Source of the DNA: Podospora anserina
Lineage: Eukaryota
Reading direction: 5' to 3'
Assembly (NCBI GenBank): GCA_017654855.1
Contig: CM030337.1
Location: forward strand, 3,968,001 to 4,032,000
Length of the DNA stretch: 64,000 bases
The first letter of the stretch is position 1. The number at the start of each line of letters is the position of its first letter. Both the position numbers and the translations under genes were made by a program. Positions 1 to 64,000 of this stretch are shown here, one piece after another. The notes beneath the pieces were generated by a model. That model was not told the DNA's origin. It worked only from the letters and a program-made list of their open reading frames with translations, and did not search any database.

Positions 1-2220
1 CCGATACCTAGCAGGAGAGCATCAGCGGCGGTAATCGGATATGGTATATGGTCATGGGAAATGCATCTTGACCGCCGTCTCCACGCCCCAGCTCTAAATG
101 ATCGATCACATCTCACATTGATGTCTCTTGGACCGGGGGCTTGGCCCCTCCTCGGTTTCCCAGATTGGACTAATCCAGGACGAGCGGCAGATTGTCTATC
201 ATATTGTTTGTGGATTGTCGTTCGTAAGTGTGACCTCATATGCAAGCCGAAGAAATTTGTCGTTGTTGGTGCTCTTCAGTCACAAAGTTGATGTTGCTGA
301 TGGATCTTGATCGATTTACACATGCTCGCCTTACCATCGGGAAATTGTCAACTGCAAAGTGGGGGTTGCTGATCGCAGTGGGAGGTGATCGACATGTGGA
401 AAGTCAGGAACCAACAACCCTAACCCCTCTCATGGCGCAGTTGGCGGAGGCGGACGAGATGGCGTTAAGCACAACAGAAAGCTTTGACCAAACAATCCTC
501 AAGGCTTGATACAGACTCGCCGATATTGGTATTCCACAAGTCACCTTCCTGATGCCGTGGTGAGATGTCAACACCTTCCAGAGCTGGCCTTTTGAGGTTG
601 CTTCCCAGTTGTCGAACGCATGGACCAGGCGCCGAGTGACGATAGCGCGCACCACCTTCCCCATTTGGATCATGGCAGGTAACTTTATTTGAACAAGAAA
701 GACGCGATCTTGCTCGTCGCCTACCCTCTAGGTTCTCTTGGACCCATCCTTTGATGTCTGTGGCTTGTCTGTAATGACGGGTTTCTTTTTGTTGGCATTA
801 TCTTGGGTTCCCGCTACTAACGTCGTGTCTCTGGATCGCGTCCCATCGTCAGCTTGCTCACCTTATTACCGACAGATGCCCACTGCCCGGCCACAGTTGC
901 TCCGAACCAACACTTTACTGAACCAGCCTCGAACCCTGATTTATCCGAAGTTTGTGCTGAACCGGATGCTGTGTTGATGATGCCTCCAGCCAATGGTAGA
1001 TCAGCAGACCAAGACACGCTTCCACATCCTCCTGCTCAATCGCTCGATCGCTGACCAACGACATTTTTCGCTGACGAACTTCGGTTGATACGGCCATCGC
1101 TATAGAGCCGAACTTTTGTTGAAGCTGGCAAGTCGCCCCGGTACAGCTCGCAAGCTCTGGCAGATGCTGTGCCCAGCCAGCGAGGCAATCACCACCCCTC
1201 GCGACGTGGCGGCCCTTCGACTGTCATCATCGCGCCATGTATCTCGGGACATATTGACCCAGTATCGACGGGGAATGCGTTGTGCCTCGTTGAGCAGTTT
1301 GAACGGAGTCTTCGGCCGGTCGCCTGAGCGAGTCGAGTCTTTCTGCGGCACCCGATACGACGACCTGTGATGGGACAAGAGTCAGCAATATACCGGATAA
1401 TGGCCTCCTCGTCTCTGCCTCCCACGTTCCTTAACTGGTACCTATCCTCAGAAGCCATGGTTATTGTACAGCATTTCGCTTTTGGTCGAGGCTATTTTTA
1501 GTTTGTTGGTCCCGATCGGAGACATTTGCCACACCGGCAGAATGCGACGACCACCGTGAGAACAGCAAATCCGGGTCCGACAGGATACCCAGCACCAGCA
1601 CCAGCACCAACAAGCAGCATGCATTACCATGGTATTAGACGACTCAATCAGATGGGAAAGCGACTTACAGATGATCAAGCCGACTTGCTCAACACTCTAG
1701 CTCAAGCTGTTGGCTGTGGAACCACCCATTTTGCTCGTGGCCCCCGAAGTGGTATTGCCTACCACCCGGGGGGAAGAGTCTTATTTTCGGATACGGCTTG
1801 GAAAAATGCACCGGCTGGACCCGACACTCTGTCACTTGCCACACACTGCAACAATGGGTAGCTTTTTGCAAAGAGATTCACAGCAATCACGATGGGGCAT
1901 CCGGAATTGTTTCGGAAAGGCTTGATTGACTCATGCTAGACAAGAGAGGAAAAGAGAAAGACCACACAAGAAAAGCCAACAGAAGAGAAAACAAGAAATT
2001 CCGGATCTGAGCCAAGCTCCTCGGTCAGGGTATCCGTGGCAGGCACTCAACCATGCCGGCCCCACGTCCTGCCGCCTTCCAAGGTCCCAGAGCCCGCATC
2101 CCTTTTGGTTTCCACACCCGCCATTTCCGCAAAGTCCTTTTCCGTGTTCGGAGGAAGAAAAAAGAAGACCAAGCCAGCCTAAACCCCTGGGCCCAATGCT
2201 GTGGTAGATGGAAAAGCCAT

Positions 2221-3010
2221 CTATTTGCAGGTGCGCCAGGCGATGTTGACCTGCTGGGTGAAGGCAACAGTGGCGTCGTCGTTGGTGATCTCGCCGATGG
2301 CAGTGCGGTTGCTGCTGGTGAGGGCGATGCGGTTGTTGACGTTGAGGATGCCGTTGGCGCCGCAGGGCGAGTAGATGTAACTGGCGGTGGGGATGCGGTC
2401 GGCCTTGGTGTAGACCTGGCCAGACTCCCAGATGCCGCCGCCTGTGATGGAGGTCTGGGTGGTGGTGGTGGCGCTGGCGTCCTGGCTGAAGTAGTAGGTG
2501 CTGTAAAAGGTGCCGGTGACGCCCTTCTCGAGCTGAGCGTAGCCGTGGTAGGTGGACTCGACCACGGCGAACTGGAAGCCGCTGGGGTACTGTGTAGGGA
2601 GTGCGTGTTAGCCTTGACCTTTGTCTCATTGACATTCACAGGAATGGGGGCATGCACAGGCTCTACCTTTAGGGAGAGATGGAGCTGGCAGTTCTTGGTC
2701 TTAGCAGTGGGGTCATAGCCGGGGCCGATGTAGGTCTGGAAGCGGTCGAAGCCGAAGGTGACAACCTGTTGATGGGTTAGCATCTGCTGTCCTGCTTTTC
2801 TGTCTTGCCGCCCTGCTTCTAGCTTACAGTCTTATCGGGAGAGATGGAGGTGGAAACGGAGCCCTGGGGGCAGCCGTTACCAGAGAAGCTGGCCTTGTCG
2901 ATCTGGATCTGCTTCGGGTCGGGGGCGTTGGCCCAGCCGTCGTTTCCGACGACCTGAGCAACGGGGCTGGCGGCAGCGAGAGCGGGGAGGAGGAAAGCGA
3001 CGGCCTTCAT
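2221..3010 (-). CDS. Secreted protein, DUF4360 family (3 exons: 3010-2828, 2765-2667, 2589-2221)
   Basis: Signal peptide [16 protein letters not shown]. Motifs [41 protein letters not shown] introns with CTAAC branch points join three ORF-track fragments in frame. Confidence 0.85.
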
Positions 3011-6000
3011 TTTGATGATTGGGTTGCTGAAAAAGCTGGTTGGAAACCGAAGATGATGATGGTGCGGGCGGTGATCGGAAGATCTGAAGGCTGGAGGATG
3101 CTGAAGGCTTGAAGGCTGATGAGTTGATGAGGAAAAGAGGTCGATATCGTCGAGGAAGGGCTCGATACTTATACTCGTCTCTCGGGCTCGAACGTCCCTC
3201 TTTCTCGTGATGACTTCACATTATCCGAGGAACAAACTCCATATTCCCGGCCGCGGACGGGAAAGACGTTTCTCGTTCGAGCGAGACCCGCTTGACATCG
3301 TCGGTTTGGTGTTGTTAATTTGGTCCCCAGATTGTGCAGCCGTCTCCCAGACCCCAGCTTCTTCGCGGTTCTCCGAGTCCTTCTCCCTGTTTGGAACTTG
3401 GAGTAGTTTGCATCCGGATGTAAACATTGTCTGTCGATGGCGTTCGAGGCCAGTGTGGGTCTTCGTTTCCGAGGTTCTCGCACGCCTCTAGCACCACAGT
3501 CGCAGCAGCCAAATTTACGGATGAAGTGAGGATAAATGAACTACAAATTAAGACGGGACGTCGAGCTCTTATGGCTCGCTTCACCAAGGTACATGACCCT
3601 TACCAGAGCCGCACGAAGACCCAGTCCGATGCGTTCGCGTTACTCGATTTGCTGACGCTTCTATCTACTCTAGATGTCATTGTGGATATTCCAGTAACCA
3701 TAATTCTTTTTATAGAAGTCACTCTCCAGATTTCGACAAACTCGACACTGCGAACGTCCAATTCAGGCCGTCGCTGGCAATATCGGCTTAACATGCGGTG
3801 AGGACCGTGTCACATTGCGACATGCACTCGAGAAACTGGCCACTGACAACCGGGAATCATGGCTGTCTTGATGTTGTAGACATGTTGTTCTCCAAGTCAC
3901 CCCTAGTCTACGAAGCTCAGATCCACGATGATGCAACAAGCAAATTCTGTTGCACTCCCCGATCAGCAAGACAATCTGAAGACAAAACAATGGACAAATC
4001 CCGAGAACCGCGACCCGGGATACTGGCAAGGGCCACACCTGTTGAGATCTCCCACTCCGCTGGCAGCGCTGATCTTGTAACACGACGAGGCGCACCACTG
4101 GAAACTTGCACCAGAAGCCAGTGCTACCCAACAGACATGACACTTGTCGCCATTGCTATTTTTGTGGCATGTTCAGGGGTCATTAATTAAGCTTAATTGA
4201 GGGACCCACCCTTTGTTCCCGGACGGGGCCATCGCGGACCTGGGTCGTGGCGTGGTGGTTGCATCTCGCTGCTATCGGGGATAGCGACTCGAGAGACGTT
4301 GACGTTGCGTCGGTGGTCAGCTGACCGCCACATTGCCCGCCAGACGGAGTCCTCTGGCCATGCACCGCGAAGCTCCATCATGGCTGCCAACACACACACA
4401 CGCCGTCGGTGAAGCACAGCCCGGAGGCATTTCACCATCGATCAAAAGGACAGACCAAATACGGTTGTTCAATCCAGCCACTACTATAGGGTATTTGCTC
4501 GACCCGCCAATGCCGTTCAACCGTGCCATGGACCAACACTAGCGTTGCCGGAGTGCCCCTAGGGTACCAAACTACCCCCTTGTTCCGCCACACAGGATGA
4601 GGAACCAGATGCTCCGAATTTTTACGATTGGCCCAGCAAGGCGAAGACTTCTTGCTTTAGCTACACGCCTGCACTAACATCGCTGTTATTCTCATGATCC
4701 CGTTCCCCACATCGTCCCATCTCGAATCAAGAAGTTCCTCACTTGTCAAATATCAGTTCCCGGCTATTTCTTCGCTTGTGGTCCAGGAAGAGCAACCCGA
4801 GCGGGTGGCAAAAGGGCATTTGTCGAGCTTTCACAGTAAACGGGTTGAGAAAATAGAACCGTGCAGTTTGGTCCGGTCAAGGAGCTCTGTCTGCGATGGC
4901 TTTGGGTCGGTCCATCCTCAACTTACCCTCCGGGCAATTTCCTCCCGAGAGGGATGATACAGAGTCAATGTGAAGGGTTGACTGACAGTAACAGACCATG
5001 GGGCCGCATAACTCTGTGCTACCTATCTACAATCTACCTTGAATGCGATGGTCCAGAAAAAGCGACCCACATTCCCGCAGTTCGGCGGCTTGCCAGGAAC
5101 CCGGGATGCCCCCCAGCCTTCCCATGCAGTGCAAGGCTGGACAGGCTGAAAGGATACCAACCGATTGACGCAACCCCTGGGCTGTTCCACGGTTAATGGC
5201 CACATGTAGACCACCCTTTGCACGAGTCGGTTTCATTCGGCCCTGCGAGGTTACCGTGCACCAGCAGTTTTTTGAACACTCTATTTGGGCAAAACCCAAC
5301 CTGATCATGGCCGCCAACCATGCAAGACACACGAGCTTGTCTTTTATGAATGTGCTCAAAGGACCCCAGTATAAAATCGTATCCACATTGCTGACTGTCA
5401 CTTTGCAATAGCGTGTAGATTGGGCTTTTATATCAAGGTCACTTTGCTGCTCCCCATCTCCCTGTTGTACTGTCAAGCGAGTACAGGAATAGTAATAGTG
5501 TATATGAGGGTTCGTGCCAGGTACCACGAGGGAACCTGGATTCTGCTCGTAACTGGGGATATCTATGGTGCAGGACATGCTGCAGGTAATATCGAGGTTC
5601 TCATCAGTCTGACCCCCGATGTGCAGGTACTGGACTCTGGACGACGTCTCATTAACACCCCCGATGCAATTGACCAGCTCCCTTTCTGGCCGAAAGAAGA
5701 AACGGAAGATGACTGGCTACGACTGCTGCCTTGATCAAGCAATACAGATATTGATCTCTGTCTGGATTCCAGATGTCGACCCCAACTTTCCTGTGCCAGA
5801 TGCCGCTATCTTTAGCTCAGGGTAGCATCGAGATGTAGCTTTGTGTATAGTAAACAATAGACATATGAGAAGAATTTTTGATGCCAGCAACCACCGAGTG
5901 AACCGTCGAGGTATCAGCCTGAGTTGCGAGAGGAGGCGCAGTTCAAAATATGGTCTGATGAAGGGTCCTCGTTGTTGTGTTGACAGGTTGTTTTGGTGGC

Positions 6001-6778
6001 TGGGCCGGAGCGGAGGAGATAGGCATCACGGCCGCCGAGGTCCAGCACTACCGCGCCAACTACCACGGGCCGCATCTCACACAAAGTACCAATACGGCGG
6101 TGGTCCCGGGATAGTAAGAGAGAAGGAGGGGAATGTCACCCTGTGGGGGGGATGATCGACCACGCCTTTCTCCGTCCCGTCCGGCTTGCCTGCCATTGGA
6201 GGTGAACGTGGAAGAGGTGAGTGACACAGGTGGGGTGTCCGTGTAAATGTTTATCCAAGGGAGAAAGGAAATCGAGGGCGTCTGTTCTGGTGATGGGCCG
6301 CCTCCCGGACCTTGGTGGTTGACGCCGGGATGGTGTTGAGCCCTGTCTACCTATCTTCTACAGTCATCATCACTCACCAATAGTCGAGGCCTACAATGCT
6401 TTCTCAACGAGAAACAGCAAACCTCAAATGGTTCGCCCCATCCAAGCCGATCGAATCTTCCGGGCGCTCACCAAGTAGAAGGCGGCCAACATCATGACTC
6501 GGAATGAAGACGTCACACCAGACCACATCACAACACTGAAACCAACAACATGAAATAGTCTATTCTCCAAGCAAATTCTACACTCCTTCTCATAACACAC
6601 AAACACAAAAAGTGTACACTAATCCCAACAACACCATGCCTGCTCAAACGCTTTACTTCCCTCCCCATCACAAGCCAAACGCTACAAGCATGCTACAAGC
6701 ACTAATATCTTTTCACAAAAATTACAGATCCCGTTCTCCTCTGCATCATCACATCATATCCTCATACCTGTTCTCCAT

Positions 6779-8306
6779 CTACTGCCCCTCAACTTGCTTC
6801 AACAACCCCTCCAAATTGATGCTCTTAGGCCTCTCAATGGGCAGACCCAACGCCCGATCCCAGATCAGCTGCGCCAACGGGCCCAATCCTCTGCTGACGC
6901 CAAAAGTAGCGGTATAGTACAGCGTCTCGTGGAAGCCGTAGTGGTGGAACAGCACACCAGAGCTAGAGTCCACATTGGGGTAGGGGTTCTTGGTCTTTCC
7001 ATGCTTCTTCAGCACCTCAGGCGCAATGCGGCTGTTCTTCTCCACAAGCTGGAAGACTGGGTCGGCGGCGATCTCGGGGCGGGCAGCAGCGTAGTCCATC
7101 AGGGCCTCGAAGCGTGGGTCCGGCTTACGGAGCACGGCGTGGCCGTAACCAGGCACGACACGGCCGCTGTTGAGGGTGGACCAGAGGTAGTCGTGGATGT
7201 CGTCTTCGGTGTAGTTAGCGGGGATGGCCTCCTTCATCTGGATGATCCAGCGGAGGACTTCCTGGGCGGCGAGGCCGTGGAGGGGGCCGGCGAGACCCTG
7301 GAGACCGGCGCTGTAGCTAAGAAAGGGGTCGCTCAGTGCGCTACCAACCAGGTGGGTGGTATGGGCCGAAACGTTACCGCCTTCGTGGTCACCGTGGAGG
7401 GCGAGGTAGAGACGGAGGAGGTCTTGGAAGTTCTCGTTCTCCTTGCCGCCCTTGCCGAGCATGGCGGCGAAGTTGTAGGACCAATCTTGCTCGAGGTCGA
7501 TCTCGGCGGGAAGAGCACCGCCACCCTTGTAGGAGTTTTGGTAGATCTTGGCCGCGATAGTGGGCAATTTGGCGAGAAGAGAGATGCAGTCGTCAAAGGT
7601 AGGCTCCCAGTAATCGGCCTTGTTGAGGCCCTCCTCGTACGCCTTGGCAAACTTGGATGTGTAGTTCAAGGCGGAAACAGCAATGGCAAATTGGGTCATT
7701 GGGTGGAGGTCCTTGGGGAAGTTGTCAAGCAGCTTGGTGACAAAGTCTGGGAGCTGGCCTTGCTCGGCGAGCTCACGCGAGAACTGGCGGGTCTGGTTGA
7801 CAGAGGGCACTTTGCCAGTAAGCAAAAGCCAGAACATGGCCTCGGGAAGCATCTCGGTGCCGGTCTTGCCCTTGGGCAGCTCCTTTTGGCAGTCCTTGAT
7901 GGTGCGGCCGTGGAAGCGAATACCCTCGTTGGCATCGAGCACGGAACCCTCCCATACCATGGCCTTGAGGCCGCGCATACCACCAATTGTGTTCTCAACC
8001 TTGACCTCGCCAATGACCTTGGAGCCGTGGGCCTTGACCTTCTTGAACAGCTCGCGCTTGGCAGGGATCACCTCCTTGAGCGTTGTCTTGAGGTCGGGTT
8101 CGGCGGTAGAGTATGTTCGTCGTGTAATTGGGGCATATCTAACTGGCGTGGCAGCAAGAGGCTGCAGAAATGTCAGCAAACATGAAGTCTAGAGAGATGA
8201 GACGAACAGCTACGTGCTGCGTGCTGTGCAGTTCATGGTGGAGCAGCATTTGACTTACACGCAGAGCGCCCAATGCGCGGGGAGCCTTTCGGAAGTTCAA
8301 AGCCAT
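6779..8306 (-). CDS. mcsA: 2-methylcitrate synthase, mitochondrial (exons 8306-8259, 8161-6779)
   Basis: Citrate-synthase motifs GDHEGGNVSAHT, GLAGPLHGLA, VPGYGHAVLRKPDPR, YPNVDSSSG. Arg-rich presequence MALNFRKAPRALGALR. Head-to-head with a methylisocitrate lyase. Confidence 0.92.
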
Positions 8307-9272
8307 GTCTGATGGTATCCAAAGTCGAGTGTAGATGATCTGAAAATGTTTCTTAATTCCGAGTTCCTCAGAGCCTCATATGAGAGAAGCTGACCTCCTC
8401 TGGTCCTTTATCCCATGCCAGCCGAGGGATGTGGAGAGGTTTGCCCTTGCAGGGAAGTGGCCGGGGCGCGCTCGACCGTGAATGCGGGGTACTTGGTGTA
8501 TCCTTGCCGCTTTCTTTTGGAGCACCCTTGAAGGCTGGAGCTTCCCCGGATTTCTTGGTGATGTAATGGGGGCCGTGGGGGTGGTGTGCAGTAGAGATAT
8601 CACAGATGCTATGGCAGCGCAAAAAAAACGTCTCAAGTTCCAAACTTCTACAAGACAGCCTCAAAATCATTTTCCAGTGGTTTGGACACGATCAACGTCC
8701 GCCGCTTCTTTTACATGTGCACCAGCTTCCTATTCTGGCGCCAACGCTAAAACCCCGCCATGTCACTTTCACAGCGCTTCAACCGAGGGAAGCCGCTCTC
8801 TCTGCCCCGCACTCTGGGCGTTGCAGCCCCGGACAAACGGTGCAGGGTAATGCCGGTTGAGCGATTGACCAATCAGAAGCTCGCTAAATCCCTCGGCAAC
8901 GCTCCACACCACTGAAATGTCGCCGTCGACCAGAACCTCCATCACGCCGAACCGTGACCCGGACAACTTGAAGCTCCTGCTCTTTAACCATAGCCATACC
9001 CGGTAGCACCTGCACGCCATCGCTCCCGAATTCCACAAAGAAATAACGCCGGCCGATCCGTTTCCACCTTTACTCAGCAGTTGGCCCGTAGCTGGTCAGC
9101 TAGCTCGACCGTACTCGACCCCGACATCGGCAGCATCGCAGAGCAGACTGTGTGTCCAAGCCATATCTTTTTAACACGGCATCTTCCTTTTGTATGTCTT
9201 AGCTGGCCTGGCTTTGGATACCCGGAGAAACTCAACACACCTACCTTTGTTTCTTGGCTTACCACACCTCCG
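8307..9272. promoter_or_regulatory. Bidirectional promoter of mcsA/mclA with three CCTCGG (FarA/FarB-type) motifs
   Basis: CCGAGG at 8422 and 8783, CCTCGG at 8891, CCAAT near 8869, plus several SYGGRG (CreA-like) sites. Function inferred. Confidence 0.5.
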
Positions 9273-11099
9273 ATGCTGCGCACCATTCTCCCCAGCGTCC
9301 CCCGGCGGACCCTGACTGCACGGCTAACCTCCGCCTTGTCTTCCGGATCAGCTAGGGCGCACGCCGTTCGCTCCCTATCTACAACTGCGGTCACCAGAAT
9401 GTCTTCTCTCCCACCAGCAAACCCACCACTGACCACGACGTCAGCTTTTGAGGCCTACCAGCTCTTGCCCGAGGCGCAAAAGGCCGGAGCGGCCGAAGAT
9501 GCCTTGTTCGAAGCTCAAGTCAAGGAGGTTGAAGCCTGGTGGGCTTCTTCCCGTTTTGAGGGCATCAAGCGCGACTGGACAGCCGCCGATGTCGTGAGCA
9601 AGCGCGGCTCCCTCCAGCAAAACTACCCCAGCTCCGTCATGGCGCGCAAGCTATGGAACCTCGTCCGTGAGCGCGAAGCTGCTGGCAAACCCATCCACAC
9701 ACTGGGCGCCATCGACCCTATCCAGATGACACAACAAGCGCCGCATCAGGAGGTCCTCTACATCTCTGGCTGGGCCTGCTCCTCGCTCTTGACGACCACC
9801 AACGAGGTTTCCCCTGACTTTGGCGACTACCCTTACAACACGGTTCCCAACCAGGTCCAGCGCCTGTTCAAGGCGCAAAGCATGCACGACCGCAAGGACT
9901 GGTTCCTGCGCTCCAAGATGAGCCCCGAGGAGCGCGCAAAGACCCCTTACACCGACTACCTCCGCCCCATCATTGCCGATGGCGATACCGGTCACGGTGG
10001 TTTGACCGCCGTCATGAAGCTGGCCAAGCTATTTGCTGAGAACGGCGCGGCGGCGGTGCACTTTGAGGACCAGATGCACGGCGGTAAGAAGTGCGGGCAT
10101 TTGGCTGGCAAGGTTCTCGTCCCAACGAGCGAGCACATCAACCGCCTCAAGGCTGCCCGGTTCCAGTGGGATGTCATGGGAACTGAAAACTTGGTGATCG
10201 CCCGTACCGACTCGGAGAGCGGCAAGCTTATTTCGTCATCTATTGACGTCCGTGATCACGAGTTCATCCTCGGTGTTGCGGACCCCTCTGTTGGGTCTCT
10301 TGCCGAAACGCTGGCTTCGATGGAAGCAAAGGGTGCCTCTGGTTCAGAGATTGACGCCTTTGAGGCCCAGTGGGTCAAGTCCACCAAGCTGGTCACCTTT
10401 GACGACGCTGCCGTTGCCCACTTTGAGAAGCATGGTGTGCCCCAGGAGAAAATTGCAGGGTACCAGTCTGCCGTCAAGGCTGACAGGGACATGGGCATTT
10501 CTGAGCGCCGCAAGCTTGCCTCGTCTATTACCCCTGATGCCCCTGTGTACTGGGACTGGGATGTCCCCCGCACCCGTGAGGGCTTCTACCACTTCCGCAA
10601 CGGCATGAACGCTGCTACCAAGCGTGCGTTGGCTTTTGGTCCCTATGCCGACCTTCTCTGGGTTGAGACTGGTGACCCGAATGTGCAGGTGGCTAAGGAT
10701 CTTGGTCAGGCTGTCAGGTCGGTCTACCCTGGCAAGGGGCTGGTGTATAACCTCAGCCCCTCGTTCAACTGGATGGCGCATGGGTTTACCCCAGAGACGC
10801 TCAGAAGCTTCATCTGGGATATTGCCAAGGAGGGGTTTGTCCTTCAGCTTGTCAGCTTGGCTGGTCTGCACAGCACCGCGACAATCAGCAATGAGCTGGC
10901 CAAGAAGTTCAAGGAGGATGGCATGGCTGCTTATGTGGAGCTTGTTCAGAGAAGGGAGAAGGAGTTGGGTGTTGATGTTTTGACACACCAAAAATGGAGC
11001 GGTGCTAGCTACGTTGATGCTGTGTTGGGCCATATTCAGAGTGGCAGCTCAGGGAGTAAGAGTATGGGTGAGGGGAATACGGAGGGGCAGTTTGAGTAG
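9273..11099 (+). CDS. mclA: 2-methylisocitrate lyase, mitochondrial (ICL2-type)
   Basis: Isocitrate-lyase motifs [49 protein letters not shown]. Mitochondrial presequence from the ATG at 9273 ([12 protein letters not shown]). Adjacent to mcsA. Confidence 0.9.
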
Positions 11100-11311
11100 G
11101 ATAGGTGACTGTTAATAAAAGGGGTGAAGAGGTTGGAGGACCGTGTATGTACAGGAGGCATTTGCAAGCATATTGCATAAGGAGGGCGTTTTTGGCTATG
11201 GCATCTTTCGACTTCAATCTCAACATGATACCAACTAAACACAAAATCAAGTCATCACATTGTATTGGTACATCAGATCATCTATCATGTATCATCAAAG
11301 CCTGCAGAATC

Positions 11312-12209
11312 TTACAAGCTGTCCTTGGAGGCGTTGTTCACGGGCGCCGGGGCAGCCGGGCCCTCGGGGGTGACATACGCCTTGGTCATACCACCATCCA
11401 CCACAAAGTCATGGCCGTTGACAAAGCTGCTGTCATCGCTGGCCAAGAACAGAACCGCCTGCGCCTGCTCAATGGCCTCCCCGAATCTGCCAGTAGGGAA
11501 GTGCACCTCTCTCCTGTGTCTTTTGGCCTTGTCATCGCCCAACCAATCCTGCAGCAAAGGGGTGTTCAACGGCGCAGGGCACAAGCTGTTGAATCGATAC
11601 CCCTCCCTGGCATGCACAATCGCCAGCTCCCTCGTCATGGCCAACACAGCACCCTTGCTAGCGGTGTAAGCCAACTGCGGTGTAGCCGACCCGACAAGCG
11701 CAACAACAGACGCAGTGTTGATGATCGACCCCTTGGTCTTGTTGTGTCTCCGCAACGAAAGGACGGCGTGCTTGCAACCAAACCAGACGCCCTTGACGTT
11801 GATGTTTTGCGTCAGATCCCAGATGTCCTCGGGGGTGTTGACCGCGTCGTCGTCGCGGGCGTGCATGATGCCAGCATTGTTGAACATGACGTCGACGCCG
11901 CCCCAGGCGTCGAGGGACTCGACGGCGGCTTGGACGGCAGACTCCTTGGAGACGTCGCAGATGGTGGTTTCGATCTTGCCGGCGGCGGGGACGAGCTGTT
12001 TGACTTTTGCTTGGGCGCGGGAGAGGGCTTCTTCGGATATGTCGGCCATGAGGACGTTGGCGCCTTCGCGGGCGAAGAGGATGGTTGTTTCGAGGCCGAT
12101 GCCACTAGGCGACGTTAGCCTTGGGGATAACGGTAGGGTGGGGGGATTTAGAAGCCTACCCGGCGGCGCCGGTGACAATGGCGTTTTTACCAGCTAGACG
12201 ACCGGACAT
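11312..12209 (-). CDS. Short-chain dehydrogenase/reductase (exons 12209-12160, 12104-11312)
   Basis: Removing a 55-nt GT-AG intron gives MSGRLAGKNAIVTGAAGGIG (Rossmann motif). Also NNAGI, YTASK and DGG motifs. Confidence 0.92.
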
Positions 12210-13619
12210 TGTACCAAACTTCGAGTTGATCAAGTTGACTGTTTCTCTTCTGGTGGTGGTGGTGGTGTGTTGACGTCGTTGGAGGGGTAGTGGCCGGGGG
12301 GGTCTTGGTGATAAGACCGATAACACGGAGGGAAAGGACGGCGAAGGTTGAACTTGTCACAGTCACCCTCAAGAACAAATAAATACCCCAATCTCTCAGA
12401 GTATGTAGACGATGGAGCTTTGGAAGGATTTGAGGAGGCAGAAGAGCAAATATGGTGTTTGCTGATAGCAAAGCCAACACTTACCTACTACTTATCTCAC
12501 CTCTGGACCCATCACTGATACGGCCGACAGCTGCACCATGCCCCGCGTCCCTTGAGCATCCGAGAACGGCGCAAGCCAGCACCAGATGGGAAATCCAACC
12601 CCTTTCCCCCCCTGAGTGGATGGTTGGGATCCGGTCTATCAGATCCACTCGATTGAGCATCCCGAGTCTGGCCGCAGGACCTCGGGGGGCCCAGATGCCG
12701 ACGGACCTCCTCCGTATTGGCCTCAGTGGACAGTGGCAGGACGCGTGACCCTTCAGCAGACGCCCTTGAGGCCAACGGCCCAATAACTTAGACACATGCT
12801 CGCAGAATCGTGGGTCCGATAGCGGTGAGAAGCAAGCAAAACCGTCCTTACATCATTTCCAATGCGTGTCTCGCTACACCTGTCACCGCCATCCAAGAGA
12901 GGCGAGAGATGGGATGGAGGGAGTAAGAAGGAGGGGCTTGGCGTCACCGTGGGAGCTGCTGCGGGGTCGTTGCCCGTCTTGATGGAGCTCTAGCGATAAG
13001 GAGAGATGTAACATAGAGGGCGATTTGTCACCACGGAAGTCTCAAAAGTCTCCCAAGCGGATACACTACTTGGATAGGAAATCTCTCTCTAGTAGATCAG
13101 AGAGAAGAATTAGACAGTGAGAACTCTGTCATGAGTGTCAGGCTTGTCGAGGACCTCTTGAGCTGCCCCGCACTTTGCACGCCTGGCATGGCACGTGCAA
13201 GACCCCTCTTCGCCGTTCAGCCTGAAAGCTCCATGGCTGAAACCTATGACGCAGTGACCCGCAGCTGGACCAATTACAGGGCTCTGCTTGCCTTATCGGC
13301 ATCTTTCAGAGGTGTGACCAGGGCTTATCGGCCGAACCAACCCGCCAGTAGCTCCCCTCGGAACTCCCTATGACGATCGCAAAACAAGCTTCCCATCCCT
13401 TTCATTGCTTCACGATCCAAAAAGGAGGTCTGAGTTCGTCATCGGTTCAACCCGCTGCCGCTATCAGTGTAAGAACTCTTGCTGAACTCTTTTGAGCTCT
13501 TCACTGTGTTCAGGATTCTCTCAGAAGCCAACACCGCAATCTACAGCAAGCCACAAGACCAGGACCCCGCAACCCCTCCATTGATTATCGTGATATAGAG
13601 CTTTTCAACACCAGCAACC
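12210..13619. promoter_or_regulatory. Shared divergent promoter of SDR/GS-like genes with clustered GATA sites
   Basis: GATAAG/CTTATC at 12310, 12491, 12995, 13292 and 13324 (the last two as CTTATCGG direct repeats). CCTCGG at 12680 and 13356. Confidence 0.45.
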
Positions 13620-15215
13620 ATGGGCCAACAGGAGAAAGAACCAGAGATCACGGTGGAACAACTCCCAGACCTCCTTGCCAACGACAATGCTGTCAAGCTC
13701 GCCGGTGTCGATGTTGACGGCCAGCTCCGCGGCAAGCTCGTCTCCAAGAAGAAGTTCCTCTCGATCGCAAAGAGTGGCTTTGGCTTCTGCTCTGTCATCT
13801 TCGGCTGGGATATGCACGATATGACTTATGTGCGCGAGCTCAAGGTCAGCAACAAGGAGAATGGATACAGGGATATTATCGCAGTGCCGGACTTGCAGAG
13901 CTACAGGCGCATTCCATGGGAAGACAATGTGCCGTTTTTCCTGGTCAGCTTCTTTGATCCTGATACGAAGAATTCCGTTTCTGCGTGCCCGAGAGGTCTG
14001 GTCAAGGCGCAACTCGAGAAGTTCAAGACGATCAATGTTGGAGCCATGGCGGGAGGTATGTTGATATCTGCTGCGCCGGTGTTTTTGCAAGTAACAGTCA
14101 CTGATGTGTCGGGCGCGCAGCCGAGTACGAGTTCTACCAGTTCAAGAGCCCTTCCAACAACCAAAACGATAGCTTGACCTCTGGTACCGCGGCATTCTTG
14201 CAACAAAACCCGCCACATAGTCTACCCGCTCTGACTGAAGGCATGTTTGGTTACAGCTTGACGAGACCGGTCCACAACAGCGGGTACTACTACGACGTCT
14301 TTAACAGCTGTGAGGCTTTCAGGTGCAACATCGAGGGGTGGCATACCGAAAGTGGACCGGGAGTCTACGAAGCAGCGCTCGAGTTTGGTGAGGCAGCGCA
14401 GATGGCAGATCGCGCGAGTTTGTTCAAGTATGTGGTCAAGTCGGTCGCGACCAAGTACGACATCACCCCATGCTTCATGGCAAAACCCAAGCAAGGCCTG
14501 CCCGGAAACAGTGGGCACATGCATATTTCGCTCGTCAACCACCGCGGGGAAAATTTGCTGTTCCGTGGAGGAAAGGACGAGAAGGCTCAGTACTCAGACA
14601 TTGAGTCTCTGTCGGACTTGGGAAGACACTTTTTGGCTGGTATTCTGGAAGGTCTGCCAGATGTCATGCCCATGGTAGCGCCCACGATCAACAGTTACAA
14701 GCGGTTGGTGGAGAACTTTTGGGCTCCTGTCACGGTGTCATGGGGCCTTGAGCACAGAGCGGCTTCCATCCGGCTCATTGCGCCTCCTACCTGCAAGCCG
14801 GCTGCCACGAGATTCGAGATCCGGGTTCCTGGCGCAGACGCAAACCCATACTACGTCATGGCTGCCATGCTGGCACTCGGCTGGCGCGGTATCGAGAAGA
14901 AACTGGAGATTCCGTGCCCTCCGCTTGGAAAGGGCGAGGAAGTCGGCGGTGAGTCGGATAAGGGGGTGAGACTGGCCAAGAACCTCAAGGAGGCCAACGA
15001 CCGGTTCACTCGCACCGGCAGCATCGCGAGGGAGGTGTTTGGTGACGAGTTTGTGGACCACTTTGGTGGTACAAGAGAGCACGAGATAAGACTGTGGGAT
15101 GAGGCTGTTACTGATTGGTGAGTTTGGACTAACTCTGTCCCGAGCATCTGGTGCGCAGTGAGACAATTGCTGACCAAGATATAGGGAGATGAAGCGTTAT
15201 ATCGAGACTGTGTGA
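13620..15215 (+). CDS. Type I glutamine-synthetase-like protein, probable gamma-glutamyl-amine ligase (exons 13620-14055, 14121-15117, 15185-15215)
   Basis: D.DGQLRGK, AEYEF, HTESGPGVYE, FMAKP..GLPGNSGHMHISL, PTINSYKRL, SWGLEHRAASIR, RFEIRVPGADANPY, and C-terminal VTDWEMKRY after two introns are spliced. Confidence 0.9.
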
Positions 15216-15827
15216 GACAAGCATGGCCTGGCTCATTCATGATCTAGAATGGGATCTGGATAGGATGTGTGGATGATGAGAGATGTGGTGATGCGATCGA
15301 TACCCCTAATGATTAATCACACCGCTGCTATTGACATGTTTACATATGCCTATCTTGCCTGCCGTTGATTGTTTTGAGAGAGGGCCGGGTAAATACACTC
15401 GCGGCAAGGCGGCTATCGCATTTGCATGCCCCGATCTTGGAGGGTGGGTTCTCGAAGGCTGCTGAGGAAAATGGTCCACCCTTCCGCTTCTTGGCTAGCC
15501 CACCTGGGCGATAGCATCATCCTGGACACCCTGGCTGGGGCCCCGGATTTATAGGGACTCGGATGAACTGCCGTCCCCTGTTGGCAGCAAGAAGGTCCAA
15601 CGGGGCCAGGCGAAGCGGGGCACACCCTTGCTGAACCAAACTTCTCGCTGGTGCCGGGACGCCTATCAATTCCCGACGGTTGTATCTTCGGTGACAATCC
15701 TACCGACAGCTTGACATTGTAATAAATGGCTGCCGCCGCCCCGGGAATCCAATCGGGTCGGTGACAATTTTTGGCGACTTTCTCCAGGTTTCGTTTTTCA
15801 CAGTGGTGTTGACTGCTTGTCTTTCCA

Positions 15828-17859
15828 ATGGCTCTCACAACAGCTTACTCCGGTGCGCCGGCCGGGAGGATGCCCTTTGACAACGCCTTCGGGTTTACCT
15901 TTAGCCAACCGTTCCAGCACGAAAGCGACTTCACTCCGGCAAACCACCGGGTGCCCAAGGTGAATGACGAGCAGCCTATTTTTGTGGACAACAAGTCTGG
16001 TATGTTATCGTCAGCTGATGTTGGCTTATATGCGCATAAATCTGCTGTGCGACTCTCTCTCTCAGCCAGTTGCTAGACTAACATGCTTCTCTTTGTGGTA
16101 CCTAGGTCGCGCATTAACCTACTCCCAAATCCGCGCCGATTCTCTTGCCTTGGCGTCCGGCCTGTTGAGCCTCCCGAATCTCGACCCGACCGAAATCAAG
16201 AAACTCCCTCCCACACCATCATGCCCCCAAGGCCCAGAGATCGCGCCGGTGGTGTTGATTCAACTACCGAATTGCCTCCCCTTTGCGCCTATTCTCCTGG
16301 GTACTTTTGCCTCGGGGTTCACGGCTACGCTTGTCTCGCCTGCCCTGACGGCGGATGAGGTTGCCTGGATTTTGCAAAATGCCAAACCGAGGGTCATCAT
16401 CACTGCGACGGCGTGCTTGGAGGCTATGAAGGCCGCTATTGGGAAGCAAGAAGGGGATCAGAGTTTCTGGAATGGGGTGCCAGTGTTTACCGTTGATGCT
16501 GTCAACGATACCTACCCTCTGGCGTTCTCGGGACAGTCAAATCCCCAAGATTGGAGACAACTCCTGCAAGCGAAAGGGAAGCCATCCGTCCAGCCAAATC
16601 AGCGGCTTAACGAGCAGCAAGCCAAAGCCCGGACGGCGGTTATCCTCTGGTCATCCGGCACATCAGGCAGATCAAAAGGTGTTCTCCTCTCCCACCACGC
16701 CCTCAACTTCGCCACCGCCTCCCTCTGGCACGACGCCGATTATTATCCTCCTAGCGGCCCGCAGCGCTGGCTGGGGTTTGCCCCGTTTTACCACGTCTTT
16801 GGCCTCTGCAATGTTTTCCTCTTGGGCATCGCCGCCGGGGCGAGGGTGTTTATCATGCAGGGGTTCAAACTCCCGGATATGCTCGAGGGGATAAAGAAGC
16901 GTCAGATCACGTACGTGCACATGTCGCCTCCTGTCGCGGTGATGCTGGCCAAGGCGGAGGTGGTGGAGGAGTATGCCAAGCGAGACCCAAAGACGGGGAA
17001 GAACGGGTTTAGCTCTGTTGTCGGGGCGGTGACGGGGGGTGCGCCGCTGGGGCATGAGGTGGTTGTGCAGGTGTACAAGAGGTGCGGGTTTAGGATTCGG
17101 TTGGGGTACGGGCTGAGCGAGACTTGCAGTACGGCGTTGCAGAGGGGGTTGGGGGAAAGGGAGATGGGGGAGCAGGCGGGGGATACGGGGTTGCCGCATT
17201 GGGGGGTGGAGGTCATGATTGCTAGCGGGGAGGGGTATGCGACCAAGGAAGGGGAGAAGACGCCGGCGGCGGGGGTAGATGTGGAGGGGGAGGTGTTGGT
17301 TAAGGCGCCCGGGTTGATGTCGGCGTATCTGCCGGTGGGGCTGTTTTCGGGGGCGAAGCCGGACATGTCGGTTACGAATGAGGCGCTCACGGCGGATGGG
17401 TGGTTCAGGACGGGCGATGTCGGTGCCTTGTGCAAGGCGGGGAGGTTGAGGATCACGGATCGGTTGAAGGAGTTGATCAAGGTCAGGGCGTATCAGGTTG
17501 CGCCGGCTGAGCTGGAGGCGGTGCTCTGCAGTAGCGAGTCGGTCGGCGACGCTGGTGTGGTTGGTGTCTATGATGACGACGAGGCTACCGAGTGGCCTAG
17601 GGCTTTTGTCGTCCCTGCCGGCGGGAAGGAGAATAAGTCACGGGCTGATCTGGAGAAGCTGGCTGTTGAGCTGAAAGAGCTTGTGGAGAAGCGCACGGCC
17701 AAGTACAAGTGGCTGGTGGGTGGGATTGTGTTTATTGACCAGGTGCCCAAGAGTCCAAGCGGCAAGATTCTCAGAAGGCTGCTGAAGAGCGGTGCAGAAG
17801 GGACCAAGGGGGTCGAGATCAAGCTCTACGAGAAGAAAAAGAGGAGCGCCAAGTTGTAA
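15828..17859 (+). CDS. Peroxisomal acyl-CoA ligase (4-coumarate/phenylacetyl-CoA-ligase-like; intron 16000-16105)
   Basis: AMP-binding motif WSSGTSGRSKGV, GYGLSET, GWFRTGDVG, DRLKELIK, PKSPSGKILRR. C-terminal PTS1 KKKRSAKL. Confidence 0.9.
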
Positions 17860-17950
17860 AATAGGTATTAGTGTTTTCATTGTGTCGGTACACCTTTCAA
17901 TAAAGTGTAACTTGATGTTCATTGCCGTAGGTGTCCGTTTCGACACACCT

Positions 17951-19113
17951 TCATTCAGACTCGAAAATGACAGCACGCTTGGCCAACAGCGCTTCTTCTT
18001 CTGGGCGAATCAATTCGACCCGCAAATTCACAACTGCCCAGCGATAAGGCATAGGCCATTCCAGACGTTCATGATGTATATGTTGTCCAGTTCTCTTCCA
18101 AACTCTCCTGTTTACCATCCAGACCACACGTCTTATCAGGCTGTAAAGGTCGCTGGCACTAAGGAGAATATCGCGAGCCTGGTAGGGAAGTTGGCTTTTG
18201 TGCAGGCTCAAAGTTTCCTCAAGAACCCAATTAGCGACCTCTGTCCGACACTCATCGTTTGTGCAATACGATCCACGCGTTCCTCGAAGGGCATCGGGTG
18301 TCCTGAGGTCACGCTGCAGTGTTGTGTGATAAGAATCTAACAGCGTCTGGATTTTTGAGAGACGAACTTTGGCGATCCTCTCTGTGACACCTACCTTGTT
18401 AGCATGAAACTTTGCGCGACTGCCCTCGACTACGCACAGACAGGTGACTCGCCTTCCATATCAAGAGGACCAAAACGTAACTGGCGGAGCGGCGTCTTAT
18501 CCCCCTGGTCATTGTTGAATACCAGGACTCTGCTTTGCGGATCGATCCAGCAATGGTACACAATTTGAACAGTGTGAGCTCTGAAGACTCTCGAGAAGCC
18601 CAATTGCCAGGATAGAAATGCCTCAAACGGGCACCACCTGATGTCTTTGTAACCCTGCCACTTCACTTCCCCATTTCTTCCAAAGTCTACCAACGTGTGC
18701 TTCCACGGCGCGAGCAAGTGAGTCATTTGGTACTTGTCAGTGAGAAGCAGCAAGCCGTAGACCGCTTTCCTTGTCATGAGCTTCCTGGGGATCCTCCTGA
18801 CATGGAATTGGCAGTGGACGATTTGCAGGATGATTTCAAAGTCATCGGGGTCGTCCTCTGGCAGCGAAACCAGCCACTGCTCGCCTGCAGGTTTGGACTC
18901 TGCCGAAGGACCGAATAGCATTGCCTTGAATACTGGGGATGCACGGCGAAGGGCTGCCGGATCGACTCTGAAAGTGCGGGGGGTGGGGTCCGAGTCGGCT
19001 CCGACATGGAGAACAAGATCCCCGTCTGGATCGATTTCCTCGATGTGGAGTTTGTTGATGTCGACTGGCTTTGTGACATCAAGGCCTTCATCGGCGCTTT
19101 CCGGGGGCGACAT
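17951..19113 (-). CDS. BTB/POZ-domain protein A (apparently intact; GC-AG intron 18452-18391)
   Basis: IDPDGDLVLHVG, FRVDPAALRRASPVFKAMLFGP, LPEDDP, LLTDKY. Splicing joins the ORF to the 17951 stop in frame. Confidence 0.8.
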
Positions 19114-19569
19114 GATGACTTGTTGAGAAGCTCTTTTGTTGACTTTGGCACGAGAAAGAGAAGAGATCTGGATTGTAACTCCCGGATGAACATTGTGCGG
19201 AGATCAACGCAAGGTTCTGGAAATCGTGTCATTAACTTAAATTTTGGGTTGGCGTTGTGGCTCTGGGTGGCTTGAAGAACGAGGCAAGCTTCAGTTCAGT
19301 GGCGTAGAAAGGGCGTGACGCTGTGGGTTTAGCCAGCTGTCAAGACACTACTGTACGATCTTGTGATGGTGCGCGAGCCTCCATCTTGTCATGGGTCGAC
19401 AGTGTGTCTGCGATAATACGCAAAGGTCGGGTCCTGTTGTGCAGCAGCAAATGCCGCGGTCATGTGGCGTTGCTCGTTCAATACAGTTTTCGACATCCAA
19501 CCTAATAAGATGGCATGGGTTTTTTATAATATAAAACTCGGGTGGCTGTCACATATTTAACCAGTTGAG

Positions 19570-20518
19570 CACCGCTGCCTTTGCAGGTCTCCTGTGTTCA
19601 AGGCCATGCTCTTTGGTCCTTGGAAAGAGTCAAGCCCAGCAAATGGATCAGACTGGACCGTCACATTACCAAAGGACAACCCTTGTTGATTTTAGGCTCA
19701 TACTCAACATCGCACATGGCAATTTTACTGGTGTGTCAAGAGCCATCTCGTTTGGCGAAGAGCTTTACAACCTACTCATCCTTTGTGACAAATACGACCT
19801 GACAGCGTTGATCGGTCCCTGGGTTAGGATGTGGCTTCTCCTGTTTCACATTCAGCATGTGATGCCAGTACCAATGCTGCCATTCATCGTCTGGGCAGTG
19901 GGTGATTACAACCTTTTTATCACCATCTGCTGGCATATTGTGGAGAACTCCAAGGTTGACAAAGATACCGGTGGCCTCAGCTACAAGGGTCAACTGTTGT
20001 GCAACTACCGGCTTGGTTCGTTTGATATGGAAGTTTGGTACATCCATGAACCTATTGATACTGGTTAACTATCCTCGCTAACTGATATTCCGTCTCTTGC
20101 AATAGAGAGACTCATCCAACTAAGAGTCGAGCTCAATAGAGCGTGGATCACGCGGGCCTTTAAGGAACAGAGCGCACGTTTTCATCGCTACATGCTGGCA
20201 TCGAAACATTCCTTTAACAAGGGCGCGGGGGAGGTTGTGGTCGGTGTGAGCGCTCTGGGGGCGCGAGTTGGGGAATTGCTGGATTGGATGGCAGAGGGGT
20301 TTTATACTATCGTGAAAGAAAGTACTCGTGATCGTGTGTGGCCGGAGACTCTGATTGGAAACTGGAATTACGACAAACACTGGACTGTACGATGGGGAGG
20401 TCGTCTTGTGTCACCAGAGGACAGGGAATGGATGAACAATCGCAAGCGACGGCTTGAAGCCTATAGTATCCCTGAAAATAGTACTCACCTGAATTTGACT
20501 TTCTTACCTACTGCATGA
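19570..20518 (+). pseudogene. BTB/POZ paralogue B, 5'-truncated and frameshifted
   Basis: SPVFKAMLFGPWKES in one frame and WTVTLPKDNP* in another. ILNIAHGNF, LYNLLILCDKY, IGPW, WAVGDY and RLGSFDME follow in the 19565 ORF frame. No DGDL N-terminus. Confidence 0.7.
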
Positions 20519-20791
20519 TACCTTACCACATGCGAATTCATACCTGCTACACCGCGACAGGCAATGAGGTTAGGTAGAATCGCAGGTTGCTCCCGTCCCC
20601 TGTTGGCTTGATTGCTGTGAGTGGCCCACACAAAGTGGGAAAGAGCGCCGTCAAAACTAAAGCATTCACTCGCAGCCCTCATCTTCTGCCCAGAGATTTC
20701 CCCCTTGCAGCCGAAGCGACCTCCCGCAAACCTGGGTCAGGCTACATCTACCAACTCAACAACAACACCTCACCGACCAGATCGATCCAAG

Positions 20792-22114
20792 ATGTCGAGC
20801 GATCCAATCGGACTTACCGAGGGTCCTGGCAACCCGGTCGAAAAAGCCGTCGAGAACCAACAAGAAGCTGGCAACCAAGGAAAAGGTCGGACAAGCGAGG
20901 CCGCCGCTGTTGAGAAGACCGTTGCGCCTGCGACTGTTGTCGGCAAAAGCCCCGTCGTCGAGAACATTGATGAGGATGGCGATCTTGTCCTCCATGTCGG
21001 CCCCACTTCAAACCTGAGGGCATTCAAAATCGACTCCTCTACTCTTCGCCGCACCTCTGAAGTCTTCCGAGCGTGGATTTGCCGCTTGAGGACCGACAAA
21101 CCGAGCGATTCACAATGGGTATTCGACCTGCCGGAGGACAACCCCGCCAGTCTCAAAACCATCCTCCATATTGTCCACGGACAGTTTGACCAAGCCACAA
21201 AGACCATGGCGGAGAGCGACGGCAGTATGCTATACGAGCTGCTGGTGCTTTGCGACAAATATAACATGGCCTACATGATCAAGCCCTGGGCTAATGCATG
21301 GCTCAATCGCACCATCAAAGACACGCAAGATAAGCCCAGCTACTGGAAGCTTGCATTCATTGCTTGGGAATTAGGACGTTATGATCTATTCACCGAGAGC
21401 TGTCAAAATATCATCCTTACGTCCCAGGCTTCCCATGATGGAAGCGGACTAGTGGCCTATGGATGCCAGTTGGGTGATTGTCGCCTTGGCCCTCTCGAGA
21501 TGGAAGGTTTGTGCATGGTGGTGTTCATTAGCCGTTTCGTACTGCCGACTAACAGAAGAACGATAGAGAGATTCGAACCGATCAGATACGCGATTATTCA
21601 AGCCCTACTCGACTTCTACCACACTGAGGTCAAGGATCGTCTGCTTGGGAAGGTCCCTACCCACAGTCCCGTTCAACCTACTGCATCTCACTCTGTAGGG
21701 AGATCACCAACCCTGTCATTCGACAACACTCGCCAAACCTCATCTCGTTCCCCAATGACCAACACCGCGTGCAATCAGATTGTTCTGGGGGGCATCATCC
21801 AGGCCACCGTGACGCTACTACGGGGCTCAACCAAAACCGAGAATATGGACGCTGGAATCTTGGTCCTTCTTCCCACTGAGGCATCTGAGCTCAAGGATAG
21901 CCCTGCCAAGCTCATTGGACAGATGACTACTATCTTCCAAGCCGTTCAGCCATTGGGATATGGTCACGAGATCTGCCATCCTGCAGCCAGGTTTCTGTCT
22001 TTTCAGAAAACCATCAAGGAGTTCACGGCAGAGTGTAATAAAGGATGGGAGGGTCTGCTGTTGACTCCAGCGGATAAAGACAGACTGGCCAAGAGAAAGG
22101 TGCTCTTTGGCTGA
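20792..22114 (+). CDS. BTB/POZ-domain protein C (apparently intact; in-frame 60-nt intron 21507-21566)
   Basis: IDEDGDLVLHVG, FKIDSSTLRRTSEVF, LPEDNP, ILHIVHGQF, LYELLVLCDKY, IAWELG, RLGPLEME. Confidence 0.82.
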   Translation: MSSDPIGLTEGPGNPVEKAVENQQEAGNQGKGRTSEAAAVEKTVAPATVVGKSPVVENIDEDGDLVLHVGPTSNLRAFKIDSSTLRRTSEVFRAWICRLRTDKPSDSQWVFDLPEDNPASLKTILHIVHGQFDQATKTMAESDGSMLYELLVLCDKYNMAYMIKPWANAWLNRTIKDTQDKPSYWKLAFIAWELGRYDLFTESCQNIILTSQASHDGSGLVAYGCQLGDCRLGPLEMEGLCMVVFISRFVLPTNRRTIERFEPIRYAIIQALLDFYHTEVKDRLLGKVPTHSPVQPTASHSVGRSPTLSFDNTRQTSSRSPMTNTACNQIVLGGIIQATVTLLRGSTKTENMDAGILVLLPTEASELKDSPAKLIGQMTTIFQAVQPLGYGHEICHPAARFLSFQKTIKEFTAECNKGWEGLLLTPADKDRLAKRKVLFG

Positions 22115-22425
22115 GGCATTGTTCTTCGTATATAGGCCTTGTTCTAGATAGGTAGTTAAAACGCCTCTTGATCGTCTTGTCAAGTCTCCCGACTATCTCT
22201 AAAAGCCGATCAGCTATATTGTCAGACTTTGAGTCTCGTTGAATGTGTGTGCTGCCTATCTTTGAGGGAACCTTGTACAAATATTCTTGAGGGCCTATTC
22301 ACTCTCTTCATAGCTATGTAAATATCTTCAAAGACGTGATGACTAGGTATTTTTAAAGGCGTAGTCTGTATCTTTATAGAACTAAAGATTGTATCTAAGG
22401 TCTTTTGCCTATCTTTAAAGGTATA

Positions 22426-24304
22426 ACGTATATTATAAGCGAGTCGTATATATAAGCGAGTCGTATAGTCTCCACCACCCTACAACAACTATCCTCAATT
22501 ATACCGCAACAACATTAGGAAGCAACTACAATTATATCAGAAACGGCTGAATGAGATGATTCCCCAGCCTCCTGGCAAGTGCGCGCGTTATGGCCAGGCT
22601 TGCCGCACACACCACAGCACCGAACCGTCGTACGAGCCCCCCCTGCACTACCGCCATCCGGCTGTATTTCTTCCACTACCTCCCCACCCACGGCCTTCTG
22701 GTTTAGTAGATCCTGTACATCTTGCACAGTAAGTAATCCTCCGAGCCGTATACGTATTTTTTTAGCTCTCCGGCGCTTACTTAGTGCCTCATTGGCCTTA
22801 CGGAGCGAAGAGACCTCTGCCTATAAGAGGGCCACTTAGTATATTACAGTTATCGTACCCTTAATAAATTAATCTATAGCACCTAATATTAAAGTCGGGG
22901 AGCTATTTTAATAGTTAGTAATGCGAGTCTTAATAAGCGTTAAATGTAAGTTAGCTTTTCGGGGGCTTTATAGTGTTTAGAATATTTAAGGGAGTACCGT
23001 ACCCGGCCTTAAAGATAAGGGTATTAGCGTATAAAGCTTTATATTTAACTTAGAAAGTACCCTCTCTAGATCGTATAGTATAAAACTAATACCTATAAAG
23101 CTACCCTATATATTCTTCTCCGTTATAGAGGCGAAAAAAGCCTTATGGAAAGTATAAAGAAATTCGAGCTTACTTATATAGTTAATATATATACGTATTA
23201 AGCCCTCGATCTAGCGGCCGTACGCTTATTTTAGCGGCCTAAAGTAGCTAATATTAAGTGGCTAGAGGAAGTGGGAGGAGTATAGAGGTATATAAAGCGT
23301 AATAATATTATTCTATTAATAATAACGCTTGAATTTAATTAAATAGTAACTTTCGTAGCTATCGAGGATTAATAATTAGTATTTACCCTTCGTACGGGAT
23401 ACTATATAATAATCGAAATACTTAATTTAATTTAGGCCTACCGGATTAATAGTTTAGTTATTATTGGTAGTTACGATATATTAAGTAAATAGTAAATTAT
23501 ACTCGGTATATTAGTTAGTAAAGTAATATTATACAGTTAAAATAATAAAGGGCGGGATAGCCCAGTTAAGGGTATTAACTCCCTAGATTATTATTACTTA
23601 CTCGCGGTTATTAAGCTAAACTAGTTTTACTTTACTAAAGCCGTCCGAGATTATAATTACTATACTTACGAAAATAATATTTATTATAAACTTAGTCTCG
23701 TCGAAATTATAAATATTATTATCTATAATACCGTACTTAGCTTTAGTATTCCGTACGAGCGTAAACTACTCGGTAATAACCTTCGGATCCTCGTACTTAG
23801 CCCTTTAGTAATTGTATTTACGCGTAAAACGCGTACGGAGCTATAGTTAGCGTTTAACGAAGTTATGTGCCTAGAGCTTGCCAATAGGGGGCGCGTCGCG
23901 TACGCGTAGCAGTTGGTTGGCCATATCTTCTACACCACGTAACCTTGGTGGAAAAGCTCGCGTAGATAGCTCAATAATATAATAAATAATAGCCTCCTCT
24001 TCGGATTGAGTAAGCTTCTTCGATCTGGGCGTAGTATCGCGTCGTGCAGGCCGGCCGGCGCGTCGGTTAGAGAGAGTCATAGGTGGTACGTTGTAAAGCT
24101 TAGCTACAGCTTGGAGGCTTAATTTTTCGTCCTTTTGGAGAGCCTCAAGGGCTAAGAGTATCCTGGCTTCCTTTGAAGTAGGAGGCATGTTGGGTTGTGG
24201 AAAAAATTGATGTTAGGTGTAAGGAGGACGCGTCGTGGTGGAGACTGTACGACTCGCTTATATGTACGACTCGCTTATATGTACGACTCGCTTATAATAT
24301 ACGT
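22426..24304 (-). mobile_element. Fot1/pogo-family DNA transposon, RIP-inactivated
   Basis: TA target duplications at 22424-5 and 24305-6. TIRs ACGTATATTATAAGCGAGTCG... with internal direct repeats. Transposase N-terminus MPPTSKEARILLAL (24188) and C-terminal zinc knuckle CGVCGKPGHNARTC. The centre is TpA-rich with many stops. Confidence 0.93.
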
Positions 24305-24622
24305 TATTAACAATCTTCAAGGGCGCTTCGAATATTTTAAAAGGCCATCGACTGTATTCAAAGTCTTTAGACTACCTTGGCTATTCATCAAAGTGTTTGG
24401 CTATCCCTCAGCCCTTTATATCTCATTACATAAGATACATCAAGTTACACATGCCATCACTTCACCAGACATTTATCCCAGGCCTATCCCGCTTCCCCTG
24501 CATCACCTTAAACAGATTCGTCAAACTACCCTTGCCATGATGTTCAACACACATTGGTCCCAAACCTTTCCCGTTTCCTTTGAATTATCTCAATGTGGTC
24601 CTTACTGAGAAGGTTCTTCGTG

Positions 24623-25330
24623 TCAAACTGAAAGCCCGTGTGACACACCGCGACTGAAACTCATACAGGAAAGGTGGATTTCCGAAGTCTTGATGGGAAA
24701 TTTGAGATCCGCCCGGCTGAAATGAAGGGAACCCATGCGACGAAGCCCGCCAAAGATAGAAGCATCGCAGAGCTCCCTGCCCACGCTGGCAAAGGTTTGG
24801 TCCCCACTGTCGATGTTCCTCTTACAAACACGGCTGGTCGTGTAGGCAACCACCGTTTTGTATATCAAAGCTGCTAGGTCGTTCAGCACCAGCAACCGCT
24901 TCGCTGCAATATGCTCAAGCATATCAGTTGACAGAGGACCTATGTGGGCATGGTCGGCCAGGCATATGGCCTCATATGTCACTTTGTTGGTTGAGCCAAG
25001 GTTGGAATGGAGGATTATGTTTTTGAGAAACTGGGCGAAGGTGTCGGCATCTCCAAGTTCCCAGATTGAATGTTAACGCTGAAAGACCGTTAAGGATGCT
25101 GGGGAGTCTGTGGAGGTGGCAAGAGTCTTTCTCATGGGCGTCACCCACGGGGTCAAGAGGTGTATGATGTCATACTTTGTCGGCCAGATTCTTCCACGGC
25201 TTATCTGCAAATATGTCTGAATCGCGGCTGAAACATCATCATGCTTCAATGTAAACGTACCGTCAACAGTTGATGACTGGCGTCGTGGTCGAAGGTCGTG
25301 GTGGTGGACCAGGTGGTGGGATGACACGAA
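24623..25330 (-). pseudogene. BTB/POZ paralogue D remnant
   Basis: KYDIIHLLTPW and IGPLSTDMLEHIAAKR...LCDASIFGGL match the middle and C-terminal family motifs. Frameshifted, and the BTB N-terminus is lost. Confidence 0.6.
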
Positions 25331-25811
25331 GGCAAACAGGTGGGTGTTGACTGGAAGTCAACAAAGTGGCAGTGGGTTGCGGAAGGGGGTGACTCGCTCT
25401 TTCCTATTCCATTTGTGCTGGGCCCTAGAAGACAGCAGAACGATTCAATTCCTTCTTCCGAGCAAATCCTTCCGGCACGCCGCCTGTGGGGGTCCTACAA
25501 GATACCAACCTTTCACTGGCTCGGTCATTCAGACCGTTCGCCTCCGTCAATCGTCGACTTAACGGCCGATTCCGCTTGTTTGCCTTCTATTTGCTGCCCG
25601 AGGATAGGTCCCGGAACACTTGGTTTGGCGTGAAAGCAGCTTCCCGTCCTCGATCTGTTTGCCCATTTGCTAACAAAAATTGATATTGGCCAGGTCTCAG
25701 CGGGCGTTTACGTTAACTTTCAGACACCCGCAAAAACTGGTTCTCTTTTTCGCTCATTCCCACCTCTTACCTCCAACACCACCCACAACTCATCAACCCA
25801 AGGCCGTCGCT

Positions 25812-26451
25812 ATGGCTTCAGTTAAGGCGACATAATCTGGGGAAAGACGGCCGACAAGTCGCAATCAAGATCCCCTTATTCTCGATCATGACGGGGACGT
25901 TATGCTCACCGTTGGAAAGCCCCCAAAGGACAAGCCATTCAAAGTTGATGCATCAGCACTACGACGCGCTTCTCCGGTGTGGAAATCTATGCTGTTCGGG
26001 CCATGGGCCGAATCAAATCGAACTTCGTCTTTCTGACACAACCCCCGTGAAGAACGGTCAGCACGCGTGGCTGCTCAAAAGTAAGGCTTGTGATGACCTT
26101 CTTCTCAGAGGTATCATTCGAGGCACAGCACAAGGACTCCAAGGCACTGTACACCCCAGAGATGCCACGAGGTTCCGCATCAGTGTCGAAAGTCTGGAAA
26201 GCACTTGCTCAGCTGTCTTTGAGGGCCTAAAAGCCCGCGCTCATGTGATCAATGGCAGCTGGGATGGGTACAATTCGAGGTACGGTTCAGCCTCATCACA
26301 CGATACATGCAACCCATCCCAACGGTTTCGCGATTTCGCATCCAAGACCAGGACAAAGGCGCTGTCCAAGATTGATGAGATATTGCAATCCGATGACTAC
26401 AAGGGAAGGATGAAAAAACAGCGTGAGAAAATCGGATTGAAATCTTTATGA
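25812..26451 (+). pseudogene. BTB/POZ paralogue E with internal deletion
   Basis: Frame not shown in the ORF track reads ILDHDGDVMLTVGKPPKDKPFKVDASALRRASPVWKSMLFGPWAESNR then stop. It jumps directly to C-terminal motifs (ACDDLLLRGII...RMKKQREKIGL). Confidence 0.75.
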
Positions 26452-27058
26452 ATCCATGAAGGTACCAATTCAGCCTAGGTAGTTCTGCCATTGTTTCTTC
26501 GTGAAGGCAAGCTCAACGGGCTTGACATAATTCCATCCTTATTCAGTTAACTTTGAGTGTAGTCGACTCTGAAAGCTTTGTAGGCGGGTGGGTCTTCAAA
26601 TCTCTCAGCGAGGCATCTTAATTGTACCTTCCTTCGACCCCTCGCGTCAATCTTAACTACCTTTTGCACATCACTATGCAGTTGCCTAGGCATGAATCTA
26701 GGTTTCTCCTTCTGCACACTGACAAAGAAGCAAAAAATTGAGAGCCCGGGCTTAATTCTTTTCTCTCTACATTTTACTTCCACCTTGGCCTCGCTTACTT
26801 CTTAACCACATCTCCCCTACACTATCCTTCCAATATTCTACTAAACCCCATCTCCAGGCAGAGGTACGACCGTGAGGCACTGAGAAGCTTTGAGGGTAAG
26901 TGAATTACACCTGATCTTATATATACTTACAGGCACTGATTTATTGTGAAAAGAGCCGGTAATCAGGGCTTGGAACAGTAGTTCAATTCAATTAATAATC
27001 TTTAATGGCCTCGAAGTAAGTAATAAAGAAAGGTAAAATACTAAAAAATATAACAGGG

Positions 27059-27338
27059 TGTGATAAACCCCTATTCAGAACCTCTAAAAGGGATACTAGT
27101 TAAAGGCGCTTTTAGACAATCTAGTGTGGTGCAGCTAAATAGTGCACAACAATGGCTTATTTTAATTACAATAGTAAATATACTAACGAATGTAACTTGT
27201 ATTACATACTGCGGAACTATCTGCTTCTTTTACTTCCCTTACTCCCCTCGGCCTCCTATATAAATAGTTTTTCGCTGGTGGGCCAAATACGAAGTGTGTT
27301 GTTTCGTTAATATATATAATAAAAGGCCGATTGTTACA
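27059..27338 (-). repeat. LTR (solo or fragment), conserved half plus distinct variable half
   Basis: TG...CA ends. Shares the AACCCCT...AGAACCTCT..AAGGGATA...CATACTGCGGAACTATCT core with other LTRs. No target-site duplication seen. Confidence 0.65.
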
Positions 27339-27569
27339 GTCTAGAAGTTAACGGTCCACGGTCCTTAGGCTTATGTATATACGAAGGAATTAGCTAGTGT
27401 AAATAGATAGTTCTGCAATATGCAATATAAGTTACAATCGTAGTATTTTAGCTATTATAATTAAGATAAGCTATTTATTATATACTGTCTAGCTATACCG
27501 AACTAAAACTGTTTAAAAGTGCCTTTAACTAGTATCCCTTTTAGAGGTTCTGGATAGGGGTTCGTTACA
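27339..27569 (+). repeat. Truncated LTR, same subtype as 28445-28843
   Basis: Ends GGGGTTCGTTACA. Its 5' part matches the reverse complement of GGACCGTGGACCGTTGAC. Confidence 0.65.
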
Positions 27570-28214
27570 AAAATAAAGAAAACTAATTAATATATTTATA
27601 AGTAAAAAAATAAAAAAATAAAAAACAATTTTAAAATTAAAATCGACGGCACTTTAATATAAAAGGAAGAGTATTATATTATAATTAAATTAATAAATAA
27701 AACGATTTATATACGAAGTACAATATATATTAAAATAGTGAGAAAACACACAAAATAACTATAACACTATAAATATACCTTTAATAGGTTTCAGAATAAA
27801 TACACTTACGTAATAGTAACTCGCTCGCAGGCCGCACTTCACGTAAGACAAAGAAAAAACACTATAGGCTCGCAAGCTATATAATAAGCACCGGATTAGC
27901 CTGATTAGAGGGCCAGAATTGCCTGCACGCGTGCAAGGCACAAAATATAAAGAAAAATAAAAGTCGATGATCTGTCTAAAATAGAATGTCCGAAGCAAAC
28001 TACTTATATACATGGCCCCCCTAAACCCCTGAGTCCTCTAAGCGCCCCGCTTCCTTACTTATACTCTTAGGCCTATAGCCGTACCCTAAACTAATATAGC
28101 TAGTCGTTAGTAGAACTAATTAGGATAAAAAATAGCTTTATTTATAAGATTTTTATTAAAAGTTAATAATTTAGCGCGGGATTATTACTAAAGGATAAGA
28201 ATTTAGAAGACCCG

Positions 28215-28417
28215 TAAGTTTATATAGACGGAGAAATAGGCTATTGTAAATAAATAGTTCTATAGTATATAATATAAGTAATAATCATTAGTATTTTAAT
28301 TATTGTGATTAAGATAAGCTATTTATTATATACTGTTTAGCTATACCGAATTAGGATTGTTTAGAAATGCTTTTAACTAATATTTTTTTTAGAGGTTCTG
28401 GATAGAGGTTTGTTATA
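28215..28417 (+). repeat. Heavily RIP-mutated LTR conserved half
   Basis: TATATAGACGGAG...GAGGTTCTGGATAGAGGTTTGTTATA is a transition-mutated copy of the conserved LTR core. Start approximate. Confidence 0.6.
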
Positions 28418-28444
28418 ATAATATAGTAGATATAAGTAGGTAAC

Positions 28445-28843
28445 TGTAACGAACCCCTGTATAGAACCTCTGAAAGGGATATTGGTTGAAGGTAACTTCT
28501 GACAATTAGTTCGGTGTAGCTAAACAGTGCACAATAAGATATCTCGATATAAATATAAGATGCCGTGAATACAACTGTGAATTGCATACTGCGGAACTAT
28601 CTATCTACACTAGCCAGTTCCTCCGTATATATAGACCTTAGGACCGTGGACCGTTGACTTACAGACGGTCCTCGGTCCACTCCTGATTGGCCGATACTGG
28701 ACCGTGGACCGTGAGCCCCGCCGCGGTCCCCGGTCCCTATCTTATTGGTCCGTTCCGTCCACTCGGACCGTGAGCCCCGCTCGATCGCTCGGTCCAGTCC
28801 TGATTGGTCTCTCGTGGCCCCACTGTCTTCCAGAACCGTGACA
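28445..28843 (-). mobile_element. Solo LTR, 399 bp
   Basis: TGTAACG...GTGACA termini. Flanks GTAAC/GTATC give a 5-bp TSD with one mismatch. Confidence 0.85.
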
Positions 28844-29383
28844 GTATCTATAATTTTTAATTATTTAAAAAACTATATATAATAAGGGTTAAATATTAAA
28901 GTTTAAAATTGTAGTTTAATTTAATTAATAGTTTTTAATAGTTTTAAAGTAAATAATGGAAGTAAAGATATTAAAAATATAGAGGGTCTTCAGAATATAT
29001 ATTTATTTATTTCCGGGTGGTCCTTATTTTAATAGCTTTAAGCTATTACTAAGACCTAATATATTTAGTTAATTAATAATATTTCTATAATAGCCGTATG
29101 CTACCTTCTTAATTGCCTCACTTCCAGCCACTGGTTCTCGATGTGTAGGTGGCTATTAGGCCGTGGTGTGACCGATTGGTTCGTTGACGTGTGATAATAA
29201 CGGGCAGCGAATGGGTCAGGTAGCACCAGGTTCTCTAATACGCCCTTTGGATGACATCTTCACGCTGTAACCGGGTAGCTTCGGCAAACAATGAACGATA
29301 AAACGTTCCGCACATCGGAGCTCCTGTCAACTGCTCCTCGCCCTGACACCACCGCTACCATCCCAGCTCTGAATCCCTCCACC

Positions 29384-30196
29384 ATGCCAGTCACCAGAAC
29401 AGCCGCCACCGCTTCCAAAGCAACGCTTTTCAAATCCCTTCACCACACCCCAACCAAACCTCTGCTCCTCGCCAACGCCTACGATGCCACCTCAGCCCGC
29501 ATCATCGCCTCTCTCCCGGGATGCAGAGCCCTAGCGACAGCCTCCTACGCACTGGCACTATCCATAGGCAAAGCCGATGAAACACTCACGTTGGAAGACA
29601 ACATCTCTCTTTGCCGTCCCATCGCTGCCGTGGCTCACGAGTTCAACCTACCATTGACAGTGGATATCCAAGATGGCTATGCCGGGCCAGGAGACCACGC
29701 AGAACTTAGATCTGTCATTGAAAAGGTGATACTCGAGCTTGGAGCTGTGGGTGTGAACCTGGAGGATACCTGGCATGAAAGCACCTCTGGGGATATGGTA
29801 CCGGAGGATGAGGCAATCGAGAGGATCAAGACTGTTATTAGGACGGCAAGAGAGCTTGGGGTGGTGGACTTTGTGGTGAATGCGAGGTCGGATACATTCT
29901 TGATGGGTGGGAGCTTGGACGAGTCGATTAGATGTGGGAAGAGGTATCTTGATGAGGGAGGGGCAGAGACGGTGTTTATTTTCTGGCCGAGGAACAAGGA
30001 GATGGAGAAGGCCGATGTTCAAAAGGTGATTGACGAGCTAGGGGGGAGGGTGAATGTGAGTTGCCGACTCGGGGGCCAGTTGACCACGGGGGAGCTGGGG
30101 GAGATGGGGGCGGCGAGGGTGAGTGTCGGGCCGCAGGTGTTTTTGGCTGCGGCAGAGGCGATCAAGAAGGCGGCGGGGGCGGTGTTTGAGAGTTGA
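29384..30196 (+). CDS. Isocitrate lyase/PEP mutase-family enzyme
   Basis: LANAYDATSARI, ATASYA, PLTVDIQDGY, GVNLED, VNARSD, GAARVSVGP. Intronless, and lacks the KKCGH loop. Confidence 0.88.
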   Translation: MPVTRTAATASKATLFKSLHHTPTKPLLLANAYDATSARIIASLPGCRALATASYALALSIGKADETLTLEDNISLCRPIAAVAHEFNLPLTVDIQDGYAGPGDHAELRSVIEKVILELGAVGVNLEDTWHESTSGDMVPEDEAIERIKTVIRTARELGVVDFVVNARSDTFLMGGSLDESIRCGKRYLDEGGAETVFIFWPRNKEMEKADVQKVIDELGGRVNVSCRLGGQLTTGELGEMGAARVSVGPQVFLAAAEAIKKAAGAVFES

Positions 30197-30789
30197 ACGA
30201 GGCGCTCATCAATGTCGAAGACCGGGCTTGTTTTCAATAGGCCAATGTAAAAGCAAGATCGAAAACTGATGGCAACACGAGTCCACAGCAAAGAGGTTTG
30301 CTGGACCAGGATTACGGAGTATTCTTTGTTGGTTACGAGAGTGCGCCTCGTCTTACCAACTCCTTCCTTTTTCGAATTGATCAAGGTCATCTTATTCGCT
30401 GTTGCTCTCATACATATTCGGAAATGTCAGATCTCCCCAACTTGCCGCGGGGGCAAGGGGTCGATCTGGTTGTTGGTTCACATAAAACGGGAAGGTGCCG
30501 AGACCTTTTGCTTTGTGAAACCAGGCATCTTTCTACCCCGCCCTACACTGCTACTGTTGCACTGCACACCACTAATCGGATTGGCCTATGGGCAGCTGTT
30601 TTCCGGCGAATGGGGATTGGGGAGTGACCAGGTGCCTCCTTGAGATAAATTTTATGGAGTGTTTGTCGCACCATGACGTATCCTCCACTTGACCTCAACC
30701 CGCATTCATTCATATCATATTCCATACCGCCACCATCGTTATTTCTCACAAAAAGCATCTCTTTGTATTGAGTGCCTGCCCACTAGAAT

Positions 30790-31446
30790 ATGTATCTGCT
30801 TTTCACTACCCTAACGGTCCTTGCGGCCATGTAGGTCACTCATCTCCCTACAACGACCCTGGCCCAGAAAATTAACAAAATCACAGTGTTAGCTTCTCGA
30901 CCTCCCAAGCCCAAATCACCGCGGCTCCTTCTATCCCCACCGTCTCTGGCTGCCCTGCCGTCCTATCTGTTACTGACATCTGCTCAACATGTATGACTCT
31001 GGCTTGCATCACCACAGCAGAAGTAACAGTAGGATGCTCCGGATGCCCAGAGATCCCAGCGACGGTTTTCAGCGGGTACCCATGCGAAGGGGGGTGTGAC
31101 CAGTTGGGTGGATGCAAGACGCTGTATCAGGTGGTGACTGCCCAGGCAGATCAATGTGAGTCTGGACCACCGGTACCGCTGCCGTCGATAACGGACGGAG
31201 GGGAGAGCGCCATCACTGGTGGTGAGGACGCTACGACAGGTTCGGAGACCTTCCTGCAGTGTATCGCTATCCAGTGGATGACGGGTACTCGCTAACAATG
31301 ATGATTCAACAGGCGACGCAAGTGGCACCCCGACAGTCACCGAGACAGGTGAAGGGGTTGGGCCTACGGGGACGCCTACTACCACGGGTACAGTGACAAT
31401 CAGCACCAGTGGTGGGAGAAGGTTATCGCCCTTTAGGCTGTGGTAG
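30790..31446 (+). CDS. Small secreted Cys-rich protein with Thr/Gly-rich tail (3 exons)
   Basis: MYLLFTTLTVLAAIVSFSTSQA signal after splicing intron 30831-30886. CSTCMTLAC...CSGCP...CEGGCDQLGGC. Second intron has a CTAAC branch point. Confidence 0.7.
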
Positions 31447-32163
31447 CTATTCAGTCCTCCAAATATCACGGCCGCAACTTTTTTGGCTCTTGAAGAGACC
31501 AGATTCTCTGTCTCCCCTATTGATGCATATAAATAAATAAGGAAACTGGACTAGCAGACTGAACCTCGAACGGTATCTGACAGGCTGAAATTTCTCGGAT
31601 CCTGCGTCCACCGCCGCCTTGGCGAATGCAAAGTCCGATCCCTGCCTGTTTTGGCCGGTCCCTGCTTCATCGAATCGAGACTGCTACCTCATTAAACTGC
31701 TAATATTTCGAGCTTGAAGTTCATGTTTGCCGGATTCTTGAAAGACCTAACATTTGGAATCATGAGTCTATCTTGATGGACTGCGGGTCTACTCACACCA
31801 GGCCATGAAGCCACCGACCACAGTTCTCTGAGCCCTACGGCGCGCCCCTCAGCGGATCAAATGTTGATCATGCACTACACCCCGGGATGGCGTCCGAATA
31901 GCCCAGGCCAAGCACTGAAGCGAGGAGCACAGTAAGCCTTAGCGATGTTCGCAGCAATGACGCTATTCCGAAACAATGTGATAACCCGCTTGACCCACCA
32001 CCACCCTCCCGCGTTGTCAGCGGCATGGTTACGAGCTCTTAAAAACAAAAATATCCCCTGAGCTAGTCCTGACTCTTCTCTTTCACCGTTTACCACCAAC
32101 GACCCATAGGAACGACGACAACCACGCGGCGGAAAGCTCTTGGGTAACGGCAAGTGAAGGAAA

Positions 32164-33191
32164 ATGGCCAACTATCAACACCAATATGGCCAACCAGCGA
32201 CCGAGTACTCAGTCCTTCCTGAGGTAGCTGACAACTCAACAAGCGCTCCCGAGGTTGTGACACAGAATCACACCAGAGTAGGAGGCGGAGGAGGGACGGC
32301 GGCCCACTCTCCACCAGCGTACGAGCAAGGGTTCAAGCCGTACAGTGAAACAGCCAGAGCGGTGGCCGTTGTGCAGCCTTCGGCTCCCGAGTTCTCGGAA
32401 ACAGCATCTCCAGGTCCAAATCAAAAGGTCACGATCCTGTCGGTCCTGGTCGGCATTCTCGCGGTAGCGGTGATCGCATTGGCAGCAACAACGGGGCTGA
32501 TGGCCAAGAAAGCAAACGACAAGGACGCACAAATAGCGAGCATGACCGCTGAACTTCAGACTGTTCAGTCGTCATCCGACGGCAGCAACAGCAGCAACGA
32601 AGTGGCAGCATCAGAAAAGGAGACCGTGACAGTCACAGTGGCTGCGCCCAGTGCTACGGGAACTGGCTCGTCGGATGGCTCTTCTTCCACGTCTGCTTTC
32701 TTGATAGAGGATGTCTCCAATGGATGCAATGACCGACCAGAGTCATTTACCGGGAAGGATTACACCACCAGCTGTATGTTTTGTCACCCTTGGTCCCCCA
32801 TGGTATGGCTCGTGATGCTAACAAGTGTGCAGTGTACGGCAATGTTGTGTTCAGACGGTACTGCAACCAAAAGACCACCTCTGTCCCCATCTACGCAATG
32901 CACACCCCCGACTTTGAAACATGTCTGGAGGCGTGTGCAAGCTGGTCCCAGGCTTTGCCCTACGCCTTCTCGGATGTTTCTGACAAGAACAGGGTCAATG
33001 TAACGTGCTCTGCGGTCAACTTTGTGCCAAAATGGACGGACAAGAAGGAGTCGGCAAGGAAGCAGTCGAGGGGAAACTGTTACTTCAAGAGCGGCGAGCA
33101 GACCGAGGAGAAGAGCTTGAGATCCAGCATTGGTGATACTACGGTCAGCCACGCCGCCATTGTGATTAAGCAGGCTGCCAAGAAGGACTGA
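32164..33191 (+). CDS. Single-pass membrane protein with Ser/Thr stalk and C-terminal Cys (apple-like) domain, one intron
   Basis: PPAY motif, TM segment ILSVLVGILAVAVIALAATTGL. A GTATGT...CTAAC...CAG intron joins FRRYCN...CLEACASW...CSAVNF...NCYFK. Confidence 0.7.
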
Positions 33192-33564
33192 TATTCTTTT
33201 GTTGACTTTTTTTTTGGGCCTGGTTAACTCTTTGGGACACTCTGGGTGTATATACCTTACTTCAATGTAATTTATATTCCGTTTTCTTTTTGTTCTTTTT
33301 CCTCTTTCTTGTTTGTTTTTAAGGTTGTAATTGGTTGGCGAACAGTCGACGGACCCGACTCGGGATGGGTTCGGAGTCGGAGAAATGTCACGGGTTGGGC
33401 AGCAACTCACGGAAATGGAAAGACTGAGGGGGATTGCTGTCACCACAACCCCTGACACCTCCACCCACCCGCTGAGTCGCGCGCAGTCGGGAACTTAAAA
33501 CCCCACCACATCATCCCATTTGACCTCACTGTGATTCTCGCCTTGTCCCATCACGGTATCCAAA

Positions 33565-36073
33565 ATGTTACCCTCCAGCCTTACAAGCACGTATCAGCAG
33601 TACAAACAGGACACCGACATCGTTGCGTCATGGCTGGCCCAGACGGGAATGATGTTTGGCTGTCCGGATGAGCTCCTCAAGTCCACCACCTCGCTCAGTT
33701 CATTGTTGATCATCACAAGGACAAGGCAAAGCCATCAGTCGATGTGCCCACCACCTTCAGCAAGGCCATTGAGCGCGCCATCAATGTCCGCAAGGGGTTT
33801 GCCTCTTCTTGAAAAGTCAGGGGCTACTCTCAACATGACGGCCGATGAAAAGCACAAGTTCTTTGTCGGCGTGCTCGAGAAGGTCCGCGATACCCTTAAG
33901 CCTCTCTTCTGGCAGTCCACCTCCAAGAAGGGGCTTGACGAGACAGAGGAGGTGTCCCATCTGTTCAAGGAGCACGGCCACATGAACGGCATGCTTGAAA
34001 AGCTCGCTCTGTCCATCCATGCGCTCATGGGACAGGTCGAGCCGAAGCCCAGCGTGCAGGGCTCGTACCCGTTCGACATGGTACTGTACTCGGTGTTGGA
34101 CACGTGCATGATCAACGCCGGCATCCTGGTGGGCGGCTGGCTCGCCATGTCTGACAAGCATGGAGACACTGCTACCATGTCCTATAATTGGGTGGTACGA
34201 CAAGACTATTGCATACGAAACTCTTTCTCAGCAGAGAAGATTCGAACAGGACCGCGCTGCGTTTCTGGAGCTGTGTCCCGGAATTTGATCGTCTTGGCAA
34301 GATGGGGGACAATAACCAGCGTGACAAGGCGTTCAACACGGTGTCGCCTGTCGTGGATGAGCTCAGCCGAGGCATGTATCTAATGACTGTGGATGGATTG
34401 GGGGACGACCCCATGCCACTGTGGTTGATTCTTGCGGCGTCGCTCCATCTCGATGTTGTCAGGCTTCTTGGTGATGAGATTGATCATCCGTGGTGCGAGA
34501 TGGTAGCCTTTGACCACCTTGTGTGTCAAACCATCAAAGACCACACCGAACATCGCAAGACGCCGACTCAGCTTAAGATTGCCGGATGGGACAAGGAATG
34601 AGAGAAGGCTGCGGACAGACTTCAAAGGGTTGCTATCTTTTTGGCTGGAGGGCGACAACATCATCAATGCCGGGCTCGCCGCCGCCGGTGTCAACGTCAA
34701 GCCAACAGTCTTTCTCAAGCGTCACCCGTTGTACTGCGGCCTCTGGGTCTCCGACATGCGAAACCAGCTACACTTCCTTGGTACACGGCTCGAGCGGTCG
34801 TTTGGCAGTGTTTTGTACACCGGCCATCTATACAACGCGCTCCAAGCTGAGGGGTCTGATTCCCCAAGACAAGAAGTGGGACGGCATGGAACTGTGTTTG
34901 GACAAGTTCTTTATTGGCAAGGCCCCATCCAACATTAAAGAATACCACAAGCAGCTCTTGTCTCGTCATGGGATTCTCCGCTGGCAACTTCACCCCCAAC
35001 ACCCGCAACAAGGGCGTGTCAACAGGGTCTTCAGGGGCAGATTCCGTCCCGACTCTAGCCGGATTAACCTCAACGCAGAAGACGTCCACGCTATCCTGTA
35101 TGGAGACTAGAAGCCCACCAGCAAAAAGAGCGTGCCTGGCTCCTCAGTCCACCTCATTGACGTCTTGGCTCATGCCCTTGAAGCAGAAATCCCGCCGCAG
35201 GAGCCGGATTACTTCCTTGGCCATCGCATCTGCTGGACCTTGCTGCGTAAGCTCAAGACGGCCATCGAAGGCGACATGCTCAAGTGGCTTGGCCCCAGGT
35301 ACATCGAGAAGGTATATCAGTTGCCCTTCCTGGTTGGATACGTCTTCCGTTCCCTCATCGGCGACCAGGGCACGATCCACGGAAACATCACCACCTCCCA
35401 ACGGCTCCCCGGCACAGACCTGTTCCACAAAGCAGCCCAGGTCTACCTTGACATCTATGGAGGCGAGAACGGAGAGGTGGAGCGTGCCCAGGCCAAGAAC
35501 GGGATTGATGTGTTCCACGCAATGGCAAAGATGAGAAAGGTCATCCCCGATGATCCGCACCCTGCATCTCAGTCCCATTACAACGGCGTCGGCGCCAGCA
35601 GGGGCATCCTGAACTCTGCGAACATGGACGGCGAATGGGATAAGGACTATGATGAGGACTATGACAGCGATTACAGCGATGGCACGGCTGGTTTTACCGA
35701 GAGACTTCGCAACACTACCCGGGGTGGGGGCAGTCCGCGATTGCAAGGCCAGGAGTTGATGGATGCGTACGCCGGAATGTGGCAGGTTGCCGCGAGAGGA
35801 GCGAGGCAAGGACGAGGAATTGATGGGCTGGTGAGAGAAGTGGAGGAGCAGATGGGAAGAGTACTGGGACAATTAGGGCGAAGAGGACATGGAGGAGCCC
35901 GAGGAACCTTAGGAGGTCGAGGAGGGTCCGCAGGACCGGAAGGGCTAGGAGATCTAGGAGAGCTAACAGGACTACTCGAAGCAATGGGCGGGCTTGAAGG
36001 GCTCGAAGGACTAGGAGGAGGCAGAGGCGGGCGTCAAAACATGAACGGATGTCGTCAGCTTAGGTGCAGGTAG
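33565..36073 (+). pseudogene. DUF6604-like protein gene with multiple frameshifts and stops
   Basis: N-terminus TYQQYKQDTDIVASWLAQT. Related blocks DELSRG...PLWL...LHLDV, HPLYCGL, GHLYNALQ, DYFLGHRICWTLLR and YQLPFLVGYVF are spread over different frames. Confidence 0.7.
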
Positions 36074-36197
36074 ATTGTGAAGCGAAGATGTGGTGTTGAT
36101 CAAAGACTCATACACAGCGTGTATACATAGAAAAGAACAGATATAGTAAGGAAAGACATAATGGTAGACAGCACCTTAATACAAAACAACACTTCAG

Positions 36198-39100
36198 TCA
36201 CAACCTCCCCTTCCTCCTCCACCCCACCCTTCCCCCTGTTTTCCCCTTCAACACTTTCGGCACAACCCAAAGCCTACCATCCCCTCTATTCCGTCCTATC
36301 AAATCCCTCAAATATCCTCCCACCTCCCTGGGCAACCCCACCCGTTCCGCCTCTTGCAACCACCTCTCCGCCTCTACCTCTTGAAACCTCACTTTTCCCC
36401 CATGCTTTCTTGTCAAATAATCCCCCAACCGATCCAACCTCACGCAGTTCCCCTCGTCTCCGCAGTGGTTCCTGTATCTCACCCCCTTTGTCTCAACATC
36501 AAGGACATTACCAACAATATCCCTCGTCACCTCCTCCACACCAACAAACTGCAACCACCGCTCCACAGCCGGCATTTTGGGCACCGAGTGTAGTTTCTCA
36601 GAGTAGGAAAGAATATTATGCATTACATCCAACTCTGGAGCGTCCTCACCAAGGATGTAACAAGGTCTGTGGATCACCACTTGCAAACCGGACTCCCTGT
36701 GGGCATTGGCGAGGTATTGCTCAGAGGCGTACTTGGAGAGGATGTAGCCGTTTTCGGTTCTGTCAGGGGGTTGGGATAGCAAAAGTGGTTGTTCGTAGAG
36801 GTCGGTGGTGCCTAGTTGAGCTATGCCGGCGGTGGAGATGAAGTGGAATGTTGGAGGGGGGTGGTTTTGGAGGGAGAACTGGAGGGTGAGGTTGATGAGT
36901 GTTTTGGTTGAGAGGAGGTTTGGGGCGCGTAGGGAGGGGTAAGGGCGGAGGTGGTTGATTTCGGCGCCGTTGTGGAGGATTATGATCTTGGTTGTTGGGG
37001 TGGTGGGGGTGAAGATTTGGGAGGTGGTCGAGGGGGGGAGGCTGAGGTTTGGATCGCGGAGGTCGCCGGGGTAGATGGTTATTTTGGGGTGGGAGAGGAT
37101 ATTAGGGGGGGTTTTGGAGGGGTTTCGGACGGCGAGGCAGTGGATTTTGGTTATGAGGGGGTTGGGGAGGAGGCGGTTGAGGAGATGACGGCCGAGAAAA
37201 CCGGTGGCGCCGGTTAGGATGATTGTTATGTTTGTTACTGGGGGGGGGTAAGGTAGGCTGGTGATTTTCGTGAAGCTTTCTTTGAAGGCCACTTCGTCGT
37301 TCCAGTTGATGGTTTCAGGCTTTGGAAAGTTGACAGGTCTTGCGGCGGCGAGGCTAGCGTCTAGAAGTGTCGACATCTTGGCCAGGGTGTTTGCCTCGAA
37401 AAGCTTTGGCAGTGGAAGGAGGGCGCCAAAAGCTTTGTTGACCTCTCTCTGGATGCTCATCAACAACAACGAGTTGCCACCAACAAGAAAGAAGTCTGTG
37501 TCTGGCCCCATGGTCGTTCCGTCCACTAGGCCACCTAGGACCGAGGCCCAGATCTGCTTCAACTTGTCTTGGGTGTTGCTTTGTTGTTCAGTCTTTGCCG
37601 GCGGCTGAACTCGAAGAGCATGGGCAGTTCTTATGGGCACCACAGCAGCCATCTTGCCGAGTGTGCTGTCTTGAAACAGATTCGGTAATGGTATATTGTG
37701 ACCTGTTCGCTCTTTAATCTTGTTCTTGACATTGATGAGCAACAGCGAGTTGCCGCCAACAAGAAAGAAATCTGAGTTGGGGTCCAGTTGTTGGTCAGCG
37801 ACGAGTTCACCCAACACCTCTCTCCAAATCGCTTTCATCTCGGGAAGAAAAGAGCCAGCACCTGGTTCTCTACTGGCTAGCTTTGGAGTGGCAGTCTTAT
37901 GGCTCGTCATTAGGGGTGTGTTGTGCGATATTCTGGCCCCAGTTGACGGTCTGGCGGTACTTGGAACCGGTATTCTGCCCCCCTCTCTGGTGAGAGGCGC
38001 CCTCGAAAGGAATTTTCTATCCACCTTCCCATGATGACTCAAGGGCATAGCCGGTAATGCTACTACCACCGAGGGACGCATGTACTGCGGCAGTGTCGTA
38101 AGATCAGAGACAATCTCTTTTAGTCTCTTGTCAACACCTGGCCCGGTAGCACCTCCATATCTCCTTTGCACTTCGGATGACAATATCACATGCGAAACAA
38201 GGAACGCACTGGCAGCATCTTTGTCGTCTCCCCGATGACGAACATGACAGACAGCCTCCACAATATCACCCTTCCCGGCAAACACCATAGCTGCTTCAAC
38301 CTCTCGCAGCTCAAACCGCTGACCTCTCAGCTTGACCTGGGTGTCACCATTCATTCGTCCTAGAGTAACAAACACACCATCTTCACGCATGTATCCTCGG
38401 TCACCGCTCAAATGCGCTTGTGTCCACCCGTTAGCTACAGCCCGAGGGTTGGCAAGGGGGTCATTTGGAAACCGAGCAGCAGTAAGCTCAGGCTGCTTGA
38501 TGTACCCAGAAGCAACACCTGCTCCTCCAATGACGATCTGCCCTGGGACACCAGCTGGTAACGGGTGGTTGTTCTCATCCATGATGTAAACGCTGTAATT
38601 GGGCAGCACCTTCCCAATAGGAATGACAGGTGATAGATCGAGGTCCAGATAAGGCACTTCAAAAGCATGGGGAATAATGGTCTCTGCTGGGCCATATGCG
38701 TTGATGAAACGAAGGTCCGGTTTCTGCAAAGCTCTCAACAACTTGATTAGATTGGGACCGATGGCCTCGCCAGCAGAAATGTGGTGCTCCCAAGATGACT
38801 GGCGTAGCTTATCAAAGCCTACGCCATGTTGGAGCCATGACACGGCCTCTGAAGGAACCGCAAGAGTTAGAGTGATGCCTTGAGATACTATCAGGTCGGT
38901 TAGCGCCAATGGATCTCGACGAGCGTCTTTGCCTGCGACAAACACTGAGCCGCCTGTTGCAAGTCCAAGCAAAGTCTGCCACCAAGACACATCAAAGCTG
39001 AGAGCAATCTGCTGGAGGACCGTCTGTGGCTTCATCGGGAAGACGTGGAGGAAACCGTTGATGGTGTTGGTTATCATGCGATGGGGGAGAGAAATGCCTT

Positions 39101-41704
39101 TGGGCACGCCAGTCGAGCCACTGGTGTACAGGACGATGGCCTCATCGGAAGGTTTTGCGTGGTAGAATCCATTGAAAGCACCAGAAAAATTGTCAAGGCT
39201 GTTGATGTCCAGGATGACCGGTTGAATAACCAGTGGTTCGTCTGTAAATATCTCTGTGCAGAGGGTGCGGGTGGTATGGTGAATTAGAACAGCGGCGAGG
39301 TCGGCATCACGAACAATCGACTTGAGTCGCCCAGCTCCTTGTGTGGCTTCGAGAGGCACATAGCTCCCGCCAAATCTCCAGATCCCGAGCATGGAACAAA
39401 TCCAATCGATGGTTGGCTCTTGAAGGACTCCGATTCTCGATTCTGGTACCACGTTTGATGACATGGAAAGTGCGTGAGCAATCTGGGTCGACCTTGCCAT
39501 CATGTCTTTATAGGAAACCATGGACCCTTGGGTATCATTGAGCGCAATTTGCTGAGCACGCTCGGCCGATATACTATCGAGTTGACTGATCAACGAATCA
39601 AAGTCCATGTCGAGGCTGACTCCCTGGCCGAGCTTGGTCGCGTCTTGAACAGCAACGTCGCTGAACATCTGTGGCGCTCGGCCCGAAAGATGAATGTCAT
39701 CAGTGAATGCTTCCATGAGATTAAGAAAGCAATCGAGCAAGATTTGCGCTTCCTGTTGAGTGTAAAGCTCTTTCTGAACCATGATCGCGATCCATGGATC
39801 ACCTGCCGGCGGATTAATGACAGCCAACATAATATCGTATATCGTCTCTCCAATCTCGTAATTGCTGTTCTTGATCGTGCCATCAGCTCCGAAGGGCCTG
39901 TCCTCTGCGACTGGAATGTAGTTGATGAAGGCTTGGAACAGCGGGCTGTGAGAAGGATGGCGAACAGCACCGACCTCATCAAGCACGACGTCAAATGGGA
40001 CAGCCGAATGTTTCAGCCCGGCCAGTGCCTTGGTCTTGTTCTCTTGGAGGAGGTCGACAAAAGGTTTGGAGAGATCTGAACGCAGTCTCAGTGCGAATAA
40101 GTTCAGGAAGATACCGATGCTGTCCATAGATTCTGCATCATTCTGCCTGTTTGCACTGGCAACACCGATGCACACATCATCTGTTTGGGCCAGTCGACCG
40201 AGGAGGATTTGGAGGATGGTGAGGTACAGGACGAAGGGGGACTGAAGATGGCCTTGTTTGCGTAGCTCTAAAAGCTTGGTCGTGATTGCGGGCTTCAGCC
40301 TGGTTTCAGCTCGCACATGGCGGTATGTCGTTCTTATAATTGGTCGTGATGATCGAACTGTGGTATTTGGCGACATCGGAAGAATCGGCAAGATCTCTGG
40401 AAGGTCTTCAAACTCGTTTTTCCAGAACAGTATATCCTCTGTATGCTGTCCTGCCTCCAATCTCTCACGCTGTCGCGTAGAGAACTCGTTTTGCTGAAAT
40501 GGTGGCGGCAGGAGTTGTCCCCTGTAGGCCAGCCTTATGTGTTCAGTCAAGGCCAGCATGCTCATTCCATCCATGTTGATGTGATGGTAACCAACGATGA
40601 GGTGATGTCGGGTTGGAGACTCAGCAAGTAGCAAAAGACGGAGAAACTGGCCGTGGGTGATATCATACACGTGTCTGTTGAGGGACTCGATCTCTGAGCG
40701 AACTTGTGCCGGGGATGTGATGGTTTTGGTTTCCAAACGAAGTGGAGATTTGCTCAGAACCCCCTGAAAAAGCTGGCGAGTCTCCGGGTCAGTGAAGAAG
40801 GCAGTTCGGAGCCCTTCATGTTGCATAGCCATCTCATCGACTATCCGCGAAAGTACCTCAACATCGAGCTTGGTTTTAGTCGTGATCAGGAAGGTGACGG
40901 TGCCATTGAAGAATGTCGGGTCCTCAACAAGCTGGGTCATAAACCAGAAGCCGGACTGACCGTATGACATTGGAAGAGTCTTGAGAACTTTCGGTCTAGA
41001 AGTCTGGTTGGCACTGGCGTTGGTTGGTGTATCTGAATAGGAAAGGCCCGTGGCAGGCAATGCTGGACGATGAATCGAGCTCCTCAAACAAACGCAGCCA
41101 AGTGAATTGAGCTGTTTGGCCACATTTTCGCTGTCGGCATTCCTGCTCCGGATTCGAAAGCTGACGAAGTCAGTTCTCTCTCCGTCTCGCTCATGACTAC
41201 CCGTAGACTGGAGCTCCAGTTCAAGGCTAATCTTGTCCTCTTTCTGTCCCAGAGTAATATCCTGCTGGAGATGAAATTCGTCGAGTTCGAATTTGCGTAG
41301 AATCCTTGGGTTTAGGAATAAGAGAGACGCCTCGGCGACCAGTTTGACATAACCGACGACTGGAAACAGGATCGGAAACAACTCTTCATGGTGGCCTAGG
41401 CGAGAGAGGAGCTCAGAAATAACCAGTGTATTACGCCAGGTGACGCCCGGTCCGAGTGGATCAGGCACCGCGATGCCCAGCAACGGGTGAGCATGGTTGT
41501 AGACAGAGGCTGACATGTTGTCAGATCAAGTGATGGAGAGAGTGGGTGGGTAGTGGCATGAGTGAGCTCTCTACCTGATACAGGATATCGCAAGGCGTGC
41601 TCCCCTGCCGTACCTATATACCTGTTCTTCTGGCTTTTAGCTGTGGCTGACAGTACCAGACAAGGTGAAAGTGATGTCTCACGGGGTGAACTGGAAGCAT
41701 CCAA
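36198..41704 (-). CDS. Monomodular NRPS derived from a PKS-NRPS hybrid: partial DH-C-A-T-T-R (probable intron 41574-41510)
   Basis: DH-like HPLLG...WRN...HH...FP..GYV. C domain HHINMDG. A domain YTSGSTGVPKG, NAYGPAE, SGDRG, QVKLRGQRFEL. Two T domains FFLVGGNSLL. R domain TGATGFLG, YILSK. Confidence 0.88.
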
Positions 41705-42351
41705 GCGAAAGCATGGTGCTGAGGTGAGACCTCGGGAGTGCTTAGTTCCAGTCAGATCCTACTGACGAGGGATCTTATTAGCCAAACTCAACCCCATGAT
41801 GTGCGCCGCTCACCGAAGGACTCGCCCGGTTAGGTCAGAGTATGAGTCGAAAATACCCCGAGCATCGTGTTGCTGAGTAAGGCTCTAAATTTGTGATCCT
41901 TGGCGTGCTCAGGCATTCCCTGTCATGGTGGTGGGGCCGAAGAGTCCCGATGGTTTGTTCAAAGCAATTTGTGTTACGGAGCACTTGGATCAGTCATCGT
42001 TGTTGTGATCTGAAACACAAGAGATGAAGAATGGATGTGTAGGTGTCGGCGCATGGAGCAGGATGATTATGAATGCAGATCCCATGATGGTCGGAATCAT
42101 TGTTTTGGCGCAGATCTACCAACACACGTGTGGACCGCTCAAATGGATTTTTTCTCCACACTTCAAACACTTCAAAGCAGATATTTTCAACTCTCCTCTT
42201 GAAGTAGTGTCGAATCATCAGCCGTGGCCTTTTTCGCTTTATTTTTATCCCCACAGATACATTTGCCTCATCATGTCTGACATCGACTATTACATGGACG
42301 TCAACGACAACATCTCAGAATGTCTCAAAACGTGTTATCAGGAAGAGATTA

Positions 42352-44211
42352 ACGTGTATGATAAGCGAGCGACGCAGATAAGCGAGCGACGCACTCTCCA
42401 CCACAACGCGTCTCTTCAATATCTTCTACTACAATTCACCACCAACAACCATGGACGGCCCTTCAAAAGAAGCGAGACTTCTTCTTGCCCTCGAAGCTAT
42501 TCAAAATAAGGAGGATCTTAGTATCCGCACTGCAGCTAAGTTATATAACGTCCCAAAAGCAACCCTCCGCTATAGGCGTAATAGCCGACCAATACGACGC
42601 GATATTCCGGCCAACTCACGTAATTTAACGGATCTGGAGGAGAAGACGATAGTTCAGTACGTCCTTGAGCTATCTGCACGCGCTGTCCCACCTAGATTAA
42701 GTGGTGTGGAAGATATAGCCAACCAACTGCTACGCGTACGCGACGCGCCTCCTATTAGTAAACGCTGGGCCTATAACTTTATTAAACGCTAGCCACAGTT
42801 CCGTACGCGTTTTACGCGTAAATATAACTATTAGAGGGCTAAGTGCGAGGATTTAAAGGTTATTATTAAGTAGTTTATATTTATACGGAATACTAAAGCT
42901 AAATATAATATTATAAATAATAATATTTATAATTTCGACGAGATTAGGTTTATAATAAATATTATTTTGTAAGTATAATAATTATAACTTTAAATAGCTT
43001 TAATAAAGTAAAATTAGTTTAGTTTAATAACCGCGAATAAGTAATAGTAATTTAAAGAATTAATATTTTCGGTTAGACTATCCCGCCCTTTATTATTTTA
43101 ATTATATAATATTACTTTATTAATTAATATACTAAATATAATTTATTATTTATTTAATATATTATAATTACCGATAATAATTAAATTATTAATCCGGTAA
43201 ATTTAAATTAAATTAAATAGTTTAATTATTATATAATATCCCGTACGAAAAGTAAATACCGGTTATTAATTTTCGATAATTATAAAAATTACTATTTAAT
43301 TAAATTTAAATATTATTATTAATAAAATAATATTATTACGCTTTATATATCTCTATACTCCTCCCACTTCCTTTAATTATTTAATATTAATTATTTTAGG
43401 TTACTAAAATAAATATATAGCCGCTAGATTAAAAGCTTAATATATATATATATTAATTATATAAATAAACTCGAGTTTCTTTATACTTTCCGCGAAACTT
43501 TTTTTGCTTTTATAATAAAAAAAATATATAAAGTAGCTTTATAGGTACTAGCTTTATACTATACGATCTAAAGAAAGTACTTTTTAAATTAAATATAAAG
43601 CTTCGTACGCCTATACCCCTATCCTTAAAGCCGGGCACGGTACTACCTTAAATATTTTAAATATTATAAAACTTTCGAGAAACTAATTTATAATTAACGT
43701 TTATTAAAATTTATATTATTAATTATTAAAATAGTTTCCCGACTTCGATATTAGTTACTATAAACTAGCTTACTAAGGGTACGATAACTATAATATACCA
43801 GGTAGCCCTCCTTTAGTTAGAGAACGCTTCGTTCCGTAAGGCTAATAAAGTATTAAATAAATACCGGAGAGCTAAAAAAATACGTATACGGCTCGGAGGA
43901 TTACTTACTGTGCAAGATGTATAGGATCTACTGGACCAGAAGGCCGTGGGTGAGGAGGCAGTGGAAGAAATATAGCCGGATGGCGGTAGTGCTAGGGGGG
44001 CTCGTACGAAGGTTTAGTGCTGTAGTGTGTGCGGCAAGCCTGGCCATAATGCCCGCACTTGCCAGGAGGCTGCAGAAGGGTCTGATTTAGCTGTTTCTGA
44101 CGTAATTGTAGTTGGTTCTTAATGTTGTGGTCTAGCAATTGAGGATAGTTATAGTAAGGTGGTGGAGAGTGCGTCGCTCGCTTGTCTGCGTCGCTCGCTT
44201 ATTATGCACGT
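42352..44211 (+). mobile_element. Fot1/pogo-family DNA transposon, RIP-inactivated (second subfamily)
   Basis: TA TSDs at 42350-1 and 44212-3. TIRs ACGTG.AT.ATAAGCGAGCGACGCA.... Transposase start MDGPSKEARLLLAL at 42451 and CCHC knuckle near 44020-44060. Extreme TpA bias internally. Confidence 0.93.
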
Positions 44212-44612
44212 TATAGACCCTGATGGCGACCTTTTTCTTCACATCGGCCCTGCCTCTCACAGAGAGATGGGAGGCACAGGGGAACTGTCAGAAAGCGTGA
44301 CGCGCTTTCAGGTCTGCTCGGCTACGTTACGACGCGCATCACCGGTTTTCCAGAAGATGCTATATGGCCCTTGGTTTACTTCGAAACCGTTCGATCCCTG
44401 CGCGAAATGGATTGTGGATCTACCTGAAAATGATAACCATGCCATGGGGGCAGACTTGGCTATCCTTCATAGCCTGTTCGAAAAGATCCCTCTTTGTGGA
44501 AGGTCTGAAGGTGAAAGCAGAAGCACAACCGCACCGTATATCCCTCTTTTTGAGGTAGATTTGGAATTAAATTAAATTATTATTTTAAGCCCTAACATTT
44601 AAGCTTTCTTAT

Positions 44613-45092
44613 TGTCATAGACCAACCATGTAGCAAGGCAGAGTGGAGACTGCAGCCGGCCGTAGTGGCTAATCAAGTGGAATATAACGACGGGGCTGCA
44701 GGACAGTGGGGCGCTCACCTCTTGGCAGAAGTGAGCCGTGGTGAGCCAGGTATAGAGGTACCTAGAGGATTAAGATCTATATATACGGAGGAACTGGCTA
44801 GTGTAAATAGATAGTTCCGCAGTATGCAATTCACAATTGTATTCACGGTATCTTATATTTACATTAAGACATCTTATTATACACTATTTAGCTACACCGA
44901 ACCAATTATCAGAAGTTACCTTTAATTAATATCCCTTTCAAAGGTTCTGTACAGGGGTTCGTCACAAATTATTAAAAGTTATTTTTAACTAGTATCCATT
45001 TTAGAGGTTCTATATAGAGATTCGTTACAAATTATTAGAAGTTACTTTTAACTAGTATCCCTTTCAGAGGTTTTATATAGGGGTTCGTCATA
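44613..45092 (+). repeat. LTR (44613-44966) followed by two further tandem copies of its terminal ~63 bp
   Basis: TGTCATAG...GGGGTTCGTCACA. Repeat units AATTAT.A.AAGTTA...TTCGT.A.A end at 44966, 45029 and 45092. Confidence 0.75.
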
Positions 45093-45209
45093 ATATTTTA
45101 ATAAACTTAAAAACTTTTAGATTTACTTATAAAGTTATTATTAATTTAAAATTATATATAATAAATCGAAAGTAAAATAATATATTAATTTATTAGTCGG
45201 GTAAATTAT

Positions 45210-45650
45210 TATGACGAACCCCTATACAGAACCTCTAAAAGGGATACTAGTTAAAGGTAACTTCTAATAATTAGTTCGGTGCAGCTAAACAGTGCACAAC
45301 AAAATATCTTAATATAAATACTAAATACCGTAAATACAAGCTGAATTACATACTGCGGAACTGTCTATCTACACTAGCCAGTTCCTCCGTATATATAGAT
45401 CCTGGGGCCCTGAGGTGCTCGCCCTGCTACGGCCCCGATTACCTATAGCACATTGTATCCTGCAAAGTGCTTGTCGTGCTATGCCTCTGATCACTCGTAG
45501 CATCTTGCATCCTGCAGAGTGCTCGTGTGTCTTGGCGCCATAGCACTTTCGTCCAGCCTTGATTGGCTATCTCCTGACTCCTCTAATGATTGGCTAGAGA
45601 CGTCCTACGCCCCACATGTGGCGCGGCCTGCTGTTGGGTTAACTGTGACA
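45210..45650 (-). mobile_element. Solo LTR, 441 bp
   Basis: TATGACG (RIP-altered TG)...TGTGACA termini with a perfect ATTAT 5-bp TSD. Confidence 0.88.
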
Positions 45651-47124
45651 ATTATAGTTTAATTATTATTTATTTAAACGTTAAAAGTATATAATTAAAA
45701 ATAAAATAAATAATTAAATATTCTATATTTATTAAAAGAATATCGATTCTTTTAATATACTAAAGGTTTTAGTAGTAATTTAAAGCTATAGGGTATAGAC
45801 TACTAAGTAATAAGTAAATATACGTCTTTTAGATCTATTTATATTGTTAGGTTTCTTTTTCTTTACTAAAGGTTTTCAGGCCATTAAAGATTATTAACTG
45901 AATTGAATTGCTGTTCCAAGCCCTGATATCCAGCCGTTGTCACAGTCCAGCCATTTCTGAACAAATGGATGACATGTATCTCAAAGAAGCGGGTGCGATA
46001 TCCATACGACAAGCGCTGAATGATCCATACAGCATGGCTTGTCGAAGATGAGCCCGTCCTTGCCTCAGAGCTACATGCATTGGCAATGCATTCCTCGCTT
46101 AACGATCATGGCGATTTGATGTACTCCTCCAAGCACAGGAAGGAATGGGATCATGTCCTTCATAGCGACACCTACTACGGCGTGGACGACGTTGAACCGC
46201 TTTGGGAGCGGGATGAAGATGAATTCTGCGTGGGAGGTAAGTAGAGCCTCACAGGGTCTCCTGCTTCTGATGTTCCAGGAAGGATACTGACCGTACTCTT
46301 TACAAACACCCACAGACCTTGTGAGCAAAGCCTGTGATTCCGCACTTCAAACAGTTCTCGACTTCCACCGCGATGAGATTTCGAAAAGGATAAAACGCTC
46401 CGGGTTATGGGATACCCTCATACTCGGCATACTCCAGCAGCGGGAATTCAGGATCATGGGATATCTCAGACGTCGCCTGTGGGGAAACGCCGGTGAGATG
46501 CCGAAGCATACATTTAACTACCTTCTCAGCCTTCTCGAGTCGCGGATCTACAGCAACAAGTCCCATGCCACGCTCGCAGCCACGAGACGTGCGGCCCGAT
46601 TGAGGATTTTCAAAAGCTGAAGAGAAAGCTCTTGGAAGACGTCGAGTACCGGAAGACGTTGCTCTTCACCGACGAGATGAGAGAGGATGCGAAGCGGCAG
46701 CGGGTGATTTGGTTCGGCGTTGAGAATCCGAGGTGATGGAGCGGAATAATCATAATAGCCTATATAATCCTGTAGTTACAAAGTAATAGTTGTGTGTGTT
46801 GTATGGTTCGGTCATTACAACCATCGGCCAGTGACGTCATGGCCCATGCACGCGCCGTCCGCACAGTCTAGCCTTTGTGGCCCAACTCTATTTATGCGCA
46901 ACTGAATATGTCGAAGACAGTGGCTACCCATACGAATAAGAGATGGTCATCATAGAACCAAACACCTGCCACCCCAGAAACATGTGGATTCAAGCATCGG
47001 CGGGTTTAAAGCTGTACATGAGACAGTGCGTTAGGTGCAATGCTTTGGAATCGTGCGGTCCACCAACCAGCTGCTGCGGGCAGACGTCCCCAGACAAAGA
47101 TAGACAGCTGCTTGGGATAGGACT

Positions 47125-47600
47125 ATGGCCTCTGGGTTTCACCATGCGTCTTTGCAGCCGCTTTTTCCACGGCCCGCCCGAGGTCCCTTCCACGCCCCCC
47201 ACCTCCGCCCATCACCCTTCTACCCGTCAAGAGAACGTGCAAGACACTCAGATATGGCGCCTGTGAGAGTTGCAGGAGAGAGAGACGCAAGTGCGACGGC
47301 CACCGGCCGGCATGCGGAGCCTGATGGATTCCGTTCCAAGCTTGACCGCTGGTTCCGACAGCTCCCAGAGCCATCGACATACCGAAACGTTCACAACCTC
47401 CCCAACGAACCCGCCTCCAAGACCATCCCCCACACGTGTCACGACTGCAAATTCTACGACGCTCCCTGGAAGCTCCCCCTTCTCCCCATCGGCAACGAGC
47501 TCTTCCCCGGCTCCTACGGCGCCAGAGCCGGTGCAGTGGAGGGCCGAAGACTCGGGCTGTGAACAGAAATTAGCAGAGCAGATGGTTCGAGGTGCTTGAC
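47125..47600 (+). pseudogene. Zn2Cys6 transcription factor remnant
   Basis: Unlisted frame reads ACESCRRERRKCDGHRPACGA*. A TGA at 47322 replaces the fifth Cys, and the motif is out of frame with the MASGF start. Confidence 0.65.
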
Positions 47601-47952
47601 TGAGACGGTCTGTCCCATGTGAAATAGCACCACAAGTCTTCATTGATAAGTCCCTTATCTAGCTATTCTACCCAGTACAGTCTACATCACCGTTACGTCA
47701 TTTCTTCACGTTTGAAGCGACAGGGGCCGTTAAGAGAGCCGATTGGGTCAGCTGGCTTTTTCCGCGGGATCGCAGGACACCCAGCGTCGGGCCATGACTC
47801 AGTCAGATGCCCTGGTCGAAGGTTTAACAACGACCGTTCCTGCCTATGAAGCCCAGGTGTCTTCATATCTTCATGTCTACATCAAGCCATCACGTAAAGA
47901 TCGAACAGGGACTCACTTCGACCCATGACCATGACGATGACAAGGCGGCACT

Positions 47953-49570
47953 TTACGCTGGCCTGATGCACACAAGAGACTCGGCATTGAACATGTATGG
48001 TATGAATGCCGGTCCGAGCGACCAGCTCTCAAGCCGCCTGGCAACGTTCTACATGTGGTTGGTTAGCAACGGTCTCGCGGATGGCACGAGGGCGTTAACA
48101 ACAAGCTTGCCTTTGCCTCAGAGGTAAGATCCGTCGCGCCGGTTAACTCGTCTTGACACAGGGCTTCCTCCACTGTGCCTTGCCACGCACAGGTGATGGT
48201 GTCGAATAGAACCACCAGCCAGTCCATGCCGACATGGAACGAGGGGAACTGGACGACATATTCCCGGAGAGCGGGCCAGATCACAAAGTCCAGGATCATC
48301 GGGTGTGGCATAAAGTACTGGTTGGGCGTCGGGCGGAGCCACATGGGTATCGACTCGAAATGTTCCTCGGTCGGCATAATCATCCACTGCGTCACCCAGA
48401 ACAGTACGTACATGAATCCAAAGGACGTCATGGAGCGACGCCTCTCGCTCATGATGCTGTGAACAACCCTGACGGCCCATTGCGACAGCAACGGGGCCTT
48501 TTCGAAATGGTCCCGGTCGCACAAGGCCCCCACATGTGCGTGTGTACCCAACACGTCCTCTGGCGACGACGCCTCTTGTAACCTCGCCTGAGCCTCGGCA
48601 AGAAAGCCAAACAGAAACCCTCGCAACGTCCCGTCGAAATCCGAATGGGCGACCATCATGCTCCAACGGGGCACGAACAGGCTGCGAGGTATGGTGCCCG
48701 GGGCGGCGAGCCTGTCGTGGTCGCTGAGGATGTTGGGATGAATCCGAAGGTTGTCTCGGATATGCCGAGGCGCGTTCCAGGCTATCCCACCCTGGAGTCC
48801 GACGGCAAATGGCCATATTTTCACGATCTTCACGCCGGCGGTATGCGTCTTCTCGGAAGCCCCGTCAATCTCTGCATGAGGCTGGGGAGGAGTCTGCAAT
48901 ACAACAACGCTTCCAGCTCTCGGGTCAATTTCCTCGGCCAAGACATTTGAGGGAATGTGTCCAAACTCGCTGCGGTCGAAGGTGGGAGCAAGGAAGTCCT
49001 CCTGGGTGGTTGACAACAACATATTCGGGTGGTAATGCTGGATCTCGACTCCATCGTGATGAATAGAACTTCCAGGAGTCACTGCCCGCGTGGCGATGTC
49101 GGGTATGGCCGAAAGGGATGCGGAAGCTGAAGTCACGGCATGGGCCAGCTGATCGACCGTGTCTCCTAGTTTGAGGCGCGCCAGCAAGAGCGCGGCATCT
49201 TGGTCTGTACTCAACCGAAGTCCATCGACGACGCGTTCCAAGCGGGAGACCTGGGATGTAAGAGCACTGTTTTCGGCTTTGAGCTGGTCGACTCGGGTTG
49301 CACCCTCGGGTCTGTCATACACGCAGACAGCATCTCGACGCAGGCATTCGGTGCATGTTGGGCGTTTTCCATCGCACTGGGCGTTCAAAGAGTCACGTCA
49401 TCAGCATGGGGCCAACAAGAGGACAGAAGGCTCACAAGACTAACCTTTCGCCTCCTCTCTCTGCAGTTGATACACGGGCTTCTGGTTTTGGCAGGCACGG
49501 GCCGGAGGTTGCTACTGGTTCGCTGCTCCCTGGCGACGGCCGAGCGGGTGCTGGCGCCAGCGGGCGCATT
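47953..49570 (-). CDS. Zn2Cys6 transcription factor with DUF3425-like C-terminus (5' end possibly frameshifted)
   Basis: CINCRERRRK|CDGKRPTCTECLRRDAVC across an intron. WLRPTPNQ...PHPMILDFVIWPALR. A GC-AG intron at 48110-48049 joins LESWSLGPAF. No in-frame ATG found for the cluster exon. Confidence 0.72.
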
Positions 49571-50367
49571 AGTCTCGAGAACCCCAGCTCAGTGTGTATC
49601 TGATTGTGTAGATAACGGCCGAGTTTTCGAGCTATGGCGGTCAGCGCCACAAATTTAGCAATCTCTTAACCGTGACCCCCCAGTGGGCGGGCTGGGATGT
49701 CTCCATGAGACACGTGGGGGGAGGGGGGAGGTGGAGAGGGGGGGGGAGGAGGGGCAATTGCCGCATTGAGGAACCGGACCCTAACCCGACTTCTGTTAAG
49801 TTCCAGCGGCATCGGTCGAGTTGGGCAGCTTGTGTGCGTCGCCCGCGAGAATGCGAGTAGTCATGGTATGGTAAGACAAAGACAGCCTAGTCTGCTGGTA
49901 TGGATGAGGTTTGGCAACTTGGCTCTCTAGTTGTGGTCTTTATTAGCCGCTTTCGATCAGGCAAATGTCTAGATGGTGGGAACTGGAAAGAAGAGAATCT
50001 TCTCTGCCCAGCGGCCTGTGTATGATGACACTACCTGCCATAAGGCAACTGGTACAAGATTGCCATTCACCACGCATGAACTACGGTAGATTGGCCACGG
50101 GGTGTGATTGGCTGGTTTTGTGTGGATTCTCCTGTTGCAGGTCCCCTTATGACGATGTGGAGCATATTCCTGAATCTCTGGCACAGCCAAGCGGGGACCC
50201 GGGCAGAAGACCAGGCTTCTCCATGTTGGAATTCAAAGAGGACTAGAAGAAAACAAGCTTTAGCATTGGGCAGAATCATGGACTGTGGCTTGTAGACTGA
50301 AACCTTGTACAACGTACACACCTTGGGCTAAGCTACAAAACACCACCTATCCAGATACCTACCCATC

Positions 50368-51393
50368 CTACACAAACTCATAACACAAATAACCCCCCTT
50401 GATATCCATCACATCCGCCACCGTCGCATTTGGAATGATCCCCAACGAAGACATGACATGCCCCAAAGTAATCTCCTTGCCCCCATCACCACTCGTCGGA
50501 TCCGGCGTCACGGCCAAAATCTCAGCAGTAGGCTTCCCCCACATGGCAGATTCCACCTCCATACCACCCGGAAACTCGGAAAACCCCACCGCCGGATCCT
50601 GCGCGTTGAGCCCGCTGATGTCCTTGAGCCTCGTATTGAGATCTTTCTTTTGCCAGTCCCACCACATCTTGTCCACGAAGCCGTGATGCAAAAAGAACAA
50701 CGGGTCGCCTGACGAGGTGATTGAGTCCCCGTCCATCATTGCCAGCGCCATGTGCCCGACGAGATGAGGGCCCGAGTAGATGGCGTCCAGTGCCTGGCTG
50801 TAGGTTGGCCCGCTGATCGCCGAGGCGACATAGGTGGCACCACACTGTGTGCTGAGGGCGTTGGTGATGCGCCGGTTGACGCAGCGTGGTTGTGACTTGA
50901 ACCCTGGGCCGATATTGACGGTGAGGTTTGCAAAAGGGCCATCAGCCACGCAGTTCTTTGAGCCTTTACCGGTGCCGCCGAAGCCAGTGACGGGATCGAA
51001 GACGGGGCTGGAGGAGAATTTGCCTGCGTCGCGGGTCTCGTCCCAGTAGGGGAGGGGGCCAGAGTAGCCGCATTCTTTGAGGAGGAAGGCGAGGATGTTG
51101 ATGTAGTACCGGTGATATGGGAGGAACTGGCCCGTGGTGTGGATTTGCAGGGCGTGAATTTGGTGAAGAGAGACAAGTTCGTCCCAGCGGGTTTTGGCGC
51201 CGGGGAGGCGGTTGAGCTTTTGGGGAGATTTGAGGAGGCAGACGTTGGCGGCGAGGTAGGCTTTCTTGTCGGCTTCTTTCATGTCATGCCATGAAGGACG
51301 TTTCTGTGGGTTGGTGCATGCTGTGGCTGCGGGCACGGCGGCGCTGAGAGCGGTGCTGGCCGTGAGCAGGGCGATGAAGAAATCTCGGAGCAT
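50368..51393 (-). CDS. Secreted tyrosinase/type-3 di-copper protein
   Basis: Signal peptide. CuA H...IH...FLPYHRYY, LPYWDE, CuB PHLVGH and DPLFFLHHGFVDKMWW. Confidence 0.92.
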   Translation of the reverse strand: MLRDFFIALLTASTALSAAVPAATACTNPQKRPSWHDMKEADKKAYLAANVCLLKSPQKLNRLPGAKTRWDELVSLHQIHALQIHTTGQFLPYHRYYINILAFLLKECGYSGPLPYWDETRDAGKFSSSPVFDPVTGFGGTGKGSKNCVADGPFANLTVNIGPGFKSQPRCVNRRITNALSTQCGATYVASAISGPTYSQALDAIYSGPHLVGHMALAMMDGDSITSSGDPLFFLHHGFVDKMWWDWQKKDLNTRLKDISGLNAQDPAVGFSEFPGGMEVESAMWGKPTAEILAVTPDPTSGDGGKEITLGHVMSSLGIIPNATVADVMDIKGGYLCYEFV

Positions 51394-51832
51394 GTTGCCG
51401 ACTTTTTGGGTTCACTTTAGAGTCCAAGCCAGGCAGGACATTTTGGCGGTGCATTCGAGTTCAGATATAGATTTTCAGCATTTGACTGGTTTGTGCGTGT
51501 GCCCCAGTTGTGTCAGACGATGGAATCATGGATATTGACATACCTACATCAACTGTGCCAACAGAAATTGAATCTTCGGTTGCGGATAAATCTTGGGTGG
51601 CCATCTCCCCACAAAAGCAATTTCCAAGTGCCGCCCGTTCCTGCCGAGCGCTGTTGACTAGCAGCAGAGTATTATTTGGAGAATTTGCTTCCGAGCTTTT
51701 TCTGCGGTTGGTGGCTTCATGTTAACCCCATTGGTGCGCATCTACAACACATAGCCTGTCATATTCAGTATTACGTGGCCAAGGAATTGAGGCTAGATTT
51801 CTGTTGTTCTTACAGTACAAATACATCTTCAG

Positions 51833-53521
51833 TCAGGTGTTGAGAGTAAGCCGACGCTCTGAGGTGGTCTCTTCATCTCCTCCTTCATCCTCTTCCCACT
51901 CTGCATCCTCTTTCGGGCCATCCACTTCTTCATCCTCCGTAACTGGACCAGGATCCGGAGGCACAAGCACTTCGGGATCATCCGTGATACTAAGAAACTT
52001 TCTTCTCGCTTCCAAATGTGACCTTTCTCCCGCCCTTAGAACGGTGTTTGTAGTACGTCGTCGTGGGCTCGAATCACCAGGCGAGATATCATCAAAAGTT
52101 GAGGAGGAAAACGTTATATTGCTAAAAGAAGAGAATTACCCTCCAAAGCTGAGCAAAGCCTATAAATTATCGTCCTCCACCAATCCCCACTTATCGCCCC
52201 ACATGTTCCAACACCCTATATTATATCGAAAGGAGTTTTCAAACTGCTCAAAGTAATGCTTGGGTGTGCAGCGCTCGTGACCAGGCATGTATGTGAACCT
52301 GGAAGAGTACTCAACCTGCAGTTTCAAAATGGTTGTTCAAGCTTTTCCCTGGTGGTAAGTATGTTGTCTCCTCGAGCCGGGTCGTCTTTACTGGCTGGGT
52401 CGAAGTTCCCGATCCCGTCTTCTGACCATTTCTGGGGTATGCTGGAGAGGAGGATAGCGTCACACTTCAGTCCAGCCTTTCCTCCATCAGCATCCGACGG
52501 AGAAGACTCGTGACAATGACCCTTCCACTTTCCTGGGGCGATTCTACCAAAGGTCTCATCTCTGAACCCTACACAAACGGCCCCGCTCGAGGGACTCGGA
52601 ACGGTTGCTATCTATGAGCTCTGGAATGAGGTCAATAACGCTGGAAAAGATGGCAACAAACGGGCTGGGTAGTACATACCTGGAAGGTCCGGCAGTCCAC
52701 AGTCCATTTCTCCTGGTGTTGTGAGCAAGAGACCTAGATCTCAGTTGTCGTCCTCGGTTCTAAGCAACCACTCTTTGATTTCCTCGTTTTGGGATTGGCT
52801 GGTGTCTCCAGACCTAGTCTGCTGTTCCGATCCTTCCTCTTTTGTTGTAGCTGCTTCCTCGCTTCCACTTTGCTCGACCTGATTGGATTCAGCAGGAGCT
52901 GGGACAAAACAAGCTCGATGAAGTCTTTCAACTGCATCAAATACAACTTCTCAACACCCAAGTTCCAGTCAATACGCATCATCCACACTCTTTCTTCTGT
53001 CCTTACCTCTTCTTCCAATCTGTCTCGTATAGCCTTGAGCCATCGCGAAACCCAGGGGCCGAGCTTCCGAGATAGGGCGTATTTGTCCGCCAACACAAGG
53101 ATGCGGTACAATTCCTCTGTCGACGGAGATGAAGGAACAGATTCAAAATTGCCGTGCGTGATATGGAACAGGGTTTGCATATCGCAGGGTGAGTCCTGAG
53201 GCAATGACACGGTCTCCAAGACAGACTGGATGAGGAAGATGGCTTCCATGATTCTGCCCAGAGTCCTCCAAATAGCATCGCCTTGAACGCCGGAGAAGAC
53301 CGCTGCAGGGCTCAGGAGCACACATGAAAGTTTGTTGGGTTTTGGATTCTAGGGCGCTGCCGGTGCGCAGTATTAGATCGCCATCCGGGCGACCAAGACG
53401 GTTGTGACCCCTTCGATATGGGGCTCCCGCAGTTGATGGCGTTGGTGTCGTAGCATTGACATTTTGTGAAGTCTGTTTTTCTTGAGATAGAAGGAGAAGA
53501 GGAATCTGGTAAGCGAGTCAT
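51833..53521 (-). pseudogene. BTB/POZ paralogue G, frameshifted and rearranged
   Basis: PDGDLILRTG, SSPAFKAMLFG, LPQDSP, HITHGNF, LYRILVLADKY, LGPW and WNLG occur across shifted frames. Two C-terminus-like segments near 52800 and 52010. Confidence 0.7.
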
Positions 53522-53946
53522 TTTGAGGGATTGGTCAAGCTGATGCTGCCTTGCTGGTGCGCTGTCAGGTTGACAGCTTCATGCCATCCGATTGCTCTCT
53601 AGTGGCATGCCAAGCCCAATTTATCCCGTCCACGTATTCGACCCCAACCCGCCACGGCGACCAGCCTTTCATCTCTGCTACATTTTATGGAACGAACTCG
53701 ACAGTTTGTAGGAAAGGTAGTGTTTATTCCAGTGGATGGTATCAGCTGATGTTGAGAGAGTCGGATTTCCAGTTGTCAAGAGTGTTGTTCTGTGTTGATC
53801 GGCGTTAGCAGCGGCTCTCGGAATTTGCCGAGATGTTCTTGTCGTTAAGAAAAAGATATGGCAGCCTGTCAAGAAAAGGTCCAATACTGTGACTGGCACT
53901 GCTTCAGCCTCAACCGCTGTTTTGGGTGAAGTTATCACGACCTCTA

Positions 53947-55240
53947 CTGTGGTTACGTACAAAAGTTTTGCCCCCTTGTCAAGTACCGCCCAGGGCCTTG
54001 TTTTTTTGGCTAGGCCAACTTCGGCCAAAATTCTACCGCAATTTCCTCCAGACCAGTATTTTCCACCTTTCAACACCACTTAGCCAGCCAGCCAGCACCA
54101 CAATAGCTCCCAATCGCCACCTTACTACTGAAGAGCGTCAACGAATTCGTACCCTTTATTTCGACGGCCACCTTAGCCAACCCCGAATTCAAGAAACCAC
54201 TGGTTATACGAAATACCAAATCCGCCATGCGATACGAGCCCCGGCGGCCGAGGTCGCCCCACGATCTGGCCGACCACGCGTTATTACGGCCGATCAAGAG
54301 CTCGAGCTTATTCGGTATGTGTGTGAATCAAAGGCACACCGTCGGATGAGCTTCCTGGAGCTTTCTATTACCCTTTTCAACTCCCTTCTTAACTGGATTA
54401 CGATTCGCAACGCCCTTTACCGCCACGGATTTCGCCGTCGAGTTGCTCGGAAGAAGCCTCCTATTTCAGAAGCCAACCAGCAAAAGCGACTGGCCTGGGC
54501 TATAGAACATAAAGACTGGACTCTCGAACAATGGCGTACAATCCTTTGGAGTGACGAAACCTGGGTAGTTGGTGGTCCTCACCGTAAGCAGTATGTTACA
54601 CGCCGAATCGACGAGGAATGGGACCCTACTTGTATCGTTGAAAAGCACCAGAGAAAAGGAGGGTGGATGTTCTGGGGCTGCTTTTACGGCTCAACTAAAG
54701 GCCCTGGTATCTTCTGGGAAAAGGAATGGGGATCGATCAATGAGTATTCTTACCGAAAGAATATCCTTCCTAACGTCCACGAATTTATTAACGATACCTT
54801 CGAGCAACACCATTTACAGCTTTCTTTTATGCAGGACGGCGCACCTGGCCATCGAGCGGCCGGTACGAAGAAGGATCTTGAGAATAGGAAGATTAGAGTA
54901 GTTGATTGGCCTCCTTTTTCCCCAGATTTAAACCCTATTGAATCCTGTTGGAATTGGATGAAGGATTATATTGAGGATAAATACGGCCTTGAGGAGAAGC
55001 CGTCGTACGCGAAGTTGAAGAGGTACGTGGAGGAGGCCTGGCAAGAGCTTCCGGAATCTTACCTTCAAACGCTGTTGGATTCGATGCCCAGTCGGTGTGA
55101 GGCAGTAATTGCAGCGAATGGTATGCATACAAAATACTAGCTATAGATATGGTGATTATTTTGTAGAATACAATCGTCAGGGTGGACCTTGACTAGCGCG
55201 AGTACTTGACAAGAAGGCAAAACTTACCCCTGCACCACAG
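53947..55240 (+). mobile_element. Tc1/mariner (DD34E) DNA transposon, 1294 bp
   Basis: TA TSDs at 53945-6 and 55241-2. Imperfect ~40-bp TIRs CTGTGGT...AAGTTTTGCC..CTTGTCAAGTAC. Confidence 0.92.
54103..55140 (+). CDS. Tc1-like transposase, open frame but predicted start codon reads ATA
   Basis: HTH region, RSGRPR, WSDE, MQDGAPGH, SPDLNPIE (34 residues between the second D and E). No internal stops. Confidence 0.85.
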   Translation: MAPNRHLTTEERQRIRTLYFDGHLSQPRIQETTGYTKYQIRHAIRAPAAEVAPRSGRPRVITADQELELIRYVCESKAHRRMSFLELSITLFNSLLNWITIRNALYRHGFRRRVARKKPPISEANQQKRLAWAIEHKDWTLEQWRTILWSDETWVVGGPHRKQYVTRRIDEEWDPTCIVEKHQRKGGWMFWGCFYGSTKGPGIFWEKEWGSINEYSYRKNILPNVHEFINDTFEQHHLQLSFMQDGAPGHRAAGTKKDLENRKIRVVDWPPFSPDLNPIESCWNWMKDYIEDKYGLEEKPSYAKLKRYVEEAWQELPESYLQTLLDSMPSRCEAVIAANGMHTKY

Positions 55241-55575
55241 TAGAATGCTGAATCCCTGACAGACCAGGAACTGTGAAGAGGAGAGTTATGACGTCATATG
55301 CCCGGCAAAAGTGTGCTAGACTGGAAGAGGCATGCCAGGAGGCCAACACGGGCCACAGCCGCCCGTTGAGATGGATCTCTGCCAGGGATATCCATGTGAT
55401 CAGGGGAACAACGATCCCATGAACGACCCCTATCCGGCGAGTTCCAGGTTTCTGGCCTGTTGTGTGACGGCCACGACAGATCTTCTAGAAAATCTCGACA
55501 TGGCCGTTGTATTTACCCTTCTGATCTCACGTCCGTCCCTTCATCTCAGCCCCGAAGTCGCCTGAAAATCCCCCG

Positions 55576-58064
55576 ATGATCTTCCCTCGTTCCTCCGCCC
55601 TGGCCGCGGGGTTGATAGGGCTGACCCCACTCACAGCTGCTTTCGGGACCATCAACGAACCGGTGGGCAGTCATCCCTTGTTTTGGCAGTCCTTGAGGAA
55701 ACTCACTGACACCTCTTGTAGGTAATCCTCGGCCAGCATAATGAACATGAAATGGTTACACGACTCGCCTTTCAGTGCCCAAGTGGCCAGAAAAGCGATG
55801 GGGTGTGTTTTGAGCCCCGGTCGCTCGATCAACTGGCAGGCTATCATCGAGAAGTGATGGGTGTAGCCCTCCCCGGAGCAGGATTTAATGGCGCGGTCGG
55901 AGCTCCAGATACCCTCGACCCGGTACCTGAAGGACCAGAAGCGCACTGCGACGATGCCGATTTTGTCGACATTCCGGGATACCCGCAGAGCCGGAAAGAG
56001 GCCAACAAGAATCTCCAAAAATGTGTCGATCACCTACGAGCACGCTTCCGACAGGCATGGGTATCAGCGGAGATGCTTGTCGATGAAAGGCGAAGGATCC
56101 GGCCCGGGGAGGTCGAGCTGACGAATGCTTTTGGTGGAGACTGCAATTTTGCTTTCCCCTCCCTTCAGATCAATGTCTTTGCGCGAGCCAAGTGTAGCAC
56201 TCTCGAAGGGTTTGGCCGCGCGTTACATGGTGTTCAAGACTTTTACTCCCACAGCAACTGGGCTGATGAAACCGACACAAGCAAACCCATCAGCGAGACC
56301 AACCCACCAGGGCTTGCCTTGCATGGCACCGCGAAGTTTTTGGACCTGAGGGCTTCTGGGCCGATACCAGAAGATCAGATCCCTTACAACCTAACAACGG
56401 GTTGCTTCACGATACCAGACGGGACTCCAGGATCCGGAGACTGCGCTGGTCGGGTGACACATCATGCCCTAAACAAAGACCATGGTGTCATTCACCTAGA
56501 TGGAACTTTTGGTGATGCGGGGCCCGGGTCTCCTCGGAGCGAGGCCATATCAAGGAACTTTGAGAACGCCGTACGTTGTGCGGTACAAAGTTCCAAGGAG
56601 ACCTGGGCTGCGTTTCGCGAACACCTCAGGGAGCAGTACGGAACTGTGGCCGGCAATCTTATGATCTGTGCTCTGGTGCGCGATGATCCAATCAAAGATT
56701 GTCGCAAACGGATGGCTGTCATTGCCCTGGATGCCTCTAGCAGAAGCGGTGCTGTTGAGGCATCTGGCTTGCAAGTTCAGATTGCTCAAGAGTTCAAGTT
56801 GAAGTTATCTTCACATGGGCTGGACCGAATTGAAGTCATGGAGTTTGCCGAGGCCCCCAAGATTGTTCACCCTATGGGCTTCCCAGAGTCGGTGACCTTT
56901 AGTGAGCTGGATACTAAAGGAAGGACCAATATCGGCAACGCGCTTGACGTTGCCATTGACGATATCATCCAGTCACAGCCGGACACGTACACGGACAGAG
57001 GTGCCGTAGTGCTCCTGACGGCGGGCGCGGAACCCGAAAACACGAAAGAAAACCAGGAACTGGCTGAATATGCCCTCGCCCAAGTTGAACGCGCTGCCAA
57101 AGAAGGTGTCCGCATCCACTTCGGTTGCATCAATCCACCACGGCCATTCAATGATGATCCAGATCGGTCTTGGCATGAATGTGCCCCCGGTCACTCGATC
57201 ATCCCCGCTGTCCTCAAAACAGGCGGCACTTTTGCTTACATCAATCATGTTGCGGGGAGACCAGATCTCACACCGGCCCCGCACTTCATTAGCACCATCA
57301 TGTCTCGTGGCCTAACCTCCACTGATGAGTATGAGCCCGAACTGACCCGAATATACCCTGGAATCACCATTGCCGCCCTTCTCAGCGCCAAAGATTACCC
57401 CTCCAAATCCTTGTTCTACCCGGCCAGCCCGTCAGAAAGGATCAACATTACCATTCGCGACCGGGCTCTAGACGGCCAAGGCGTAGCCAACGGTGGAGGT
57501 GGCTGCTTCTCCATCACACTCCGCGACCGAAAGCTCGACGATCTCAAGATAGCAACCTACACCAGCTGTGGTACCGAGCCATTGATGCTGAACTACGAGG
57601 CGCTACAGGACGTTGATTTGTTGGTGGTGGCTGAGCTGGGTGATCCGCATCACCCGCAGCAAGAGGGATCACCGAACCCACAGGGCGTTGTGTTCACATT
57701 GGAGCTGAGCAGTAACATGCCGGCAAAGAATGAGACATCTACCATGACTACGTCGAGTGTGGTGAGCTCCAAGGCAACGCTTAAAATGACAGAGGAGGCA
57801 GGAATCAAGACCGAGGAGTTCTTGACAAGTGAGACGGTTGAAGTGTTTGAGGAGGCGGCGACGGTGAATGGGACTGCGTCGACGACGTCGAAGGGGAGCC
57901 ATACGGTCAGTGGGGGTGATGGGGTAACTGGGAGTGCAATGCCAGCTCAAGAAGCGATGGTGACTGGCAAGGAAAGTATGGCTAGTATGGAGGATGTATA
58001 TGTGACGACGATAGCTGGGAATTTTAGCGGGGAGGATGCAGATGATATTCCGGACTTGAGGTAG
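55576..58064 (+). CDS. Secreted CinY/HET-C-like Zn-dependent domain plus vWA-like domain and Ser/Thr tail (intron 55663-55721)
   Basis: Signal peptide. HNEHEMVTRLA, CFEPRSLDQLAG, GAVGAPD, GRALHGVQDFYSHSNW, LNKD. vWA-like VIALDASSR, TNIGNAL, VVLLT. Confidence 0.75.
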
Positions 58065-58573
58065 ATAGTTGTGGAGTACGAAAGATGTTGGAAATGATAC
58101 CCTTGTTATGTCTTTTGATGCCGGCATCAGCGCCGATTGAGTGCTGCGTAGACATCTGTGAGGCCTGGACACTGACCCGCTGCCTTTTTCTTCCACTCAT
58201 TCCGCAGGCATCACCAACATCACCAGTTTGCCCACGCATTCGTCGCGTCTCAGAACATCTACTTCACAGAGTTGCTAGGACTCTCTTTGAATAGGGGACA
58301 GAAAGATAGGTAGGCAACTGATTCTGTGAGACAAGCACATAACTGTTAAGAAGAGAGTCTAACAGTTCAGGCTAAGGTACAAGGATGTTTCGAGTTTAAG
58401 TGCCTGGGTACGCACCTATGCACAATCTATCTGAAGAAATGAATAAAGTAATGATTAGCTACTCATATGTCTATCTGTCTATCCAGAAGAAAAGCGAAAC
58501 GTGCTGATCCATACCGATCAAAACGTCCCCAACCACCATAACCATGACCCCATGCTAAATAGAAAATCGTCCC

Positions 58574-59557
58574 CTAGGGGACTTCCACATAAGCGTGAGG
58601 CTTCGAGACATCCGGGACAGACCTTGGCCAGATCAAAGCAGAGAGCGCTGCGAACAAGGGCATGACGGAGCCGAGATTGTTGACACGCGGATAGACAGAC
58701 TCGCATGGGGCGTAGATGCGGACCGGGCGACCATATAACGCGGTCATTTCATCGAAGTAGAAAGATTGCAATTCTCGAATGTCTTGCTCGGTGACGTGCA
58801 CAGGGGGATAGTTCATGATGCTGTGGTTGTTGGGCCTCCCGTATGTAACCGACCATTCAGCTTCTTTCCAAGAGGCAAATTCGTGACGTAGTCCGAGGAT
58901 GTGACCGACTTCGTGAGCGAGGATAGAGATTTGGGTCTGAATATACTTGTCGCTAAATGCCAGGCCGTAAACATGTAATGTTCGTTGCTCAGCTGCCTCA
59001 TTGTTTGGGAGCAATGCTCTCGCAAGTGTGGTGCTGGAGCCCTCCAAAGGCTGATCCATATACACCACACGAAAGTGGGCTGGGCTGTTCCGGGACACCT
59101 CCTCGAACCTCACAGGAATAGCTGCGTATTTTGCGATTGCGGCTTGAAGATTGGTCCTGCAGAGCGTAACGGCGGTCTTGTCACGGAAAGACTCCTCGCA
59201 GATAACGTACTTCAGAATCATGCCAAGACGCCAGCGTGGTACCTCATCGATCCAGCCAACCTGTACGCGGAGTGCAACATCGATGCCGGGTGATTGTGTC
59301 GAGCAGTCTGGCTTGAACATTTCGGTTTTTGAGGAGGGACTGTTGAACCGGCGAATTCTGACAACAACGGAGATTACCAAGATGGGCAACCAGGCCAATG
59401 ACCTGCTGTATTTCCTTCGGGTGACAAAGGAAGCCACTAGAAGAACAATAACAGGGAGGGTGACGACCAAAAAGGTAGGGTATTTTTGGGGTTGTCGAAG
59501 AGAAGAGCTTTCAGAATGAATGGGCCAACGATCAACCTCGTTGACATTGATGGCCAC
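58574..59557 (-). CDS. Metzincin zinc metalloprotease (matrixin-like); start uncertain
   Basis: HEVGHILGLRHE (HExxHxxGxxH) and Met-turn SIMNY. Confidence 0.82.
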   Translation of the reverse strand: MAINVNEVDRWPIHSESSSLRQPQKYPTFLVVTLPVIVLLVASFVTRRKYSRSLAWLPILVISVVVRIRRFNSPSSKTEMFKPDCSTQSPGIDVALRVQVGWIDEVPRWRLGMILKYVICEESFRDKTAVTLCRTNLQAAIAKYAAIPVRFEEVSRNSPAHFRVVYMDQPLEGSSTTLARALLPNNEAAEQRTLHVYGLAFSDKYIQTQISILAHEVGHILGLRHEFASWKEAEWSVTYGRPNNHSIMNYPPVHVTEQDIRELQSFYFDEMTALYGRPVRIYAPCESVYPRVNNLGSVMPLFAALSALIWPRSVPDVSKPHAYVEVP

Positions 59558-60473
59558 AGGGCGAGATAGGCCTGCATGATGTGTGCAAACCTCACAACCA
59601 CTAGCGCAGGCCGCGTCTTGCTCAATTCGATTGTTGTCAACAATACAGTTGAGGGCTTTCCATTTGTGTCGAATGCATTCTTGTTGCTCATTTTCATTAC
59701 TGAAGTTGGGAATTGTGAAACCGGTGGTTACTTAGTCCTCATCAGCTTTCTGGGCCAACAAATTATCTGTGCTACCTTACGTACCAAGCGCCATGGTGGA
59801 TTCCACGGGTGAACAGCGTGATATTAGTATTCAGTTACCAGAACACTGTGCGTAAAGTTGGATGGAAGAATTGAATGAAGTGAAGGTGTGGTTTGAAATG
59901 ATAGTGCGGTCAAAGCATACCTTATAAGGCACATGGCTTTGGGGGAAAATTGCACCACCAGGCTCGTTTTGAAGAACAGAGCACCATTTGTGATCCATGT
60001 ATAGTCCTGTCGTGCAACCACCCAAAACTGGCCATGGTGGCTGACCCCGGTCAGTCAAGGTGCACCCAACTGGCCTGTGCGCATTTTGCCCTCAAATCGA
60101 TATCGTTCTTGGCTCTAACCCCAACCCTAGTTGAATCAGTCAACCACACTGCACAGATAGGCAGAAGTCGCAGTCAACCGCAAATCAACAACCTAAGGCA
60201 GCTGCTAAAACCCTCCCGGAATCCACTTTTCTCACACATCATGCGAATAGCTTCATTTAATTGCATTCAACCCTATCACTCAATCATATCAGTCCTCATG
60301 CTTCGCCTCCTCAACACGATTGCTTGGTACTCCCAGGCAAACAACCCGTTTGAGAAAACAGTCATGGGACTTATCAAAAATCCATCGGTCCCACATTGCT
60401 CGCCCCTCTCACTTTCTTCACAACAACCTAATAGTGACAAGCTGGTTCCTTGCTAGGGGGTTTTGTGCGAATA

Positions 60474-61934
60474 TTATACCATCTCTTTATCACGATACCG
60501 CAGCAAAGCATCAACTTGCCATTCATCCCAGTCAGATTCCTCATCAGCCCCCACACCCTCTCTCAGTCCCTGAAATAATGTCTCAAAGTCAACCCTGTAT
60601 TTCACAATGTCGAACCCAATACAAAAGAGAAACCTATGCAGTAATCGCCCATGCCGACCGACGTTCGAGAAGGCCTGGCCTCCTTTTGATCTCAAGATGT
60701 CTAAAAAACCGTCCTCGTGCTCACCAAATGTATCCACCCCGTCATAAAAGTCCTTCACGGGAAGTATCCCCATAGGTGTATTGAAAGCCACAAATGCCGG
60801 TGCCGTGAATGCCGACTCCCAGTCTATGACCCCCGTAATGTTGTACTCCTCATCCACCAAGATGTGATCCATCTTTTCGTCTGCGTGCTTCAGATAAAAC
60901 GGGAATCTTTCATCCCATCCACCAGTCAGCTCTGCCATCCTGGACACCAAGTCGAGGAGAAAGCGGTGTATCAGAAACGCATCCACCGGTCGCTGAGTGT
61001 AAATCTCGCTCCGTTCAATCAACCCCAAAACGTGAAGAATGTACCGCGTACAATACTCCCTCCACGACTGACACGGCGGCAGGTCAAAAGTCAGCTCCTT
61101 GGCAAACCGCCCAATGTGATCACTCCCCGGTATGTCCAACGATCCCAGACCTTTGAATGGATGTCTCCCCAGCTCAATGTATATATCCGCCAGCTGATCC
61201 AGCACTTTCCTCCTCTGCTTCTTGCTGGCGAGATCCCAACGAAGCGGTACGCCGGGTAACTTGTCCATGAAAATATACCCCACCCCAACTGGGTTGTCTG
61301 GTCCATCCAACCTGTAATCAAACACCCTCGGCGCAGGAACCTCTGTCTTTTCGAGAAAGCCCAACGTTGCAGCTTCGCTTTTGATCATGTAATTCCGAAC
61401 AGGGAGCGGTGTCGTGTTTGGTTGACGGATCCGAGCAATCCACGTGACTCCGTCTTCGAACTCGACGTCGAGGTGATAGTTTCTGGTTCCCATCATCAGG
61501 TCTTGGTAGTCTGGGATGTGCACAACGCAAGATGTGCCATTTCGGAGTTTGCTGGCGCGTTTGGCCAAGGCGGCTGTGTTGAAGTTTTGGAGACCACAGC
61601 TCCAGGCTGCCGGTGATGTTGTAAATGCTGGCATGGGCGATCTCGGTGAGGTATCTGGTCCGGCTATGAGAGAGCGGTTCAAGGTGAATGATGGCGCTTC
61701 GAGTTCTATGAAAGATGCCCATTCAAGACCAGCTATGTCGGGTATCGAGCGATTGGACTCAGCGCCCGCGCAGATCAGGCTCATGCAGATCCCCGACAAC
61801 GTTAGATAAGAAAAAACAAGCAATGAAAAATAAGAATGGCCCCAAAGAATGGGTTTGTTAGTGGTTAGTGAGGTCCACATGACTAGTTGTTCCACTCCAC
61901 TTAAACTGCAGCTTTGCATGAGAAGATTGGCCAA
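60474..61934 (-). CDS. APH/choline-kinase-like phosphotransferase; start uncertain
   Basis: MGTRNYH..VEFEDGVTWIARIR, SEAATL.FL, VPAPRVFDY, VGVGYIFMDKLPG, LKHAD..DHILVD...ITGVIDWE. Confidence 0.8.
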   Translation of the reverse strand: MANLLMQSCSLSGVEQLVMWTSLTTNKPILWGHSYFSLLVFSYLTLSGICMSLICAGAESNRSIPDIAGLEWASFIELEAPSFTLNRSLIAGPDTSPRSPMPAFTTSPAAWSCGLQNFNTAALAKRASKLRNGTSCVVHIPDYQDLMMGTRNYHLDVEFEDGVTWIARIRQPNTTPLPVRNYMIKSEAATLGFLEKTEVPAPRVFDYRLDGPDNPVGVGYIFMDKLPGVPLRWDLASKKQRRKVLDQLADIYIELGRHPFKGLGSLDIPGSDHIGRFAKELTFDLPPCQSWREYCTRYILHVLGLIERSEIYTQRPVDAFLIHRFLLDLVSRMAELTGGWDERFPFYLKHADEKMDHILVDEEYNITGVIDWESAFTAPAFVAFNTPMGILPVKDFYDGVDTFGEHEDGFLDILRSKGGQAFSNVGRHGRLLHRFLFCIGFDIVKYRVDFETLFQGLREGVGADEESDWDEWQVDALLRYRDKEMV

Positions 61935-62149
61935 CGAGGGCTTCTGGAGATCATCAACCCCACAGACACAGGCGCTTCGGGTCTGAAAATAAAACTGAAT
62001 TCGTAAAAAAAAGCTTCATGCCAAGACCGCCTGAGCTGTGTAGCTAGATCCTTTGGTTACACGTCTACTTCTCGAGTCTACTCCTCCAAGCCGTGGCCGC
62101 AGACTTTCCCGCCACTTGTCCCTCGTTTCCCAAAGAATCATCCCAAGAA

Positions 62150-63315
62150 TTATTGCAAAAAGGTGGGTGGCACCTCGGGACCTGACATGAGGTGTAACGG
62201 GTTAGCATTAGATAGGTAATCACTGATCAGCCCAGAACACTCACCCCAGACATGCAAGTTGTCGGGCGCGGCCTTGTTGTGGTGCGTTGGCTCGTTCATG
62301 TCCAGCAAATCACCGTCCACATAGTGCTCCAAGATGAAGTTGGACGGATCAAACCAGTAGTCAAAGATCTGGCTGCCCATGACGTGTCTCCCAACACCCC
62401 AGCAGTTGGTGTATCCTTGATGACGTAGCCAGTCGTGACCCAGTACCTGAGCATCGAAGTCGTGTGTCTCAAAGGAAGAGTGGTGAACGTGCATCTTGGG
62501 GCCTTCGAAGAAGAAGAAGCAGTGGTGGTCAACAAACTCCTTGCCACGGTCTAGGCGAAAGAAGACAGTCACATCCACGCCTTCATCGTTGTGGACGAGC
62601 TGAAAAGAATTGGTTAGTCTTTCCGCCAGGAGCCTTTTCATACGGAGAATGCAAACCTCGCTGGGATGAAAGTTGAAATAGGTCGAATAAAACTCGTAGC
62701 ACTTGGCAAAGTTCGTCACGCACATGCCAAAATGTCCAAGCTTGTGTACGGGCGCCGGCCGCTTCTCGAAGCGCTGGAACTTGTTTGGCTCGCGGTTCTT
62801 CTCGTTCGGCTATCATTACAAGACGCAACATATCAGCGACTGTCATGGCCTTTTGAAAGATTTTCACTCACGTAGTTGAACTTGAGCACCGGGAAGCCAG
62901 GGTCTCTCCTTTCAACCTCAGTCTGCCCGTGAACCAAGTGGAATGGGAACCCATCCACCGGGTCATAGAAGGTCACTCTCTTGCCACCACCCGGCACATC
63001 CTTGAGCTCATGTACTTCGGTCGCTCGGCACTCTTTTGGAAGCGACTGCTGGGCGTAGACGAGATCCTCCTCAGACTCGACAACAAATGCTGCTCCCCCA
63101 AATTCCGGCTTGTCAGAAGCCTCGAGGGCTAACACAAAAGGCTCTGCTCCATATCCTCTGAAGAAGGTTGTCTTTCCGATCGTCTCGGTCTCGTAGAAGC
63201 CAAAGTCGGCAGCAAATCGTTTGGCGGCTTCAATATCCTTGTGCTTGTACCAGACATGTGCTGGACGCACCAGCTGGATCTTCTTTAAGGGGTTTGATGG
63301 GAGTCCGGCGGCCAT
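62150..63315 (-). CDS. VOC/glyoxalase-fold extradiol dioxygenase (trihydroxytoluene-oxygenase-like), 4 exons
   Basis: AHVWYKH, DPVDGFPFHLVHGQ, VHKLGHFG, VDHHCFF, HVHHSSFE, WGVGRHVMGSQIFDYWFDP, EHYVDGD. Confidence 0.9.
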
Positions 63316-64000
63316 GATGAAACTTTGGATGTGATTGTTGTTCAGTTGATCGTGTTGGGAGCGGATGGGACAAGAATGTTGATAACAAATCTTTTGGACA
63401 AATTAATGACACAGAGGCAGGCTGCCCGGGGGATATATCTAGAGTCCGGCCGACGGCCCAAGGCAACCAAGATGGGACGAACTGGGCTCTATTTTCTAGC
63501 GCTCACGCGGGGATGTGGTGGGGTAAAAGCGATGGTGACGCAGGTCGCGGCAATTCAAGGGAGAAAAGCCAATGGTGATGTTCCGATCGCGCGACGGTAT
63601 TTTGCCATTGCCCAATAGCGGGCGCCGGGTAATGTCGAGCGCCCGTTCTTCGGTGTCTCATCATTCGACTCGTGTTGCCCCGACCTGCGACGGTGTACGA
63701 GAGAAACACAAGAGTTCGGAGTCCCGGGGGGGTTTTATGTTAGAGCGAAGCCACTGTCATGTCAGAGGCAGCATATGAGCCACACTCCGATCTCTGTGGC
63801 TGCGATTCGAGACCTCCTACCATTATCCCGATGCCACGTCATTGGTGCGCATACTTGCAAGATCTCTCATCCTCATTGCCGGGTAGCTACCTGAGGTAGA
63901 TAGCCCGCTTTGCTGCACAATTTCAACCTACCTCGAACTCTATGGCCTGGCGACTTGATTTCCTTCGTTACTGAAAGATAGACGACTTTGAAGTTCGTCT

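Follow-up and report, generated by a model that had tools for sequence, protein, structure and literature searches.

An SDR gene and a glutamine synthetase (GS)-like ligase gene, located head to head in the window, i.e., the whole 64-kb stretch of DNA that was analyzed, probably form a co-regulated catabolic pair, whose products are homologues of the enzymes for steps 1 and 2 of the GlnA4-type route by which bacteria gamma-glutamylate ethanolamine. In the proposed pathway, the ligase would spend ATP to form gamma-glutamyl phosphate, with an amino alcohol and not ammonium as acceptor of the glutamyl group; as judged from the bacterial homologues, this acceptor is most likely ethanolamine. The SDR would then convert the free hydroxyl group of the gamma-glutamyl amide to an aldehyde, which unlinked enzymes may process further via gamma-glutamylglycine to glycine and glutamate. 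Both genes would be read outward from one GATA-rich spacer under nitrogen control.

If this is true, a protein that occurs throughout the fungal kingdom is misnamed as glutamine synthetase, and a gamma-glutamylation route so far known from bacteria alone is also used by eukaryotes, where a prokaryote-type catabolic pair has been rebuilt around a bidirectional, nitrogen-regulated promoter of eukaryotic kind. It also bears on the fungal use of ethanolamine, which is an abundant breakdown product of membrane lipids in dung, soil, and plant and animal hosts. In agreement with the initial annotation, no characterization of the pair in a fungus was found in the literature searched (subscription-journal papers and supplements were outside the search). 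The GLN3 enzyme gene is not mentioned in PMC4406744, a 2013 paper credits ascomycetes with GS proteins of type II only (PMC3829961), and a remark on similarity to eukaryotes in PMC13740247 concerns, where it is made, type-II GS and not the fungal ligase family. The pair is kept across many fungi and appears to be uncharacterized in any of them.

Gene structure, transcription and the shared spacer

The SDR gene (11312-12209, minus strand) and the GS-like ligase gene (13620-15215, plus strand) are divergent, with 1,410 bp between their ATG codons. The SDR gene consists of two exons. Exon 1 (12160..12209, minus strand, 50 nt) begins with the ATG at 12209 and codes for most of the TGAAGGIG cofactor motif, as read from the sequence and the joined CDS. 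Exon 2 (11312..12104, minus strand) carries the NNAG and YTASK motifs of a classical SDR, matches the Pfam family adh_short_C2 (1.1e-54) and ends with the stop codon at 11312-11314. The intron between them (12105..12159, minus strand, 55 nt, bounded by GT..AG) is seen as the joint 12104/12160, skipping 55 nt with CT..AC ends, in all four runs (X1, X4, X5 and X8). The joined CDS of 843 nt codes for a product of 280 aa, and the frame 11312-12193 on the minus strand holds the string GSATPQLAYTASKGAVLAMTREL...LCPAPLNTPLL...RREVHFPTGRF...FLASDDSSFVN quoted in the initial annotation.

The ligase gene has three exons and codes for a product of 487 aa. Exon 1 (13620..14055, plus strand) covers an N-terminal beta-grasp-type domain according to PDB matches and alignment, exon 2 (14121..15117, plus strand) the catalytic domain (Pfam Gln-synt_C, 1.1e-74), and exon 3 (15185..15215, plus strand), given by the sequence, the contigs and the joined CDS, contains the stop codon. 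The exons are separated by introns of 65 nt (14056..14120, plus strand) and 67 nt (15118..15184, plus strand). The introns at 12105-12159, 14056-14120 and 15118-15184 are all spliced in RNA contigs from four out of four runs, which belong to four studies; the kind of these runs is recorded only as a guess, and they were taken as RNA because their contigs are spliced. Hence, there is transcription of both genes and their models are correct. The divergent pair described in the initial annotation is confirmed.

Transcription extends into the spacer. Contigs reaching from 12296/12307 to 13061/13098 in X1, X4 and X8 have a G-run in common with the SDR contig, where the two overlap, and a joint at 12352/12485 in X5 reveals an optional intron (12353-12484). 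This part (12210..13098), assigned to the minus strand solely because the joint has CT..AC ends, probably belongs to the SDR mRNA as a long 5′ leader; its ORFs have no conserved counterpart among 80 fungal loci, and no blastn match was obtained for the spacer. The remaining part (13099..13619, without strand) is predicted to comprise the bidirectional promoter core and the 5′UTR of the GS-like gene, whose contigs start at 13113-13451.

The spacer is enriched in GATA sites. At least five GATAAG sites had been noted in the promoter and exactly five were counted between the two ATG codons, namely at 12310, 12491 and 12995, inside the transcribed part, and at 13292 and 13324 (13292-13297 and 13324-13329, minus strand), inside the promoter core. 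This compares to 0.51 sites expected from shuffles of the spacer, which keep dinucleotides only approximately. Similarly, 11 HGATAR sites were found vs. 2.63 expected. In 31 other fungal spacers, 67 GATAAG sites occur vs. 14.9 expected, with at least one site in each. The whole 64-kb window contains 28 GATAAG sites, of which none is located between 2836 and 12310, so that the neighboring divergent citrate-synthase/ICL spacer is without any. A spacer this rich in GATA sites would fit nitrogen control of the AreA/NIT2 type.

The SDR and its bacterial counterparts

The SDR contains TGAAGGIG at position 13, NNAG at 92 and YTASK at 163, corresponding to the classical set TGxxxGIG, NNAG and YxxxK. 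In classical SDRs, an Asp closing the second strand indicates the use of NAD, and the enzyme is probably NAD-dependent since its second strand ends with an Asp (DIS, residues 38-40). Among 204 NCBIfam models, NF004713 (PRK06057-like) gave the highest score with 257.2 bits, which is below its curated equivalog cut-off of 404 bits, followed by a model with 193.8 bits. The top PDB chain was 4wec_A (204 bits, next chain 132 bits).

The best 80 bacterial relatives of the fungal SDR are 47-60% identical to it. A GS-like gene is located at most 5 kb away in 61 of these 80 loci, in 60 cases on the same strand, and in 48 of the 58 loci for which at least 5 kb were available on both sides. In reciprocal searches of five bacterial genomes, the GS-linked SDR was the top match of the fungal SDR in each, with 218-278 bits vs. 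101-148 bits for the runner-up and a lead of 91-174 bits. The 17 fungal rows of the SDR tree form a clade (support 100) that is nested inside the GS-linked bacterial family. The likeness to the SDR of the glnA4 operon, which had been put forward in the initial annotation, is borne out by these three lines of evidence, and membership of the fungal enzyme in this bacterial family is supported at the level of sequence comparison. Given the nested position of the fungal SDR in this GS-linked family, the module may have been acquired from bacteria.

In S. coelicolor, the ethanolamine cluster SCO1610-1615 contains, according to its description in PMC6529630, the SDR SCO1611, the ALDH SCO1612, glnA4 (SCO1613, gamma-glutamylethanolamide synthetase) and the amidotransferase/amidohydrolase SCO1615, in line with the operon content given in the initial annotation. 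A Streptomyces locus (L157) has the order C26 amidotransferase, amino-acid permease, GntR regulator, GS-like gene, ALDH and SDR, i.e., the gene families of the cluster as described there (PMC6529630); Peptidase_C26 was found in this locus and in a second bacterial locus (L086). Like the fungal pair, the S. coelicolor cluster and L157 combine a GS-like ligase that lacks the flap Glu with an SDR, and the SDRs all belong to a single family; the fungal proteins have the ligase and SDR of L157 as reciprocal best matches. Unlike in the Streptomyces cluster, the fungal genes are divergent, eukaryotic and interrupted by introns; the spacer they share is rich in GATA sites, and a GntR regulator is absent. 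Furthermore, the C26 hydrolase, the permease and the ALDH of the Streptomyces-type cluster have no counterpart among the ORFs of at least 110 aa in the 64-kb window, where an ALDH, a C26 hydrolase and an amine permease were searched for. The ligases themselves are only about 32-37% identical and differ in the flap residue (Trp in fungi vs. Phe in the Streptomyces type) and at the Asn264 position (Pro vs. Glu).

The closest SDR relatives, with 53-59% identity over the full length, are located in Chloroflexota, Acidobacteriota, Bacteroidota and Planctomycetota (L081-L104). Their ligases have Trp as flap residue like the fungal ones, and the genes follow each other as GS-like, SDR, ALDH; in contrast to the divergent fungal pair, they are arranged co-directionally in operons, which often include a permease or a TRAP transporter. 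The eto cluster of Phaeobacter MED193, listed in an ethanolamine proteomics table with an ethanolamine gamma-glutamylase, a gamma-glutamylethanolamide dehydrogenase, an aldehyde dehydrogenase and a gamma-glutamylglycine amidohydrolase, resembles the fungal pair in its annotated functions (PMC10132767). In these accounts, the bacterial SDR step itself is assigned by prediction or proteomics (PMC6529630, PMC10132767).

The ligase and its putative substrate

The ligase matches P0001, a protein named 'Putative Glutamine synthetase [Podospora comata]' in its source, in 485 of 487 residues. As stated in the initial annotation, it is type I-like; TIGR00653 (GlnA) is its top NCBIfam model, and the score of 179.9 bits misses the cut-off of 429 bits for true type-I GS. 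In S. typhimurium numbering, which is used here for all ligase residues, the 11 metal, ATP and glutamate ligands (E129, E131, E212, E220, H269, H271, R321, R339, R344, E357 and R359) are intact in eight of eight fungal rows. The flap residue Glu327, which serves in the use of ammonium and is present in the true GS rows, is replaced by Trp in all eight, and in 13 linked bacterial rows this position is occupied by Trp (8) or Phe (5). An ordinary type-I GS for ammonium assimilation with an unrelated SDR neighbor, as implied by the database name and compatible with the complete set of ligands, is therefore highly improbable: besides the Trp at Glu327 and the low TIGR00653 score, a grouping of the fungal proteins with true GS is rejected by the AU test (p 0.002), and the pairing with the SDR is kept in both fungi and bacteria. 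In addition, deletion of MoGLN3, a probable orthologue in M. oryzae, did not lead to glutamine auxotrophy, which the authors attribute to loss of MoGLN2 alone (PMC8229676). The flap replacement and the AU test support the view that the fungal ligase is not a true GS.

The link to the GlnA4 type is moderate in the GS tree. With GSII as root, 16 fungal rows are placed as sister to 20 linked bacterial rows with an SH-aLRT value of 87; IpuC, GmaS, PauA, NodGS and Dictyostelium GlnA2 were left out of both this and the SDR tree. The fungal ligase is only 30-39% identical to bacterial GlnA4-type proteins. Nevertheless, the SDR-linked paralogue was its top match in five of five bacterial genomes, with 123-137 bits vs. 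92-110 bits for the runner-up in four of them and as the sole match in the fifth. The Streptomyces GS paralogues were labeled by position alone, based on the S. coelicolor gene order. With full-length P0001 as query, the PDB chains 5dm3_A (163.5 bits) and 11zs_A (153.8 bits) rank above every true GS (at most 139.7 bits), and the same chains are the top matches of a Streptomyces GlnA4-type protein (404 and 386 bits, respectively). For exon 1, 5dm3, 11zs and 8wwu are the only PDB matches at E < 0.01; this exon contains an insertion ahead of the Asp50 equivalent, which is common to GlnA4-type proteins in the alignment. In the phylogeny, which had been suggested as a check in the initial annotation, the fungal proteins are set apart from true GS. 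The top matches and the PDB ranking favor a position next to GlnA4, which is qualified by the SH-aLRT value and by a competing grouping with E. coli PuuA that is not rejected (p-AU 0.24).

This grouping would be expected if the ligase acted on polyamines in the manner of PuuA or GlnA3, with the SDR standing outside the pathway. GGputSyn (NF045547) is the only NCBIfam match of the N-terminal exon, at 23.1 bits, but the catalytic exon reaches 132.2 bits against a cut-off of 650. The Puu system of E. coli (PuuA, PuuB, PuuC and PuuD) shares the protect-oxidise-release logic and a ligase without Glu327 (Tyr in PuuA); however, PuuA is placed outside the fungal and linked group in the best tree, and the puu cluster has no SDR and oxidizes the amine with the flavin oxidase PuuB, whereas an alcohol would be oxidized by the SDR in fungi. 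A conserved SDR partner calls for a hydroxyl group that can be oxidized, and a polyamine route is very unlikely.

There is a small but real chance that the chemistry is the same and the substrate is another hydroxylated amine, e.g., an aminopropanol, serinol, or a sphingoid- or choline-derived compound, with its hydroxyl group oxidized by the SDR. The fungal ligase is a long-branched sister to, and not a member of, the clade to which ethanolamine has been assigned, and its pocket differs, with Tyr at Ser53 and Pro at Asn264 vs. Thr/Pro and Glu/Ala in the bacterial proteins; at the Asp50 position, which together with Ser53 marks the ammonium site of true type-I GS, an Asp is aligned, although within the insertion-bearing region. 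Moreover, the four GS isoforms of M. tuberculosis are all described as acting on polyamines and monoamines in PMC13740247. On the other hand, the SDR is nested among the SDRs of ethanolamine-type clusters at the identities given above, suggesting a similar substrate in the second step, and ethanolamine remains the preferred acceptor.

A role in signaling or biosynthesis, in which a gamma-glutamylated developmental metabolite would be formed instead of nitrogen being scavenged, was considered in view of Aspergillus FluG. The GS-like half of FluG, which also has Trp at the flap position, has been proposed as a gamma-glutamyl ligase and is presented as required for conidiation (PMC6478659), and very strong conservation as seen for the fungal pair (SDR 82-97%, ligase 72-99% identical among the 120 best matches listed for each) would suit such a function. 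FluG, however, is an amidohydrolase-GS-like fusion without an SDR partner and with a reported developmental role, whereas the fungal ligase is unfused. The FluG-like protein P0336 (PF04909 and PF00120) shares no more than 31% identity with the ligase in an alignment covering 65% of the query, and falls outside the fungal and linked group. Given also the GATA-rich spacer, and normal growth, conidiation and infection after deletion of MoGLN3 (PMC8229676), a FluG-like function is unlikely.

Conservation of the pair in fungi and downstream enzymes

Among the fungal metagenome loci, 23 were informative, and 19 of these contain the divergent SDR-ligase pair. In three of the 23 groups the SDR is absent beside the ligase, and in one it is located about 7 kb away in another orientation. 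Consecutive locus tags were found for the pair in Cercophora (OQA88_5105/5106) and Madurella (MFIFM68171_02705/02706). A downstream AMP-binding ligase gene (15964-17856) was rejected as a further member of the module: a counterpart near the pair occurs in one fungal group only (L004/L005), and its identity to AMP-binding genes near some bacterial clusters is 23-33%, with 47% for one fragment of 51 residues.

The initial annotation had read the locus as a protect-oxidise-release module, and this reading is partly supported by the sequence data. The homology of the first two enzymes is in its favor, and the synteny is kept between ligase and SDR, with an ALDH adjoining the pair in six of the 23 informative fungal groups. 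In contrast, Peptidase_C26 (PF07722), the family of the release hydrolase, was found neither in the 64-kb window nor in the fungal flanks scanned. The linked ALDHs, all nearest to Alternaria-type sequences except that of L049, were probably recruited separately, because they are only 23-32% identical to the ALDH of the bacterial clusters. In five fungal groups, a gene of the dienelactone-hydrolase (DLH) family (PF01738) adjoins the ligase. Searches with the DLH-family protein gave no match in PDB at E ≤ 0.001 and none in NCBIfam, and its Atlas matches are generic ascomycete DLH clusters only.

Tentatively, the ligase and the dehydrogenase may be an old fungal module, reaching from chytrids to ascomycetes and perhaps bacterial in origin, that serves under GATA control as the main, so far unrecognized route for the use of phospholipid-derived ethanolamine as a nitrogen source. 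Under this rather speculative scenario, an unrelated ALDH and a DLH-type enzyme replacing the C26 amidohydrolase would have been recruited in a lineage-specific manner. All four genes, coding for ligase, SDR, ALDH and DLH, are found together in one fungal locus (L055).

Gene models and the shared control region

The window stems from an ascomycete of the Podospora type. The short-chain dehydrogenase (SDR) gene is encoded on the minus strand by two exons (12160-12209 and 11312-12104, the latter matching Pfam adh_short_C2 with 1.1e-54), which are separated by an intron at 12105-12159 and result in a 280-aa protein. The divergently oriented ligase gene on the plus strand (exons 13620-14055, 14121-15117 and 15185-15215) encodes a 487-aa glutamine synthetase (GS)-like protein (Pfam Gln-synt_C, 1.1e-74) that, apart from 2 of its 487 residues, is identical to a protein named "Putative Glutamine synthetase [Podospora comata]" by its source. 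All three predicted introns are crossed exactly by contigs from four runs of four studies, whose RNA origin is a guess in the records. Because the contigs join exactly across the introns, both genes are transcribed and the gene models are correct. At position 12027, all four runs carry an A instead of the G of the window, changing SDR codon 43 from Ala to Val, which is probably a strain difference.

Further contigs cover positions 12296-13098, i.e., most of the intergenic stretch, and no conserved ORF was found in this transcribed spacer. In one run, a 132-nt joint at 12353-12484 (joint 12352/12485) shows splice ends of the minus-strand type. The contigs of the GS-like gene start between 13113 and 13451. 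These contigs lack strand information; judged from them, a long, sometimes spliced leader is probable for the SDR mRNA, and the true bidirectional promoter would therefore be a short stretch around 13100-13450. A G-run near 12290-12305 interrupts the contigs; one run has 7 extra G there.

Between both start codons five GATAAG motifs are located (28 in the whole window), while 0.51 were expected from shuffles of the spacer; none was found in the adjacent divergent spacer of the citrate-synthase-family (CS) and ICL-family genes. ORFs, introns and motif counts thus confirm the divergent pair with at least five GATAAG sites described in the initial annotation. At 31 further fungal loci that carry this gene pair, each spacer contains at least one GATAAG. 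In total, 67 GATAAG (14.9 expected) and 183 HGATAR (88.3 expected) were counted in these spacers, the expected numbers resulting from a shuffle that preserves the dinucleotide content only approximately. The enrichment is not confined to this species, the sites being motifs and no proof of binding. A second GATAAG cluster with four sites within about 460 bp is located at 18043-18501, beside ORFs without a Pfam match.

Relationship to the bacterial glnA4-type clusters

The pair had been proposed to form a fungal GlnA4-like gamma-glutamylation module for the catabolism of ethanolamine or related amines under AreA/NIT2-type control. In Streptomyces coelicolor, GlnA4 is described to produce gamma-glutamylethanolamide and to be required for growth on ethanolamine, and the SDR, aldehyde dehydrogenase (ALDH) and hydrolase steps are given as predicted (PMC6529630). 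The same four activities are annotated for a cluster of marine Phaeobacter in an ethanolamine proteomics table (PMC10132767). Fungal work on this route was not found in the literature searched. FluG is described as a distinct, fused GS-like protein (PMC6478659). MoGln3 of M. oryzae is reported as a cytoplasmic protein with a single GS Pfam domain, the deletion of which leaves growth, conidiation and infection normal (PMC8229676). MoGln3 is probably an orthologue of the fungal ligase.

The best NCBIfam model for the SDR is NF004713 with 257 bits (runner-up 194), a score below the curated cut-off of 404, and the best solved structure is 4wec_A (204 bits, runner-up 132). A search of 1.84 billion proteins supplied the representatives with which the SDR was aligned, and prokaryotes were scanned with one genome per species. 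Among the 80 best bacterial SDR loci (47-60% identity), a GS-like gene was found within 5 kb in 61, of which 60 are on the same strand, and an ALDH gene within 5 kb in 52; where the sequence extends 5 kb or more to each side, a GS-like gene is within this distance in 48 of 58 loci. A Streptomyces locus has the order C26 (gamma-glutamyl hydrolase family) amidotransferase, amino-acid permease, GntR regulator, GS-like, ALDH and SDR, the same gene families as described for the glnA4 ethanolamine cluster (PMC6529630). In five of five whole genomes the GS-linked copy is the top match of the fungal SDR, exceeding the next of dozens of SDRs by 91-174 bits. With eight more distant SDRs as the root of the tree, the fungal sequences form a clade (17 rows, support 100) nested within the GS-linked bacterial family, where they share a sub-group (support 93) with the type found in Chloroflexota, Acidobacteriota and Bacteroidota. 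The fungal SDR therefore lies within the glnA4-operon clade, as had been suggested.

All ligands of GS for metal, ATP and glutamate are retained in the ligase, and the flap residue Glu327 of GS is replaced by Trp. In 13 aligned SDR-linked bacterial proteins this position is Trp in eight and Phe in five; PuuA has Tyr. PDB matches of the N-terminal exon below E 0.01 are 5dm3, 11zs and 8wwu only, with no true GS among them. The full-length ligase reaches 163.5 bits with 5dm3_A and 153.8 with 11zs_A compared to 139.7 or less for all true GS, and these two structures are also by far the best matches of a Streptomyces GlnA4-type protein (404 and 386 vs. 190 bits). The top match of the fungal ligase is the SDR-linked paralogue in all five genomes.

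An initial GS tree was not informative on the fungal placement since three clades met at one node. In a tree of 51 rows rooted with type-II GS, 16 fungal proteins from chytrids, Mucoromycota, a basidiomycete and ascomycetes form one clade, sister to 20 SDR-linked bacterial proteins (SH-aLRT 87). This group does not include E. coli GlnA, PuuA, a FluG-like protein or the other actinobacterial paralogues. A grouping of the fungi with true GS was rejected by the AU test (p 0.002), and a grouping with PuuA was not (p 0.24). Several concordant lines, each of them modest, thus point to a GlnA4 affinity of the ligase, for which the conserved SDR partner is the strongest argument. In two metagenome proteins (P0332 and P0333), a class-III aminotransferase (PF00202) is joined in one chain with a GS-like domain, which is 34-36% identical to the fungal ligase and forms a separate long branch in the tree.

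Trees, loci, residues and motif counts support the gamma-glutamylation reading with regard to homology, conserved pairing, the non-GS active site and the GATA-rich control region; substrate, regulation and release step are predictions. By sequence, the pair appears to be a eukaryotic member of a pathway type known from bacteria. It occurs widely among fungi, seems to carry the wrong name in databases and is open to direct test.

Conservation of the pair and its neighborhood

A scan of metagenome contigs revealed 80 loci in 56 distinct groups; in 23 of the groups the sequence upstream of the ligase extends for 3.5 kb or more. A divergent SDR orthologue (62-89% identity) was present in 19 of these 23, the tblastn matches of both genes being about 0.65-2.8 kb apart. 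In one Cladonia-like group (L018) the orthologous SDR is at a distance of about 7 kb and oriented differently, and in three groups (two Chaetomium-like, one Cladonia-like) the SDR is absent from the ligase flank. A looser count of 31 of 35 is biased, as short contigs enter only when positive. Named genomes agree with the linkage: The two genes carry consecutive locus tags in Cercophora as well as Madurella; for at least ten further species, the contigs of both are recorded with equal size. Linkage in other fungi, the absence of which would have spoken against the proposed module, is thus present. In L018, a different SDR (about 30% identical; 12169-12726, plus strand) directly follows the ligase, and then a dienelactone hydrolase (DLH) gene.

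An ALDH gene directly adjoins the pair in six fungal groups, with Alternaria-type sequences nearest except for locus L049, and a C26 peptidase was found in none of the fungal flanks scanned. None of the window's ORFs of at least 110 aa encodes a C26 hydrolase, an ALDH or an amine permease. The six ALDHs share 63-82% identity with one another and only 23-32% with the ALDH of the bacterial clusters, and the top NCBIfam model is succinic-semialdehyde dehydrogenase, far below its cut-off; the fungal ALDH was probably recruited independently. A DLH-family gene directly follows the ligase in five groups (L050, L018, L055, L059 and L060), and L055 combines ALDH, SDR, ligase and DLH. Some lichen-fungus models (P0305, P0302, Teloschistales) merge ligase and DLH into one protein of 708-1272 aa, which may be a true fusion or a product of the annotation.

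Just upstream of the SDR, the CS gene (6782-8188, minus strand) and the ICL-family gene (8994-11096, plus strand), which has a long N-terminal extension, are divergently arranged; we assume that they may be a methylcitrate-cycle pair. The CS-ICL-SDR-ligase block recurs in five distinct fungal groups (L007, L009, L025, L056 and L076). In the Chaetomium-like loci L002 and L004, CS directly adjoins the ligase, and ICL and SDR are missing. Downstream of the ligase, an AMP-binding acyl-CoA-ligase-type gene (15964-17856, plus strand) has AKL at its end, which may be a peroxisomal signal, and is kept at this place only in L004/L005.

A single-module NRPS-like gene with condensation, adenylation, carrier and reductase domains (36201-41525, minus strand) shares its half of the window with a PEP-mutase-family gene (29279-30193, plus strand) and a tyrosinase-domain gene (50371-51411, minus strand), and this stretch may be a secondary-metabolite region. 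Furthermore, transposase remnants (HTH_Tnp_Tc3_2 and DDE_3; 53893-55137, plus strand) and an ORF with an HTH_psq domain (42382-42789, plus strand) were detected.

Follow-up and report, generated by a model that had tools for sequence, protein, structure and literature searches.

A probably ancient and eroding array of seven divergent BTB/POZ paralogs on chromosome 6 of Podospora anserina

Is a cluster of related genes in which most members are dead a defence arsenal in active turnover, or the remnant of something much older? The question is raised by a stretch of 64,000 nucleotides (hereafter the window) of chromosome 6 of Podospora anserina S mat+, in which an earlier note, made from the sequence alone, had recognised an array of BTB/POZ genes and had proposed a birth-and-death cluster of ubiquitin-ligase adaptors acting in nonself or anti-parasite surveillance. 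We consider it probable, at roughly 70%, that the locus is an ancient, eroding array of seven paralogs (A to G) of one large ascomycete family and not a newly growing defence arsenal.

The extent of the array was established by searching all 2281 six-frame open reading frames of the window with two family profiles (HMMs of 10 and of 84 sequences; E<0.1). Exactly seven family loci were found, each no more than a few tens of bases from the position first given, and the 84-sequence HMM detected no further BTB relic in the whole window. Its best match per locus was 2.9e-59 for A, 7.6e-24 for B, 1.5e-88 for C, 3.3e-15 for D, 4.6e-22 for E, 7.4e-36 for F and 1.5e-31 for G, and tblastn with A and C as queries recovered B, D, E, F and G as well (E = 4e-14 to 3e-05). 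All five motifs listed at the outset (D.DGDL, LRRASPVF..MLFGP, LPED, DKY..PW and W.LG) are visible in the translations. The clustered family with five dead copies described in the earlier note is therefore real, on the evidence of the profiles and the lesions, and its coordinates need two adjustments: G begins at an ATG at 53462 rather than at 53521, and the homology of D spans 24626-25258. Two of the seven loci are coding (A and C), as had been claimed; A (Pa_6_10050) and C (Pa_6_10060) are the only annotated genes between Pa_6_10040 and Pa_6_10070. The remaining five are unannotated pseudogenes, with a possible overlap of Pa_6_10107 or Pa_6_10130 with remnants of F or G. The surroundings form a transposon-rich island, from Pa_6_10050 to about Pa_6_10130, where most genes are without a Neurospora ortholog; no tRNA and no Rfam match was found anywhere in the window.

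Both surviving genes required a revised gene model. Copy A (17951-19113, minus strand) matches PODANS_6_10050 at 100% over 227 amino acids, and the public model of that length ends within an unspliced intron. In our model exon 1 (19113-18438) and exon 2 (18390-17951) are separated by a phase 1 intron of 47 nt (18437-18391; GTGCGT...CTAAC...TAG), the product has 371 amino acids, and exon 2 is homologous to the C-terminal region of the family (hhalign 96.2%, E 2.3e-09). Copy C (20792-22114, plus strand) matches PODANS_6_10060 at 100% and contains an in-frame intron of 60 nt with splice signals (21507-21566), which is retained in the public model of 440 amino acids; the spliced product has 420 amino acids, the same as the P. 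pseudopauciseta ortholog P0002. Between these two proteins 25 of 420 residues differ (~6%), evenly spread, which is a large number for two species whose genic DNA is over 98% identical and could reflect positive selection rather than decay. The Cercophora samala orthologs are 58% identical to C and 60% identical to A, and genic DNA of Podospora and C. samala is reported to be about 86% identical (PMC10936905); judged from such comparisons, the family is fast-evolving.

The other copies have decayed by different routes, as the earlier note had read from the sequence (truncation, deletion, frameshifts, transposon insertion), and each carries distinct lesions. Copy B (19564-20518, plus strand; family HMMs and lesion analysis) is truncated at its 5' end, where about 58 N-terminal profile positions are gone and homology begins just past a stop at 19558-19560; it also has a frameshift at about 19684-19690, a splice donor (20033) one base short in the intron common to A and C, and a C-terminal open reading frame at 20106-20518. 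Copy D (24626-25258, minus strand; family HMMs) is a remnant corresponding to residues 124-293 of a relative of 355 amino acids (32% identity), with an in-frame stop near 25073 and with neither the BTB core nor the last ~60 residues. Copy E (25812-26451, plus strand), 59-63% identical to the ortholog P0180, has an ATG at 25812, a nonsense codon (codon 8) at 25833-25835, and a clean internal deletion of about 170 codons, by which ortholog residues 14-70 (25851-26015) adjoin residues 241-382 (26014-26448) in another frame. In copy F (42273-46736, plus strand; compared with P0074 and, at 59% identity, with P0193), codon 26 is interrupted by a pogo-like transposon (42350-44213) with a TA target duplication, and excising the element plus one TA gives back ...YQEEIIDPDGDL.... 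The BTB part of F lies at 44214-44563, a second insertion, of an AT-rich repeat, at about 44600-45900, and the remaining pieces in three frames at 45927-46220 (with an in-frame stop), 46315-46551 and 46581-46730. Copy G (51833-53462, minus strand) is full length relative to an ortholog of 460 amino acids and matches P0182 in three frames at 63%, 52% and 40% identity, with five frame changes (three in the N-terminal part of the BTB domain, 53388-53210, and others at 52917 and 52348) and two in-frame stops (EDDN*DLG and GKA*TT). These five copies were lost singly, by lesions that have nothing to do with one another (transposon insertion, deletion, frameshift, nonsense codon or truncation).

Repeat-induced point mutation (RIP) was considered as a cause of the pseudogenes and is rejected for the present, since the BTB copies have composite RIP indices of -0.57 to -1.13 and near-normal GC content, unlike the transposable elements of the window (+0.38 to +0.88). 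One of the latter lies between C and D (22423-24307; index +0.87); it is a copy of a pogo/Fot1-like DNA transposon, mutated by RIP, in which terminal inverted repeats and remnants of HTH_psq can be recognised. The RIP reading is also weakened by the lack, among the copies, of DNA similarity that RIP could detect; ancient RIP of the BTB copies is possible.

What these genes encode is more apparent from predicted structure than from sequence searches. With its cut-off at 20.5 bits, Pfam BTB (PF00651) matched A (24.6 bits) but neither C nor any of the other 14 ORF pieces; it matched 22 of 84 family members at E<=0.01, and four of ten orthologs fell at 16-20.3 bits, under the cut-off. Against PDB sequences, neither the family profile nor A gave a BTB match, and what they returned was noise. 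The AF2 model of the C ortholog was confident (pLDDT 83.8, pTM 0.80, with pLDDT >90 for most of residues 55-270), and the PDB matches listed by Foldseek were BTB domains or BTB-containing chains (KEAP1, SPOP, BTBD6, NPR1, KLHL11, KBTBD2/4 and PLZF), with probabilities of 0.99-1.00 in all listed rows except one, three rows at E<=0.001, and TM scores by target of 0.5-0.68 for isolated BTB domains. The predicted fold is thus a BTB domain of the Cul3-adaptor type, in line with the domain assignment of the earlier note.

Several features of this domain bear on Cul3 binding. Across the family, a phi-x-E motif has an aromatic residue at phi in 84 of 84 sequences and Glu in 80 of 84, placed in the model at the end of helix 90-102 and ahead of strand 109-113. 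The spacing from an 'AM' to the motif equals that described for KLHL3 (A77/M78...M83-S84-E85; PMC3616122). Two further helices follow the core (184-194 and 197-210) with no Pfam BACK match, and Foldseek alignments of 147-154 columns to SPOP BTB/3-box and KLHL11 BTB-BACK constructs extend over this region; the Cul3 adaptors KEAP1, SPOP and KLHL3/KLHL11 resemble the family in being the best PDB matches of the predicted fold, about 148 columns of which reach the post-core helices. A Cul3-adaptor role for the family is plausible, and fold and conserved phi-x-E motif together make it most likely that family members would act as substrate adaptors of Cul3-RING ligases. In our reading every member combines three parts: a BTB/POZ domain of divergent sequence, a short run of helices in the place of a 3-box, and an all-helical C-terminal domain peculiar to the family. 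Cul3 would be bound by the BTB half, and the target by the C-terminal domain, which differs from paralog to paralog. Within the array, B, E and G have the canonical motif, and A (Ser at phi), C (Leu-Arg-Thr, Glu to Thr) and F (Trp-Phe-Thr) are off consensus. Since the two survivors, A and C, deviate just where KLHL3 and SPOP make their main contact with the cullin, it is doubtful whether they couple to Cul3, and they may have changed in function or be on the way out.

The C-terminal half, which the earlier note had called very divergent, is so between paralogs (13-26% identity), and the halves are nevertheless homologous and conserved within ortholog groups, at 50-68% when the members come from different genera and at 40% in a pair taken from two strains of Cladorrhinum. 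The proposed arrangement of a constant N-terminal half with paralog-specific C-terminal halves is accordingly upheld. The AF2 model confidently predicts an all-helical, five-helix domain, and four Cys/His columns are conserved in 72-79 of the 84 sequences. It has no Pfam match; none of its 82 Foldseek matches reached E<=0.001 (best E 2.1); and in the ESM Atlas its structural neighbours came from the same fungal family only, with no named look-alikes.

These features also leave room for a BTB fold put to a task other than Cul3 binding, such as a self-association scaffold, or a regulator in which metal, nucleic acid or another protein is the ligand of the helical, Cys/His-bearing C-terminal domain. 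Foldseek, Pfam and the Atlas relate this domain to none of the known substrate-binding modules, the four Cys/His columns are widely kept, the survivors depart from the phi-x-E consensus, and the structural matches include BTBs of the PLZF transcriptional type. Moreover, the account of eight BTB proteins co-expressed with Cul3 in Neurospora crassa reports a strong interaction by co-immunoprecipitation only for BTB1 (PMC2996332), so that a BTB fold is no proof of Cul3 binding. We regard this explanation as unlikely, though one to be taken seriously, because the aromatic-x-Glu occurs family-wide exactly at the Cul3-adaptor position, and because Cul3 adaptors are the best structural matches, over about 148 columns for the KEAP1 BTB and SPOP BTB/3-box.

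Whether the array is young or old was addressed with a maximum-likelihood tree (supports given as UFBoot/SH-aLRT). F groups with P0074 and P0193 (100/100), G with P0182, P0185 and P0080 (100/100), E with P0180 and P0005 (100/97), A with P0008 (100/99), C with P0002 (100/100) and then with P0003 and P0004 (100/99), and D with P0056 and P0141 (98/98). Thus each of A, C, E, F and G falls with proteins that are intact in other genera of the Podosporaceae (UFBoot 99-100), and the sole local clade, A+B+C, also contains orthologs from other genera (100/99). Monophyly of the seven copies was rejected by the AU test (delta lnL 843.8, p 8.7e-06), and DNA similarity between paralogs is limited to patches of 29-44 nt; by test, tree and DNA comparison, there are no recent or species-specific duplicates among the seven. 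The 'birth' half of the earlier proposal is not supported: the copies are not each other's closest relatives, an outcome which the earlier note itself had named as counting against it. The 'death' side is present, with pseudogenes beside functional paralogs and lineage-specific loss, as in birth-and-death families (five of seven loci dead).

The sequence comparisons show that lineages A, C, E, F and G predate the split of Podospora, Cercophora samala, Apiosordaria and Triangularia, where the genes are intact, and the array is therefore older than those genera. Since the E, F and G orthologs are intact in other genera, the losses of these three are placed on the Podospora side, their births being old. 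From equal contig size we infer shared contigs in other species, a measure that says nothing of gene order: P0003, P0005, P0008, P0182 and P0193 of C. samala each lie on a contig of 185,286 bp, an A. backusii trio on one of 1,510,130 bp and a T. setosa pair on one of 102,422 bp. Branch lengths suggest that the lesions differ in age, with B and D longest (for these two, with no close named ortholog, age is read from branch length alone), and E, whose branch is not longer than those of intact orthologs, apparently the latest loss.

A rival explanation would see a birth-and-death family of Cul3 adaptors in active turnover, with variable ends that keep pace with nonself or parasites, in the manner of BATH, grass MATH-BTB and fungal NLR proteins. 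The fast evolution of A and C relative to C. samala, the differences in C inside a very young species complex, the lineage-specific losses and the association with transposable elements would all suit it, as would the similar decay of P. anserina NLR genes, described as sometimes polymorphic between strains (PMC13449251). We judge it very unlikely, since recent duplicates are lacking, the C-terminal domains are conserved across genera at a level that is not hypervariable, and the P. anserina annotation holds only 17 POZ-superfamily proteins, so the family is not expanded in this species.

Expression data speak against the same reading. During vegetative incompatibility, Pa_6_10050 ranged from 1.11 to -1.76-fold and Pa_6_10060 from -1.15 to 1.42-fold (Bidard et al., Table S1), so that neither was induced and both stayed within 1.8-fold, while neighbouring genes rose 5 to 45-fold. 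Pa_6_10130 was 4.67-fold up in incompatibility. For a challenge with two Serratia species, the fold-change cells of both genes are empty (Lamacchia et al., supplementary file 1). With A and C flat in incompatibility and no differential-expression value against Serratia, the proposed role in nonself or anti-parasite surveillance has no support in these two data sets, and no new arm of fungal immunity is added on present evidence.

Another possibility is that the array is functionally tied to neighbouring secondary-metabolite-like genes, as regulators or as a self-protection device. A block of citrate-synthase, ICL and acyl-CoA-ligase genes lies upstream, an NRPS-like gene and a tyrosinase lie between E and G, and the genes Pa_6_10070-10120 (PEP-mutase-like, NRPS-like C-A-T-R, Zn2Cys6 factor and tyrosinase) are interspersed among the BTB loci. 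This we find most improbable: there is no co-regulation, the NRPS-like gene being 25.8-fold up in incompatibility while A and C are flat; the neighbouring genes have stayed intact, and five of the seven BTB copies have not; and family members number in the thousands with no sign here of linkage to metabolite clusters.

Expanded and clustered BTB adaptor families are exemplified by the nematode BATH proteins, with many paralogs and recent tandem duplication. The P. anserina array resembles grass MATH-BTB genes (PMC4091423) and the BTB/POZ expansion of mushroom-forming fungi (bioRxiv 10.1101/349894), as these are described, in having many clustered paralogs, pseudogenes, and a BTB that stays constant beside a second domain that diverges. 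Those families grow by recent tandem duplication, whereas the present array is shrinking and its paralogs predate several genera. Compared with known Cul3 adaptors, the family gives no Pfam match to MATH, Kelch or BACK and no sequence match to PDB BTB chains, and its C-terminal half is an unclassified five-helix domain. The NLR/NWD genes of the same genome, as described in PMC13449251, likewise show stops, frameshifts, transposon insertions and association with transposable elements; their domains are unrelated, and in the array the flanking elements are RIP-mutated and the BTB copies are not, A and C are uninduced in incompatibility, and there is no known link to cell death. N. crassa BTB1 (NCU04838) is, like the members studied here, a filamentous-ascomycete BTB protein, and it co-immunoprecipitates with Cul3 (PMC2996332); it differs in belonging to a set with what its authors call 'highly conserved BTB domains', and the listed N. 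crassa ortholog of Pa_6_10050 is another gene, NCU04437.

The family itself is very large, with 6584 cluster representatives at E<=0.001, 613 of them at E<=1e-30. A full-text search, whose reach excludes subscription journals and bioRxiv supplements, returned no paper on the family or the cluster, and none on NCU04437.

A bolder reading, which we think quite unlikely, is that the family is an unrecognised class of ascomycete Cul3 adaptors, very large and evolving fast, with a new five-helix, possibly zinc-binding (Cys/Cys/His/Cys) substrate module, whose arrays are conserved across Podosporaceae while members are repeatedly lost or rewired as targets change, possibly mycoviral, bacterial or selfish-element proteins. 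The divergence of Pa_6_10060, its Cul3-contact motif included, would then be selection and not decay, and the P. anserina array would be a snapshot of that turnover. If our preferred reading, of an ancient array in erosion, is right, the locus would offer a well-dated natural series of gene death, with five different lesions of unequal age to set beside orthologs that are intact in sister genera; the model fungus concerned belongs to a species complex of which 28 strains are sequenced. Two public gene models are corrected, Pa_6_10050 being truncated at an intron and Pa_6_10060 retaining one. Attention is also drawn to a very large family for which we found no functional study, whose BTB domain lies at the edge of Pfam detection and whose C-terminal domain has no solved relative.

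Searching the window by tblastn with copies A and C recovered seven loci, the same set of BTB/POZ copies (A-G) that the earlier note had listed, and all 2281 six-frame ORFs, scanned with two family HMMs, yielded these seven and no further family locus in the window below E 0.1. At 100% identity, ORF C (20792-22111) matches PODANS_6_10060 of Podospora anserina S mat+ and the first ORF of A (18430-19113, minus strand) matches PODANS_6_10050; the window is accordingly part of chromosome 6. Measured against a 365-position family profile, A covers positions 1-215 and 214-310 and C positions 8-364. B matches positions 59-90 in one frame and 92-215 in another, D 124-147 and 166-295, E 21-74 and 235-364, F 22-109, 161-201 and 303-360, and G 31-57, 54-79, 83-185 and 312-345. 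Two pairs lie head to head at a spacing of about 450-550 bp, A(-)/B(+) at 19113-19564 and D(-)/E(+) at 25258-25812, which may reflect an ancient duplication, in inverted orientation, of two paired genes, or else bidirectional promoters common to both.

The public models of both coding copies look wrong. A contains a 47-nt intron (18437-18391; signals GTGCGT, CTAAC and TAG), and hhalign shows the exon 3' of it to be a homolog of the C-terminal region of the family (probability 96.2%, E 2.3e-09); the 371-aa model proposed in the earlier note is therefore better than the public one, PODANS_6_10050 (17951-19113; 227 aa), which terminates within the unspliced intron and leaves out 146 codons of homologous C-terminal sequence. 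C has an in-frame intron of 60 nt at the same place (21507-21566), which PODANS_6_10060 (20792-22114; 440 aa) retains and which is absent from the annotated orthologs of C in P. pseudopauciseta and Cercophora samala.

The five pseudogenes decayed by different routes, and the lesions catalogued for them previously stand. B starts directly 3' of a stop codon, with 'LCRSPVFKAMLFGPW', changes frame near 19684-19690, and has lost the G that stands before the donor GT in C. All that remains of D is a stretch corresponding to residues 124-293 of a 355-aa relative, interrupted by an in-frame stop. E carries a nonsense codon at codon 8, and about 170 codons have been cleanly deleted from it, so that ortholog residues 14-70 abut residues 241-382, which lie in another frame. 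F is interrupted by a transposon of 1.86 kb that has inverted ends of 55 nt and a duplicated TA; removal of the element and one TA restores '...YQEEIIDPDGDL...', which matches the orthologs 'YQQEIIDPDGDL' and 'YQDEIIDPDGDL'. F was further damaged by two more frame changes, an in-frame stop and a second insertion, of an AT-rich repeat. G is full length relative to a 460-aa ortholog, with five frame changes and two in-frame stops.

RIP, the fungal repeat mutation, has marked the window transposons (composite index +0.38 to +0.88) and not the BTB copies (-0.57 to -1.13). A pogo/Fot1-like DNA transposon of ~1.87 kb, which in size, ends and target site would fit the element 'Pat', is present as two inverted copies (22423-24307 and 42350-44213) with 55-nt terminal inverted repeats, a TA duplication and HTH_psq/Tc5 remnants. 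These copies are 78% identical and differ by 315 transitions versus 89 transversions, enriched at CpT/ApG, the RIP preference of P. anserina (cited in PMC13449251). A second repeat family, rich in AT and containing tandem units of 63 nt as well as nested inverted repeats, occurs between E and Pa_6_10070 (26945-28670) and inside F (44771-45944). Adjoining pseudogene G is a Tc1/mariner element (53963-55225; 24-nt inverted ends) whose transposase frame, with HTH_Tnp_Tc3_2 and DDE_3, is open for 415 codons, stop to stop at 53893-55140, and starts upstream of the left inverted repeat. The element has nearly no RIP signature (index -0.05) and may thus have been recently active.

Gene order was taken from Pfam matches on the larger ORFs and the gene table of Bidard et al. 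2013 (PMC3689799, Table S1). It runs from Pa_6_10010 (isocitrate-lyase family) through Pa_6_10030 (glutamine-synthetase-like) and Pa_6_10040 (acyl-CoA ligase) to A and then C, followed by Pa_6_10070 (PEP-mutase-like), three genes without known function, Pa_6_10100 (NRPS-like C-A-T-R; 36198-41525, minus strand), a Zn2Cys6 factor, Pa_6_10120 (tyrosinase), and Pa_6_10140 and onward. The same table lists no N. crassa ortholog for Pa_6_10060 to 10130, and the array flanks match two separate Neurospora blocks there (NCU0248x and NCU073xx), so that the array lies in a lineage-specific island. The upstream genes at 1-17859 (isocitrate/methylisocitrate-lyase family, short-chain dehydrogenase, glutamine-synthetase-like and acyl-CoA ligase), directly before which the table lists a 2-methylcitrate-synthase-like gene, look like a small specialised-metabolism cluster together with Pa_6_10070. 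Pa_6_10100 is annotated as a 'hybrid NRPS/PKS'; it has a weak dehydratase fragment and then C-A-T-R, and the PKS part is absent upstream.

The earlier note had suggested that the array acts in nonself surveillance, a link that two expression data sets, on incompatibility and on Serratia confrontation, leave unsupported. Over the het-R/het-V incompatibility time course, Table S1 of PMC3689799 gives fold changes of 1.11, -1.4, -1.71, -1.7 and -1.76 for Pa_6_10050 (copy A) and of 1.05, 1.42, 1.05, -1.15 and 1.04 for Pa_6_10060 (copy C), and the fold-change cells of both genes are empty in the Serratia confrontation table (PMC4835503, supplementary file 1). Nor are BTB genes expanded in P. anserina, the annotation of which lists 17 POZ-superfamily proteins, Skp1 and elongin C among them. 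Two other genes of the region are listed as induced in incompatibility in the same Table S1, Pa_6_10100 by 25.8-fold and Pa_6_10130 by 4.67-fold; the latter, between the tyrosinase gene and Pa_6_10140 (about 51400-55700), could overlap the G remnant, a serine-rich ORF antisense to G (51726-52256) or the Tc1 transposase.

The copies belong to a large family, with 6584 matches at E<=0.001 and 613 at E<=1e-30 in a profile search of 1.84 billion cluster representatives. Named matches come mostly from Sordariales and Xylariales and some other Pezizomycotina, and most often carry the label 'BTB domain-containing protein' or 'hypothetical protein'. Pfam BTB is at its detection edge (24.6 bits for A; 22 of 84 members at E<=0.01) and gives no match in C, and the family profile found no BTB chain in the PDB by sequence. 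An AlphaFold2 model of P0002, the P. pseudopauciseta ortholog of C, built with 84 aligned relatives, has a mean pLDDT of 83.8 and a pTM of 0.80. The Foldseek PDB matches listed for this model are all BTB-containing chains, mostly of Cul3 adaptors (KEAP1, SPOP, BTBD6, NPR1, KLHL11, KBTBD2 and KBTBD4, plus PLZF), at probability 0.99-1.00 in all but one of those listed and at E<=0.001 in three. The alignment to the SPOP BTB/3-box and KEAP1 BTB constructs spans about 148 columns, a length which suggests that the predicted helices after the core occupy the position of the 3-box. The C-terminal 181 residues of copy C, modelled alone, form five helices (pLDDT 84.1); none of 82 Foldseek PDB matches reached E<=0.001 (best E 2.1), Pfam had no match in this half, and its structural neighbours in the Atlas are of the same fungal family. 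Four columns of Cys/His are kept in 72-79 of the 84 sequences, and one might guess at a metal site. Five proteins of other fungi (P0035, P0036, P0037, P0053 and P0176; 426-727 aa) each comprise two or three tandem BTB units of the family and are probably adjacent genes fused by gene prediction, in which case family arrays also exist outside Podosporaceae, e.g., in Colletotrichum.

The main Cul3 contact of KLHL3 is a phi-x-E motif, M83-S84-E85, directly after A77/M78 of helix alpha3, and mutation of E85 is described as abolishing binding to Cul3 (PMC3616122). The family motif, A-M-L-F-G-P-[W/F]-x-E-[S/A]-[K/R]-P, has phi-x-E at a spacing from A-M identical to that of KLHL3, with W (45/84), F (38/84) or Y (1/84) at phi and the Glu kept in 80 of 84 sequences; three of the four exceptions (T, D and N) form the C ortholog group. 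Within the window, B, E and G have the canonical motif, but the phi residue of A is Ser ('GPSAES'), F reads W-F-T and C reads 'L-R-T'. By motif counts and spacing, the family thus looks like Cul3 adaptors, and A and C, the two copies still coding, deviate from the motif consensus. A BTB fold alone would be no proof of Cul3 binding, and for N. crassa the cited part of PMC2996332 describes co-expression of eight BTB proteins with Cul3, BTB1 being the only one for which it reports a strong co-IP. A Cul3-adaptor mechanism is the best-supported biochemical guess for the family, and a weaker one for the survivors A and C.

In the BTB core, identity is 63-88% between orthologs across genera and 40-65% between paralogs; in the C-terminal half the respective values are 50-68% and 13-26%. 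An ortholog pair from two Cladorrhinum strains is lower, at 70% in the core and 40% in the C-terminal half. The C-terminal halves are thus paralog-specific and conserved, not hypervariable. Sequence comparison indicates fast evolution of the family, as C and its C. samala ortholog share 58% identity despite genic DNA identity of about 86% between Podospora and Cercophora, according to PMC10936905. That source also gives >98% identity among members of the species complex, despite which 25 of the 420 residues of C are different in P. pseudopauciseta, evenly over four segments (5.2, 5.4, 5.9 and 6.6%).

Every copy except B, which has no close relative, has its own nearest relatives outside the window: P0008 (C. 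samala) and P0009 (Apiosordaria backusii) for A; P0002 (90% with the intron, 94% spliced), P0003 and P0004 for C; P0180 (Triangularia setosa, 59-63%) and P0005 for E; P0193 (C. samala, 59%) and P0074 (T. verruculosa) for F; P0182, P0185 and P0080 for G; and relatives at about 30% for D. A careful IQ-TREE tree (52 rows, 363 columns) took 36 named and 9 unnamed of 223 proteins, picked for names and full length, and left out the putative tandem fusions. It supported the groups of copy and relatives at UFBoot 98-100 and united the A, B and C lineages, including orthologs from other genera, in one clade (100/99). A tree constrained to keep the seven window copies together as a single clade was worse by 843.8 log-likelihood units and was rejected (p-AU 8.7e-06). 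Five C. samala family proteins each report a contig of 185,286 bp, three from A. backusii a 1,510,130-bp contig and two from T. setosa a 102,422-bp contig; from the equal lengths we infer co-location on one contig per species. The simplest reading is that the array was already present in the common ancestor. Terminal branches (B 1.35, D 1.16, F 0.65, E 0.27 and G 0.20) suggest that the losses came at different times, with that of E, whose branch is similar to those of its intact orthologs, the latest. The 'birth' half of the birth-and-death array proposed in the earlier note is not borne out: the copy deaths are documented, no recent birth was seen among these copies, and the description that fits the array best is that of an eroding cluster of old paralogs.
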